DNA from: Thermoproteota archaeon
Lineage (GTDB): Archaea; Korarchaeota; Korarchaeia; Korarchaeales; Korarchaeaceae
NCBI GenBank assembly: GCA_037917625.1
Contig: JAVCBY010000076.1
Location: 1 to 29,072 of the forward strand
Length of the DNA stretch: 29,072 bases
Reading direction: 5' to 3'
Shown here: one piece after another, positions 1 through 29,072 of the stretch
Numbering within the stretch: the stretch's first letter is position 1
Layout of the letters: the number at the start of each line of letters is the position of its first letter
Translations under genes and position numbers: made by a program
The notes under the pieces: generated by a model
The model's database searches: none
The model's input: only the letters and a program-made list of their open reading frames with translations
Told to the model about the DNA's origin: nothing

Positions 1-141
1 AATCAATTCTCAGAATCCAATCTCTTCACTTACATGCAGAGCACTCTTTACGCCGGGGGATTTGTTCTGCTCATCATAGGAGCTCTCCTCAGCGCTTTAG
101 CTCTCTTAATGATGAGGAAGGTGAGGAAATTATATGGTTGA
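1..141 (+). CDS. pstC: Phosphate ABC transporter permease PstC, C-terminal fragment (5' truncated by window)
   Basis: Frame 1 reads NQFSESNLFTYMQSTLYAGGFVLLIIGALLSALALLMMRKVRKLYG* (TGA 139-141). It resembles the last TM helix of PstC and overlaps the pstA start. Confidence 0.8.
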   Translation, partial: NQFSESNLFTYMQSTLYAGGFVLLIIGALLSALALLMMRKVRKLYG

Positions 142-976
142 ACTGAGGGAAGTGAAGGAGAAGCTCTTCTTAATAACTTCCTTATTACTAGCGGTATTAG
201 CGATACTCCCGATATTCCATATACTCCTCTCGATCTTCTACAGAGGGCTGCCCGTCCTGATCTCAGCGGGAGCTAGTTTCTTGGTGGATCCCCCTCCCCC
301 TCCGGGAAGGGGACTCGGTGGGATAGGACCCTCCTTAGTAGGTACTTTCATGCTAGCATTCATATCTTCCCTAATAGGAGTCCCCCTCTCCTTCTTTTCA
401 GCTCTATTTGCTGTCGAGTTCCCGGATAACATAATATCTAGAGGAGTCAGGATCTTGAGCAAAGCCCTCCTTCAGATACCATCTATCTTAGTTGGGATGC
501 TCGTATATACGATCATGGTAGTTCCCATGGGTAAATTCTCAATGCTAGCTGGCTCCCTCGCTTTAGCTATAATGATGATCCCTTACGTGACTACATACGT
601 TGAGGAAGCTCTGGAAAATGTACCGAAAACTTACAGGGAGGCTGGATATGCATTGGGGCTCTCGAGGACGAAAGTGGTATTTAAGATAAGCGTGAGTATA
701 GCTAAGAGGGGTATACTCACGGGGATATTGATGGGATTCGCGAAAGTTACTGGGGAAACGGCTCCTCTCCTCTTCACGGTCGGGAAGCAGAGGCAGTTAA
801 TATCGATAGATCCCCTCGGCTACACAGACTCAATATCCCTGCTAATATTCGACTTCATACAGACCCCTTACGATAACTGGCACAAAGTAGCTTGGGGTTC
901 AGCCACGATCCTCACATCAATATTCCTCTTGATATTCCTCGCCACGAGGAGTTTGACTAAGAGGGTGGTTTTATGA
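134..976 (+). CDS. pstA: Phosphate ABC transporter permease PstA
   Basis: Multi-TM protein with GGIGPSLVGT, IPSILVG, EAA loop (YREAGYALG) and GETAPLLFT motifs; overlaps pstB by ATGA. Confidence 0.93.
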   Translation: MVELREVKEKLFLITSLLLAVLAILPIFHILLSIFYRGLPVLISAGASFLVDPPPPPGRGLGGIGPSLVGTFMLAFISSLIGVPLSFFSALFAVEFPDNIISRGVRILSKALLQIPSILVGMLVYTIMVVPMGKFSMLAGSLALAIMMIPYVTTYVEEALENVPKTYREAGYALGLSRTKVVFKISVSIAKRGILTGILMGFAKVTGETAPLLFTVGKQRQLISIDPLGYTDSISLLIFDFIQTPYDNWHKVAWGSATILTSIFLLIFLATRSLTKRVVL

Positions 977-1734
977 GGAGAATCGCCCTATCTATAAGAG
1001 ATCTAACGGTAAAAATTGGGGGAAAGGAGATATTGAAGGGGATAAATATTGAGATCCCGGAGAGGAGGATATTAGCTGTCATGGGGCCTTCCGGTTCCGG
1101 TAAGTCCACGCTACTTAGGGCGATAAATAGGCTGCTAGATCTAGTCCCGGGATGTGAAGTGAGCGGGAGAGTTAAGATATACGATACTGAAGTTTACTCA
1201 TCGGACCCATACAAAGTTAGGAAGCTCACGGGCATGGTCTTCCAAGTCCCCAATCCATTCCCGAACATGAGCATATATGATAACGTCGCTATAGGCCCTA
1301 AGATGAATGGGCTCGTGAAGGATAAGAAGGAGCTAGATGATCTCGTCAGGTGGGCTCTTGAGAGAGCGATGCTCTGGGATGAAGTCAAGGACAGGCTCAA
1401 GGATCCTCCAAATAAGTTGAGCGGTGGGCAGCAGCAGAGGCTCTGCTTAGCTAGAGCTTTAGCATTGAGGCCGAAGCTCTTACTCTTAGATGAGCCCACA
1501 GCTAACGTCGATCCTATAAACGCCTCTAAGATAGAGGAAGCATTGAGGGAGCTAGTCGAGAGCCACGATATAACGGTAGTATTCGTCACGCACACTCCTT
1601 ATCAAGCTGTGAGAATCTCAGATTATGTGGCATTCCTCTACATGGGGGAGTTAGTGGAGTTCGGAATGACTCAGGAGATAGCTTTAAACCCGAAGCATGA
1701 GCTGACCGCGAGGTTCCTCAAGGGGGAAGCCTGA
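973..1734 (+). CDS. pstB: Phosphate ABC transporter ATP-binding protein PstB
   Basis: Walker A GPSGSGKST, GMVFQVPNPFP, signature LSGGQQQRLCLARAL, Walker B LLLLDEP, H-loop VTH. Confidence 0.95.
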   Translation: MRRIALSIRDLTVKIGGKEILKGINIEIPERRILAVMGPSGSGKSTLLRAINRLLDLVPGCEVSGRVKIYDTEVYSSDPYKVRKLTGMVFQVPNPFPNMSIYDNVAIGPKMNGLVKDKKELDDLVRWALERAMLWDEVKDRLKDPPNKLSGGQQQRLCLARALALRPKLLLLDEPTANVDPINASKIEEALRELVESHDITVVFVTHTPYQAVRISDYVAFLYMGELVEFGMTQEIALNPKHELTARFLKGEA

Positions 1735-1761
1735 TATCCTTAAGGAAAATTTGAGAAAAGG

Positions 1762-4407
1762 TTAGTAAATGGGGAACTCAACTCCCCTCTCCTTGAGGGC
1801 TGCGTGAGCAGCAGCTAGCCTCGCTACTGGAACCCTGAAAGCGGATGCGCTTACATAATCGAGCTTTATCTCATGACAGAACTCTATGCTCCTCGGATCC
1901 CCTCCATGCTCCCCGCATATCCCTATCTCGAGATTGGGATTCGCAGCTCTACCTCTCTCAACAGCTATCCTCATCAGCTCCCCCACCCCTTCAGTGTCTA
2001 ACGTCTGGAAGACGTCGAAATCGAGTATCCCTTTCTCTAAGTAATCGTGCATGAACTTATTCTCGACGTCATCCCTGCTGAAAGTGAATACCCCTTGAGT
2101 TAAGTCATTAGTCCCGAAGCTGAAGAAATCAGTCTCCTTAGCTATCTTATCAGCAGTTATGCAAGCTCTCACGACTTCTATCATAGTCCCAACTGGCATC
2201 CTGACCCCATACTCCTTGAAAACTGGCTCTATAGCTTTCTCCTTCACGTACTTTATCTCCCTATAATCTGAGACTTGAGGTATCATTATCTGGACTTGCA
2301 GATCCTTCCCCTCATTTCTAAGTTGTAGATATGCCTCAACTATAGCTCTAACTTGAGCTTCATATATCTCAGGGTACGTCACCCCTACCCTCACACCTCT
2401 GTGTCCCATCATTGGATTAGCTTCCCTTAACTCCCTGACCCTCTTCAAGAGGGATTCGAGCTTGCTCACCTCATCTGATCCCCTCATCCTAGCTTCGCAT
2501 AGTTTCTCCAAGAGCTCATCTGAGCTCGGGAGGAACTCATGGAGTGGGGGATCGAAGAGCCTGACTGTTACCTTCAGCCCTTCCATAACCCTGAATATCT
2601 CCAGGAAGTCCTCTCTCAGGAACGGGACTAACTTATTCATAGCTTCCCTCCTCTCCTCACTATCCCTAGCCATTATGACTTGCTGGAATATTGAGAGCCT
2701 CTCAGGCCTCCTGAACATCCTCTCAGTCCTCAAAAGCCCTATCCCCTCAGCCCCAAATCTCCTAGCTATTTCAGCATCCTCAGGCGTATCTGCGTTAGCT
2801 CTAACTCCCAAGCTCCTCACCTCATCAGCCATCCTCAATATCTCGAAGAACTCGTTGGGCAGCTCAGCCTTAGCTGTGGGTATCTCTCCCAAGTAGACCT
2901 TTCCAGTGAAGCCATCTATAGTTACAACGTCCCCCTCTCTAACAGTTATCCCGTCTACCCTGAACTCCCTCCTCTCATAGTCTATCTTTATCTTCTCAGC
3001 CCCCACTACAGCCGGCTTCCCTATAGCTCTAGCGACGACTGATGCATGGCTAGTCATACCTCCTCTGCTCGTCAATATACCCTCAGATGCGTAGAAACCA
3101 TGGACATCATCTGGCCTCGTCTCCTCCCTCACTAATATGACCCTCTCACCCCTGTTCCTCCACTCCACAGCGGTATCGGCGTCAAACACCACTCTACCAG
3201 TAGCAGCTCCAGGGGACGCGTTTAGGCCCTCAGCTATAGGGCTTATCCCATGCTTCTTCAAGTAGGACTCATCGAGCCTTGGGTATAATAAGCCTATTAT
3301 ATGCTCTGGCTTCACTCTAGCTAAAGCTTCCTCCTTAGTTATGAGCCCCTCCTTGTACATATCCACTACAGTCTTAACTCTAGCTAGAGGGGTCATCTTA
3401 GCGTTCCTAGTTTGTAAGAGGAATACCTTCCCTCTCTCAATCGTGAACTCTATGTCCTGGACTTCCTTCTTCACTCTCTCTAGTTTCTTAGCCATATCAT
3501 ATATCTGCTCGTATAGATCAGGCCTCTCATTCTTCAGTTCCTCTATGCTCTTCGGGGTCCTTATCCCAGCGACTACATCCTCACCTTGAGCGTTAGGGAG
3601 GAACTCACCGTAAAGAATATTCTCGCCAGTAGCTGGGTCCCTCGTGAATAGAACTCCAGTCCCTGAATCGAAGCCCATGTTACCGAAGACCATCGTCACT
3701 ATACTGACAGCAGTACCATCGGCGATATCTGGAGTTATGTTATTAGCCTTCCTGTAGAATACAGCCCTCGGGGAGTTCCAAGATCTGAATACTGCCATTA
3801 TTGCTAGCTCTAATTGTTTCCATGGATCCTGAGGGAACTTATCGCCTAACACCTCCTTAAATCTTCTGACCACTTCCTTCAGATCATCCGCACTGAGATC
3901 CGAATCGTATTTAGCTCCCCTCTCCCTCTTTATCTCCTCGAATATATCATCGAAGATCTTCTTCTCTATCCCCAGGACTATGCTACCGAACATCTGGAGG
4001 AATCTCCTGTAAGCATCGTAAGAGAACCTCTCATTTCCAGTCAGCTTGATCAATCCCCTCAGAGTATCGTCATTCAACCCCAGGTTCAAAACGGTATCCA
4101 TCATCCCCGGCATCGAAACTGGAGCCCCGCTCCTCACAGAGACTAGAAGTGGATTATTTGGATCTCCAAATTTCCTTCCAGTCCTCTCCTCGAGCCACCT
4201 CATCGCATCCCTCACTTCCTCCATTAAGCCATCCGGAAGCCTCTCACCATTCGAGTAGAATAGCCTGCATGCCTCCGTAGTTATCGTTATCCCAGGAGGT
4301 ACGGGGAGCCCCTGCTTATACATTAGGACTAAGCCAGCGCCCTTACCTCCTAATAACTTGACATCCTTAGGGTCTGACTCATCGTAAGTATAGACGAGCT
4401 TCCTCAT
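1762..4407 (-). CDS. ppdK: Pyruvate, phosphate dikinase
   Basis: LGGKG, PLLVSVRSGAPVSMPGMMDTVLNLG, NAQGEDVVAGIRTP, phospho-His motif GGMTSHA, GIGLLRTE, SFGTNDLTQ, GICGEHGGDP; 881 aa. Confidence 0.97.
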   Translation of the reverse strand: MRKLVYTYDESDPKDVKLLGGKGAGLVLMYKQGLPVPPGITITTEACRLFYSNGERLPDGLMEEVRDAMRWLEERTGRKFGDPNNPLLVSVRSGAPVSMPGMMDTVLNLGLNDDTLRGLIKLTGNERFSYDAYRRFLQMFGSIVLGIEKKIFDDIFEEIKRERGAKYDSDLSADDLKEVVRRFKEVLGDKFPQDPWKQLELAIMAVFRSWNSPRAVFYRKANNITPDIADGTAVSIVTMVFGNMGFDSGTGVLFTRDPATGENILYGEFLPNAQGEDVVAGIRTPKSIEELKNERPDLYEQIYDMAKKLERVKKEVQDIEFTIERGKVFLLQTRNAKMTPLARVKTVVDMYKEGLITKEEALARVKPEHIIGLLYPRLDESYLKKHGISPIAEGLNASPGAATGRVVFDADTAVEWRNRGERVILVREETRPDDVHGFYASEGILTSRGGMTSHASVVARAIGKPAVVGAEKIKIDYERREFRVDGITVREGDVVTIDGFTGKVYLGEIPTAKAELPNEFFEILRMADEVRSLGVRANADTPEDAEIARRFGAEGIGLLRTERMFRRPERLSIFQQVIMARDSEERREAMNKLVPFLREDFLEIFRVMEGLKVTVRLFDPPLHEFLPSSDELLEKLCEARMRGSDEVSKLESLLKRVRELREANPMMGHRGVRVGVTYPEIYEAQVRAIVEAYLQLRNEGKDLQVQIMIPQVSDYREIKYVKEKAIEPVFKEYGVRMPVGTMIEVVRACITADKIAKETDFFSFGTNDLTQGVFTFSRDDVENKFMHDYLEKGILDFDVFQTLDTEGVGELMRIAVERGRAANPNLEIGICGEHGGDPRSIEFCHEIKLDYVSASAFRVPVARLAAAHAALKERGVEFPIY

Positions 4408-4475
4408 ATATATCCTGCGATCTTGGGGGTAAATTCCCTAATTACTTTTTCTGAGATTTCATATGCATAAAATAT

Positions 4476-4492
4476 GGGGGATGACATCCCCC
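4476..4492. promoter_or_regulatory. Perfect 8-1-8 inverted repeat upstream of the ppdK promoter; candidate operator
   Basis: GGGGGATG-A-CATCCCCC in the pfpI-ppdK intergenic region, upstream of a BRE/TATA-like GAAAAAGTAATTA on the minus strand (~4439-4451). Confidence 0.4.
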
Positions 4493-4523
4493 TCCGAGAC
4501 CCCTCATATAAAATAGAGTTGGC

Positions 4524-5087
4524 TCATCTCTCCTTGAGGATCCTTATGAACTCCTTCATCCAGTGAGGTAGATCCGGCCAGGCCCTAGCTGTGACTATGT
4601 GACCTCTGCATATCACTACTTCCTTATCGTGCCAATTAGCTCCATGAGCCTTTAGATCTGGAGCGACTGCTGCATAAGATGTGACATTCATGCCGGGTTC
4701 TACGAGCTTATAACCAGTGAGGACCAGTGGACCATGGCATATAGCGGCCAAAGGTTTCCTATTCTCCATGAAATGCCTCACTATCCTCTCTAAATCCTCA
4801 TTAAGTCTGATGTACTCAGGCGCCCTGCCTCCAGGTATCACTAAACCATCGTACTCCTCGGGATTCACCTCCTTGAACTCTTTATCCACCCAAGCGAACC
4901 TATACCCCGGTTTCTCCGTATAAGTCTCCCATCCTGGCTCGAAGTCATGTACAACAGTCATAAGAACTTTCTTAGTTGGCGCAGCTACATGAACTTCGAA
5001 GCCCTCCTCCTTCAACCTCCAATACGGGTAAAAAAGCTCTTGGGCTTCGACAGCATCACCAGCTACTATCAATACCCTCTTGGCCAT
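4524..5087 (-). CDS. pfpI: DJ-1/PfpI family protein (intracellular protease/deglycase)
   Basis: Conserved Glu (EAQE), VHDFE, YDGLVIPGGRAPEYIR and nucleophile elbow AAICHG. Confidence 0.92.
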   Translation of the reverse strand: MAKRVLIVAGDAVEAQELFYPYWRLKEEGFEVHVAAPTKKVLMTVVHDFEPGWETYTEKPGYRFAWVDKEFKEVNPEEYDGLVIPGGRAPEYIRLNEDLERIVRHFMENRKPLAAICHGPLVLTGYKLVEPGMNVTSYAAVAPDLKAHGANWHDKEVVICRGHIVTARAWPDLPHWMKEFIRILKER

Positions 5088-5180
5088 AATGTCACCAAGT
5101 GATAACGCTAGTGAATAATAAAAATATTGCGGTTCCCCTCAGTTAAAAAATATAAAAAAGAGGGAATTTGGAGGTTGCGT

Positions 5181-6668
5181 TCACCAGAGCTTGAAGGTGA
5201 CTCCCAGGTAAAGCACGAAGGAGTAAGTGAAGAATATCGCGCTTATCAACAGGAATATGAAGACGATCCAAGAGGGCCTCACCATCTTCCCGGCTGGATG
5301 TATCTTTGGCAGCATCACGAAGTTCTGGTAGAAGAAGACCCACGTGAATATCACCATTATCAGCATGTTCGTCACGCCGGTCGCTAGGACCAATACGCCT
5401 GGCTGCTCTAACAGGACGGTTATCATCCCAATTACTGTGAATATAGTTACGACCCAGTAGTATATCTTACGGTACTCGATTTTCTCAGGTATCCCTGATA
5501 CTGTGTATAAGTTGCTAGCTACAACCCTTCCAGCTCCATCCAACGCAGTTATATATGCATCGACGAGGAAGAAGAAGCCCACTATGTACATTATACCCCT
5601 TCCCACATCTCCCCAGAGGTGGCCGAGCCACTCAGCTTGATACACCACTAACTTGAATCCAGATGGGAGCTTCCCCGTCGCTAGATACTCAGGCCTGAGG
5701 ACTGCGTAAGTGAGGAGGCTCGTCAGTACTATAGTGATGGTGTTGAGCAACACTCCTATCAAGTTCTCCACCCACTGCCAGGTCATCCACTTCTTCCAGT
5801 TCTCATGCACCTCTGAACTCGCTGTGAAAGCGACTCCGACGCCTGGAATGGGCTCCGGCTCCCCCGTCACGGGGCTGGTCACACGTCCTATGTGAGCTGC
5901 CATAGCGGCGTTCTTATCCCTGACCCAGTAACTGTAGAGGAGGTTCCAGAAACCGCCGGCCCCGGTATAAGCTATCAACGTGATGAATACGTTCATATCC
6001 TTCGGATCGAAGTTCGGAGGTAGCATGTTGAAACCGCTAGCGTACCAAGGAATTAGGGCAGGGAAGAACTCACCAAAAACTTTTGCGACAACTGGCGAGA
6101 GGAGAACTGCGATGAGCATACCTCCGAATGAGACGAAAGCCGCTATAACCTCGACGTATTCCACTACCTTGTAAGCGACGGGCCCCAGTATGAATACTAT
6201 CCATACCACGATTATAGCTATCTCAGCCCAGAACCTAGTCTGCCCAGCGGCGTCCCAACCAGCTGGGAAGTTAGTTAAAGCTGCTAGAGCGGTAGCGCCG
6301 CTTGAAACATATCCTCCCACCCAAAGCATGACTATCATGGACATTATGAACATGGCCCATCCGTATATCCTGTGGACCCTGTGGAAGCCCTCGAATATCC
6401 CCTCACCAGTAGCCATAGTGTACCTAGCTATCTCCAAGTTTATCCAGTACTGGAGGCTCGCGTAGAATATGAGCCAGCTGAGGAAGAACACTCCGTACTT
6501 AGCTATCATATAGGGCCACCATATGAGCTCCCCGCTCCCCTGAGAGAGCCCAGCCCAGACTATACCGGGCCCTATCATAGCAGCGTATCCCGGGAACTTC
6601 GGTAGATCCTTGATATCGAAGGGCTTCTTGAACCTCCCTAGAATCAGGCTCTCCCCCATGGTCATCAC
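5181..6668 (-). CDS. Nramp-like (APC superfamily) secondary transporter, substrate unknown
   Basis: About 11 hydrophobic segments; GPGIVWAGLSQGSGELIWWP in TM1, EIARYTMATGE and AYTGAGGFWNLLYSYWVRDK match the Nramp-like family pattern. Confidence 0.7.
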   Translation of the reverse strand: MMTMGESLILGRFKKPFDIKDLPKFPGYAAMIGPGIVWAGLSQGSGELIWWPYMIAKYGVFFLSWLIFYASLQYWINLEIARYTMATGEGIFEGFHRVHRIYGWAMFIMSMIVMLWVGGYVSSGATALAALTNFPAGWDAAGQTRFWAEIAIIVVWIVFILGPVAYKVVEYVEVIAAFVSFGGMLIAVLLSPVVAKVFGEFFPALIPWYASGFNMLPPNFDPKDMNVFITLIAYTGAGGFWNLLYSYWVRDKNAAMAAHIGRVTSPVTGEPEPIPGVGVAFTASSEVHENWKKWMTWQWVENLIGVLLNTITIVLTSLLTYAVLRPEYLATGKLPSGFKLVVYQAEWLGHLWGDVGRGIMYIVGFFFLVDAYITALDGAGRVVASNLYTVSGIPEKIEYRKIYYWVVTIFTVIGMITVLLEQPGVLVLATGVTNMLIMVIFTWVFFYQNFVMLPKIHPAGKMVRPSWIVFIFLLISAIFFTYSFVLYLGVTFKLW

Positions 6669-6785
6669 CTTTGTGACTGCAAAGATGAGGGGTTTTTAAT
6701 ATAAGCTTTTCGTTCTACTCTTGACGAAGTTTGACAGCATAACTCCACACAGAAATTTTTTATTTTTATTTACCCTGAGAGTCAT

Positions 6786-7127
6786 ATGTTCAAGATGCTC
6801 AGGGGAGAGGAAGCCAAAGTCGTGGAGACGTGGCCGGGGATCAAGAGGAAGACGCTAGCATTGGGGGAGAGGACTCTCCTCCTAGAGGTGAACTTGAGGG
6901 CTGGAGCTATCTCAAAAGCTCACTCCCATGAGAATGAGCAGATAGGTTATGTAGTCAGGGGGAAGATAAAGATCAGGATAGGCGAGGAAGTGCACTATTT
7001 GAGCCAAGGGGATGCTTACGTAATCCCTGGGAACGTCGACCATGAGACGGAGGCGATAGAAGATTCCTTAGTTGTGGAGGTATTCTCCCCTCCCCATGAG
7101 TTATTCAAGAAGGATCTGGAGGTGTGA
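6786..7127 (+). CDS. Cupin domain protein (KdgF-like)
   Basis: Cupin motifs HSHENEQIGYV and GDAYVIPGNVDH; ends VFSPP. Confidence 0.85.
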   Translation: MFKMLRGEEAKVVETWPGIKRKTLALGERTLLLEVNLRAGAISKAHSHENEQIGYVVRGKIKIRIGEEVHYLSQGDAYVIPGNVDHETEAIEDSLVVEVFSPPHELFKKDLEV

Positions 7128-7531
7128 TCATGCCCAAGTATGTGGTCAAGCCGGATGAGATCGTAGGAGGGGCTCCGATGGAGAGGAAGAATGTGAGGGA
7201 TCTAAAAGTAATTTACCCGGAGACAGTGGATCCCCCGCCCAAGTCCTTGATATTGGGGGTAGTTGAGGTGGATCCAGGGAATCATACTCCCCTGCATAGG
7301 CATAAGTGCGAGGAAGTCTATTACATACTGGAAGGGGAGGGAGAAGTCGAGATAGAGGGGGAGAGGTACGAGATCAAGAAAGGTTACGGGGTCTTCCTGC
7401 CGGAAGGCGTGAGACACAGAGTGTTCAACAAGGGAGAGAGCGTTTTGAGATATGTTGTCGTCGGAGGGATAATGTTCGTCCCCCTGATACCTAAGTGGCC
7501 CACGGAATCACCCTACGAGATAATGGAGTAG
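7124..7531 (+). CDS. Cupin domain protein
   Basis: HRHKCEEVYYILEGEG and FLPEGVRH; GTGA overlap with the upstream cupin. Confidence 0.85.
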   Translation: MIMPKYVVKPDEIVGGAPMERKNVRDLKVIYPETVDPPPKSLILGVVEVDPGNHTPLHRHKCEEVYYILEGEGEVEIEGERYEIKKGYGVFLPEGVRHRVFNKGESVLRYVVVGGIMFVPLIPKWPTESPYEIME

Positions 7532-7553
7532 TTTTTGAGGAGGGTTCCCTCAT

Positions 7554-8027
7554 ATGCTCAGGCCTCCCCCTAAGTTCGTTTACGTGAGATGGATAGGACT
7601 ATTAGCTACATTAATCCCCATGTCAGCGCTCCTAATAATATACTTATTCTCCCCAGCCCCTCTGGAGGGCCTCCTCTACTCTATCGCGGTCATCGCTCCT
7701 CTCCTCTTCTTCTCTTACTATTTAGATCTCATAATGAGGCTCATACCCATGCCCGAGAGGATAAAGCACCCCTTTCTTAAGGTCTGGATATCTTGGATAA
7801 TAGCTTTCCCCATAGCCAGGCTCGGGATATCCGAGCCCATCATAGCTAAGCTCATAGGCAGCACTATTATCTTTGATGGGGGAGCAATATTTGCGAGAGC
7901 ACTATTTGCCATGCTCTTCTTGGGGGCTATATATGGCGTCTTCTTCTACACAGCTTACATGGTGCTGTTCAGGATCTACGTCAGGAGGAAGTTGAGCAAG
8001 GGAGCACTACCGGAGGAATTCTACTGA
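7554..8027 (+). CDS. Hypothetical membrane protein (~4 TM)
   Basis: Four hydrophobic segments, GAGGAGG RBS upstream, host-like codons; 3' end overlaps the convergent ilvD. Confidence 0.7.
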   Translation: MLRPPPKFVYVRWIGLLATLIPMSALLIIYLFSPAPLEGLLYSIAVIAPLLFFSYYLDLIMRLIPMPERIKHPFLKVWISWIIAFPIARLGISEPIIAKLIGSTIIFDGGAIFARALFAMLFLGAIYGVFFYTAYMVLFRIYVRRKLSKGALPEEFY

Positions 8028-9685
8028 TATCTTAGGATAGCTCCCCTATCAGCTGACTCAGCTAGAGCTGAGAATATCCTAAGGAATCCAGTTTCCTCCT
8101 TCTTTATAGGCTTCCAATTCTTCCTCCTCTCATTGAGCTCCTCCTCGCTCACTAATAGCTCCAGCTTCCTCCCCGGTATATCTATTAATATCTCATCTCC
8201 CTCCTCCACTAAAGCTATTGGACCCCCTTCAGCGGCCTCCGGGGAGACATGGCCTATAGCCGGTCCCCTAGTGGCTCCGGAGAATCTGCCATCAGTCACT
8301 AACGCGACTCTCCTCAGGCCCATCCCAGTTATCGTCGCAGTAGCTGTGAGCATCTCCCTCATCCCAGGCCCTCCCTTCGGGCCCTCGTACCTTATCACCA
8401 CTACATCCCCTTCCTCAATCCTCCCATCGAATAAAGCCTTTACAGCTTCCTCCTCAGAGTTGAAAGGCTTTGCTTTACCCTTGAAGACGTGCATCTCTGG
8501 ATCTACAGCTGTCTGCTTCACGACAGCGCCTCTAGGGGCTAAACTGCCCCAGAGGATCGCTAGACCACCTTCCCTATGATATGGGTCGCTCTTAGGCCTT
8601 ATGACATTCCTATCCTTAACCTCAACTCTCTCAATTATGCTCCTCCACTTCTCCCCCGAGACCGTCATAGTATCGAGGTTCATCATATCTGAGAGCTCCT
8701 TGAATATGGCTGGCACTCCACCAGCGTAATGTAGGTCCTTGACGTAATGAGGGCCAGCTGGATTTATGTTAGCTATGTGAGGGGTCTCCCTGCTTATCTT
8801 ATCGAATAATTCTAGAGGAAGCTCGATGCCAGCTTCCCTAGCTATCGCCATAAGATGTAAGACAGCATTAGTCGATCCTCCAAGAGCTACATCCACTCTT
8901 ATAGCGTTCTCAAATGCCTCATATGTCATTATATCCCTTGGCTTCAGCCCCATCTCGAGCATCTTCATGACCAACCTTCCAGCGATCCTCCCAGCCCTCA
9001 TCCTATCGGCTGATACTGCTGGCACGGTCGAAGTACCAGCGGGGATCATGCCCAGAGCTTCGCCGGCTATAGCCATCGTATTAGCTGTGTAAAGCCCTGC
9101 GCACGACCCTGGGCCTGGAACAGCTATAGATTCCATCCTTCTAAGCTCCTCCTCGCTCAACTTCCCTGAAGCGTATTGACCGACCGCTTCGAATAACTGG
9201 CTTATCGCGACTTCCTTCCCTTCATAGATCCCCGGGAGCATGCAGCCCCCGTTCACCATCACAGCCGGTATGTTAAGCCTAGCTGCGGCCATCAGCATTC
9301 CGGGGGTTATCTTATCGCATGAGCTTATTAGAACGAGAGCATCGAATGCATGAGCTTTAGCCATCAGCTCGACGCTCGCAGCTATGACTTCCCTACTCGG
9401 CAGGGGGGCTTTCATCCCCTCATGCCCCATAGCTATGCCATCGCAAATAGCTATGGTGTTGAACTCCAGTGGAGTACCTCCAGCCTCCCTTACCCCTTCC
9501 TTAACTGCTTTAGCTACTTTATCCAAGTGGACGTGCCCAGGCACTATCTCGTTCCAAGAATTAGCTATCCCTATTATCGGTCTCTTGAGATCCTCATCAT
9601 CCAGACCTGCTGCCTTGAACAAAGACCTCTGAGGGGCTCTCTCAGGTCCCTCAGTTACGTATTTGCTCCTCCACCTCACGTCCAT
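8021..9685 (-). CDS. ilvD: Dihydroxy-acid dehydratase
   Basis: ICDGIAMGHEGMK, CDKITPG, GSCAGLYTANTM, GGSTNAVLHL, RYEGPKGGPGMREML, TDGRFSG, GHVSPEAA. Confidence 0.96.
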   Translation of the reverse strand: MDVRWRSKYVTEGPERAPQRSLFKAAGLDDEDLKRPIIGIANSWNEIVPGHVHLDKVAKAVKEGVREAGGTPLEFNTIAICDGIAMGHEGMKAPLPSREVIAASVELMAKAHAFDALVLISSCDKITPGMLMAAARLNIPAVMVNGGCMLPGIYEGKEVAISQLFEAVGQYASGKLSEEELRRMESIAVPGPGSCAGLYTANTMAIAGEALGMIPAGTSTVPAVSADRMRAGRIAGRLVMKMLEMGLKPRDIMTYEAFENAIRVDVALGGSTNAVLHLMAIAREAGIELPLELFDKISRETPHIANINPAGPHYVKDLHYAGGVPAIFKELSDMMNLDTMTVSGEKWRSIIERVEVKDRNVIRPKSDPYHREGGLAILWGSLAPRGAVVKQTAVDPEMHVFKGKAKPFNSEEEAVKALFDGRIEEGDVVVIRYEGPKGGPGMREMLTATATITGMGLRRVALVTDGRFSGATRGPAIGHVSPEAAEGGPIALVEEGDEILIDIPGRKLELLVSEEELNERRKNWKPIKKEETGFLRIFSALAESADRGAILRYQ

Positions 9686-9721
9686 AAGATCTTAGGGGCG
9701 GGATAAAAATAAAAAGTATGC

Positions 9722-10546
9722 TCAACTTTTCTCCATCATTCTCTCTATCCAAGGGGCCTCCTTCTTAGTTGAGGGTCCGAATATAGCATCGAGAACCCTT
9801 GTCTGCCCTAGGAACATCAGAAGAGCTGCTATTACAAATATTATGTTCAGGGGCCAATCTACCAGCATCCTCAAGAATCCATCCCTAAAAGGAAGCATCT
9901 GCCTCGTTAAGGCCAAAGGAAGAATAGAAAGCACGTAATCTACTCCAAGTAGGAGAAGACCCATGATGAAGCTAGTTATCGCGAAGGAAAGAGCCCTCAT
10001 GCTCTTGGTCCTCATGTAAATGTAGAGGAACAAGATAACCGAGATCAAACCGAAGAGCTGAGTTAAGCCAATTAATAGGGCGATCATGCCCGATAATACC
10101 TCATTTATCTCGAGGTATGTGAATAACGTGATCCCGTAGAGCCTGTAGATCAGGTAAACTATATAAAAGCTGAAGGAAACTCCTACAGCTGGTAAAATGT
10201 AGAGGATTTTGAGCTCCAGTAAGTAGAAGCTCATCGTGGCTACGAATGCGAAGGAGGTGAGTAATGTTATGAAAGCGTAGAACCAAGAGTTCGCATCGAG
10301 TATGAGCCTCGGTGGTAAAATCGTGAAAGGAAGTCCTATTTTTTCGTAGTATAAGAGGAGGAAGTACTCCGTTACAGCCCAGAGTGCGAATAATAGGAGC
10401 CAAGCTATGGTAGGTCCAGCTCCCCTGAGCCATGAAGTGCCGGAGCTCCTAAGCCTGAGGAGAGTGATGAGGTGATAAATTGAAGTAGCTGCCATCAAGA
10501 GGAGAGAAGTCGTATGAGCGAGAACATAAGGATCGAGTCCCATCAC
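9722..10546 (-). CDS. Seven-transmembrane protein, putative receptor/sensor
   Basis: Seven hydrophobic segments by eye (aa ~7-30, 44-67, 87-110, 114-139, 150-177, 185-213, 228-247) and a short C-tail; 18 bp downstream of the uDENN-like gene. Confidence 0.7.
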   Translation of the reverse strand: MMGLDPYVLAHTTSLLLMAATSIYHLITLLRLRSSGTSWLRGAGPTIAWLLLFALWAVTEYFLLLYYEKIGLPFTILPPRLILDANSWFYAFITLLTSFAFVATMSFYLLELKILYILPAVGVSFSFYIVYLIYRLYGITLFTYLEINEVLSGMIALLIGLTQLFGLISVILFLYIYMRTKSMRALSFAITSFIMGLLLLGVDYVLSILPLALTRQMLPFRDGFLRMLVDWPLNIIFVIAALLMFLGQTRVLDAIFGPSTKKEAPWIERMMEKS

Positions 10547-10564
10547 CTGAATGATACCACCCCC

Positions 10565-11020
10565 TTAGAAGAAACCCCTACCTCTCTCAACGGCCTTCTC
10601 GAAGGCCCCCTTATCCTTCACCTCAGCCTCACCTTCCTTAACCCTATAGGCCGAGAGGAACTTAAAAATATCCGGTAAAAGATCTCTCAATCTCTCTATG
10701 GTCATATCGCTCGGTGGTATGCTCTCCGCTACTCTCAGCATACCGGATTCTATTCTACTGACTTCCCTCTCGTCATCAGTTACAGCTACGAGAGATGCTA
10801 TCCCCTGCCTCGGCTTCTCCCCAGTCAGCCTAACTGTGCAACCCACGAAGTTCAGATTCATCTGCTTGAACTTCACGACCTCGCCCCCGGATGCCGACAT
10901 CGGGAAAGCCTTCACCACCAGCTTCCTCATCTCCTCGCTCAGCTCCCCCGGTGGATAGAAGCCTATTACCGTGAAGCCCTCCTTATCGAGTATCGAGAGG
11001 AGTAACTTCACTACAGCCAT
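10565..11020 (-). CDS. uDENN/longin-like domain protein
   Basis: Pattern LLLSILDKEGFTVIGFYPxxxLSEE..LVVKAFPMSASG...G....R...SLVAVT recalls the uDENN longin of DENND6/Avl9-type proteins; GGAGGG RBS; ends RGFF. Confidence 0.55.
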   Translation of the reverse strand: MAVVKLLLSILDKEGFTVIGFYPPGELSEEMRKLVVKAFPMSASGGEVVKFKQMNLNFVGCTVRLTGEKPRQGIASLVAVTDDEREVSRIESGMLRVAESIPPSDMTIERLRDLLPDIFKFLSAYRVKEGEAEVKDKGAFEKAVERGRGFF

Positions 11021-11033
11021 ATAATCCCTCCCA

Positions 11034-11936
11034 TCAAGTCCCTAAGCTCTCAACATACCTCTCTATGACTTCCATGAGGGCCTCCCTAGCTCTCTCCTTA
11101 TCCTTCACTCTAGCTATGTTATTGAGGACATCAACTAAGAGCGCTTTCACCTTACTCTCAGAAGAGTAGCGAGGGACTAAAGCAGCGCCTATCAAGCCCT
11201 CTCTGATCGCTATTATCAACCTCTTGTCCCTCATCTCTATCGTCTGCGGTATGTCCTTGAGAGATTCCGTCGTGTAATTCCTAACTAGTGAGATGAAGGC
11301 GCTTAGAGTCAAGCTCGTCGTCGAGCTCGTTGAAATTATGGGGGTCCCCTTCTCATCTAAGACGATCAGATCCTCTATCCTGAGCGGATGCGAAACTTCC
11401 TTACCGGTCAGCCTCTCGTAAATCCATGCGAAAGCTTCGAATAAACCGAAGCCCGTTAAAGCGCTGGCCCAGACTATCTGCCAAGTCATCCCCTCCAACT
11501 TCGTCAATTCCAAAGCCTCTATCACTTCCATTACCGTAGCAGCGTTCTCGAGATCCGCCTTGTTCGCGATTATGAGGAGAGGCTTACTCTTCCTTATGAC
11601 GGAGACTATCCTCCAGAGCTCCTCCTTGGCCTCAGGAAACCTCTCCCTATCAGCTGAGTCCAGGACGAAAATGACAGCATCAGCTTTCTCAGCGTACTCC
11701 TCCCACATTCCCCTGAGGGCTTTCTGGCCTCCCAGATCCCATACGTTGAACTCAAGTTCCTTGACCTTGAACTTCTCGAAATTAGCTCCAACCGTCGGTG
11801 CTGTGACTCCTGGCTCCCCTGTGAGTAGGTAATTCAGCATAGTCGTTTTCCCAGCGCCATCTAAGCCCAAAATAACTAGAGTGGTTGGCCTCTTAAAGAG
11901 CCCGAATATACCTGAAACGAGCCTCTGGAACGACAC
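11034..11936 (-). CDS. Arf-family small GTPase fused to a C-terminal longin/roadblock-like domain
   Basis: N-terminal amphipathic helix FQRLVSGIFGLF; G1 GLDGAGKTT, G2 PTVG, Arf signature WDLGGQxxxRxxW, G4 NKAD, G5 ASA. The last ~115 aa begin IEDLIVLDEKGTPII with an apparent beta-beta-alpha-beta-beta-beta-alpha-alpha pattern. Confidence 0.88.
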   Translation of the reverse strand: MSFQRLVSGIFGLFKRPTTLVILGLDGAGKTTMLNYLLTGEPGVTAPTVGANFEKFKVKELEFNVWDLGGQKALRGMWEEYAEKADAVIFVLDSADRERFPEAKEELWRIVSVIRKSKPLLIIANKADLENAATVMEVIEALELTKLEGMTWQIVWASALTGFGLFEAFAWIYERLTGKEVSHPLRIEDLIVLDEKGTPIISTSSTTSLTLSAFISLVRNYTTESLKDIPQTIEMRDKRLIIAIREGLIGAALVPRYSSESKVKALLVDVLNNIARVKDKERAREALMEVIERYVESLGT

Positions 11937-11956
11937 ATGAATACAACTTAACCCTC

Positions 11957-11967
11957 AAAATATAAAT
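11957..11967 (-). promoter_or_regulatory. TATA-box candidate for the leaderless Arf-like gene
   Basis: Minus strand ATTTATATTTT, 21-31 nt upstream of ATG 11936. Confidence 0.45.
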
Positions 11968-11983
11968 CTTCCCTCCTCGCCGA

Positions 11984-12349
11984 TCAATGGAGGAACTCAC
12001 TCAATCTATGCAAGATCTCAACTATCACCTCCGAAAGCTCCGCGTAAGACCCTTTAACGTTCAACATCAGTATTACATCCCTGATCATCCTTCTAATTAA
12101 TACGAAACTTTTTTCCCCGAGGAGGAGGATGCTCGGCTCTTCCTTAAGGTTTAGGTGGGCCGAGATACTCCTCGAGATCTCCGCCATGGCTGAGAATGAT
12201 GCGACAAGGAAATCCTCACTTGGGGATTGTTTGGAATCAGAATATAGGATTATCCCATCTGATGTGAATACCTTCATCGATATTAGGGAGTCTCCGAGTG
12301 AATTCTTTACATCTTCTATGAGGGACTCGAACTCTCCCGACGGTTCCAT
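11984..12349 (-). CDS. Roadblock/LC7 (MglB-like) domain protein
   Basis: 121 aa with N-helix, VFTSDGIILYS hairpin, helix LVASFSAMAEISRSISAHL, three strands and a C-helix: roadblock layout. Confidence 0.8.
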   Translation of the reverse strand: MEPSGEFESLIEDVKNSLGDSLISMKVFTSDGIILYSDSKQSPSEDFLVASFSAMAEISRSISAHLNLKEEPSILLLGEKSFVLIRRMIRDVILMLNVKGSYAELSEVIVEILHRLSEFLH

Positions 12350-12369
12350 CGTCCTCAGGCTCGAAGGGA

Positions 12370-12381
12370 AGCTTTAAAGCT
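12370..12381 (-). promoter_or_regulatory. Palindromic TATA-box candidate for the roadblock gene
   Basis: AGCTTTAAAGCT, a perfect palindrome containing TTTAAA, centred ~26 nt upstream of ATG 12349. Confidence 0.45.
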
Positions 12382-12575
12382 GTTTCGAGAGGCAGAGGAG
12401 GAAATGAGTATTAAAAATTGAGCATTTCCATATAACTATCAGGATATTCTCTGTCATTCCTAGATAAATTTTACTAAACTATGGCTTCAAAGAAAATGAC
12501 TTTAAGGTATGTAATCCATACTCAGCCGTCCCGACGAGTATTTTTTAATGAAGAACGGGCCTATTAGGGAGGCTC

Positions 12576-13109
12576 ATGAGCGAAATATCTTTCGTAGAGA
12601 GGGTGAACTTCTCCTGGGATGAAAGAGGAAAAGTTATTAGCTTAGGTGGCTTAAGAGCTAATATTTTTAACATTGGGTGCGGGGAAAAGTGCGTAACTCT
12701 TATAGAATTTGAGATGATAGTGCCGTCGAGGGGTCGCATCGAGTTCTGCGGCTCCGATATTCAAAATCTAGGCATTCAAACAGGAAAGACGAGAATTTTG
12801 GTTATACATAAACCATGCGAGGTTAAATTTGGAAGCACTGTTTATAAAATTCCAGAGACGATATTGGAGCTTCCGGGGATGCTTAAGGTTAGAGATGTAG
12901 CTTACAGTTTCCAGGAGCTAGGGAGGGGGGCCAGGATAAGGACTCTCTATAATAAAGAACCTAGAGTATATCTTCTGATAACTCCCACTCAAGCCATACT
13001 CCGCTCGAAGGATGGGAAAAGACTACTCATACCTCCAGAACCTTTGCTAATCGCAACACCCGGAGGTAGCGAGTTAGAAATAGCCGGAGTAACTCTGAAG
13101 CTCCCCTGA
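12576..13109 (+). CDS. Hypothetical protein, predicted beta-rich
   Basis: 177-aa ORF with GGAGG RBS; no recognised motif; visibly more AT-rich than neighbouring genes. Confidence 0.6.
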   Translation: MSEISFVERVNFSWDERGKVISLGGLRANIFNIGCGEKCVTLIEFEMIVPSRGRIEFCGSDIQNLGIQTGKTRILVIHKPCEVKFGSTVYKIPETILELPGMLKVRDVAYSFQELGRGARIRTLYNKEPRVYLLITPTQAILRSKDGKRLLIPPEPLLIATPGGSELEIAGVTLKLP

Positions 13110-13234
13110 ACTTCTACGGATGGTCATCAAATGCTTCGCTAGCTTGACACGGCGGGGATCTCCGGCCTTACCACCTGTAGGGATTAGCCGTAGTTAACAG
13201 TTCCAAAATAGATTTAAAAGACTTTGATTTATAG

Positions 13235-13533
13235 CTCATAAGAGTGCTCCCCAGAAAAACTAGGAGTTGCTCCAGATGTGGAATTAATGCCCGAAAGGAG
13301 CATCATATGAATGTAAGAAATGTGGGTTGAGGATGGATAGGCAGCTCAATGCTGCCATAAACTCATACCTTCAGATGGAGGGTCTTCCTCCAGGAAGGCT
13401 CCTCGAAGAGTTGATGAAGCTTGGAGCGGGTTCACCCTGAAAGGAGGCTTATGAGGGCTCCAATGAACTCGGGAGGAGCTAGCTGATGAATCCCAGATAT
13501 GTGAGTCTCAAAGACCACATAGCTCAGAACCCC
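13235..13533 (+). pseudogene. tnpB: IS200/IS605-family tnpB C-terminal remnant (Zn ribbon + RuvC-III) with probable right end
   Basis: From 13259: TRSCSRCG; after a frameshift, from 13306: YECKKCGLRMDRQLNAAINSYLQMEG. This is CxxC...CxxC followed by the DRxxNAAxN motif of TnpB. Further frameshifts and stops follow; the 5' part is missing. Confidence 0.8.
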
Positions 13534-14276
13534 TTACTTAACCCGCTCATAACTTCATCAAATAGCTTCCTCTTCAGATCCTCTAAATACCTGATTGAAG
13601 CTCCCGATAGCCCTGGAAACTTTTCGATGAGTAACTTCACCCTATCTAAAGTATCCAATGCAGATCTAATCCTCTCCCTATCTTCCTCCTTCAAATCCGT
13701 GAAGAATTCCCTCAAGGCGACTCTTATATTACCTATCTCCTTGACCACTCTCTCAGGAGATCCTTCCTGAGGTATATGTTTAACTAGCAACTCTATAGTT
13801 GATGCTAGAAGTTCTGGAGGCAGCAACTCGACCTTCCCTACCATACTCTTGAGCTGTCCTGAGAGGAATCCCGCGGAGAGGCAGTCCTCACAGTACTTCA
13901 CTATCTCTATTAAGGTATTTATGTACATCTCCAACTCGCTTAAAGATCTCACTTTGATCTCCTTGAGCCTCTTCATTATCTCATTGACTATAGGCTGGTA
14001 TCTGTTCTTCAGAATGGGGGAGACTACGGAAGGATCTATCGCTTGGCTGTAAAGCACTTCCTCCTTAGAAAGCTTATCTATGAGTGCTGATATATCCTTC
14101 CTGATTGAGTTAATCTCTTCTAGGATTTCCCCGTCTAAGAACCGTAGGGATGCCTTTAGCAGCCTCTCCGTGAATTTATACTCATTTACAATATCTTCTA
14201 TTACTTCATACATTGAGATCTCAAATAGAGAGGCTTCAAATCTCTCAAACTCACCTTCGAAGAATTCCTCTAGCAT
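13524..14276 (-). CDS. Hypothetical alpha-helical/coiled-coil protein
   Basis: E/L/K-rich helical ORF; start moved to ATG 14276 (MLEEFF), ~27 nt from the shared TATA box. Confidence 0.75.
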   Translation of the reverse strand: MLEEFFEGEFERFEASLFEISMYEVIEDIVNEYKFTERLLKASLRFLDGEILEEINSIRKDISALIDKLSKEEVLYSQAIDPSVVSPILKNRYQPIVNEIMKRLKEIKVRSLSELEMYINTLIEIVKYCEDCLSAGFLSGQLKSMVGKVELLPPELLASTIELLVKHIPQEGSPERVVKEIGNIRVALREFFTDLKEEDRERIRSALDTLDRVKLLIEKFPGLSGASIRYLEDLKRKLFDEVMSGLSKGF

Positions 14277-14293
14277 ATAGGTGAAACGGGTCT

Positions 14294-14313
14294 GCAATTT
14301 TTATAAAATTTGC
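14294..14313. promoter_or_regulatory. Bidirectional palindromic TATA box
   Basis: GCAATTTTTATAAAATTTGC (one mismatched pair; perfect core TTTTATAAAA 14299-14308), centred ~28 nt from both ATG 14276 (-) and ATG 14332 (+). Confidence 0.65.
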
Positions 14314-14331
14314 CTGGCTCGAATGGATTGT

Positions 14332-15909
14332 ATGGAGCATGAGAACCCATGGGAGGCGCTGAGGGCCTCGCTGCTGGAAGCTGGATACAGCTTAGATAAG
14401 ATAGACAAGCTTGAGAGCTTGATGAAGAAGGATGAACTATTTCCCTTGCTTGAGAAGATACTAGAAAAGGTGAGGAAGCTGGAGGAGATCTCTTCAGGGG
14501 TTGAAAGGGAAATAGGGAGTGGGGGGGATATATCGAGCAGAGCCAGTTTACTATTCCAGTCCATGAAGGGGGTATTGATAAGTCTGATAGGGGATCCAGC
14601 TTATATGAGGCCCTTTCTCAGGGATAAGGGGAAAGTGAAGGAGGTAAGGAGGATCCTAGAGGTCACACTTGAGGAAGCTAGTTCTCTGGAGAGGGAGCTC
14701 GTCACTAGGGTGAATGCATATATACGTGAGAAAGGGCTGAGTGTAGAGGAACTGAGGAGCTATGAGGAGATACCTGCTGCTTTGAGCTTCTTGAGGATCT
14801 TAAAGAAATCCGAGGTTCATAAAGAGGTCCAGGAGCAGAAAGTCGAGCCTAAAGAGGAGCAGAGGAAATTAAAGGAGGAAGCTATAGCATCTCTAAATGA
14901 AGCATTTGAGAAATTGAGATCAATCGAAGAAGAGCTAGATCTTATGGGAGTGAGATATGAGAGGCTATCGCATTATTTAGAATTGCGAGAAAGGTTTATT
15001 GAGAGGGTTAAAGAGGCCGAGGAAGGGATTCTGCGGAAATATTTGAGGAACATCACCTCCAGGCTCGCAGAAGTTGAGAAAGATTCAAGGAAGCTTATTC
15101 AAATCTCCCAAAAGATGATAGATCTGAAGGCTAGTATTGAGGAGATGAAGGGAGATCTCTTAGAGAGGATGGAAGGGATAGCAGAGCTTGGAAAGTTCAA
15201 GGAGATAATCCCCTATATAGGATTGGATTTTCCCAGGATCCCTCTCCTCATAAGATCGAGGGTACACATAGAATCCCTGAGGAGGGAAGTTGAGAGGCTA
15301 AACAAGATAAGTTCCCTGATCAAGAGCGTTATAGATGAGCTGGAATACATGCCGAAGGATGCCAAACTCGATATAAGCAAGCTCTCATTAGATTCAACGG
15401 AGTCCTTCTTGGAGAGCCTCAACAACTGCCTCAGGGCCTCTAGGCTCTCTTACGGGATGCCCGAGACTGTCAGCTATACTGGGATAATGAGTGAAGTATT
15501 GGAACTATATCCGAAATGGAGAGAAAAAATAATATCACTTCTTAGGGAAAGAGGGGAAATATCTCTCCAAGACTTGAAGTTCATTCCCGGGAGCTGGAGG
15601 CCATGGGTCCTCAGGAACTTAGCTGATGAGGGTATCGTAGTCATCAACGAAGATAAGGTGGCCATGAGGATAATCCCCGAGGATATGAGGAAATTAGAGA
15701 TGGAGATAGAGGTAATAGAGGATATGTTAGCAGATTTAGGGGCAATGTTCCCCAATTTAGATGATATGAGCGTGAAGAAGATCAGGGAAGATTTTGAGAG
15801 GGCGAAGTCCTTGTTCATGATGGGGAGGATCTCGGAGTACAGGGAGCTAGTATCTGAGCTCAGATCGAGGGTAAGGGAGGTCAAGATGCAGCTGGGTGTG
15901 AAGGGATGA
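14332..15909 (+). CDS. Long coiled-coil protein with a winged-helix-like module near the C-terminus
   Basis: Extended heptad-rich sequence; segment WREKIISLLRERGEISLQDL...WVLRNLADEGIVVINEDKV has a wHTH pattern; no Walker A; start moved to MEHENPW; ATGA overlap with the GTPase. Confidence 0.75.
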   Translation: MEHENPWEALRASLLEAGYSLDKIDKLESLMKKDELFPLLEKILEKVRKLEEISSGVEREIGSGGDISSRASLLFQSMKGVLISLIGDPAYMRPFLRDKGKVKEVRRILEVTLEEASSLERELVTRVNAYIREKGLSVEELRSYEEIPAALSFLRILKKSEVHKEVQEQKVEPKEEQRKLKEEAIASLNEAFEKLRSIEEELDLMGVRYERLSHYLELRERFIERVKEAEEGILRKYLRNITSRLAEVEKDSRKLIQISQKMIDLKASIEEMKGDLLERMEGIAELGKFKEIIPYIGLDFPRIPLLIRSRVHIESLRREVERLNKISSLIKSVIDELEYMPKDAKLDISKLSLDSTESFLESLNNCLRASRLSYGMPETVSYTGIMSEVLELYPKWREKIISLLRERGEISLQDLKFIPGSWRPWVLRNLADEGIVVINEDKVAMRIIPEDMRKLEMEIEVIEDMLADLGAMFPNLDDMSVKKIREDFERAKSLFMMGRISEYRELVSELRSRVREVKMQLGVKG

Positions 15910-16511
15910 GGAAGATCTCCCTAGCTATAATAGGACCTCATCAAGCAGGAAAGAGCACTTTCATAAGGAAGTTAGATCCCTCAGCCGTGAGGATGGACTA
16001 TGAGAAGGGCACTCTATCCACTACAGTCGGCTTCGACTACGGAATAATCTTCTGGGACGCTACGAAGGATGAGCTTTACCCTAAGGAGAGCATAGAGGAT
16101 GTGGATCCATTCGATGAGATATGGAAGGTCACGCTTACTGGAACCCCTGGGCAGATAGCCTTCTCTTACGTCAGGAAGGCTTTAGTGAAGGGTAAGGATG
16201 GTGTCATAATGATAGTAGATAGCGCCCAACCCGTTCAACTGGTCTACGCTCTCGGCCAGTATCAGGAAGCGAAGGAAGTGCTACCTCCGGGATTCCCTTT
16301 CCTCATCCTAGCTAATAAGCAAGATCTACCTGACGCTAAGTCCCCGGATGTGATTAAGAGTCTCTTGGGGATGGATGCGGAGGTGATCCCCATCTCGGCT
16401 TTACGAGGGGATGGAGTTCAGGAGGCATTCATTCACTTCCTCAAAGTTGTAAGAGCTGACATAATGAGCAGATCCATTCAATCATATGCCGAGGCTAAGG
16501 TTAGAGCTTAA
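15906..16511 (+). CDS. MglA-like (COG2229-type) small GTPase
   Basis: G1 GPHQAGKST, G2 TTVGFDYG, G3 GTPGQ, G4 NKQD, G5 ISA. Confidence 0.85.
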   Translation: MRKISLAIIGPHQAGKSTFIRKLDPSAVRMDYEKGTLSTTVGFDYGIIFWDATKDELYPKESIEDVDPFDEIWKVTLTGTPGQIAFSYVRKALVKGKDGVIMIVDSAQPVQLVYALGQYQEAKEVLPPGFPFLILANKQDLPDAKSPDVIKSLLGMDAEVIPISALRGDGVQEAFIHFLKVVRADIMSRSIQSYAEAKVRA

Positions 16512-16515
16512 AAAA

Positions 16516-16746
16516 TTATGATTTTTTCATTTTAACTTCTATCCTCTTCCTCAAGTAATCCCTCCTCATCGTTACCTCATATCCCTCCCACCTTATCGCT
16601 CCCTTGGGCTCCCTGACCCAGGTAGGCCAGACGTAATCCTTCATCTCCAAAGTGTACTCCTCCTCCAACCCGCTGTAGGACTTCCTCAGCTTCCCATTCA
16701 GGTTCACTATCTCCCCACATGACAGGATGTACTCATACATTGGCAT
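16516..16746 (-). CDS. Small hypothetical protein
   Basis: 76 aa with host-like codon usage, convergent with the GTPase; no recognised motif. Confidence 0.55.
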   Translation of the reverse strand: MPMYEYILSCGEIVNLNGKLRKSYSGLEEEYTLEMKDYVWPTWVREPKGAIRWEGYEVTMRRDYLRKRIEVKMKKS

Positions 16747-16925
16747 GATTCTAATGGGAATGAGAGCAAGAAAAAGGGATCCATTAGATTATAATAAGGG
16801 AGTAATCCGAAGATCCTACTTATTCTTCAACTCCGAGAGGCCAATGGGAGAGTACCGGTTCGCATTGAGCCATGCCTCTCTAGTAGTAAAAATAGTCCTG
16901 AAGGGTGCATACGGAGATCCCCTTA

Positions 16926-17087
16926 GGGTCCTGGACTATGCAGTCTTTAAGACTAAATGAGCCCTTGGGATTCATCAGTGCCTATCTAGAGCTCGTAGAT
17001 CATCATAAAATCCTCAGTCAGCTTAAGCATCTCCAATCCTTCATGGCCCTCCGAGGGGCTTCGAGGATCGATCACTCCATCCGGAGG
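16926..17087 (-). mobile_element. Second, more decayed copy of the tnpB 3' end/right-end region, inverted relative to 13370-13533
   Basis: The reverse complement shares, in the same order, GATGGAG, TCCTC, GAAG..CCTCG, ATGAAG..TTGGAG, an exact CTGATGAATCCCA (13483-13495 vs 16978-16966), AGTCTxAAAGAC and CATAG..CAGxACCC. Confidence 0.65.
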
Positions 17088-17379
17088 CTTAAACTTAGCC
17101 CTCCCGGGTATTTACTATCTCAAATTTGGAGCTGCAGCATTTTCCTTCGTTATCTAAATTTCATATATTTTTAAATTATTGACGGTCATTAGGTAAAAAT
17201 TCTTAACAAAATAAACATGAAAAAGTAAATATAATGAGGTAAATGATACGATAGGAGTGCAGATTGATTCAGGAACGAGTTGGGGATGGTGGCGATTCAA
17301 AGCTCCATCAACATTTTTATTATTCCTCACTGGGGCAACTAAATGTCCACCCATGCACGGGGTGGAGGTGATCTTGATC

Positions 17380-18702
17380 ATGAGGGAACGAGTGGTAGTC
17401 CTATTAGCGCTTTTAATCCTACTAACACCGATGATGGCTGAGTCTCAGGGGAGCATTACAGTGGGGTTCGATAGGAAGCACGGGCTCTCCTCCGCGAAGT
17501 TCCCGGAGTTGAAGAAGCTACTTGAGGGCGAGGGCTACGTAGTTAAGGATGTTGAGACAATATCCGAGGATATAGATATATTAGTGATCGTGAACCAGAC
17601 GGCTCCATTGAGCGAGGGTGAGATCAGCCAGCTGGACTCATATGTGAGAGCTGGCCACTCCTTACTGATAGTCAGGAATGTAGTGAGTGCAGTATTCAAC
17701 GCGATGCCCACTGAAGATCCGTTGTGCACGATAAAGGTAATAGGTGGCTGCGACCCATTTGAGGCTATTGTTAACTCGACTTACTTCAAGTACTCCAGGG
17801 AGGTAATAGTCAAGGGGAGTTCCCTGAGCCTCTCAGCTAACTTATCGAGGTTCCTGATCAGCAAGGAAGTATGGATAGATAGGGATAAGAATGGGAGGTT
17901 CACTGAGACTGATCCGCGTCAGAGCGACTTGATCTTAATGGTGGGGCAGAGCTACGGTAGGGGGAGGATAGTCATATCCTCAGTAGATTTCTTCAGTGAC
18001 GCTCTTCTCTCTCAGAAGGATAACAAGTTATTCACTAAGGAGCTCTTCTCCTGGCTCTCATCCCCTTCCTTAGCTAAGAGGAAATATGAGGAGGTCAAAC
18101 TTAAGCTCTCCAGCTTCGTTAACATGAAGAGCGATTTAGATAGGGTAGGGGGAGACTCATCAGTGCTCTTGAGCGTTGCAAATAGCATTAACGAGAGTCT
18201 TGAAAGCGTCAAGGCTATGATAGAGAGGGGAGCTAGTGAGGATGCCTTGAGGCAACTTGAAACGATTGAGAAGAAGATAAATGATTATATGAGCTTCGTT
18301 TCAAAGATAGTGGTTATCGAGACGAAGCTATCCCAGTTCACATCATACCTTGAGGAGACGAGAAAGAGCGAGCCTAACATATCCTTGGATAAGTTCTACG
18401 ATGAGGTCTCGAAGCTCAACTCAGAGAAGAGAACTTTATACGAGAAGTGGTCAGCCGGAGATCTTATAGGAGCTAATCAGACAGCGAACTCCATCCTAAA
18501 TAGCATAGAGAATCTGAGCAATGAGGCTAAATCTTATGTAGCTGAGCAGAAGGAGAAGATCAAGAGGATGGAAGAGGAGAAGCAGAGGAACATAATGATA
18601 GCTTTGCTAGCTGTAGTGATAGTAGTGATAGTTGCAGTTGCCTTCCTACTATACAAGAAGAGGAAGGAAGAGTATGAGATAGAGATAAAGCCCCCAGGGT
18701 GA
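17380..18702 (+). CDS. Secreted, C-terminally membrane-anchored protein with a GIFT (GldG/IFT52)/DUF4350-like domain and coiled-coil stalk
   Basis: GGAGGTG RBS then signal peptide MRERVVVLLALLILL; VGFDRKHG...DILVI...YVRAG...GRGRIVISSVDFFSD...DN..F...LFSWL pattern; helical stalk; TM helix followed by KKRK. Confidence 0.7.
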   Translation: MRERVVVLLALLILLTPMMAESQGSITVGFDRKHGLSSAKFPELKKLLEGEGYVVKDVETISEDIDILVIVNQTAPLSEGEISQLDSYVRAGHSLLIVRNVVSAVFNAMPTEDPLCTIKVIGGCDPFEAIVNSTYFKYSREVIVKGSSLSLSANLSRFLISKEVWIDRDKNGRFTETDPRQSDLILMVGQSYGRGRIVISSVDFFSDALLSQKDNKLFTKELFSWLSSPSLAKRKYEEVKLKLSSFVNMKSDLDRVGGDSSVLLSVANSINESLESVKAMIERGASEDALRQLETIEKKINDYMSFVSKIVVIETKLSQFTSYLEETRKSEPNISLDKFYDEVSKLNSEKRTLYEKWSAGDLIGANQTANSILNSIENLSNEAKSYVAEQKEKIKRMEEEKQRNIMIALLAVVIVVIVAVAFLLYKKRKEEYEIEIKPPG

Positions 18703-18706
18703 GAGG

Positions 18707-18985
18707 ATGTACTCAGATCCCAGGTTAGCTTTCAAGCTCGGGGAGTTCATCCAATCTCTTGAGGACAAGCTCATCTACTCGAAGCCCAAAGTGGGGGATC
18801 TAGTGAGGGAGCTTCAAAGACTGAACGAGATGCTCGAGGAGGAGGACAGGGAGATACCTAACTCCTGGATCGATTACCTCAAGCAGAACTACGGAAGCCT
18901 CGATGAACTAGATCCTGATGATAGAAAAGCGTTAGTTCAGGATTTAGAAGGGATTAAGCAATCAATAACGAATAAGATCAAGTGA
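18707..18985 (+). CDS. Small helical hypothetical protein
   Basis: 92 aa, 4 bp downstream of the previous gene, host-like codons. Confidence 0.7.
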   Translation: MYSDPRLAFKLGEFIQSLEDKLIYSKPKVGDLVRELQRLNEMLEEEDREIPNSWIDYLKQNYGSLDELDPDDRKALVQDLEGIKQSITNKIK

Positions 18986-19894
18986 CTACCTCCCCAAGAG
19001 CTGGGAAATCTCCCTTATTTTTCTTTGAGATGTGAAGCCTATTGAGTAAAGTAGAGCCTCGAGGACAGCTCTCCTGCATATCTCAATGTATATTATGTTA
19101 TCCGAGAGGAGCCTGGGCCTCTCCTCCATGCCAACTCCTAACCTCGCGTAAAGGTCCTTGAGCCTCTCTATGAACTTGAGCATCCCCTCCATGTTGAATG
19201 TCTTGAAGTAGAACCTCGCGCACCCCCTAGAGGGCACGCTCCTGAAGAACCTCCCGCTCTGAAAGGTCTTCAAGAATTGAGATGGATACCTATAGAGCCA
19301 ATATGGAATTTCCCAACCGTCATAAAATTCCCTCTTCGTTGGAGCCCCGAAGAGGAGTAGTATGACTCCGAACTGAGATAATAGATAGACCCTCCTCTCC
19401 CTCTTATTTACGGAGATATCAGAAACCTCGATATTGAGGATCCTCCTAGATAGATCTATGATGTGAGAGAGCTGGAAGTCATCATCGTACCTCAAGGATA
19501 TTGTTGCATTTCCCTTCCCTACCTTGAACTTCGAGCTGCTAGAAACAGCATAACCTATGAAGGAAGCTGCAGCCTCTAGATCGAAATTTGGCTTGAGGAA
19601 CCTCCTTATGCCCATACCCTCGATAGATCGGAGGACGTCCCATAGATCTATCCTAGCTAGTTCAGCTAGTTTCAAAACCAAGGCGAGGGGCATAGGTGAG
19701 CTAGGCGTCGACATTATCTTCATTACTTTAACTAATGGAATGCCAGTCTCCTTCGCTATATTTATGTAATTACTCACCTTAAGAGACCTAACTATGAGCT
19801 CCTGCCTCATCTCAAGGCTGAGCTTCACAGGGTAGAGAGGCGGTGCTTTATGAAAGCTCAGCTCGATCCTATCGAGATTCCCATCCGAAGCCAT
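18986..19894 (-). CDS. HTH + degenerate (probably inactive) LAGLIDADG endonuclease-like protein
   Basis: XRE-like HTH (NIAKETGIPLVKVMKI...MPLALVLKLA), then AASFIGYAVSS, EIPYWLY...FLKTFQSG, LKDLYARLGV, YIEI, SIGFTSQRK: the intein-type DOD scaffold without the catalytic DG. Start moved to MASDG. Confidence 0.6.
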   Translation of the reverse strand: MASDGNLDRIELSFHKAPPLYPVKLSLEMRQELIVRSLKVSNYINIAKETGIPLVKVMKIMSTPSSPMPLALVLKLAELARIDLWDVLRSIEGMGIRRFLKPNFDLEAAASFIGYAVSSSSKFKVGKGNATISLRYDDDFQLSHIIDLSRRILNIEVSDISVNKRERRVYLLSQFGVILLLFGAPTKREFYDGWEIPYWLYRYPSQFLKTFQSGRFFRSVPSRGCARFYFKTFNMEGMLKFIERLKDLYARLGVGMEERPRLLSDNIIYIEICRRAVLEALLYSIGFTSQRKIREISQLLGR

Positions 19895-19976
19895 TCGGGT
19901 GGAATTACTGTAACTGAATAAAAATATTATCTCCAAATTTCGGATGGGATTCCTGCAAAATTTCCAAAGTTACCGT

Positions 19977-19989
19977 AAAAAAGAAAAAA
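19977..19989 (-). terminator. Oligo-T terminator candidate of the ftsZ operon
   Basis: Minus strand TTTTTTCTTTTTT a few nt after the stop at 19997. Confidence 0.55.
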
Positions 19990-19996
19990 GGATGGT

Positions 19997-20965
19997 CTAT
20001 CTAGAAGCTGAGATCCCAAGCAGGCCTTCCAGGGTTGGGGACCTCACGCCTGATGCTATTATAGTTATCCTAGGCTCGTTAAGATCCTCAGCTATCCTGA
20101 ATCCCCAGTAGACCCTCTCGAGGAGATAATCCTCAGTCAGGAGCTTAGTAGCAGAGCCAGCTTCCTCCAGACTCGTATTGGGAGTCGCTTGCAGGTAGAC
20201 TAATGCGGAGTCAGCTTCCTTTACCTCAGCATCAAGTAATATATTCCCTAGGGCTGTCTTAGCAGCATCCGCGACCCTTCCACCGACTCCAAGCCCTACA
20301 GCACCCAGGCCTGCTTCCCTAACCACAGCCTCGAAGTCAGCGAAGCTTATGCTTACGACATGGGGCATGTAGAATAGGTTAGCGAGGTCCGAGATGACGG
20401 CAGCCAGTAATGAGTCAGCGTACTTGAACGCGTATTGAACCTGTATGTACCCGATCTTCCTGCTCAGTATATCGTTTAAGTTCACTATAGTGAGATCAGC
20501 TACTCCCATTATCCTCGAGAGGCCGTATCTAGCGTTATTTACCTTCCCCAATCCCTCCCAGGAGAAGGGGAAGGAGACTAAGGCTATCCTTATCACATCC
20601 GGGAACCTGTCCCTAACTGCGGAGAGTATGGGTGCAACCCCTCCTGAAGCAGTCCCTCCTCCTAGCCCTCCAGTCACTATGAGAACGTTCGGCCTACCTA
20701 TAGCAGCCATTATCCTATCCAGATCCGCCATTATGGCCCTCTCGCCCACATTTGGATTGCCCCCACTACCGAAACCGCCAGTCACAGTTTCCCCGACGAG
20801 AAGCTTGGTATCTGACTTTATCGCTTTTAGGTGGTTGGCCTCAGTATGTATGGCTATCGTCTTTACAGGCGCGCCTACTTCCTTAAGTCTGTTTAAAGTA
20901 TTGCAACCAGCTCCTCCTACTCCCACAACAGTCATCGTCACTCTAGCCTCAGGAGCCCCTGACAT
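19997..20965 (-). CDS. ftsZ: FtsZ/tubulin-family protein, paralog E (5th in operon)
   Basis: GVGGAGCN, AIHTE, GFGSGG, T4 GGGTASG, PFSWEG, T7 SISFAD. Confidence 0.88.
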   Translation of the reverse strand: MSGAPEARVTMTVVGVGGAGCNTLNRLKEVGAPVKTIAIHTEANHLKAIKSDTKLLVGETVTGGFGSGGNPNVGERAIMADLDRIMAAIGRPNVLIVTGGLGGGTASGGVAPILSAVRDRFPDVIRIALVSFPFSWEGLGKVNNARYGLSRIMGVADLTIVNLNDILSRKIGYIQVQYAFKYADSLLAAVISDLANLFYMPHVVSISFADFEAVVREAGLGAVGLGVGGRVADAAKTALGNILLDAEVKEADSALVYLQATPNTSLEEAGSATKLLTEDYLLERVYWGFRIAEDLNEPRITIIASGVRSPTLEGLLGISASR

Positions 20966-20968
20966 CGC

Positions 20969-21958
20969 TTAACCACCTCCCATAGAGCTTAAGAAGTCCT
21001 CCACCATCCTAGACTTGACGCCGAATGTGTAAACAGTGACCTTAGGCGTGGTCATCTCTATGCTCGGCTTGAGGCCGAAGTATACCTCAGGTATGCCTAA
21101 ATTCGTCGTTAGGACATCCTGAACGTACGTCATCCCCTCGACTGAGACAGCTGTCTCAGCTGACTCCAATATACCAACTACACCCTTAGCTCCCTTATGA
21201 TCGGCATCGCCAAAGGGATCGACTAAGGAGGACTCGAATGCCTCTCTTGCAGTCCTCCCTTCCCCGAATCCAGCGTAACCCAATCCAGATCCCTTGGCAA
21301 TTTCCTTCATTACTGCGAAGTCAACGTTCTGCATTCCAGGGAGTGGTGAGAGGTTCTGAAGGGAAGCCAGGCCCTTTACAACGTTGAAGAGCCTATCATC
21401 CATCATCTTATACGCTCTAGTCAGCGGAACATTCGTGAACTTCCTCTTCAGGACATCATTGAACGCGACCCAGGTGACGTCAGATAGGTCTATTATCTCA
21501 GATAGGCCGTACTTAGCGTTATTTATCCTCACCTCTCCCTCGCTCGCGAATGGTATAACAACGTAACTTATAGTTAGAGCATTCGGTAAGCTCTCCTTTA
21601 TAGTCTCAGCCAACGTCACTATTCCTCCTGTTCCCGCACCTCCTCCTAAGCCAGCTAAGAGTACTATGAGCTCCCTATCGCTCAGCATAGATATTAGGTT
21701 CTCTTTAACAGTCTCCATAGCTTTCCTCCCATTCTCTATAGTTCTAGCGCTCCTCCCACCGAGGAAGGATTCACCCGCGAGCACCTTATGATCGGCTTTC
21801 GTCGCATTAAGAGAGGCTGCATCAGTATTCACTGCTATTAACTTCGCATCCGTGAAGCCGGTCCTCTTGATGTTCGTTATCATATTGCAACCTGCTCCTC
21901 CTATGCCCACTACAGCCAGCTTGAGCTGGGCAGTGGGCTCTCCTCTCCTCCAACTCAT
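20969..21958 (-). CDS. ftsZ: FtsZ/tubulin-family protein, paralog D (4th)
   Basis: GIGGAGCN, AVNTD, T4 GGGAGTG, PFASEG, T7 NVDFAV. Confidence 0.88.
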   Translation of the reverse strand: MSWRRGEPTAQLKLAVVGIGGAGCNMITNIKRTGFTDAKLIAVNTDAASLNATKADHKVLAGESFLGGRSARTIENGRKAMETVKENLISMLSDRELIVLLAGLGGGAGTGGIVTLAETIKESLPNALTISYVVIPFASEGEVRINNAKYGLSEIIDLSDVTWVAFNDVLKRKFTNVPLTRAYKMMDDRLFNVVKGLASLQNLSPLPGMQNVDFAVMKEIAKGSGLGYAGFGEGRTAREAFESSLVDPFGDADHKGAKGVVGILESAETAVSVEGMTYVQDVLTTNLGIPEVYFGLKPSIEMTTPKVTVYTFGVKSRMVEDFLSSMGGG

Positions 21959-22191
21959 TTCCTCCTCACCTCCACAACACCTTTAACTAAAACAACATCA
22001 CCAACAGCTAAAATATTTGATGGGGGGAGTGTGTACTCCAAGATTTTCTCACTTCCTCCCCTAGCTATCTTCACCCTTACGAGGAGGCTAGCCTTTCCCT
22101 CTTGATCTATGACGACATCCTCCACTACTCCTACCCTCCTCCCTGAGCTATCTATCACCTCTTTCCCCACTACTTCCTCCCTCTTGATCAT
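21955..22191 (-). CDS. PRC-barrel domain protein (CdpB-like)
   Basis: VVGKEVIDSSGRRVGVVEDVVID...LPPSNILAVGDVVLV; start ATG 22191 overlaps the upstream stop (ATGA) and its own stop overlaps the next ATG. Confidence 0.85.
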   Translation of the reverse strand: MIKREEVVGKEVIDSSGRRVGVVEDVVIDQEGKASLLVRVKIARGGSEKILEYTLPPSNILAVGDVVLVKGVVEVRRK

Positions 22192-23186
22192 GATATCCCT
22201 CCTTGTAGCCACCTGTCGACGAGCTCTGATCTGACTCCAGTCGCTAAGAGCATTATCTTAGGCTCATAAAGCTTCCAGTTCGGCTTTATTCCCCAGAATA
22301 TGCTCATTATGTTGTAATCACTCGAAAGTGTCTGAGGTATCCTGTCGAGCTCCCTCATCACTAGCTGCGATTGGTTGCCCTCAACGTAAACTATAGCTCC
22401 CTTCGCGTTCCTTATATCTGCTTCGCTATAATTTGCAGCTATTGAATTTCTGAAAGCCTCCATCGCATTTCTTCCTCTACCTATCCCTATGAATCCCAAG
22501 CCGGAGTTCCTGACGAGGACTTCCATATTGCTGAAATCTATGTTGACGAGGCCTGGTTGCGGTACTATATCTTGCAGGCCAACTATAGAATCTATTATGT
22601 CGACTAAGAGCTTATCCATCTCCCTGAAAGCTTGGCTAACTGGTAAGTTGCCTGCTCTCTCCTTGAGCAGATCATTAGCATTGACTACAGTCATATCAGC
22701 AGAGTCGAGCATTCTGGAGAGGCCCCACTGGGCATTCCTTATTCTAGTTGGCCCCTCCGATGTGAAAGGTAGAGTCACTATCCCTATAACTATCTTGTCA
22801 GGGAACTTCTCCTTAATAGCTTCAGCTATTGTCGGCCCAGCTCCCGTCCCCGTGCCACCTCCCATGCCCGCAGTTATCATTATGAGCTCCTTGTCCCTCA
22901 GCGGGGTTAATATCTTGTCCATATCTTGCTCTGCTATCATCCTGCCTAGCTCCGGCGAACCCGCAGCTCCCCTTCCTTTGTGAGCGCCCTCCCCGATCAG
23001 TATCTTTATGTCAGCGCTTATCCTCTGCAGAGTAGGAGCATCCGTATTTACTGCGACAGTTGGAACCCTGACGCCATATCTCTTCACGTTGTTCACAGTA
23101 TTATTACCGCATCCCCCAACGCCGACTAACACCATCTTGAGGGCGGAGAGCTCAGAAGCCCTAGCTAACTCAGACCTAGACATCAT
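22188..23186 (-). CDS. ftsZ: FtsZ/tubulin-family protein, paralog C (3rd)
   Basis: GVGGCGNN, AVNTD, GRGAAG, canonical T4 GGGTGTG, PFTSEG, T7 NIDFSN. Confidence 0.92.
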   Translation of the reverse strand: MMSRSELARASELSALKMVLVGVGGCGNNTVNNVKRYGVRVPTVAVNTDAPTLQRISADIKILIGEGAHKGRGAAGSPELGRMIAEQDMDKILTPLRDKELIMITAGMGGGTGTGAGPTIAEAIKEKFPDKIVIGIVTLPFTSEGPTRIRNAQWGLSRMLDSADMTVVNANDLLKERAGNLPVSQAFREMDKLLVDIIDSIVGLQDIVPQPGLVNIDFSNMEVLVRNSGLGFIGIGRGRNAMEAFRNSIAANYSEADIRNAKGAIVYVEGNQSQLVMRELDRIPQTLSSDYNIMSIFWGIKPNWKLYEPKIMLLATGVRSELVDRWLQGGIS

Positions 23187-23197
23187 AGAGGCTCACC

Positions 23198-23512
23198 TCA
23201 TAGCGCACTTCCCATGGATATCATCTTAGACTCTAATATCCTCATAAATGTTCTCCTTAACTCCTCCATATCTGTTACACTTCCTCCCTTCGCCTCAACG
23301 TATTCTTTGACGGCTAATAAGGGAGGTATGTATGGGAATTTCTCCTGCCTCGCGAACCATGCTAGCGAGACCTCGCCTTTATTTTCATCTAAGTACCTGC
23401 TGATCAGCTCAGCAACTGATACCCTAGGCTCAGGTTGAACAGGAGGTTGAGCGGGTTGAACAGGAGGTTGAGATTCCTCCTCCTTCTCCTTCTTCCTACG
23501 GAACATATCCAT
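23198..23512 (-). CDS. Small hypothetical protein with a Pro/Gln linker inside the ftsZ operon
   Basis: GGAGGGGG RBS; MDMFRRKK N-terminus, QPPVQP repeat linker, small helical C-domain; gaps of 9 and 11 bp to its neighbours. Confidence 0.75.
   Translation of the reverse strand: MDMFRRKKEKEEESQPPVQPAQPPVQPEPRVSVAELISRYLDENKGEVSLAWFARQEKFPYIPPLLAVKEYVEAKGGSVTDMEELRRTFMRILESKMISMGSAL
23433..23472. repeat. Intragenic tandem duplication, 19 bp identical at 21-bp period
   Basis: GGTTGAACAGGAGGTTGAG at 23433-23451 and 23454-23472, encoding QPPVQP twice. Confidence 0.85.
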
Positions 23513-23521
23513 CCCCCCTCC

Positions 23522-24550
23522 TCATAAACCTAAATCAGCTAAAAAATCATCTACATATTGGGATCTCACTTGAGTCACGAGTAGGTTGACCCTCACGTCA
23601 GGGTACTCGAAGGTAGGCCTGACTCCCATGAACACAGTAGGGATCCTGTACCTCCTGCTCAATATATCAGTGGCTTCCCTCATCTGATCCACCCTCAGAT
23701 CAACGGATTTGCCCTCGAAATATATTATCGCTCCCTTCGCTTCAGTTAAATCAGTTTTAGCATAATCATCTTGCAGGGCGTCATCGAAGGCCTCGAATAT
23801 GTAGCGACCTCTCCCCACCCCTATGAATCCCAAGCCGGATTGATAGGATATCCTCGAGAAATTACTGAGATCTACGTTAACGTAACCGGGTCCCGTCTCA
23901 GCACTCTGCATCTTAACGAGAGCATAGATGCTCCTCTCTATCTTCCTATTAACCATTGAGAATGCATAATTTAGGTCTACAGCTCTTGCTTTCTCCATAG
24001 CTAGATCGTTAGCATTAACTACAGTCACATCAGAGACTTCTAAGGTCTCCCTCAATGAGAATTGGGCATTCCTCTTCCTCTCCTCCCCCTCCTCCCTCAT
24101 GGGTAATGTAACTACTGAGATCTTTATTGCCTCCTTATTCCTCAAGCCGATCTCCCTCATGAGCACTGGGAGGCCTCCTGAACCGGTTCCACCTCCCATC
24201 CCAGCTATACCTATGACTATATCTACGTTCTCATCCAAGGCTCTCAATACGCTCTCTATATCCTCCTCCATTGCCTCCCTTCCTATATCAGGTACTCCTT
24301 GAGCTCCTCTCCCCTTGTGCGTGTACCTGCCTATCAGGACTTTCTCATCCGCATCCGTCTTCTTTAGTACAGCGGAGTCCGTATTGACAGCTATCGTCTT
24401 TACGTTCTTCGGGAACTTCTTGTAGAATGCGCTTATTATATTATTGCCACATCCCCCAATACCTACTATATTTATCTTAGCCTCTGTAGCTTTCTCTACA
24501 CTCTCCAACCCCCTATCAACGGTCCTCCTCCTAACAGCCATCTCCATCAC
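23522..24550 (-). CDS. ftsZ: FtsZ/tubulin-family protein, paralog B (2nd)
   Basis: GIGGCGNN, AVNTD, GRGAQG, canonical T4 GGGTGSG, T7 NVDLSN. Confidence 0.92.
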   Translation of the reverse strand: MMEMAVRRRTVDRGLESVEKATEAKINIVGIGGCGNNIISAFYKKFPKNVKTIAVNTDSAVLKKTDADEKVLIGRYTHKGRGAQGVPDIGREAMEEDIESVLRALDENVDIVIGIAGMGGGTGSGGLPVLMREIGLRNKEAIKISVVTLPMREEGEERKRNAQFSLRETLEVSDVTVVNANDLAMEKARAVDLNYAFSMVNRKIERSIYALVKMQSAETGPGYVNVDLSNFSRISYQSGLGFIGVGRGRYIFEAFDDALQDDYAKTDLTEAKGAIIYFEGKSVDLRVDQMREATDILSRRYRIPTVFMGVRPTFEYPDVRVNLLVTQVRSQYVDDFLADLGL

Positions 24551-25560
24551 TCCCTTAAGAGCTCCTTAACATCACCTATCATATCCCTCACGAATGGAGA
24601 ATCGACTCCAGTAGCGTAAACGAAGGACTCCGGTGTCCTGAGCATTGGGTTCAACCTAGCCCCAAATGAAATTTTCTCAACATCGTACTTCTCCGTTATG
24701 AGCCTCGGCCCATCTATGACCTCCGAGAGGCTCGCAGTTGGAGGTATCTTGATATAGAGGAGATAGCCTGAGGCTGATGTAGGAGCAGCATCCAGCAACC
24801 TAGTATCTATAGCGCTCTCAACAGCTTTCCTAACGCTCCTATGGGAGCCTATGCCTATGAACCCTATCCCGGATCTCTCTATCATCCCCCTAAGATCTGG
24901 GAAGTCGAGCCTCTGCAACGTATCCCTGGGATCCAGCATCTCGACTATGTAATTTATGGCCATCTTCAGTATATTGTCCATCCTTGAGTAAGCGACTTGC
25001 GCAGGCATCTCACCGAATTTCTCCAAGAGGACATCGTTCATGTTCACTACGACACTATCGTTCACGACGACTATTTCTCTCAATCCAGATTGGACGTTCT
25101 TCATCTTCGTCTGCCCTTCGTACCTGAAGGGGATCGTTACAATGGATATCATAGCTGGGGCCTTATCTCCATACTGATCCCTTATCGCTCTCAGTAGATA
25201 TGGCAATCCGCCGCTCCCCATACCTCCGCCCAATCCAGCTACAGCTATGAGGAGATCGCAGATATCCAGAGTCCTTATAACTTTATCTAAATCCTCATCT
25301 ACTGCTTTCTGAGCTAAGCTTATATCTCCTCCGCTTCCCCTTCCCCTCAGCGTATTCTCCCCAACTTGAATTATCTCATGGGCCTTAACTTGTCTCAGAG
25401 CATTTAGATCAGAGTCCAAAGCGACTAATTTCGCCAATTCCATTCCAGATCTTGCTAAGCTATCGATGGCCTTTATCCCTGCTCCCCCAACACCTAAAAC
25501 AGTAATCTTAGTTGGTATTTCCTCAAATCTAGTTGGAAGACCGGCCCTACTGCTAGCCAT
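24547..25560 (-). CDS. ftsZ: FtsZ/tubulin-family protein, paralog A (1st)
   Basis: GVGGAGIK, ALDSD, GRGSGG, T4 GGGMGSG, PFRYEG, T7 RLDFPD; GGAGGT RBS 8 nt before ATG 25560 (alternative GTG 25566). Confidence 0.88.
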   Translation of the reverse strand: MASSRAGLPTRFEEIPTKITVLGVGGAGIKAIDSLARSGMELAKLVALDSDLNALRQVKAHEIIQVGENTLRGRGSGGDISLAQKAVDEDLDKVIRTLDICDLLIAVAGLGGGMGSGGLPYLLRAIRDQYGDKAPAMISIVTIPFRYEGQTKMKNVQSGLREIVVVNDSVVVNMNDVLLEKFGEMPAQVAYSRMDNILKMAINYIVEMLDPRDTLQRLDFPDLRGMIERSGIGFIGIGSHRSVRKAVESAIDTRLLDAAPTSASGYLLYIKIPPTASLSEVIDGPRLITEKYDVEKISFGARLNPMLRTPESFVYATGVDSPFVRDMIGDVKELLRE

Positions 25561-25621
25561 CCTCACTTACCTCCCATTTTATAGGACGAAAACTCTGGCC
25601 CATCACTTCACTCCCTCTCAA

Positions 25622-25674
25622 TGGTTGGTGATCTCACACCAACCACCTAAAAAGCGACTGAAACTTTTATATAT
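25622..25674 (-). promoter_or_regulatory. ftsZ-operon promoter candidate with a 9-bp inverted repeat at the predicted transcript start
   Basis: Minus strand ATATATAAAA at 25674-25665; TGGTTGGTG-N6-CACCAACCA at 25622-25645. Confidence 0.5.
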
Positions 25675-25971
25675 GTTTTATGTAAAGTTGTGGGGATATT
25701 TTTGGCGGAGTGGAAAGAGCTCCTCAGTATACTCATCAATAGTAAAGTTCGAGAAACCAAAAAAGTCAATAAAGCTCGCTTTACCGAATTACCATTTACC
25801 GTTCATCGTATACATTAATTCTAATGTCATTAATTCCGTTGGGAGTGCGTTCATTGTATCCCATAAGAACTTAGCTCTCAGAGGTCTCAATCGATATAGA
25901 ACGAAAATTTCTTAACGATATTTTCTTTAAGAAATTAAATTAAAATGTTATGCTGGTTCTCTAGACGTTCT

Positions 25972-26217
25972 CTATCTACTGGGTTTGAATGCCATACACC
26001 TCTCAAGATCCCCTTCCTTCCCCAATCGCTCGAATTCAAGCCCCAGCTTCCTCGCTAAAGCCTCTGCAGCCTTCACTGGGAAAGCAGAATCATCTAAAAT
26101 CAGCAAAATAGCTTCTCCCTCTTTCAACTCCCTCACAACTCTGAGGAAAGTAGCTATTGGTGACTCTGTGCACCCCTCCAATCTCTTGGCTGTGTTTATC
26201 TCAGCCACTATCCTCAT
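25972..26217 (-). CDS. TusA/SirA-like sulfur carrier protein
   Basis: 81 aa, GCTESP (CPxP-like), LKEGEAILLILDD; GGAGGTGA RBS; 4 bp after iscU. Confidence 0.65.
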   Translation of the reverse strand: MRIVAEINTAKRLEGCTESPIATFLRVVRELKEGEAILLILDDSAFPVKAAEALARKLGLEFERLGKEGDLERCMAFKPSR

Positions 26218-26221
26218 CTCA

Positions 26222-26704
26222 TCACCTCCTTAGCTTACCGTAAATTCGCTCTATCATCTCCTCTTCCTCTAAAGCCTGCCTCTCGACACTAGTTAAATCC
26301 TTAGGTAACCATTCAGGTAAATTATCCCCGAAGTATCTCCTTATAGCTCTCCTCAAAGCTCCCACAGCTAGAATACTGCAGTGCTTTTTAACTGGAGGTA
26401 AGCCACCGAGTTCGTCAGCTATCTGCTTCCAATCTATATTCCAAGCCTCTTCTAAACTCTTTCCCTTCACAATCTCCGTCAATATGCTAGCAGCAGCTAT
26501 GTTAGCTGCACAACCATAACTCTCGAACTTCGCATCCTCTATAATCCCCTCTCTTATCCTCAAGTAAATGCTTATGACATCTCCGCATGCTGGACTGCCC
26601 GCTTGGGCGGAAGCATCAGCATCCTCTATCCTCCCTAAGTTCTTCGGATCCCTGAAGAGCTCCAGTACCTTAGGCGTGTATGGGAGGGGTACCCTCGTGC
26701 TCAT
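26222..26704 (-). CDS. iscU: IscU/NifU-type Fe-S scaffold protein
   Basis: PKNLG, GSPACGD, GCAANIAAAS, LGGLPPVKKHCS: three conserved Cys plus His. Confidence 0.93.
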   Translation of the reverse strand: MSTRVPLPYTPKVLELFRDPKNLGRIEDADASAQAGSPACGDVISIYLRIREGIIEDAKFESYGCAANIAAASILTEIVKGKSLEEAWNIDWKQIADELGGLPPVKKHCSILAVGALRRAIRRYFGDNLPEWLPKDLTSVERQALEEEEMIERIYGKLRR

Positions 26705-26754
26705 ACTCTCACTATAACTAAGGTTAAAAATATAATCTTATCCTTTAGCTAGGC

Positions 26755-27957
26755 TCATCTCCCCAAGGGGCTAATCGATCTAAGCCTCTCCACAGCTTCC
26801 TTAACATTATCTACAACGAACTTCATATCTTCCATCTCATGGTACCTAGTTAACTTGAATAGTATGCTCCCATGGGCCTCCTCATATTTCCTACCTATCG
26901 CTAGCATAACGTGGCTCGGCTCCAGGATCCTGCTAGTGCAAGCGCTCCCACTGGAGACGTAAACTCCCCTCATGCTCAACTCCACTGTGAGGGCCTCCCC
27001 CTCGACATGGAGGAAGCTGATATTGACGTTATCAGGAGCTCTATCATCTCCAGTCGGACCATTCAGGATGGACTCCGGGACTGCATCCAATATGGAATCT
27101 ATTAGGAAGTCCCTCAATGAAGATACCCTCCTTATTTTCTCATCTAGATCCTCTAAGCTTAGTTCTATTGCTTTCTTGAATCCAGCAATCGCTGGGACGT
27201 TCTCAACTCCCGGCCAGAGGGTCTGGCTGCTCAACGCCCCCTTCATTATAGGTTCTATCTCCACTCCATCCCTCACATAGAGAGCGGCAGCTCCCTTAGG
27301 CCCTAATATCTTATGAGAACTTATCGTGAGTAAATCTATATCAAGCTCACTCAGATCTATTGGGACCCTCATATAAGCATCGCATGCATCCGTATGAAAT
27401 ATAGCATTTGGATTTCTATCCTTCACTATTTCAGAGAGCTCCTTGATCCTCTGTATGGTCCCTATCTCATGATTCACAGTTTGGATGCTCACTAAGAATG
27501 TCTCGCTATCCACTAACTCGGATAAGACATCGCTCAATATGAAGCCCTTCTCATCAACTGGAGCTCTGACTACCTTGAAGCCGTGCTCCTGTAAGGAGAG
27601 AGCGGGCATTAAAACGCTGTAATGCTCTATATCCGATATTATAATCTTCCTCTTACTCGATTTCTTCGCGGTGCCGAGTATAGCGAGGTTATTAGCCTCA
27701 GTCCCACTGTGGACGAAGTTTATGTCCTCCTTATCAGCTCCCAAAGTCCTAGCTATGAGCTCTGATGTCTCATCTATCAGTTCGAAGGCCTCCCATCCAG
27801 GCTTATTCGTTATCGATGGATGCCCATAACCGATGACGTTGAAGTATGGGATCATCGCCTCAACTACTTCCCTCGGGACCCATCCGGAGTTCTCATTATC
27901 CAAATAAACTTCCTTAGAGGGCCTTCCATGCACCTTCAGGAGATCCCTCACGCTCAT
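26755..27957 (-). CDS. iscS: Cysteine desulfurase (IscS/NifS type)
   Basis: YLDN, SGTEANN, IEH, NHEIGTIQ, PLP Lys in SSHKILGPKG, catalytic SSGSACTS, PSHV. Confidence 0.93.
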   Translation of the reverse strand: MSVRDLLKVHGRPSKEVYLDNENSGWVPREVVEAMIPYFNVIGYGHPSITNKPGWEAFELIDETSELIARTLGADKEDINFVHSGTEANNLAILGTAKKSSKRKIIISDIEHYSVLMPALSLQEHGFKVVRAPVDEKGFILSDVLSELVDSETFLVSIQTVNHEIGTIQRIKELSEIVKDRNPNAIFHTDACDAYMRVPIDLSELDIDLLTISSHKILGPKGAAALYVRDGVEIEPIMKGALSSQTLWPGVENVPAIAGFKKAIELSLEDLDEKIRRVSSLRDFLIDSILDAVPESILNGPTGDDRAPDNVNISFLHVEGEALTVELSMRGVYVSSGSACTSRILEPSHVMLAIGRKYEEAHGSILFKLTRYHEMEDMKFVVDNVKEAVERLRSISPLGR

Positions 27958-28065
27958 GATCCTCTCTCATCTGGGTTGATGTAAATAAAATTTTAGTCCT
28001 TCAGAGTGCTTCGAAAGGAGCTCCTTAGATCATTGAAATAAGGTAAGCTGGAGCTCATTCAAGCC

Positions 28066-29072
28066 TCAGATACGCTTGCGTTTCGAGACCCTCTCAACCC
28101 TTCTAGGGCTCTCTATCTTCCTCAAGAGGTAGTAGAACATTATTGAGAGTGTTAAGAGAGTTGCTATCGATTCAGCTAGATAGCTGGACTCATCAAAGGT
28201 CTTATATAGGAGCTTCCCCATGGATAACTCTCCCTTAGGTGCATCGAGCTCGCTCAGGAGAAGGGCTCTATCCGCAGCTAATATAGTCAAATTAGCTCTA
28301 GTTAAATTGATGTTGAATGTGTAACTGATGCTCCTCGAGAACGCATGGTACCTCTCGAGCTTAACGCTACCCTCAGCTTCTATAGTTAGGGGAGTCCTGA
28401 ACCTTATCATAGCCCTAGATACGTTCATCCCCTCAATCCCATCTAGGAGGAGATCAGCATAAAAGCCCTTTCCCCCGACGTAAGTTAACTTACTAGCGTT
28501 TATTCTTATCTCAGATGAGTTCATGGGAACTTCTCTCTCAATTAATGAGATAGGCCTACCTACCACTCCAATCCTCCCAGAAGCCTCCAATCCAGTAATC
28601 ACAGCCTCTATCCTCGGTACCTCTCGATCTTCAGACTTTAGATCGAGTTTCAATCCAGTGAAGGATCTCTTAGCATCCGAAAGGTTCCTCAAGCCCCTAT
28701 CAACCCATTCTTTGATATTTATTCCTCCTCCTGATACCCCTATGAGCACAGATCCATTCTTAAGTTTCCATTCTAAGCTGTGGTAACCTGTTACATAACC
28801 GCTTATCACACCAGTGAAGTTCCCAGTCTCGAACCCCAGTACTCCTAACTTCTCGATATTCGGGAGCTTCATGGTCCTCCCATTAACTACAGCCTCGAGC
28901 TCCTTACCTAACCTCAGCTCCAACTCATTGCACTCCCAACTCAATGGGAAGCTGAGGAAGGGTCCTGATGATACGTTCCTCCCCTTAATTATCCTATTCA
29001 CAGCAGTACCGCTATCCAGAGAGAGCGGGAAGCTCCTGTAGTTCGCGAAGTTCTTGAAATCCTCCCTGCAAT
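28066..29072 (-). CDS. Hypothetical beta-rich protein with C-terminal membrane anchor (5' truncated by window)
   Basis: The frame stays open past 29001 to the window edge (..CREDFKNFANYRSFPLSLDSGTAVNR..); ends in a TM helix and basic tail. Confidence 0.7.
   Translation of the reverse strand, partial: CREDFKNFANYRSFPLSLDSGTAVNRIIKGRNVSSGPFLSFPLSWECNELELRLGKELEAVVNGRTMKLPNIEKLGVLGFETGNFTGVISGYVTGYHSLEWKLKNGSVLIGVSGGGINIKEWVDRGLRNLSDAKRSFTGLKLDLKSEDREVPRIEAVITGLEASGRIGVVGRPISLIEREVPMNSSEIRINASKLTYVGGKGFYADLLLDGIEGMNVSRAMIRFRTPLTIEAEGSVKLERYHAFSRSISYTFNINLTRANLTILAADRALLLSELDAPKGELSMGKLLYKTFDESSYLAESIATLLTLSIMFYYLLRKIESPRRVERVSKRKRI

Follow-up and report, generated by a model that had tools for sequence, protein, structure and literature searches.

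Does a compact quartet of archaeal genes encode a self-contained, eukaryote-like signalling unit, in which a membrane receptor acts through a regulator on an Arf-type switch? The question was raised by a sequence-only reading of a contig (JAVCBY010000076.1), of which the window, i.e., the whole stretch of DNA analysed here, comprises 29,072 nucleotides. The host had been taken for a non-Asgard archaeon, in agreement with its close homologues being named Candidatus Korarchaeum. It represents a hot-spring lineage of Korarchaeum (Thermoproteota).

Gene order and synteny within the genus

The list of open reading frames places four co-oriented genes on the minus strand at 9722-12349, and their coordinates agree exactly with the intergenic gaps of 47, 13 and 18 nt described earlier. 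The genes and two flanking elements read from the sequence are as follows:

9703..9715, minus strand: T-rich tract TTTTTATTTTTAT, immediately after the TM274 stop codon
9722..10546, minus strand: TM274, 274 aa, GTG start, integral membrane protein; about seven hydrophobic helices, then a C-terminal tail that is short and charged
10565..11020, minus strand: p151, 151 aa, lone longin domain, NPRL2-like; the C-terminal tail is modelled with low confidence and ends in GFF
11034..11936, minus strand: ArfR-CTD, 300 aa, GTG start, Arf-related GTPase carrying a longin-like domain at its C-terminus
11957..11966, minus strand: TATA-like TTTATATTTT, its centre about 26 nt ahead of the GTG start of ArfR
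11984..12349, minus strand: rbl121, 121 aa, divergent Roadblock/LC7 protein

Conserved synteny, on which the earlier proposal depended, was found among korarchaeal loci and in Asgard genomes: the order roadblock-ArfR-p151-TM is kept in 9 of 12 orthologous loci within the genus, which exceeds chance, and the linkage of ArfR, longin and 7TM also occurs at other loci. Two further genus loci that end at a contig edge retain ArfR-p151-TM, and a 2.9-kb insertion separates ArfR from p151 at the L011/L017 locus. The lowest orthologue identities among the genus loci are 28-33% for the roadblock, 42% for p151, 32% for TM and 65% for ArfR. Within-genus synteny alone is no proof of a functional link, because two unrelated genes downstream of the cassette, ilvD and one of 157 aa (p157), are equally syntenic in the genus. 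The functional link is argued here instead from independent recurrences at other loci.

The gap between the roadblock and ArfR measures 47-80 nt across loci. In the window, the TATA-like TTTATATTTT within this gap is possibly a separate promoter of ArfR-p151-TM, and the T-rich TTTTTATTTTTAT may mark the end of the operon, the TATA region of ilvD, or both.

An Arf-related GTPase whose C-terminal domain is probably longin-like

What the sequence-only reading called an Arf-longin GTPase is borne out for the Arf part and probably for the longin part. The protein matches the Pfam family Arf (PF00025) over residues 15-175 (E 4.1e-49; 166.8 bits, cut-off 22.3), which places it in that family, whereas Gtr1_RagA scores 28.2 bits; its C-terminal domain has longin topology in the model. 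Matches to Arf and Arl structures in the PDB reach an E of 7e-38, and the structural matches include HodArfR1 (8oul) and GerdArfR1 (8oum). Three segments could be delimited:

Residues 2-16 (11889-11933, minus strand): amphipathic helix
Residues 17-180 (11397-11888, minus strand): G domain
Residues 181-300 (11037-11396, minus strand): C-terminal domain

The G1-G5 motifs are present, with G24LDGAGKT, W66DLGGQ71, N125KAD and S158AL invariant among 14 sequences. The N-terminal segment FQRLVSGIFGLFKR has a hydrophobic moment of 0.71 and is helical at residues 3-11 in the AF2 model (overall pLDDT 76.6), as expected of an amphipathic helix. Residue 2 is Ser (Ala, Pro or Gly in relatives). Gly2 is the N-myristoylation site of eukaryotic Arfs, and its absence from this protein is expected for archaea.

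Residues 189-295 follow the order strand-strand-helix-strand-strand-strand-helix-helix in the AF2 model (block pLDDT 62-84), which is the longin order. In the fold searches only the G domain (residues 13-180) drew matches, and the C-terminal fold is read from this strand and helix order together with weak Pfam matches among orthologous domains, namely Robl_LC7 in three of seven (best E 2.6e-4) and Fuz_longin_1 in two of seven. No significant match was obtained when the domain was compared by hhalign with the roadblock and with Asgard C-terminal extensions.

Judged from its sequence, the 300-aa protein is very probably the published korarchaeal ArfR (10.1101/2024.02.28.582541); it shares 95-97% identity with proteins of the same genus. 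In the main text of that preprint, Vargova et al. assign the K. cryptofilum protein to ArfR, together with Asgard ArfR and eukaryotic Arf/SR-beta by phylogeny, and infer a transfer of ArfR from an Asgard donor to a shallow korarchaeal branch. The sequence-only reading knew of no description of the cassette, but its Arf gene is already described. ArfR is present in 14 of 20 same-genus genomes and in none of 20 outside the genus, a limited distribution that fits the transfer inferred there. Our quick tree groups the korarchaeal ArfRs in one clade (support 99), which shares a polytomy with the Asgard and eukaryotic Arfs, and likewise leaves korarchaeal ArfRs and Asgard cassette ArfRs as a polytomy. 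The main text of the preprint nowhere uses the terms roadblock, neighbo-, operon, synten- or 'C-terminal extension', and it names 'longin' in an introductory list only; the neighbours and the C-terminal domain of ArfR thus appear to be undescribed there.

The stand-alone longin p151

No match to p151 was found in Pfam or NCBIfam. Its AF2 model (pLDDT 84.7, pTM 0.77) contains strands at residues 5-12, 15-22, 48-53, 56-65 and 73-81 and helices at 29-38, 84-100 and 108-124, i.e., a five-stranded sheet in the longin order strand-strand-helix-strand-strand-strand-helix-helix. Every top match in three fold searches was a longin, including the Foldseek check, so the 151-aa protein does not adopt an unrelated fold. 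Foldseek ranked the SEA complex (8adl_S, E 1.6e-5) and GATOR1 chains highest. VIA returned 9o5a_H (Z 12.7), 8fw5_B (11.6), 7t3b_B (11.4) and the Lokiarchaeal longin 8yqg_B (11.0). The best matches are accordingly the N-terminal longins in GATOR1/SEACIT (Z 11.4-12.7), the Lokiarchaeal longin and FLCN-complex entries. The matched chains of about 362-370 residues in the GATOR1/SEACIT entries, which name complexes and not subunits, are presumably NPRL2.

The longins of Mon1-Ccz1 and of AP sigma/mu match as well, with DENND1A/B, at Z 8-9.8. On these model comparisons p151 appears nearer to NPRL2-type than to generic longins, by a modest margin (Z about 11-12.7 versus 8-9.8). The earlier description of p151 as uDENN-like is therefore right as regards the longin fold, which uDENN shares, but the NPRL2 type is nearer (Z 11.4-12.7 versus 9.5-9.8 for DENND1A/B, where the longin part only is matched). 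A full DENN module was considered and rejected for p151, which consists of a single longin and a tail without the central or downstream DENN parts.

Passages of PMC12290439 (Traffic 2025) describe GAP-type longins (FLCN, NPRL2, SMCR8) as carrying a GP motif where the strand 1-2 loop ends or strand 2 begins, beside which sits the catalytic arginine finger. The p151 family has an invariant G15 that is followed by F or L, not P, in every row having that residue. All 10 korarchaeal sequences have Arg71, which is also near-invariant in a wider alignment of 15 rows; in the AF2 model it lies in the loop 66-72, between strands 4 and 5 and next to the strand 1-strand 2 turn.

A p151 profile retrieved 18 matches among 1.84 billion representatives, three of which are long repetitive proteins and were taken as spurious. 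The named relatives outside Korarchaeia come from a Heimdallarchaeota MAG and from an 'Asgard group archaeon', and the korarchaeal and Asgard sets align in hhalign with a probability of 98.5% (E 1.7e-15).

The membrane protein TM274

For TM274, the Kyte-Doolittle profiles of the protein and of alignment A7 show seven hydrophobic segments, consistent with the 7-TM protein described earlier. Pfam and NCBIfam gave no match. A word-index search returned eight homologues, the named ones being from Korarchaeum or Korarchaeota, and a TM274 profile matched nothing in 301 Asgard genomes. In hhalign, TM274 and the TM family of the Asgard cassettes have no detectable sequence relation (probability 5%); a transfer of the genes as a block does not extend demonstrably to TM274 in this respect. 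The language-model look-alikes of a 90%-identical TM274 homologue are Promethearchaeota clusters at 0.92, which we note as a lead only.

Recurrence of the ArfR-longin-7TM linkage

The robust unit at this locus is one of three genes: ArfR, longin and 7TM. A paralogous korarchaeal cassette, ArfR289-p155-TM283, was identified at L014 and L016 (L015 is cut), and a p151-like gene lies directly upstream of ArfR at L013; ArfR and p151 are thus linked at three korarchaeal locus types. Five Asgard genomes hold 23 distinct places with p151-like genes, 14 of which read p151-like, ArfR, 7TM and four p151-like, 7TM, the other five being arranged otherwise. Ten further loci from six other Asgard genomes comprise five triads, three pairs, one cut locus and L114. 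The latter follows the korarchaeal order, with an ArfR-CTD of 303 aa, a p151-like gene and two TM genes, and its ArfR aligns with residues 1-254 of the korarchaeal protein at 31% identity (E 2e-43). Taken together, 20 of the 33 places with p151-like genes in Asgard genomes link ArfR with p151, and two gene orders are represented. Our literature searches found no paper describing this ArfR-longin-7TM cassette.

The roadblock protein and the adjoining MglA-like module

The roadblock identity proposed for the 121-aa protein is upheld by its family: Robl_LC7 (PF03259) matches six of nine rbl121 orthologues (best E 1.1e-6), the window copy being without a match, and profile A1 built from the nine orthologues finds the Roadblock/LC7 structures 9jue_D (E 2.7e-4) and 7f8m_A (E 0.008) in the PDB. 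Upstream of rbl121 lie p177 and a conserved adjoining module:

12576..13109, plus strand: p177, between the roadblock and p257 in this lineage
13524..14297, minus strand: p257, conserved, without a family match, divergent from p542
14281..15909, plus strand: p542, conserved, ahead of the MglA-like gene in transcription
15906..16511, plus strand: MglA-like small GTPase, 201 aa, with G3 TGTPGQ

The small GTPase carries LTGTPGQ at G3, with Thr where Ras-like GTPases carry Asp, which marks it as a member of the MglA family, and it matches MglA 3t12 in the PDB at E 3e-7. Thr likewise replaces the G3 Asp in MglA (Thr-x-x-Gly-Gln). The gene adjoins p542, which has no significant Pfam match, in seven of seven extended loci; p542 orthologues adjoin it in L017-L023 and L029. 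In most relatives p257 is the next gene upstream of the roadblock; its 262-aa orthologue at L017 ends 4 nt inside the roadblock gene. In L021 and L022, p177 follows the MglA-like gene.

In all main-lineage loci spanning it, the roadblock is the gene just upstream of ArfR. No roadblock-like ORF was found in L013-L016, which include the paralogous korarchaeal cassette, and no roadblock at any of the 33 Asgard p151-like places examined. Another genus, which lacks ArfR, has the order Robl_LC7 (E 7.3e-10), V4R protein, MglA-like GTPase. Because the roadblock is absent from the other cassettes and stands beside an MglA-like gene in the related genus, and because of the TATA-like box and the p257 overlap, we assign it to the MglA-like module: rbl121 is probably a partner of the adjoining MglA-like GTPase rather than of ArfR. 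Of the four-gene cassette first proposed, the linkage of ArfR, longin and 7TM stands, and the inclusion of the roadblock, missing from the paralogous and Asgard cassettes, probably does not.

Proposed working and alternative explanations

Our observations concern gene content, folds or topologies, conservation and recurring linkage. The reading that we prefer, with a probability of roughly 60%, is that ArfR, p151 and TM274 constitute an Asgard-type three-gene module with an NPRL2-like longin that leans toward a GAP, and that the roadblock belongs mainly to the MglA-like module. We infer binding, catalysis, the direction of signalling, transfer as one block and any receptor role, and the module might work as follows. 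Most likely, the published ArfR transfer would have brought all three genes into this Korarchaeum lineage as one block. ArfR is an intact Arf-family switch with an N-terminal helix suited to reversible membrane binding, which the GTP-bound form would insert into the membrane near TM274. The longin p151 would dock on ArfR, plausibly by pairing with its C-terminal longin in the manner of NPRL2-NPRL3, FLCN-FNIP and C9orf72-SMCR8, and would then set its nucleotide state, most likely as a GAP via the conserved Arg71 and less likely as a GEF. TM274 would anchor or gate this p151-ArfR reaction. The roadblock would be mainly part of a resident module, p257-roadblock divergent from p542-MglA-like GTPase, and would act there in an MglB-like way; cross-talk with ArfR is possible.

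It is unlikely, in our estimate, that all four genes form one self-contained unit, in which the roadblock would act on ArfR as a Ragulator- or MglB-like scaffold or GAP and might pair with its C-terminal domain as roadblock domains do in Rag-Ragulator. Such a unit would suit the roadblock being upstream of and co-oriented with ArfR at all nine main-lineage spanning loci and at L017, and the Robl_LC7 matches in three of seven orthologues of the ArfR C-terminal domain. However, the paralogous korarchaeal cassette, L013 and the 33 Asgard places do without a roadblock; a gap of 47-80 nt and a TATA-like box precede ArfR, whereas the roadblock overlaps or abuts p257; and the MglA-like GTPase, of the kind that roadblocks classically serve, keeps its position three to four genes off and adjoins a roadblock in a genus without ArfR. 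Genus synteny is, moreover, kept for the unrelated ilvD too. That ilvD and p157 are equally conserved in genus order could also be taken to mean that common descent alone keeps these genes together, ArfR having landed beside unrelated genes with p151 and TM274 functionally unconnected. We regard this as very improbable, given the ArfR-p151 link at three korarchaeal locus types and in 20 of 33 Asgard places in two orders, and gaps of 13 and 18 nt that fit co-transcription.

A tentative alternative, somewhat unlikely, concerns p151 itself, which might be a GEF or nucleotide-independent adaptor for ArfR and not a GAP (cf. DENN, TRAPP, Mon1-Ccz1, Ragulator). The GP-motif proline is absent, the longins of DENND1A/B, Mon1-Ccz1 and AP sigma/mu match at Z 8-9.8, and most longin regulators are GEFs in the accounts given in parts of PMC3747258 and PMC12290439. 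The best structural matches, by contrast, are longins of GAP complexes (GATOR1, SEACIT, FLCN complex), and a near-invariant arginine occupies the loop beside the strand 1-strand 2 turn; neither point is decisive. We consider it improbable that TM274 is a true sensor controlling the action of the longin on ArfR, in a prokaryotic pathway from receptor to longin regulator to Arf-family switch. If so, the cassette would represent an archaeal precursor of the GPCR-like LYCHOS/GPR155-GATOR1-Rag arrangement, small enough to pass in one piece between archaeal phyla and, in its Korarchaeum copy, wired beside an MglA/roadblock polarity-type module.

Significance

The GTPase itself (ArfR) is already published. 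Native regulators of AArf "remain to be established" (Zhu et al., PMC11914678), and parts of PMC12290439 raise the question of which proteins the GAP-like longins of Asgard archaea act on, ArfR or Rag. In the cultured Asgard strain MK-D1, GTPase genes do not as a rule share operons with those for roadblock or longin proteins (Tran et al., PMC10933270), so that partners cannot be read from gene order there. The longin and the 7TM protein, which accompany ArfR at several loci, across two phyla and in two orders, provide matched candidate native partners, and the korarchaeal copy suggests that the block has moved beyond Asgard archaea or at any rate persists outside them. Small proteins of a hot-spring lineage should suit biochemical and structural work, and one genome of this lineage (G012) is a single 1.6-Mb contig.

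Comparison with known systems

As in Rag/Gtr proteins, the G domain of ArfR precedes a further domain, here about 120 aa long and in the model of longin/roadblock type, and Asgard GTPases with longin or roadblock fusions have been described (Tran et al., PMC10933270). It differs in its Arf-type sequence, its amphipathic helix and the longin rather than roadblock order of the modelled domain, and the cassette contains no paired second GTPase. With the ArfR/AArf proteins, as characterized in parts of 10.1101/2024.02.28.582541 and in Zhu et al. (PMC11914678), it has in common WDLGGQ with Gln71, the amphipathic helix and the matches to 8oul and 8oum.

With the longin GAP complexes treated in sections of PMC12290439, i.e., GATOR1 on RagA/B, FLCN-FNIP on RagC/D and C9orf72-SMCR8 on Arf1, p151 shares the longin fold, and its conserved loop arginine may be the counterpart of their finger; it lacks their DENN-like or C-terminal parts, and GP reads G-F/L. 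Here the putative Arf/Rag-like client itself bears a second longin-like domain, which would allow a two-longin platform.

The 201-aa GTPase has the Thr-type G3 and the structure matches expected from MglA-MglB systems, in which a prokaryotic Ras-like GTPase is paired with a Roadblock GAP; archaeal clusters of roadblock, V4R and GTPase genes are comparable too. Parts of PMC4316618 give an MglA-family G3 without the conserved Asp, report one Group 4 MglA in the sole korarchaeal genome then known, and take a roadblock gene within four genes of the GTPase as the coupling criterion, a distance that applies here. In this locus, p257 and p542 separate the roadblock from the GTPase, and the Arf cassette follows directly downstream.

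The longin-ArfR-7TM cassettes of Heimdall-group Asgard archaea are alike in all three components; L114 also shares the gene order and the ArfR C-terminal domain. The korarchaeal order is ArfR-longin-7TM instead of longin-ArfR-7TM, its 7TM protein has no detectable sequence relation to theirs, and the korarchaeal cassette, unlike the Asgard ones, abuts an MglA-like/roadblock module.

Gene Content of the Cassette

The open reading frame (ORF) listing bore out the arrangement proposed from the sequence alone, namely four co-oriented minus-strand genes separated by gaps of 47, 13, and 18 nt. These genes and the one next after them are as follows:

12349..11984, minus strand, roadblock gene rbl121, 121 aa
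11936..11034, minus strand, Arf-related GTPase gene ArfR, 300 aa, GTG start
11020..10565, minus strand, longin gene p151, 151 aa
10546..9722, minus strand, membrane protein gene TM274, 274 aa
9685..8021, dihydroxy-acid dehydratase gene (ilvD), next after TM274

The genome containing the window (its contig C22) is 1.22 Mb in size and 84% complete, and close homologues of the window proteins carry the source name Candidatus Korarchaeum sp.

ArfR and Its C-Terminal Domain

As the sequence-only reading had proposed, the 300-aa protein belongs to the Arf family (PF00025, E 4.1e-49, residues 15-175), and it matches Arf/Arl chains in the PDB up to E 7e-38. The motifs G24LDGAGKT, W66DLGGQ71, N125KAD, and S158AL are intact and invariant across 14 homologues, and an amphipathic helix (hydrophobic moment 0.71) spans residues 3-16. 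Residues 189-295 of the AF2 model (pLDDT 76.6) follow the longin order strand-strand-helix-strand-strand-strand-helix-helix. Fold searches with the whole model covered the G domain alone, with the Asgard ArfR structures 8oul and 8oum among the matches. Pfam matches of the C-terminal domains (CTDs) of seven orthologues were to Robl_LC7 in three (best E 2.6e-4) and to Fuz_longin_1 in two. The CTD profile had no match in the PDB, and hhalign gave it a probability of 0.9% against the roadblock family and 7.6% against the C-terminal extensions of Heimdall-group ArfRs of 315-340 aa.

Weak matches to the CTD profile occur in 83 of 301 Asgard genomes. At the 20 loci examined, most of these are longin-like domains at the N terminus of ~300- and ~425-aa proteins that are not GTPases, with some small stand-alone proteins among the remainder and no fusion to ArfR. 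At L087, L101, L103, and L106, the profile weakly matches the first ~100 residues of adjoining ~300- and ~425-aa proteins without a GTPase domain, which may constitute a family of paired longin-headed proteins. Four Heimdall-group genomes (G041-G044; loci L060, L072, L073, and L079) contain tandem pairs of ~320-aa Arf-family GTPases, each with a ~140-aa C-terminal extension. The second member is more diverged, none of the pairs adjoins a p151-like or 7TM gene, and they look like Rag-style pairs.

p151 Is a Longin Nearest to GATOR1 and SEA Chains

No Pfam or NCBIfam match was found for p151, and its profile search of the PDB returned SNAP-25 noise alone (E about 0.07). The AF2 model is a longin domain (pLDDT 84.7, pTM 0.77) with a low-confidence tail at residues 133-151. 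Foldseek placed the SEA-complex chain 8adl_S first (E 1.6e-5) together with GATOR1 chains, followed further down by the Lokiarchaeal longin 8yqg_B, VAMP7, FLCN-FNIP2, Lst4, and DENN proteins. VIA-align gave the highest scores to 9o5a_H (Z 12.7), 9o5d_D (12.4), 7t3b_B (11.4), and 8yqg_B (11.0), and lower ones to the FLCN-complex chain 8dhb_J (10.3) and DENND1B (9.8), while an independent wide fold search returned 8fw5_B (11.6), 8yqg_B (11.0), and 8adl_S (10.6). The longin fold implied by the earlier uDENN-like assignment thus stands in both the model and the fold searches, but GATOR1/SEA chains outrank DENND1B. The matching GATOR1 chains of ~362-370 residues are presumably NPRL2. Residues G15 and R71 are conserved in the p151-family alignments, and R71 lies in the loop between strands 4 and 5 of the AF2 model.

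The C-terminal tail of the p151 family (p151 residues 132-151; window 10565-10624) ends in a conserved aromatic motif in alignment A4, a wider family alignment, which reads GFF or GLFF in Korarchaeia and D-x-W in the Asgard relatives. This tail may be a short docking peptide.

Recurrence of the ArfR-Longin-7TM Unit

The four-gene order is kept in nine of 12 loci within the genus, two others being cut by contig ends and one carrying a 2.9-kb insertion. Because synteny is kept equally well for ilvD and a 157-aa gene, this conservation says little alone, and independent recurrences are stronger evidence of gene linkage. The insertion lies between ArfR and p151 (L017, 4645-7247, G007:C110) and contains a 281-aa ORF together with another, diverged copy of the neighbouring gene p542 on the opposite strand, a paralogue of 568 aa with 27% identity.

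A paralogous korarchaeal cassette, ArfR289-p155-TM283, occupies a different locus in L014 and L016 (L015 is cut), and in L013 the gene immediately upstream of ArfR belongs to the p151 family (E 7.5e-18). Distant relatives of p151 occur outside Korarchaeia. The p151-family profile search gave 18 matches, three of which are repetitive proteins and were taken as spurious. Relatives with names come from Heimdallarchaeota and "Asgard group archaeon," and hhalign relates the korarchaeal and Asgard families with a probability of 98.5%. Asgard p151-like loci were retrieved with a three-sequence alignment. Five Asgard genomes of the Heimdall group hold 23 distinct p151-like places, of which 14 show the order p151-like, ArfR, 7TM, four show p151-like, 7TM, and five are arranged otherwise. 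Six other genomes contributed ten more loci, which comprise five triads, three pairs, one cut locus, and L114, where ArfR-CTD (303 aa), p151-like, TM, and TM genes follow the korarchaeal order. The L114 ArfR aligns to residues 1-254 of the window ArfR (E 2e-43), and its longin matches p151 at E 9e-6. With a korarchaeal-only p151 profile, eight of 301 sampled Asgard genomes were matched at E <= 1e-5. A three-gene core of ArfR, longin, and 7TM protein therefore recurs at independent korarchaeal and Asgard loci. No roadblock-like ORF was found beside these other cassettes (L013-L016 and the Asgard loci examined).

Three Asgard loci (L026, L027, and L028) have p151-like and 7TM genes without ArfR between them and a TPR protein directly upstream. 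Two cassettes of G042 (L025/L047 and L050/L054) look damaged, with an ArfR frame of 73 aa in one and an in-frame TGA in the p151-like gene of the other.

TM274 contains seven hydrophobic segments and has no family match in Pfam or NCBIfam. A word-index search returned eight homologues, the named ones from Korarchaeum or Korarchaeota, and the look-alikes of its 90%-identical homologue are unnamed clusters only. The korarchaeal TM family compared with the Asgard cassette TM family at an hhalign probability of 5%, and with the two L114 TM proteins at 0.1% and 4.8%. The TM profile matched none of the 301 Asgard genomes, an empty answer that does not show absence.

The Roadblock Gene and Its MglA-Like Neighbour

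The 121-aa family is a divergent Roadblock/LC7 family, as first suggested: PF03259 is matched by six of nine orthologues, not by the window's copy, and the family profile matches Roadblock chains at E 2.7e-4. An MglA-like GTPase gene (15906-16511, 201 aa), whose product has the G3 motif TGTPGQ and matches MglA structures, lies nearby. All seven extended loci have this gene and p542 on one strand and p257 (another conserved neighbour), roadblock, ArfR, p151, and TM genes on the other. The p257 gene overlaps the roadblock gene or directly adjoins it, whereas the 47-80 nt that precede ArfR contain a TATA-like TTTATATTTT ~26 nt ahead of the ArfR start. A different genus of the family, without ArfR, has the order Robl_LC7 (E 7.3e-10), V4R-domain protein, MglA-like GTPase, seen in a row at L031 (7041-8754, G021:C55). 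In PMC4316618, a GTPase counts as MglB-coupled when the two genes lie at most four genes apart, and a single Group 4 MglA is listed for the korarchaeal genome. Based on the conserved module, the p257 overlap, the TATA-like gap, the gene order of the ArfR-less genus, and the four-gene coupling criterion, we read the MglA-like GTPase as the primary partner of the roadblock protein; the Arf cassette then lies immediately downstream. An additional role with ArfR is possible.

In the ORF listing, p257 on the minus strand and p542 on the plus strand diverge from start regions that share 17 nt (14281-14297); one of the starts is probably mis-set, or else a very tight divergent promoter serves both genes. 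An unusual cytoskeletal-GTPase run is located 3.5 kb from the MglA-like gene (19997-25566, minus strand), where five tandem FtsZ/tubulin-family paralogues of 322, 329, 332, 342, and 339 aa (PF00091, E 1e-28 to 5e-41) occur with a 104-aa ORF among them.

Proposed Mechanism

With the gene content of the cassette, its folds or topologies, its conserved residues, and its recurring linkage observed, a mechanism can be suggested in which ArfR would go on and off the membrane via its amphipathic helix, p151 would bind ArfR and set its nucleotide state, and TM274 would anchor or gate the reaction. By analogy with two-longin GAP complexes, p151 would perhaps pair with the C-terminal longin of ArfR. We infer that p151 may act as a GAP on ArfR, to which its nearest folds point, as does the sequence conservation of Arg71, a candidate arginine finger; however, the GP-motif position in the p151 family reads G-F/L, whereas the Traffic paper on longins (PMC12290439) ties GP to GAP-type longins. 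A role as an exchange factor (GEF) is the less likely alternative.

Distribution, Transfer, and Comparison With Asgard Cassettes

The preprint by Vargova et al. (10.1101/2024.02.28.582541) reports an Arf-related protein of K. cryptofilum, defines ArfR, and confines ArfR outside Asgard to a shallow korarchaeal branch, for which it proposes one transfer from an Asgard donor; roadblock, neighbours, operons, and synteny go unmentioned in its main text. Full-length ArfR matches were found in the window's own genome and 14 of 20 same-genus genomes, and in none of 20 genomes outside the genus, which gave weak partial matches to other GTPases only. This distribution agrees with the preprint. Transfer of the whole ArfR-longin-7TM block is plausible but not demonstrated, because no relation between the TM protein and the TM family of the Asgard cassettes was detected and a quick tree did not single out the ArfR donor.

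Our literature searches turned up no publication that deals with the cassette or with the neighbouring locus tags of K. cryptofilum. The earlier impression that the cassette is undescribed thus applies to the ArfR-longin-7TM linkage, but not to the GTPase itself, which is already published. The identities of native AArf regulators are not yet established (Zhu et al., PMC11914678), partners are not readable from gene order in the cultured Asgard strain MK-D1 (Tran et al., PMC10933270), and PMC12290439 asks which clients the GAP-like longins of Asgard archaea have. The association of ArfR with a longin and a 7TM protein addresses this gap stated by the three papers. Compared with the Asgard longin-ArfR-7TM cassettes, the korarchaeal case belongs to a different phylum and has a different gene order, its ArfR carries its own longin-like domain, and the cassette adjoins an MglA-like/roadblock module.

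Follow-up and report, generated by a model that had tools for sequence, protein, structure and literature searches.

For Candidatus Korarchaeum cryptofilum, a seven-gene cluster of five ftsZ paralogs and a PRC-barrel gene has been described (Elkins et al. 2008, cited in PMC3132758 and bioRxiv 10.1101/2023.03.28.534543); the relevant passages of the two citing papers only mention it. ArfR proteins, of which Kcr_0908 is one, are GTPases related to Arf and found in Asgard archaea and Korarchaeia (bioRxiv 10.1101/2024.02.28.582541). In archaea that divide by means of FtsZ, PRC-barrel proteins reportedly take part in division. The small GTPase MglA and its roadblock GAP MglB are a polarity regulator (PMC9481161), and longin and roadblock domains are platforms for GTPases (PMC3747258).

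Here we report on a korarchaeal window of 29,072 nucleotides, by which we mean the whole stretch of DNA analysed. The interval between ilvD (8021-9685) and iscU/iscS (26222-27957) holds two small-GTPase genes, one of them of the Arf family, and a tandem of five Tubulin/FtsZ-family genes, together with genes for PRC-barrel, roadblock-fold, longin-fold, polytopic membrane, GIFT-like membrane and degenerate HTH-LAGLIDADG proteins. Its two most conspicuous parts, the FtsZ-like cluster and ArfR, are already published for Ca. K. cryptofilum. The locus shares with the reported cluster the five tandem FtsZ-family genes, the one PRC barrel and the one small ORF, and a close relative (G012) has all of these genes with 88-98% identity.

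The sequence-only reading had taken the interval for one native, integrated system in which small GTPases control a multi-subunit tubulin-family filament. We instead favour a mosaic, within these 16 kb, of three modules that evolve separately, namely an ArfR operon, an MglA-like module and the FtsZ-like operon, and give this explanation as a whole a probability of roughly 0.55. The gene content noted earlier was recovered by Pfam (Arf, Tubulin/FtsZ, PRC) and NCBIfam small_GTP. The "three classes" of GTPase-fold genes need rewording, since two are families of the Ras-like P-loop superfamily and the third is the unrelated tubulin/FtsZ fold. The remark that recognisable metabolic genes are absent holds for the 20 ORFs of the interval that were scanned (0 matches to metabolic Pfam families). 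Host-like codon usage was likewise found, with z between -2.03 and +2.04 for 19 locus genes relative to 626 long genomic ORFs, and neither flanking direct repeats nor tRNA genes nor integrase-type Pfam matches turned up around the locus; on both grounds the term native is appropriate.

The FtsZ-like operon and its companion genes

The five tandem genes on the reverse strand (19997-25566) match Pfam Tubulin/FtsZ with E-values from 8e-28 to 5e-41. They are arranged in the order a-b-g27-c-PRC-d-e, and the seven core genes overlap or are separated by gaps of at most 11 bases. Paralog a (24547-25566, 339 aa; Tubulin 2e-29; T4 GGGMGSG, T7 RLDFPD) is the first gene and is followed by paralog b (23522-24550, 342 aa; 3e-35; T7 NVDLSN). 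Next comes g27 (23198-23512, 104 aa), which has a conserved N-terminal F-x-RKK motif, a C-terminal helical domain and no Pfam match, and which sits between b and c in all five five-paralog lineages seen. Paralog c (22188-23186, 332 aa; 5e-41; T7 NIDFSN), the PRC-barrel protein (21955-22212, 85 aa; Pfam PRC 2.5e-8; nearest PDB sequence relative 1pm3, E 4.7e-6), paralog d (20969-21958, 329 aa; 6e-29; T7 NVDFAV) and paralog e (19997-20965, 322 aa; 8e-28 plus FtsZ_C; T4 GGGTASG, T7 SISFAD) complete the operon. The two paralogs tested against TIGR00065, a and c, score 178 and 233 bits, below the cut-off of 295.

Seven Tubulin-family genes were found in the 84%-complete genome, five of them at this locus. 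The canonical divisome lies elsewhere in the genome, where two FtsZ genes of greater length, SepF and three further PRC genes were found. Compared with the canonical FtsZ proteins (383 and 423 aa) the paralogs measure 322-342 aa and, judged from their sequences, end without C-terminal linker or tail. The glycine-rich nucleotide-binding loops are kept in all five. The alignments show that each paralog has its own conserved variant of the catalytic T7 loop. Canonical FtsZ shows NxDxxD in 20 of 20 rows; c-type (12 rows) and b-type (5 rows) sequences show NxDxSN, while d reads NVDFAV (3 rows), a R-x-DFxD (3 rows) and e SISFAD (2 rows). The last aspartate is missing in three paralogs and the first two T7 positions in one. 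These signatures were seen again in four metagenomic lineages (12 further genes), a three-paralog form among them.

In a tree of 65 rows, a quick search with hand-picked canonical rows, one branch (SH-aLRT 96) splits the 25 short paralogs from the 40 canonical sequences, and on this basis the five paralogs are one clade apart from the genome's canonical FtsZ pair. Clades a and d contain the G048 orthologue; clade e has no G048 row, the e gene of that genome being cut by the contig end. The paralog order does not vary, and a, b, c and e each have 1:1 orthologues; in the most diverged lineages the gene in fourth position scores nearer to c than to d. In the citing passages on the K. cryptofilum cluster we found no T7 signatures, missing tails or single clade, and no three-paralog forms, g20-g22 companions or linkage to an MglA-like module. 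As far as these passages reach, the single clade, the absent C-terminal tail and the paralog-specific T7 changes were not found in print.

The operon is accompanied by further conserved genes. The 76-aa ORF g18 (16516-16746, reverse strand) has no Pfam match, has 75-99% identical orthologues in six loci and is conserved at no loci other than those of genomes with the FtsZ-like cluster. The predicted membrane-anchored protein g20 (17257-18702, forward strand; true start probably downstream of 17257) has N- and C-terminal hydrophobic segments, a helical stalk and a GIFT/ABC_transp_aux-like domain. The GIFT-like assignment of the earlier reading stays below the Pfam cut-offs (ABC_transp_aux 32.2 bits versus 34.7; IFT52_GIFT E 0.0035); these weak matches nevertheless repeat in the 25%-identical orthologue of a third lineage, L074. 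The helical 92-aa protein g21 (18707-18985, forward strand) is a companion by conserved neighbourhood, since in each of the three lineages with a visible flank (that of the window, L074 and L073) the last FtsZ-like gene has a g21 homologue downstream of it. Finally, g22 (18986-19936, reverse strand; start probably at 19894) is an HTH protein with a degenerate LAGLIDADG-like part and a probable DNA-binding regulator by its sequence features. Its ESM Atlas features match LAGLIDADG_3 clusters (0.93-0.94), 34 of 40 aligned family members match Pfam LAGLIDADG_3, and both motifs carry other residues in place of the acidic ones, in agreement with the earlier call of a dead nuclease at 18986-19936. 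A g22 homologue adjoins the FtsZ-like cluster in G048 and L074 as well.

The two small-GTPase sets

The ArfR operon, on the reverse strand with intergenic gaps of 13-47 bases, has the gene order roadblock, ArfR with its C-terminal domain, longin, polytopic membrane protein. The first gene product, g13 (11984-12349, 121 aa), has no Pfam match of its own. Its model (AF2 pLDDT 89) gives Asgard roadblocks, MglB and LAMTOR as best Foldseek matches (TM 0.7-0.79), and hhalign finds 94% probability against a Pfam Robl_LC7 protein adjoining the MglA-like GTPase in a sister genus (G022), so the roadblock claim stands. The GTPase g12 (11034-11936, 300 aa; Pfam Arf E 4e-49) has eukaryotic Arf1/Arl1 as closest PDB relatives by sequence (E ~1e-37), with at most residues 2-206 covered. 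Its C-terminal domain of about 120 aa, with no fold assigned, is kept in 10 of 10 aligned korarchaeal homologues; no stand-alone homologues were found, and hhalign detected no likeness to g11 or g13. The longin claim for g11 (10565-11020, 151 aa) was equally upheld by its model (pLDDT 78), whose best Foldseek PDB matches are all longin domains, namely those of GATOR1, SEA and FLCN and that of a Lokiarchaeal Roadblock-Longin protein (E 1.8e-5, TMq 0.63). This family has just 16 members among 5.77 billion proteins, and the one member with an organism name is from Ca. Korarchaeum sp. The last gene product, g10 (9722-10546, 274 aa), has no Pfam match, and its gene stays beside those for longin and ArfR in 12 related loci, two of the three paralogous ArfR/longin cassettes among them; for the proposed seven transmembrane segments, a crude Kyte-Doolittle scan gave at least six hydrophobic 19-residue windows.

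A candidate reading of this operon is a membrane-bound small-GTPase switch with its own longin and roadblock regulators, where GEF/GAP activity of g11 and g13 and their binding to ArfR are putative and based on the models. The operon is confined to one korarchaeal genus. Like the published ArfR, the protein is an Arf-family GTPase limited to a shallow korarchaeal branch (here 15 of 43 genomes of the phylum, all one genus). It differs by the extra conserved C-terminal domain and by the operon that it shares with genes for roadblock, longin and polytopic membrane proteins, a set that is also duplicated as a cassette. No passage on the ArfR neighbourhood or extension was found in the main text of bioRxiv 10.1101/2024.02.28.582541, and the operon neighbours are absent at three non-korarchaeal ArfR loci. 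Next in the window, the 177-aa protein g14 (12576-13109, forward strand) has no Pfam match, no assigned function and orthologues found within the genus only.

The MglA-like module, which would be older, consists of two proteins, one helical (257 aa) and one coiled-coil-like (542 aa), as well as the GTPase and a roadblock partner. The helical protein g15 (13524-14297, reverse strand; 33% charged residues) is oriented divergently from g16, and its L074 homologue (21% identity, E 4e-7) directly precedes those of g16 and g17. The start of g16 (14281-15909, forward strand) is probably near 14323, and orthologue alignments begin at residue 17. Its description as a coiled coil reflects solely the charged and aliphatic composition, hence our wording coiled-coil-like. 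The g16 stop and the g17 start overlap by 4 bases, and the pairing is kept in another genus (G022, G051, G049) and in L074. The GTPase g17 (15906-16511, forward strand, 201 aa) matches NCBIfam small_GTP (8.6e-14) and Pfam Arf (2e-8, a weaker signal than for ArfR). It aligns with PDB MglA 3t12 over residues 63-184 (E 3e-7), and its G3 region, PGQ without aspartate, aligns with that of MglA. A Robl_LC7 gene comes directly after the g17 homologue in G022.

Distribution of the modules and alternative readings

Among the 43 genomes of the phylum, the MglA-like GTPase occurs in 24 and the FtsZ-like cluster in nine (8 of the 21 genomes of one genus and 1 of the 5 of another). ArfR and the cluster are found together in six genomes and ArfR without the cluster in nine; the cluster with no ArfR found occurs in three (96, 80 and 71% complete), where the gap may stem from fragmented assemblies (G014, G004, G048). 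Six congeneric loci keep ilvD and the ArfR genes with nothing of 16516-25566 present, and the MglA-like module is kept in five of these six, that is, in all whose contig extends far enough. The MglA-like GTPase lacks the cluster in 16 genomes, and the reverse is seen in one, which is 63% complete. The sub-modules are thus scattered or independently lost, the first half of what the sequence-only reading had held would speak against it.

In L074, which shows 58-68% identity in the FtsZ-like genes, a co-directional array leads from c-PRC-d-e through homologues of the 481-, 92- and 316-aa genes to those of the 257- and 542-aa genes and of the GTPase gene. Within these 9.4 kb lies no homologue of the ArfR, longin or 7-TM genes. 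Because the array keeps the cluster, the accessory genes and the MglA-like module, their neighbourhood has outlasted deep divergence and inversions. Of the two small-GTPase sets, only the MglA-like one accompanies the FtsZ-like operon in another lineage, a link seen in only two lineages with visible flank. The claim of a single integrated system consequently fails for its Arf-like part, given the nine ArfR-only genomes and the three clusters with no ArfR found, while for the MglA-like part the L074 linkage speaks in its favour and the 16 genomes without the cluster against it.

That the whole interval is one system, with both the Arf-like and the MglA-like GTPase controlling a multi-subunit FtsZ-family filament, would suit the collinear ArfR-to-FtsZ-like arrangement in four close relatives besides the window, the linkage in L074 and the location of both Ras-superfamily GTPases of the genome, its only two matches to Arf and Ras models, at this locus. 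The five full-arrangement genomes, however, count as one observation because they are one shallow subclade (ArfR identity 88-97%), the locus divides into at least five transcription units, which do not all run in the same direction, and the separate occurrences and the L074 array without ArfR genes add to the case against, so that we consider this reading unlikely. It seems to us just as improbable that the cluster and the LAGLIDADG-like gene are a laterally moving accessory cassette that came to lie beside the GTPases by an insertion accident. The spread is patchy, the flanks vary (glycosyl hydrolases and endonuclease III in L073, unrelated upstream genes in L075) and a homing-endonuclease-derived gene accompanies the cluster on differing sides; but all cluster genes have host-like codon usage, the LAGLIDADG motifs are degenerate, the searched-for repeats, tRNA genes and integrase-type matches were not found, and the same accessory genes and MglA-like module stand alongside the cluster in two diverged lineages.

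Haloarchaeal CetZ paralogs each form their own homopolymer, and we are equally doubtful that the five paralogs are isoforms of this kind, either condition-specific or subfunctionalised. The nucleotide-binding loops retained in all five would fit, and multi-member FtsZ-like families with shape roles are known (PMC10606840). Yet homopolymers of the paralogs with missing T7 residues would be poor GTPases, and the full set with its gene order is kept in one tight operon in every five-paralog lineage seen.

Proposed mechanism and comparison with known systems

In the mosaic that we favour, the third module would be the FtsZ-like operon with g20, g21 and g22. Its five paralogs may be non-redundant subunits of one heteropolymer, and the paralog-specific T7 changes suggest that few interfaces hydrolyse GTP. 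Both ideas draw on analogy with alpha/beta-tubulin and with D209 and D212 of E. coli FtsZ. In b, c and d the T7 loop would be unable to trigger GTP hydrolysis in the adjacent subunit, and in a and e it is altered; the result would be a cytoskeletal filament that is stable and turns over slowly, unlike a treadmilling Z ring. As a guess, the PRC barrel and g27 could be adaptors replacing SepF binding; any roles of g20 and g21 are guesses too, and g22 may be a transcription regulator. The MglA-like GTPase with its roadblock and coiled-coil-like partners would be the likeliest positioning switch, and ArfR would be a neighbour of the filament system and not a part of it.

With the FtsZ1/FtsZ2-SepF-CdpB divisome the locus shares the Tubulin/FtsZ fold and a PRC-barrel partner; it differs in that the canonical set lies elsewhere in the genome, the paralogs tested (a and c) miss the FtsZ equivalog cut-off, and the five paralogs have altered T7 loops and no C-terminal tail. 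With MglA-MglB it has in common a small GTPase with a PGQ G3 region without aspartate and a Roadblock-fold partner. The g17 match is weak, however, with E-values similar to those for Arf-like proteins, and the partner conserved with it is coiled-coil-like and about 540 aa long. Among the Ragulator, GATOR1, FLCN and SRX platforms, the g11 model resembles the longin domains of GATOR1, SEA and FLCN and the g13 model LAMTOR and MglB, whereas neither protein belongs to these families at the sequence level.

WhiA-type regulators combine a degenerate LAGLIDADG fold with an HTH and adjoin cell-division genes. Similarly, g22 would join a homing-endonuclease fold without catalytic acids to an HTH beside cell-division genes; it differs in that its HTH region is N-terminal, its regulatory role is putative, and no WhiA Pfam match was obtained for g22 itself. 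Alpha/beta-tubulin and bacterial BtubA/B are polymers of paralogous subunits, in which one subunit type is without the catalytic T7 residue and GTP is hydrolysed at only some interfaces. In comparison, the locus presented here has five subunit types, which are FtsZ-type by sequence and whose co-assembly is putative.

Locus layout and host genome

The window is an entire contig of an assembly of 1.22 Mb that is 84% complete, and one of its genes has a homologue in 'Candidatus Korarchaeum sp.' with 66% identity. The locus is flanked by ilvD on the left (8021-9685, minus strand) and by iscU/iscS on the right (26222-27957, minus strand), both assigned with Pfam/NCBIfam. Between these flanks not a single ORF matches a metabolic family in Pfam or NCBIfam, and 19 locus genes have codon-usage z values between -2.03 and +2.04 relative to 626 long ORFs, showing that the lack of metabolic genes and the host-like codon usage claimed in the sequence-only reading were indeed correct. 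Because five of the seven tubulin-family genes of the genome sit in the window and both matches of the whole genome to the Arf and Ras models are window genes, we conclude that the clustering of these GTPase and tubulin-family genes is not chance scatter. Neither an Rfam family nor a tRNA gene was found in the window, and a repeat search of it gave no flanking att-like repeats, only shared FtsZ coding motifs. The ORF listing adds g14 (12576-13109, plus strand) and g18 (16516-16746, minus strand), which, like g10, g11, g13, g22 and g27, gave nothing useful with Pfam at E 10 and NCBIfam at E 0.1. The minus-strand ORF at 5181-6668 encodes 495 aa, has eight hydrophobic segments and matches no Pfam family; in congeners it adjoins PfpI and cupin genes (74-75% identity).

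Passages of two papers mention for Ca. Korarchaeum cryptofilum a cluster of seven genes, five of them ftsZ paralogs and one coding for a PRC barrel, and both give Elkins et al. 2008 as the source (bioRxiv 10.1101/2023.03.28.534543; PMC3132758). Since 2008 the five-ftsZ cluster has been quoted as the first indication that PRC barrels work together with FtsZ, and these published passages mention it without analysing it. Judged by title and abstract, none of the full-text matches listed for Korarchaeum/Korarchaeota treats the locus as a whole.

Tail-less FtsZ-like paralogs and their companions

The five FtsZ-like genes a-e form, with g27 and a PRC-barrel gene, a tight seven-gene operon of fixed order (a-b-g27-c-PRC-d-e). 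It runs from 25566 down to 19997 on the minus strand, upstream of g22 on the same strand, and its genes overlap or lie at most 11 bases apart. All five paralogs match the Pfam Tubulin GTPase domain with 98-141 bits (cut-off 33); the two that were scanned with the equivalog model TIGR00065, c with 233.2 and a with 177.9 bits, are both below its cut-off of 295.2 bits. Canonical FtsZ is recognized by a C-terminal linker and a tail that binds the membrane anchor, which is SepF in archaea. The paralogs are 322-342 aa long and all stop a few residues after the C-terminal domain, the canonical FtsZ genes of the genome encoding 383 and 423 aa, and judged from the sequence ends the linker and tail are missing in all five. 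We considered recent tandem duplication and rejected it, because the paralogs are mutually only 29-41% identical and orthologues of a-d occur in additional metagenomic lineages and in genus g3, where the contig stops within paralog e.

For a quick IQ-TREE analysis with a short search we used 65 rows, 25 of them short paralogs and 40 canonical. Two of the canonical rows come from this genome and 20 from related ones; the other 18 were picked by hand out of the 108 canonical matches listed. All 25 short paralogs were found on one side of a branch with an SH-aLRT of 96, showing that the tail-less paralogs are a single clade. Inside it, b and d are sister clades, and clades a and d contain the orthologue of the related genome G048; e is without a G048 row, since the gene is cut there by the contig end. 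The glycine-rich loops are retained with small changes. The T7 synergy loop of canonical FtsZ reads N-x-D-x-x-D, as seen in 20/20 canonical rows, and in E. coli FtsZ its aspartates D209 and D212 activate hydrolysis in the subunit below. None of the five paralogs has the full canonical motif (RLDFPD, NVDLSN, NIDFSN, NVDFAV and SISFAD), and the changes are paralog-specific. N-x-D-x-S-N is present in 12/12 c-type and 5/5 b-type rows, NVDFAV in all three d rows, R-x-D-F-x-D in all three a rows and SISFAD in both e rows. The same position-specific signatures were found in 12 further genes from the metagenomic loci L068 and L072-L075, a three-paralog form included.

Because SepF, two canonical FtsZ genes and three other PRC barrels are present elsewhere in the genome, the cluster adds to the standard divisome and does not replace it. 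One canonical FtsZ gene (G000:C44:11652-12560; L003:898-2049, minus strand) is without the N-terminal glycine-rich T1 region in the assembly; its Pfam match begins at model position 42, and the missing part is not supplied by any upstream frame. This may reflect an assembly fault or a real truncation. Other PRC-barrel matches of the genome, at G000:C18:9-206 and G000:C109:500-697, contain one in-frame TGA each.

A metagenome scan with paralog c furnished 14 loci. In L074, which is of the same lineage as L068 and L069, the genes c, d and e are 58-68% identical to those of the window and stand in a single co-directional, tightly packed array that begins with c, PRC, d, e. The array continues with homologues of g20 (25%), g21 (37-38%) and g22 (33%), followed by homologues of g15 (21%, E 4e-7), g16 (25%) and g17 (41-42%), and the window has the same genes, partly inverted. 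Hence g20-g22 and the MglA-like module g15-g17 recur beside the operon in a second lineage, showing that this neighbourhood has survived deep divergence and rearrangement. No homologues of ArfR, g10 or g11 were found in the 9.4 kb of L074. The complete order a-b-g27-c-PRC-d-e is also present in G048, where a g22 homologue lies on the opposite side, and L072 and L075 have the five-paralog form with 47-52% identity. A three-paralog form (c, d-like, e) occurs at L073:9941-13138 and L071:10001-12060; in L073 it is followed by a g21 homologue and flanked by glycosyl hydrolases and endonuclease III. With the PRC protein of the window, tblastn detected no PRC barrel between the FtsZ-like genes of L071 and L073.

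Within the operon, the PRC barrel reaches 34.2 bits with Pfam PRC (cut-off 21.2), and g27 carries a conserved F-x-RKK motif at the N-terminus and a helical domain at the C-terminus. Two perfect 19-nt copies inside g27 (23433-23472, spaced 21 nt with two bases between) encode its repeated proline/glutamine-rich linker, the length of which differs between lineages. Next to the operon, g20 and g21 (17257-18985, plus strand) are known from the ORF listing. The g20 protein has one hydrophobic segment at each end and sub-threshold matches to ABC_transp_aux (32.2 bits vs 34.7) and IFT52_GIFT (16.9 vs 27.2), which recur in the 25%-identical L074 orthologue.

The neighbouring ORF g22 (18986-19936, minus strand) had been read as a dead nuclease. 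A five-row profile, searched against 1.84 billion representatives, gave 103 proteins, 39 of which were aligned with g22 to give 40 rows; three near-identical orthologues, four short fragments and the weaker matches below P0184 were excluded. Pfam LAGLIDADG_3 is present in 34 of the 40 rows, several rows have HTH domains, and g22 itself, which has no Pfam match, is placed in the LAGLIDADG family by ESM feature scores of 0.93-0.94. The D of the first (GDG) motif is found in 37/40 rows and is S, N or C in g22 and its two nearest relatives. In these two relatives the second motif DD[ED]G is replaced by QSGR, which g22 also carries, its row being shifted by four columns in the alignment. Because acidic residues are replaced in both motifs, we assign g22 as a degenerate HTH-LAGLIDADG protein, in line with the earlier label, and it could regulate transcription.

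The ArfR operon and the MglA-like module

The Arf-family GTPase ArfR (11034-11936, minus strand; Pfam Arf E 4e-49) scores 166.8 bits vs a Pfam cut-off of 22.3, and its closest PDB relatives are eukaryotic Arf1/Arl1 (E about 1e-37). Arf-family proteins feature a WDxGGQ G3/interswitch signature and an N-terminal amphipathic helix; at the level of sequence, ArfR has WDLGGQ and a hydrophobic/basic N-terminus. It lies in a minus-strand set with g13 (11984-12349), g11 (10565-11020) and g10 (9722-10546), separated by intergenic gaps of 13-47 bases. According to passages of a preprint, Kcr_0908 is an Arf-related GTPase (ArfR), and ArfR is restricted in Korarchaeia to a shallow branch and probably came from an Asgard donor (bioRxiv 10.1101/2024.02.28.582541). 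A search of the main text of this preprint found nothing on neighbourhood, operon, synteny, roadblock, extension or fusion of the korarchaeal ArfR.

Fold models support the roadblock and longin assignments that had been made for g13 and g11. The g13 model (pLDDT 89) matches Asgard roadblocks, MglB and LAMTOR in the PDB (159 matches at E <= 0.001, with chains of these three kinds at the top), and its predicted order alpha-beta-beta-alpha-beta-beta-beta-alpha is that of solved roadblocks. With hhalign, the g13 family aligns at 94% probability to a protein from a sister genus that is itself Pfam-positive for Robl_LC7; g13 has no Pfam Robl_LC7 match even at E 10, and nothing in the window's genome matches this family at E 0.1. 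The g11 model (pLDDT 78) contains a longin-like domain with the predicted order beta-beta-alpha-beta-beta-beta-alpha of solved longin domains. In the PDB it comes closest to the longin domains of GATOR1, SEA and FLCN and to that of a Lokiarchaeal Roadblock-Longin protein; there are 14 matches at E <= 0.001, and all 13 that are listed belong to GATOR1/SEA/FLCN-type GTPase-regulator complexes or to the Lokiarchaeal longin domain. The g11 family has 16 members among 5.77 billion proteins, and g10 has at least 6 hydrophobic segments. A complex prediction of ArfR (alignment A4) with g11 (A2) scored 0.00 vs a mark of 0.32, which is evidence neither way.

The C-terminal extension of ArfR (residues 182-300) gave only leads below 0.9 in the ESM Atlas, one being a cluster with Fuz_longin_1 on 34% of its members. 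Against roadblock and longin families its hhalign probability was below 1%, and a profile search for a stand-alone extension returned only 2 short proteins, probably fragments of ArfR. A scan of genome contigs with ArfR gave only 6 loci, and tblastn with all window proteins (E 0.1) found no partner genes at three non-korarchaeal ArfR loci. The non-korarchaeal loci L026:8243-11964 and L028:468-3401 have a common arrangement of a 249-aa protein, coiled-coil-like in L028, an ArfR that is 179 aa long and lacks the C-terminal extension, a ~100-aa ORF and Kae1/TsaD; one record is labelled Bathyarchaeia and the other Promethearchaeati. In the congener locus L020 (G007:C110) the ArfR orthologue at 3630-4526 has one in-frame TGA, and a second g16-like gene (568 aa) lies at 5541-7247. 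We believe that the ArfR operon may encode a separate switch, associated with the membrane, in which the GTPase has longin, roadblock and polytopic membrane proteins as partners of its own. The operon hands the ArfR field these candidate partners, and ArfR itself carries a fused extra domain.

In the MglA-like module, g15 (13524-14297, minus strand) is divergent from g16 (14281-15909, plus strand), which overlaps by 4 bases with the second small GTPase g17 (15906-16511, plus strand; small_GTP 8.6e-14). The LTGTPGQ of g17 aligns with LYTVPGQ of T. thermophilus MglA, a PGQ-type G3 without the conserved aspartate. A single Group 4 MglA is reported, the gene being unnamed in the passage, for the sole korarchaeal genome then known (PMC4316618). 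In the related genome G022 the gene right after the g17 homologue matches Pfam Robl_LC7 (E 6e-15); the only roadblock-fold gene of the window, g13, is 3.5 kb away from g17. The coiled-coil label of g15, g16 and g21 derives from composition alone. The g16-g17 pair is older and also occurs in another genus, the one to which G022 belongs. Together with g13, g15 and g16, g17 might form a polarity or positioning switch in the MglA/MglB manner, and its recurring neighbourhood with the FtsZ-like operon makes it a candidate regulator. In a congener without the FtsZ-like cluster (L014:14550-19815 and L040:1-9200; G001:C9), the region beyond the ArfR and MglA-like modules holds unknown genes together with a type II/IV secretion-type ATPase (T2SSE, E 6e-21), then large surface-type proteins, and a second MglA-like GTPase copy is found about 12 kb on.

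Three modules of different phyletic range

Our survey covered 43 genomes of the phylum, among them that of the window; several absences come from fragmented assemblies. Cluster-type FtsZ-like genes (E <= 1e-62) were found in 9/43 genomes (8/21 of the window's genus and 1/5 of another genus), ArfR (E <= 1e-15) in 15, all of the window's genus, and g17 (E <= 1e-10) in 24 from three genera, one with only a weak partial match. The three modules differ in phyletic range. Six genomes have ArfR and the cluster together, and the cluster was found without ArfR in G014, G004 and G048 (96, 80 and 71% complete, all fragmented); g17 occurs without the cluster in 16 genomes, and the cluster without g17 in one that is 63% complete. 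Using tblastn with all window proteins on loci of related genomes, we detected the whole arrangement in four close relatives (ArfR identity 88-97%). The five genomes that have it are thus closely related and amount to a single observation. Six more distant congeners gave only ilvD, g10, g11 and ArfR by tblastn, with g13 and g15-g17 also present in the five that have a long enough contig. Nothing from 16516-25566 was found in these six loci, and their genomes have 2-3 FtsZ genes. Finally, three genomes possess a second ArfR and g11 cassette, which includes g10 in the two whose contig reaches there, with an ArfR copy of 47-50% identity. From this distribution, the distant congeners and the duplicated cassette we conclude that the ArfR and FtsZ-like modules have independent histories. 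The sequence-only reading had proposed one integrated system, with small-GTPase switches controlling a multi-subunit tubulin-family filament, and this stands only in part. ArfR is a separable neighbour, with nine genomes that have ArfR only and three in which the cluster but no ArfR was found, which corrects the one-system view; the MglA-like module recurs beside the cluster in L074.

The five paralogs could be non-redundant parts of a single polymer; b, c and d would then be unable to trigger hydrolysis, whereas a (perhaps e) would be able to do so. A filament with few hydrolysing interfaces would be stable, as would suit a function in cell shape or as a scaffold, and the PRC barrel and g27 may replace the tail-mediated anchoring. 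To the overall picture, with its observed and its conjectural parts together, we assign a probability of roughly 0.55. The complete model, that some Korarchaeia build a five-subunit FtsZ-family heteropolymer with a PRC/small-adaptor anchor instead of SepF, placed by an MglA-like GTPase that would work with roadblock and coiled-coil partners, is speculative and rather improbable as it stands. The fixed subunit order, the missing tails and the paralog-specific loss of catalytic T7 residues turn a curiosity into a testable heteropolymer model. It would have a tubulin-like split between the catalytic a (perhaps e) and the non-catalytic b, c and d; beta-tubulin differs from alpha-tubulin at the residue equivalent to the T7 aspartate. 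If true, a eukaryote-style small-GTPase switch and a hetero-oligomeric tubulin-fold filament would have been invented independently, outside the Asgard archaea.

What the first reader, a model, noticed from the sequence alone, without database searches (positions are those of the whole stretch)
19997..25560. Five FtsZ paralogs with complementary degeneration of GTP-binding and catalytic loops: candidate alpha/beta-tubulin-like heteropolymer
Seen (T4 / T7; canonical GGGTG[ST]G / NxDFAD): A GGGMGSG / RLDFPD; B GGGTGSG / NVDLSN; C GGGTGTG / NIDFSN; D GGGAGTG / NVDFAV; E GGGTASG / SISFAD. None is canonical at both loops. B and C keep an intact nucleotide loop but lack the catalytic Asp (E. coli D212 equivalent); A and E keep that Asp but have altered T2/T4 loops; D is altered at both. 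Known: hydrolysis is completed in trans by the T7 loop of the next subunit, and alpha/beta-tubulin divide this role. Inference: an ordered hetero-filament, or a nucleator/cap plus stable low-GTPase filament, possibly shaping a thin filamentous cell. As I recall, a five-ftsZ cluster was noted in the Ca. Korarchaeum cryptofilum genome report; the residue complementarity is my own reading.
Basis: partly seen in the sequence, partly recalled or inferred. Interest (0 to 1): 0.88.

Follow-up and report, generated by a model that had tools for sequence, protein, structure and literature searches.

The report
Five-paralog FtsZ-like operon, two classes
A Korarchaeum genome carries a tightly packed operon of five short FtsZ-like genes whose catalytic and nucleotide loops are altered in complementary, evolutionarily conserved ways, which suggests that they build one mixed, tubulin-style filament, though this has not been tested.

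Summary
Window 19997-25566 (minus strand) holds five FtsZ-family genes (A-E), a 104-aa helical protein and a PRC-barrel protein, in one seven-gene operon.

The cluster is already known from the Ca. Korarchaeum cryptofilum genome report. I saw this only as cited in a 2023 preprint.

- The T7-loop changes are fixed signatures of five orthogroups, not decay. They persist down to about 45% identity. dN/dS is 0.01-0.05.
- The family is one clade beside canonical FtsZ, split into two ancient classes. A and E keep the last T7 Asp but lose the first Asn. B, C and D lose that Asp.
- Each class-I gene always sits next to a class-II gene.
- The operon also occurs in other Thermoproteota MAGs. The five I searched had no canonical FtsZ and no SepF hit over cut-off.
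- The window's genome also has two canonical FtsZ genes and SepF.

A's T2/T4 changes are not conserved. E's and D's are.

Best reading (about 0.5): an obligate mixed polymer with tubulin-like division of labour. Nothing here shows binding. The one complex prediction gave no verdict.

The parts
24547..25566 (-). ftsZ-like A (class I), 339 aa from GTG 25566 or 337 aa from ATG 25560. T4 GGGMGSG at 25210-25230, T7 RLDFPD at 24895-24912, T2 DSD at 25408-25416.
   Evidence: ORF. PF00091 2.4e-29. Motif coordinates. Orthogroup A 96*. T7 [RH]xDFxD in 13 of 13 rows.
23522..24550 (-). ftsZ-like B (class II), 342 aa. Canonical T1-T4 (GGGTGSG at 24176-24196). T7 NVDLSN at 23861-23878. Its start overlaps A's stop by 4 nt.
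   Evidence: Orthogroup B 100*. T7 last residue Asn in 10 of 10 rows.
23198..23512 (-). s104: a 104-aa protein with a basic N-terminus (FRRKKE), a Pro/Gln-rich linker and a four-helix C-terminal domain. No known family.
   Evidence: No Pfam hit. AF2 mean pLDDT 80, above 90 over residues 33-103. Best PDB fold match E=1. Directly follows B in 20 of 20 assessable metagenome loci.
22188..23186 (-). ftsZ-like C (class II), 332 aa. T4 GGGTGTG at 22842-22862. T7 NIDFSN at 22527-22544. The paralog closest to canonical FtsZ.
   Evidence: PF00091 5.4e-41, TIGR00065 233 bits. N220 aligns with M. jannaschii FtsZ D238. Orthogroup C 96*.
21955..22212 (-). PRC-barrel protein, 85 aa. Overlaps C by 25 nt and D by 4 nt.
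   Evidence: PF05239 2.5e-8, 34.2 bits against a cut-off of 21.2. Found between C and D in every five-ftsZ cluster seen and absent from the 3- and 4-ftsZ variants.
20969..21958 (-). ftsZ-like D (class II), 329 aa. T3 GRSART at 21740-21757, T4 GGGAGTG at 21626-21646, T7 NVDFAV at 21311-21328. Altered on both the nucleotide side and the catalytic side.
   Evidence: In 13 of 13 D rows the third T3 Gly is absent and the last T7 residue is V, I, M or S. dN/dS 0.029-0.052.
19997..20965 (-). ftsZ-like E (class I), 322 aa. T2 HTE at 20840-20848, T4 GGGTASG at 20642-20662, T7 SISFAD at 20336-20353.
   Evidence: Among 21 E rows: T4 Gly-to-Ala in 20, HTE in 20, last T7 Asp in 21, first T7 Asn in 0, middle Asp in 0.
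18986..19936 (-). Associated 316-aa gene, 60 nt downstream of E. N-terminal HTH-like region plus a LAGLIDADG-like fold (WhiA or homing-endonuclease type). Candidate regulator.
   Evidence: No Pfam hit. Atlas feature hit to LAGLIDADG_3 clusters, 0.94. AF2 pLDDT 72. Foldseek 2cw7 9e-5 and WhiA 8dy7_I 6e-3, with low TM of 0.2-0.37. Homologs at 28-32% identity lie beside the cluster in G035 and G040.
17257..18985 (+). Two convergent genes that travel with the cluster in some lineages: a 481-aa membrane protein (signal peptide and C-terminal TM helix read by eye) and a 92-aa helical protein.
   Evidence: Weak ABC_transp_aux hit, 32.2 bits, below cut-off. Homologs follow E in L026. The 92-aa type also follows E in L031 and L032.
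25567..25971 (-). AT-rich 405-nt upstream region, probable promoter and leader of the operon. TATA-like boxes and a GGAGGT before the ATG, read by eye.
   Evidence: GC 0.425 for 25001-26000. Sequence read. No promoter tool for archaea was available.

Best explanation
The region is a seven-gene operon, A-B-s104-C-PRC-D-E. It encodes a self-contained FtsZ-like cytoskeletal system that is distinct from the canonical FtsZ1/FtsZ2-SepF machinery, which the same genome also has.

The five proteins have a complete FtsZ GTPase domain and C-terminal domain but no C-terminal linker or tail. They fall into two ancient classes:
- Class I (A, E) keeps the last T7 Asp, the water-activating residue, but has lost the first T7 Asn. 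E has also lost the middle Asp. Their nucleotide pockets are altered: variably in A, in a fixed way in E.
- Class II (B, C, D) keeps the Asn and the middle Asp but replaces the last Asp with Asn (B, C) or a hydrophobic residue (D). B and C have canonical pockets. D has a degenerate T3/T4.

Hydrolysis in FtsZ and tubulin is completed in trans by the T7 loop of the next subunit (established knowledge, recalled). I therefore infer that the paralogs co-assemble into mixed protofilaments. Only interfaces with a class-I subunit on top could hydrolyse GTP. Interfaces topped by B, C or D would be locked. This is the logic of alpha-tubulin (catalytic Glu, structural GTP site) and beta-tubulin (Lys, exchangeable site).

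The likely building blocks are A with B, and D (or C) with E, because those gene pairs are always adjacent and usually translationally coupled.

Shown here: family, motifs, conservation, phylogeny, synteny, purifying selection. Inferred: co-assembly, subunit order, GTPase pattern, cellular role (shape or division).
For: 1. **Tight operon.** Intergenic gaps are -4, 9, 11, -25, -4 and 3 nt.
2. **Invariant gene order.** It holds in 8 Korarchaeum-genus genomes, in G035 of another genus, and in loci from other Thermoproteota MAGs. Among 24 metagenome loci with a B ortholog, A is directly upstream in 21 of 21 assessable and s104 directly downstream in 20 of 20. Some of these contigs are the same as the genome loci.
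3. **Class pairing.** E is always preceded by D or C, and A is always followed by B.
4. **Fixed T7 signatures per orthogroup**. Further divergent metagenome orthologs agree: 6 of 6 A, 3 of 4 B, 1 of 1 D. Neither of the 2 extra C rows has Asp.
5. **All five T7 loops are conserved.** D keeps N-V-D-F in 13 of 13 rows despite lacking the catalytic Asp. This argues that the loop still docks into a partner.
6. **D cannot act alone.** Its pocket is degenerate and its T7 is inactive, yet its dN/dS is 0.029-0.052. All five genes give 0.012-0.052, against 0.039-0.062 for two housekeeping neighbours.
7. **Phylogeny.** In the careful IQ-TREE run (59 rows), class II has support 100/99, class I 99/96 and canonical FtsZ 100/100. 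The classes persist at 99, 95 and 100 SH-aLRT after removing the 36 T1-T4 and T7 columns.
8. **Autonomy.** In 5 of 5 non-Korarchaeia genomes carrying the cluster, every clear tubulin-family hit is cluster-type (frames of 352 aa or less). Only a weak 32.9-bit hit in a 980-aa frame lies elsewhere. SepF is over cut-off in 0 of 5.
Against: - No result here shows that any two paralogs bind.
- Conserved operons of paralogs can encode separate homopolymers. Archaeal FtsZ1 and FtsZ2, and the several CetZ paralogs of haloarchaea, are not known to be obligate heteropolymers (recalled).
- B and C could form stable, non-hydrolysing homopolymers, as E. coli D212 mutants do (recalled).
- A's pocket changes are not conserved: T4 Thr is present in 7 of 13 rows. 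That weakens the neat pairing of altered pocket with live T7 for A.
- One divergent B ortholog keeps the Asp (NIDFSD, L155). One A ortholog has Asn (P0159).
- Within the Korarchaeum genus only 8 of 21 genomes have the cluster, so it is dispensable there.
- The orthogroup rows are related, not independent.
- The 59-row tree dropped 31 rows (long branches and near-duplicates). No CetZ or tubulin sequence was included.
Confidence: 0.5

Rival explanations
1. Five co-regulated but separate homopolymers, or non-interacting paralogs with divided functions. This would resemble FtsZ1/FtsZ2 or the multiple CetZ paralogs. B, C and D would form static, GTP-locked filaments.
For: - All five keep both FtsZ domains.
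- B and C have fully canonical nucleotide loops.
- Variants with three or four ftsZ genes exist (C-D-E, A-B-s104-C-E), so not all five are needed together.
Against: - D has a degenerate T3/T4 and an inactive T7, yet is under strong constraint.
- No locus seen contains only one class. Every cluster has at least one class-I and one class-II gene, and they are adjacent.
- Overlapping stop and start codons suggest stoichiometric synthesis.
Confidence: 0.2
2. The paralogs are modulators (caps, nucleators or stabilisers) of the canonical FtsZ1/FtsZ2 ring. The PRC-barrel protein would link them to SepF, as CdpB does in Haloferax.
For: - The window's genome has two canonical FtsZ genes, a SepF gene and three further PRC-barrel genes.
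- PRC-barrel proteins CdpB1 and CdpB2 act with SepF in FtsZ-based division (passages read in 10.1101/2023.03.28.534543, and 10.1101/2023.03.28.534520).
- T7-dead subunits would cap a filament.
Against: - In 5 of 5 other genomes with the cluster there is no canonical FtsZ and no SepF over cut-off. Their completeness was not given.
- The paralogs lack the C-terminal tail through which FtsZ meets SepF: 322-342 aa against 383-423 aa for the canonical genes of the same genome.
- The PRC gene is missing from the 3- and 4-ftsZ variants.
Confidence: 0.12
3. A closed, non-filamentous hetero-oligomer of pseudo-GTPases, acting as a scaffold or switch rather than a cytoskeletal polymer.
For: - None of the five has a fully canonical T7.
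- The subunit set is fixed and ordered.
- Two unknown small partners, s104 and the PRC barrel, are encoded inside the operon.
Against: - Both longitudinal faces look conserved in all five: T7 on one side, T3 and T5 (PFxxEG) on the other. That is what a polymer needs.
- No closed FtsZ-family oligomer is known to me (recalled).
Confidence: 0.08

Closest known systems
Archaeal FtsZ1/FtsZ2 with SepF and CdpB PRC-barrel proteins
   Same: Same protein family: PF00091, and best PDB match is M. jannaschii FtsZ at 201 bits. Several co-operating paralogs. A PRC-barrel gene is associated.
   Different: - The cluster forms a separate clade from canonical FtsZ (100/100).
- It lacks the C-terminal linker and tail.
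- None of the five has the canonical NxDxxD T7.
- It scores below the TIGR00065 cut-off.
- It is encoded as one operon, with a novel 104-aa protein in place of SepF.
- It occurs in genomes where no FtsZ1/2 or SepF was found.
Alpha/beta-tubulin (also bacterial BtubA/B and Asgard tubulin pairs; all recalled)
   Same: Two ancient paralog classes. One keeps the trans-acting catalytic acid in T7 (like alpha Glu254). The other replaces it (like beta Lys254). The genes are paired.
   Different: - These are FtsZ-type sequences, not tubulins. All 49 PDB matches at E of 1e-20 or better are named FtsZ.
- There are five subunits rather than two.
- Class I has also lost the conserved T7 Asn.
- Heterodimer formation is not shown.
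CetZ, the cell-shape tubulin/FtsZ family of Euryarchaeota (recalled)
   Same: Accessory FtsZ-superfamily paralogs beside the division FtsZs, in multiple copies, with a possible role in shape.
   Different: - No CetZ chain is among the 49 PDB matches.
- The genes are clustered in an operon.
- The T7 is degenerate.
- They occur in Thermoproteota.
- No CetZ sequence was in my trees, so the relationship was not tested directly.
Plastid and cyanobacterial-derived FtsZ1/FtsZ2 heteropolymers (recalled)
   Same: Paralogous FtsZs that co-assemble, one of them without the C-terminal peptide.
   Different: Both plastid paralogs keep canonical T4 and T7. Here the catalytic residues themselves are partitioned between paralogs.

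Membership tests
FtsZ/tubulin superfamily (PF00091) | Tubulin/FtsZ GTPase domain above the Pfam gathering score | tested here: met
   All five score 98-141 bits against a cut-off of 33.
Cell-division FtsZ (NCBIfam TIGR00065 equivalog) | Whole-protein score at or above the curated cut-off of 295.2 bits | tested here: not met
   A 177.9, B 180.5, C 233.2, D 168.4, E 195.4 bits.
Cell-division FtsZ | T4 signature GGGTG[ST]G | tested here: inconclusive
   Met in B and C. Not met in A (M), D (A) or E (GGGTASG) in the window. Across orthologs: A has Thr in 7 of 13, D in 3 of 13, and E has Gly-to-Ala in 20 of 21.
Cell-division FtsZ | T7 synergy loop N-x-D-x-x-D | tested here: not met
   None of the five has it. 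The comparison group (20 canonical FtsZ plus P0167) has N, D and D in 21 of 21 rows.
Cell-division FtsZ | C-terminal linker plus conserved tail that binds the membrane anchor (SepF, FtsA); feature recalled | tested here: not met
   The five are 322-342 aa and end 10-20 residues after the C-terminal domain. The canonical FtsZ genes of the same genome are 383 and 423 aa.
Cell-division FtsZ | Placement inside the canonical FtsZ clade | tested here: not met
   Canonical FtsZ (bacterial and archaeal, 15 rows) lies on one side of a 100/100 branch, with all cluster paralogs on the other.
Alpha/beta-tubulin-like obligate heterodimer | Stable heterodimer with one non-hydrolysing interface | not testable with these tools
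   Only the sequence prerequisite (partitioned catalytic residue) was seen. No binding evidence.
Alpha/beta-tubulin | Sequence membership in the tubulin family | tested here: not met
   All 49 PDB sequences matched at E of 1e-20 or better are named FtsZ. Tubulin_2 (PF13809) gave only 16-17 bits, below its cut-off.
CetZ | Placement in the CetZ clade | not tested
   No CetZ sequence was available to the trees. No CetZ chain appears among the PDB matches.
PRC-barrel (CdpB-like) division proteins | PRC-barrel domain over cut-off. Interaction with SepF is the functional criterion. | tested here: inconclusive
   The domain is met: PF05239, 34.2 bits against 21.2. Interaction was not tested. No SepF gene is in the cluster.

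The most novel reading that the evidence does not exclude
An FtsZ clade in TACK archaea independently evolved the alpha/beta-tubulin solution. Class-I subunits (catalytic T7, structural nucleotide site) and class-II subunits (inactive T7, exchangeable site) form obligate heterodimers. These polymerise, with the s104 and PRC-barrel partners, into the only tubulin-family cytoskeleton of several Thermoproteota lineages in which I found no FtsZ1/2 and no SepF. There it could be the division machine.
Probability: 0.22. Interest if true: 0.85.

Novelty: new variant of a known kind. Interest (0 to 1): 0.62.

Why it matters
How tubulin's heterodimer arose from an FtsZ-like homopolymer is an open question: one structural GTP, one hydrolysable GTP, and catalysis in trans.

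This operon offers a natural prokaryotic system in which the catalytic residue and the nucleotide pocket are already partitioned between ancient paralog classes, in the archaeal superphylum near the eukaryotic stem. It is small, with seven genes, so it can be expressed and reconstituted.

It also bears on how some Thermoproteota divide or keep their shape. In the five non-Korarchaeia carrier genomes I searched, I found no canonical FtsZ and no SepF, and a clear ESCRT-type locus in only one.

If the paralogs turn out to be independent homopolymers, the finding shrinks to a lineage-specific expansion of FtsZ-like genes.

Tried and rejected
- **Complex prediction** of A + B + s104, scoring s104: no verdict. 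Scores were 0.28 and 0.00 against a mark of 0.32, and the controls were not run. It says nothing for or against binding. The FtsZ-FtsZ pairs themselves were not scored.
- **RNA runs** for the operon: no RNA holder was listed.
- **Rosetta-stone fusions.** P0163-P0165 (744-840 aa, two FtsZ stretches each) ranked high in the representative search. They carry canonical T4/T7 motifs and owe their score to two domains. I rejected them as fusions of cluster paralogs.
- **s104.** No Pfam family and no PDB fold match (best E=1). I considered a SepF analogue, given the basic N-terminus, linker and small domain, but nothing supports it.
- **ESCRT/Cdv in the other carrier genomes.** The Snf7 model is insensitive: the Sulfolobus control stays under the cut-off. 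Only G042 shows two weak Snf7-like frames beside a 385-aa Vps4_C frame. Vps4_C hits in the other four genomes lie in frames of 720 aa or more, or in one short 118-aa frame (G044), which I take as not Vps4-type (inference). Absence is not shown.
- **Conserved flanks outside Korarchaeia.** The upstream and downstream genes differ from locus to locus (pyruvate kinase, MgtC, radical SAM, V4R and others). I rejected a larger conserved island.
- **First dN/dS comparisons** were saturated (dS above 1.4). I replaced them with closer genomes.
- **Literature.**
  - Elkins 2008 (PMC2430366) and the id I tried for Makarova 2010 are not held.
  - I found no residue-level or wider-distribution analysis of this cluster in searches. 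I read only the passages returned by the find calls (11, 12, 46, 49-51, 81, 83, 93, 94).
  - Supplementary tables, which could list these genes, are closed. This applies to the PRC-barrel neighbourhood tables of 10.1101/2023.03.28.534520 and the FtsZ distribution data of PMC8178401.

Full report
**What is there.**

On the minus strand between 19997 and 25566 lie seven tightly packed genes:
- A, 24547-25566
- B, 23522-24550
- a 104-aa gene (s104), 23198-23512
- C, 22188-23186
- an 85-aa PRC-barrel gene, 21955-22212
- D, 20969-21958
- E, 19997-20965

The gaps between them are -4, 9, 11, -25, -4 and 3 nt. A 405-nt AT-rich region lies upstream of A.

A-E all contain the tubulin/FtsZ GTPase domain (PF00091, 98-141 bits). 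All hit the ftsZ equivalog TIGR00065 at 168-233 bits, below its 295.2 cut-off. They are 27-39% identical to each other. An alignment to M. jannaschii FtsZ places C's N220 opposite D238 of that protein.

**Context in the same genome.**

The assembly is 1.22 Mb in 116 contigs and 84% complete. It has seven tubulin-family genes. The two outside the cluster are longer (423 and 383 aa) and carry GGGTGTG with NVDLND or NVDLAD. The genome also has a SepF gene (36.5 bits) and three more PRC-barrel genes. The five clustered genes are therefore an extra system beside an apparently ordinary FtsZ division set.

The five proteins end 10-20 residues after the C-terminal domain. They thus lack the linker and tail through which FtsZ meets its membrane anchors (that role is recalled).

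**Who has it.**

Among 40 genomes of the class, the cluster is present in 8 of 21 genomes of the window's genus. One of these is a complete single-contig genome whose cluster is 95-98% identical. It is also in 1 of 5 genomes of a second genus (G035). The other 31 genomes have one to four dispersed tubulin-family hits. One locus title names Candidatus Korarchaeum sp..

A preprint on PRC-barrel proteins states that a Ca. Korarchaeum genome has a seven-gene cluster with a PRC-barrel gene and five ftsZ paralogs, citing the 2008 genome report (passage read). I could not read that report itself. The cluster as such is therefore already known.

**Wider distribution.**

Protein searches in 5.8 billion sequences found only small sets of orthologs:

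| Query | Orthologs found | Next best hits |
|---|---|---|
| D | 9 clusters, 54-97% identity | 146 bits (generic FtsZ) |
| E | 15 clusters, 50-98% identity | 182 bits |
| A | 5 clusters at E of 1e-40 or better | not listed |

A scan of species-representative genomes with E-specific patterns found E orthologs at 50-68% identity in seven further loci. They come from MAGs labelled Thermoprotei, Bathyarchaeota/Bathyarchaeia and Thermofilaceae.

Gene content there follows the same order, with variants:
- A-B-s104-C-PRC-D-E
- A-B-s104-C-E
- C-D-E, as a second cluster in two MAGs

A metagenome scan with B orthologs gave 24 loci. A is directly upstream in 21 of 21 assessable, and s104 directly downstream in 20 of 20. 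Several of these are the same contigs as the genome loci.

In the five non-Korarchaeia genomes I could search, every clear tubulin-family hit lies in such clusters, in frames of 352 aa or less. The one exception is a weak 32.9-bit hit in a 980-aa frame. SepF is over cut-off in none of the five. Their completeness was not given, so absence of canonical FtsZ is likely but not proven. Flanking genes differ from locus to locus.

I used a non-redundant set of 90 sequences. Near-identical genomes, fragments under 250 aa and six duplicate database proteins were left out. The five paralogs form five supported orthogroups: A 96, B 100, C 96, D 98, E 97 SH-aLRT.

Motif counts per orthogroup:

| Position | A | B | C | D | E | Comparison group (20 canonical FtsZ plus P0167) |
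|---|---|---|---|---|---|---|
| Last T7 residue | Asp 12/13 | Asn 10/10 | Asn 11/12 | V, I, M or S 13/13 | Asp 21/21 | Asp 21/21 |
| First T7 residue | R or H 13/13 | Asn 10/10 | Asn 9/12 | Asn 13/13 | S or G 21/21 | Asn 21/21 |
| Middle T7 Asp | kept | kept | kept | kept | lost, 0/21 | kept |

On the nucleotide side:
- B and C are canonical.
- E has GGGTASG in 20 of 21 rows and HTE in 20 of 21.
- D lacks the third T3 glycine in 13 of 13 rows and has T4 Thr in only 3 of 13.
- A's T4 Thr is present in 7 of 13 rows and its T2 varies.

Extra divergent metagenome orthologs agree, with one exception: a B ortholog that keeps Asp. These rows are related, so the counts overstate independence.

**Selection.**

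Against two congeneric genomes with unsaturated dS (0.35-0.72), dN/dS values are:
- A 0.012-0.025
- B 0.038-0.042
- C 0.030-0.036
- D 0.029-0.052
- E 0.013-0.020

These are equal to or lower than two housekeeping neighbours (0.039-0.062). The word "degeneration" is therefore misleading. These are maintained, specialised states.

**Two classes.**

A careful tree of 59 rows gives three groups:
- canonical FtsZ, 100/100
- A+E, 99/96
- B+C+D, 100/99

Thirty-one long-branch or near-duplicate rows were dropped for this tree. The groups persist at 100, 95 and 99 SH-aLRT when the 36 columns of T1-T4 and T7 are removed.

Rooted on canonical FtsZ, the family is monophyletic and its first split separates the paralogs that keep the catalytic Asp from those that lost it. 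The root itself is not inferred, and no CetZ or tubulin sequences were included.

In every locus each class-I gene is adjacent to a class-II gene: A with B, and E with D or C.

**Mechanism proposed.**

In FtsZ and tubulin the T7 loop of one subunit completes the GTPase site of the next (recalled). A homopolymer of B, C or D could then not hydrolyse. D, with a damaged pocket and a dead T7, has no evident activity of its own, yet it is strongly constrained and keeps N-V-D-F in its T7.

The simplest reading is co-assembly. Class-II subunits would offer intact, exchangeable pockets (B, C) and inert T7 loops. Class-I subunits would offer the catalytic Asp and have altered pockets that would sit under an inert T7. 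This mirrors alpha/beta-tubulin.

I put about 0.5 on obligate co-assembly and less (about 0.2-0.3) on the specific alternating, tubulin-like arrangement.

The cellular role is unknown. Korarchaeum cells are long thin filaments (passage read). However, crenactin is also present in that organism according to the same passage, and most congeners lack the cluster. A shape role is therefore only a guess. In the lineages where I found no FtsZ1/2 or SepF, the cluster could be the division apparatus.

**Accessory genes.**

- **s104.** It has a disordered basic N-terminus and a confidently predicted four-helix domain (pLDDT above 90 over residues 33-103). It has no fold match and no Pfam family. It always accompanies A-B.
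- **PRC barrel.** It occurs only between C and D in five-ftsZ clusters. PRC-barrel proteins act in FtsZ-based division in Haloferax (passages read).
- **316-aa gene.** It lies downstream of E and looks like an HTH plus LAGLIDADG/WhiA-type protein (weak TM-scores). It recurs beside the cluster in three lineages. It is a candidate regulator.

**What failed or is missing.**

- The single complex prediction (A + B + s104) gave no verdict.
- No RNA run was listed.
- Two key older papers and all supplements could not be read.

**Verdict.**

The cluster is already known. The residue complementarity is real and largely conserved. The hetero-polymer idea is plausible, sharpened and testable, but unproven.

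Noticed in passing
L003:898-2049 (G000 contig C44): One of the two canonical FtsZ genes of the window's genome lacks the T1 GxGGxG loop. Its first ~40 residues are unrelated sequence. This could be an assembly join or a real truncation.
   Followed up: partly
window 18986-19936 (-): A 316-aa protein with an HTH-like N-terminus and a LAGLIDADG/WhiA-like predicted fold lies beside the ftsZ cluster here, in G035 and in G040. WhiA regulates division genes in Gram-positive bacteria (recalled). The fold matches are weak: E from 9e-5 to 6e-3, TM 0.2-0.37.
   Followed up: partly
window 17257-18985 (+): A 481-aa predicted membrane protein (weak ABC_transp_aux hit) and a 92-aa helical protein are convergent to the cluster. 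Their homologs directly follow E in L026. The 92-aa type also follows E in L031 and L032.
   Followed up: partly
G040-G044 (genomes of L026, L027, L029, L031, L077): These are Thermoproteota MAGs whose clear tubulin-family genes are all the short cluster type. None has a SepF hit over cut-off. Only G042 shows a likely CdvB/Vps4 locus. How the others divide is open.
   Followed up: partly
G000:C18:9-206 and G000:C109:500-697: Two PRC-barrel matches in the window's genome each contain one in-frame TGA.
   Followed up: no
P0163, P0164, P0165: Proteins of 744-840 aa made of two complete, canonical FtsZ units in tandem. They are unrelated to the cluster family but are natural FtsZ-FtsZ fusions.
   Followed up: partly
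L155:1239-2210: In the most divergent A-B-s104 locus (about 44% identity), the B-type protein still has Asp at the last T7 position (NIDFSD). This may be the ancestral state of class II.
   Followed up: no
P0167 and P0170: P0167 is a tail-less 326-aa FtsZ-like protein with canonical T4/T7, placed near the base of the family. P0170 is an outlying E-like protein (HAE, GGGLGSG, GISYAD). Both are long branches of unknown genomic context.
   Followed up: no
Other Korarchaeia genera (e.g. G005:C41:70055-70585, G038:C6:62359-62862): A third, weakly scoring tubulin-family paralog (54-74 bits, frames of ~390-430 aa) occurs in many Korarchaeia that lack the five-gene cluster. I did not identify it.
   Followed up: no
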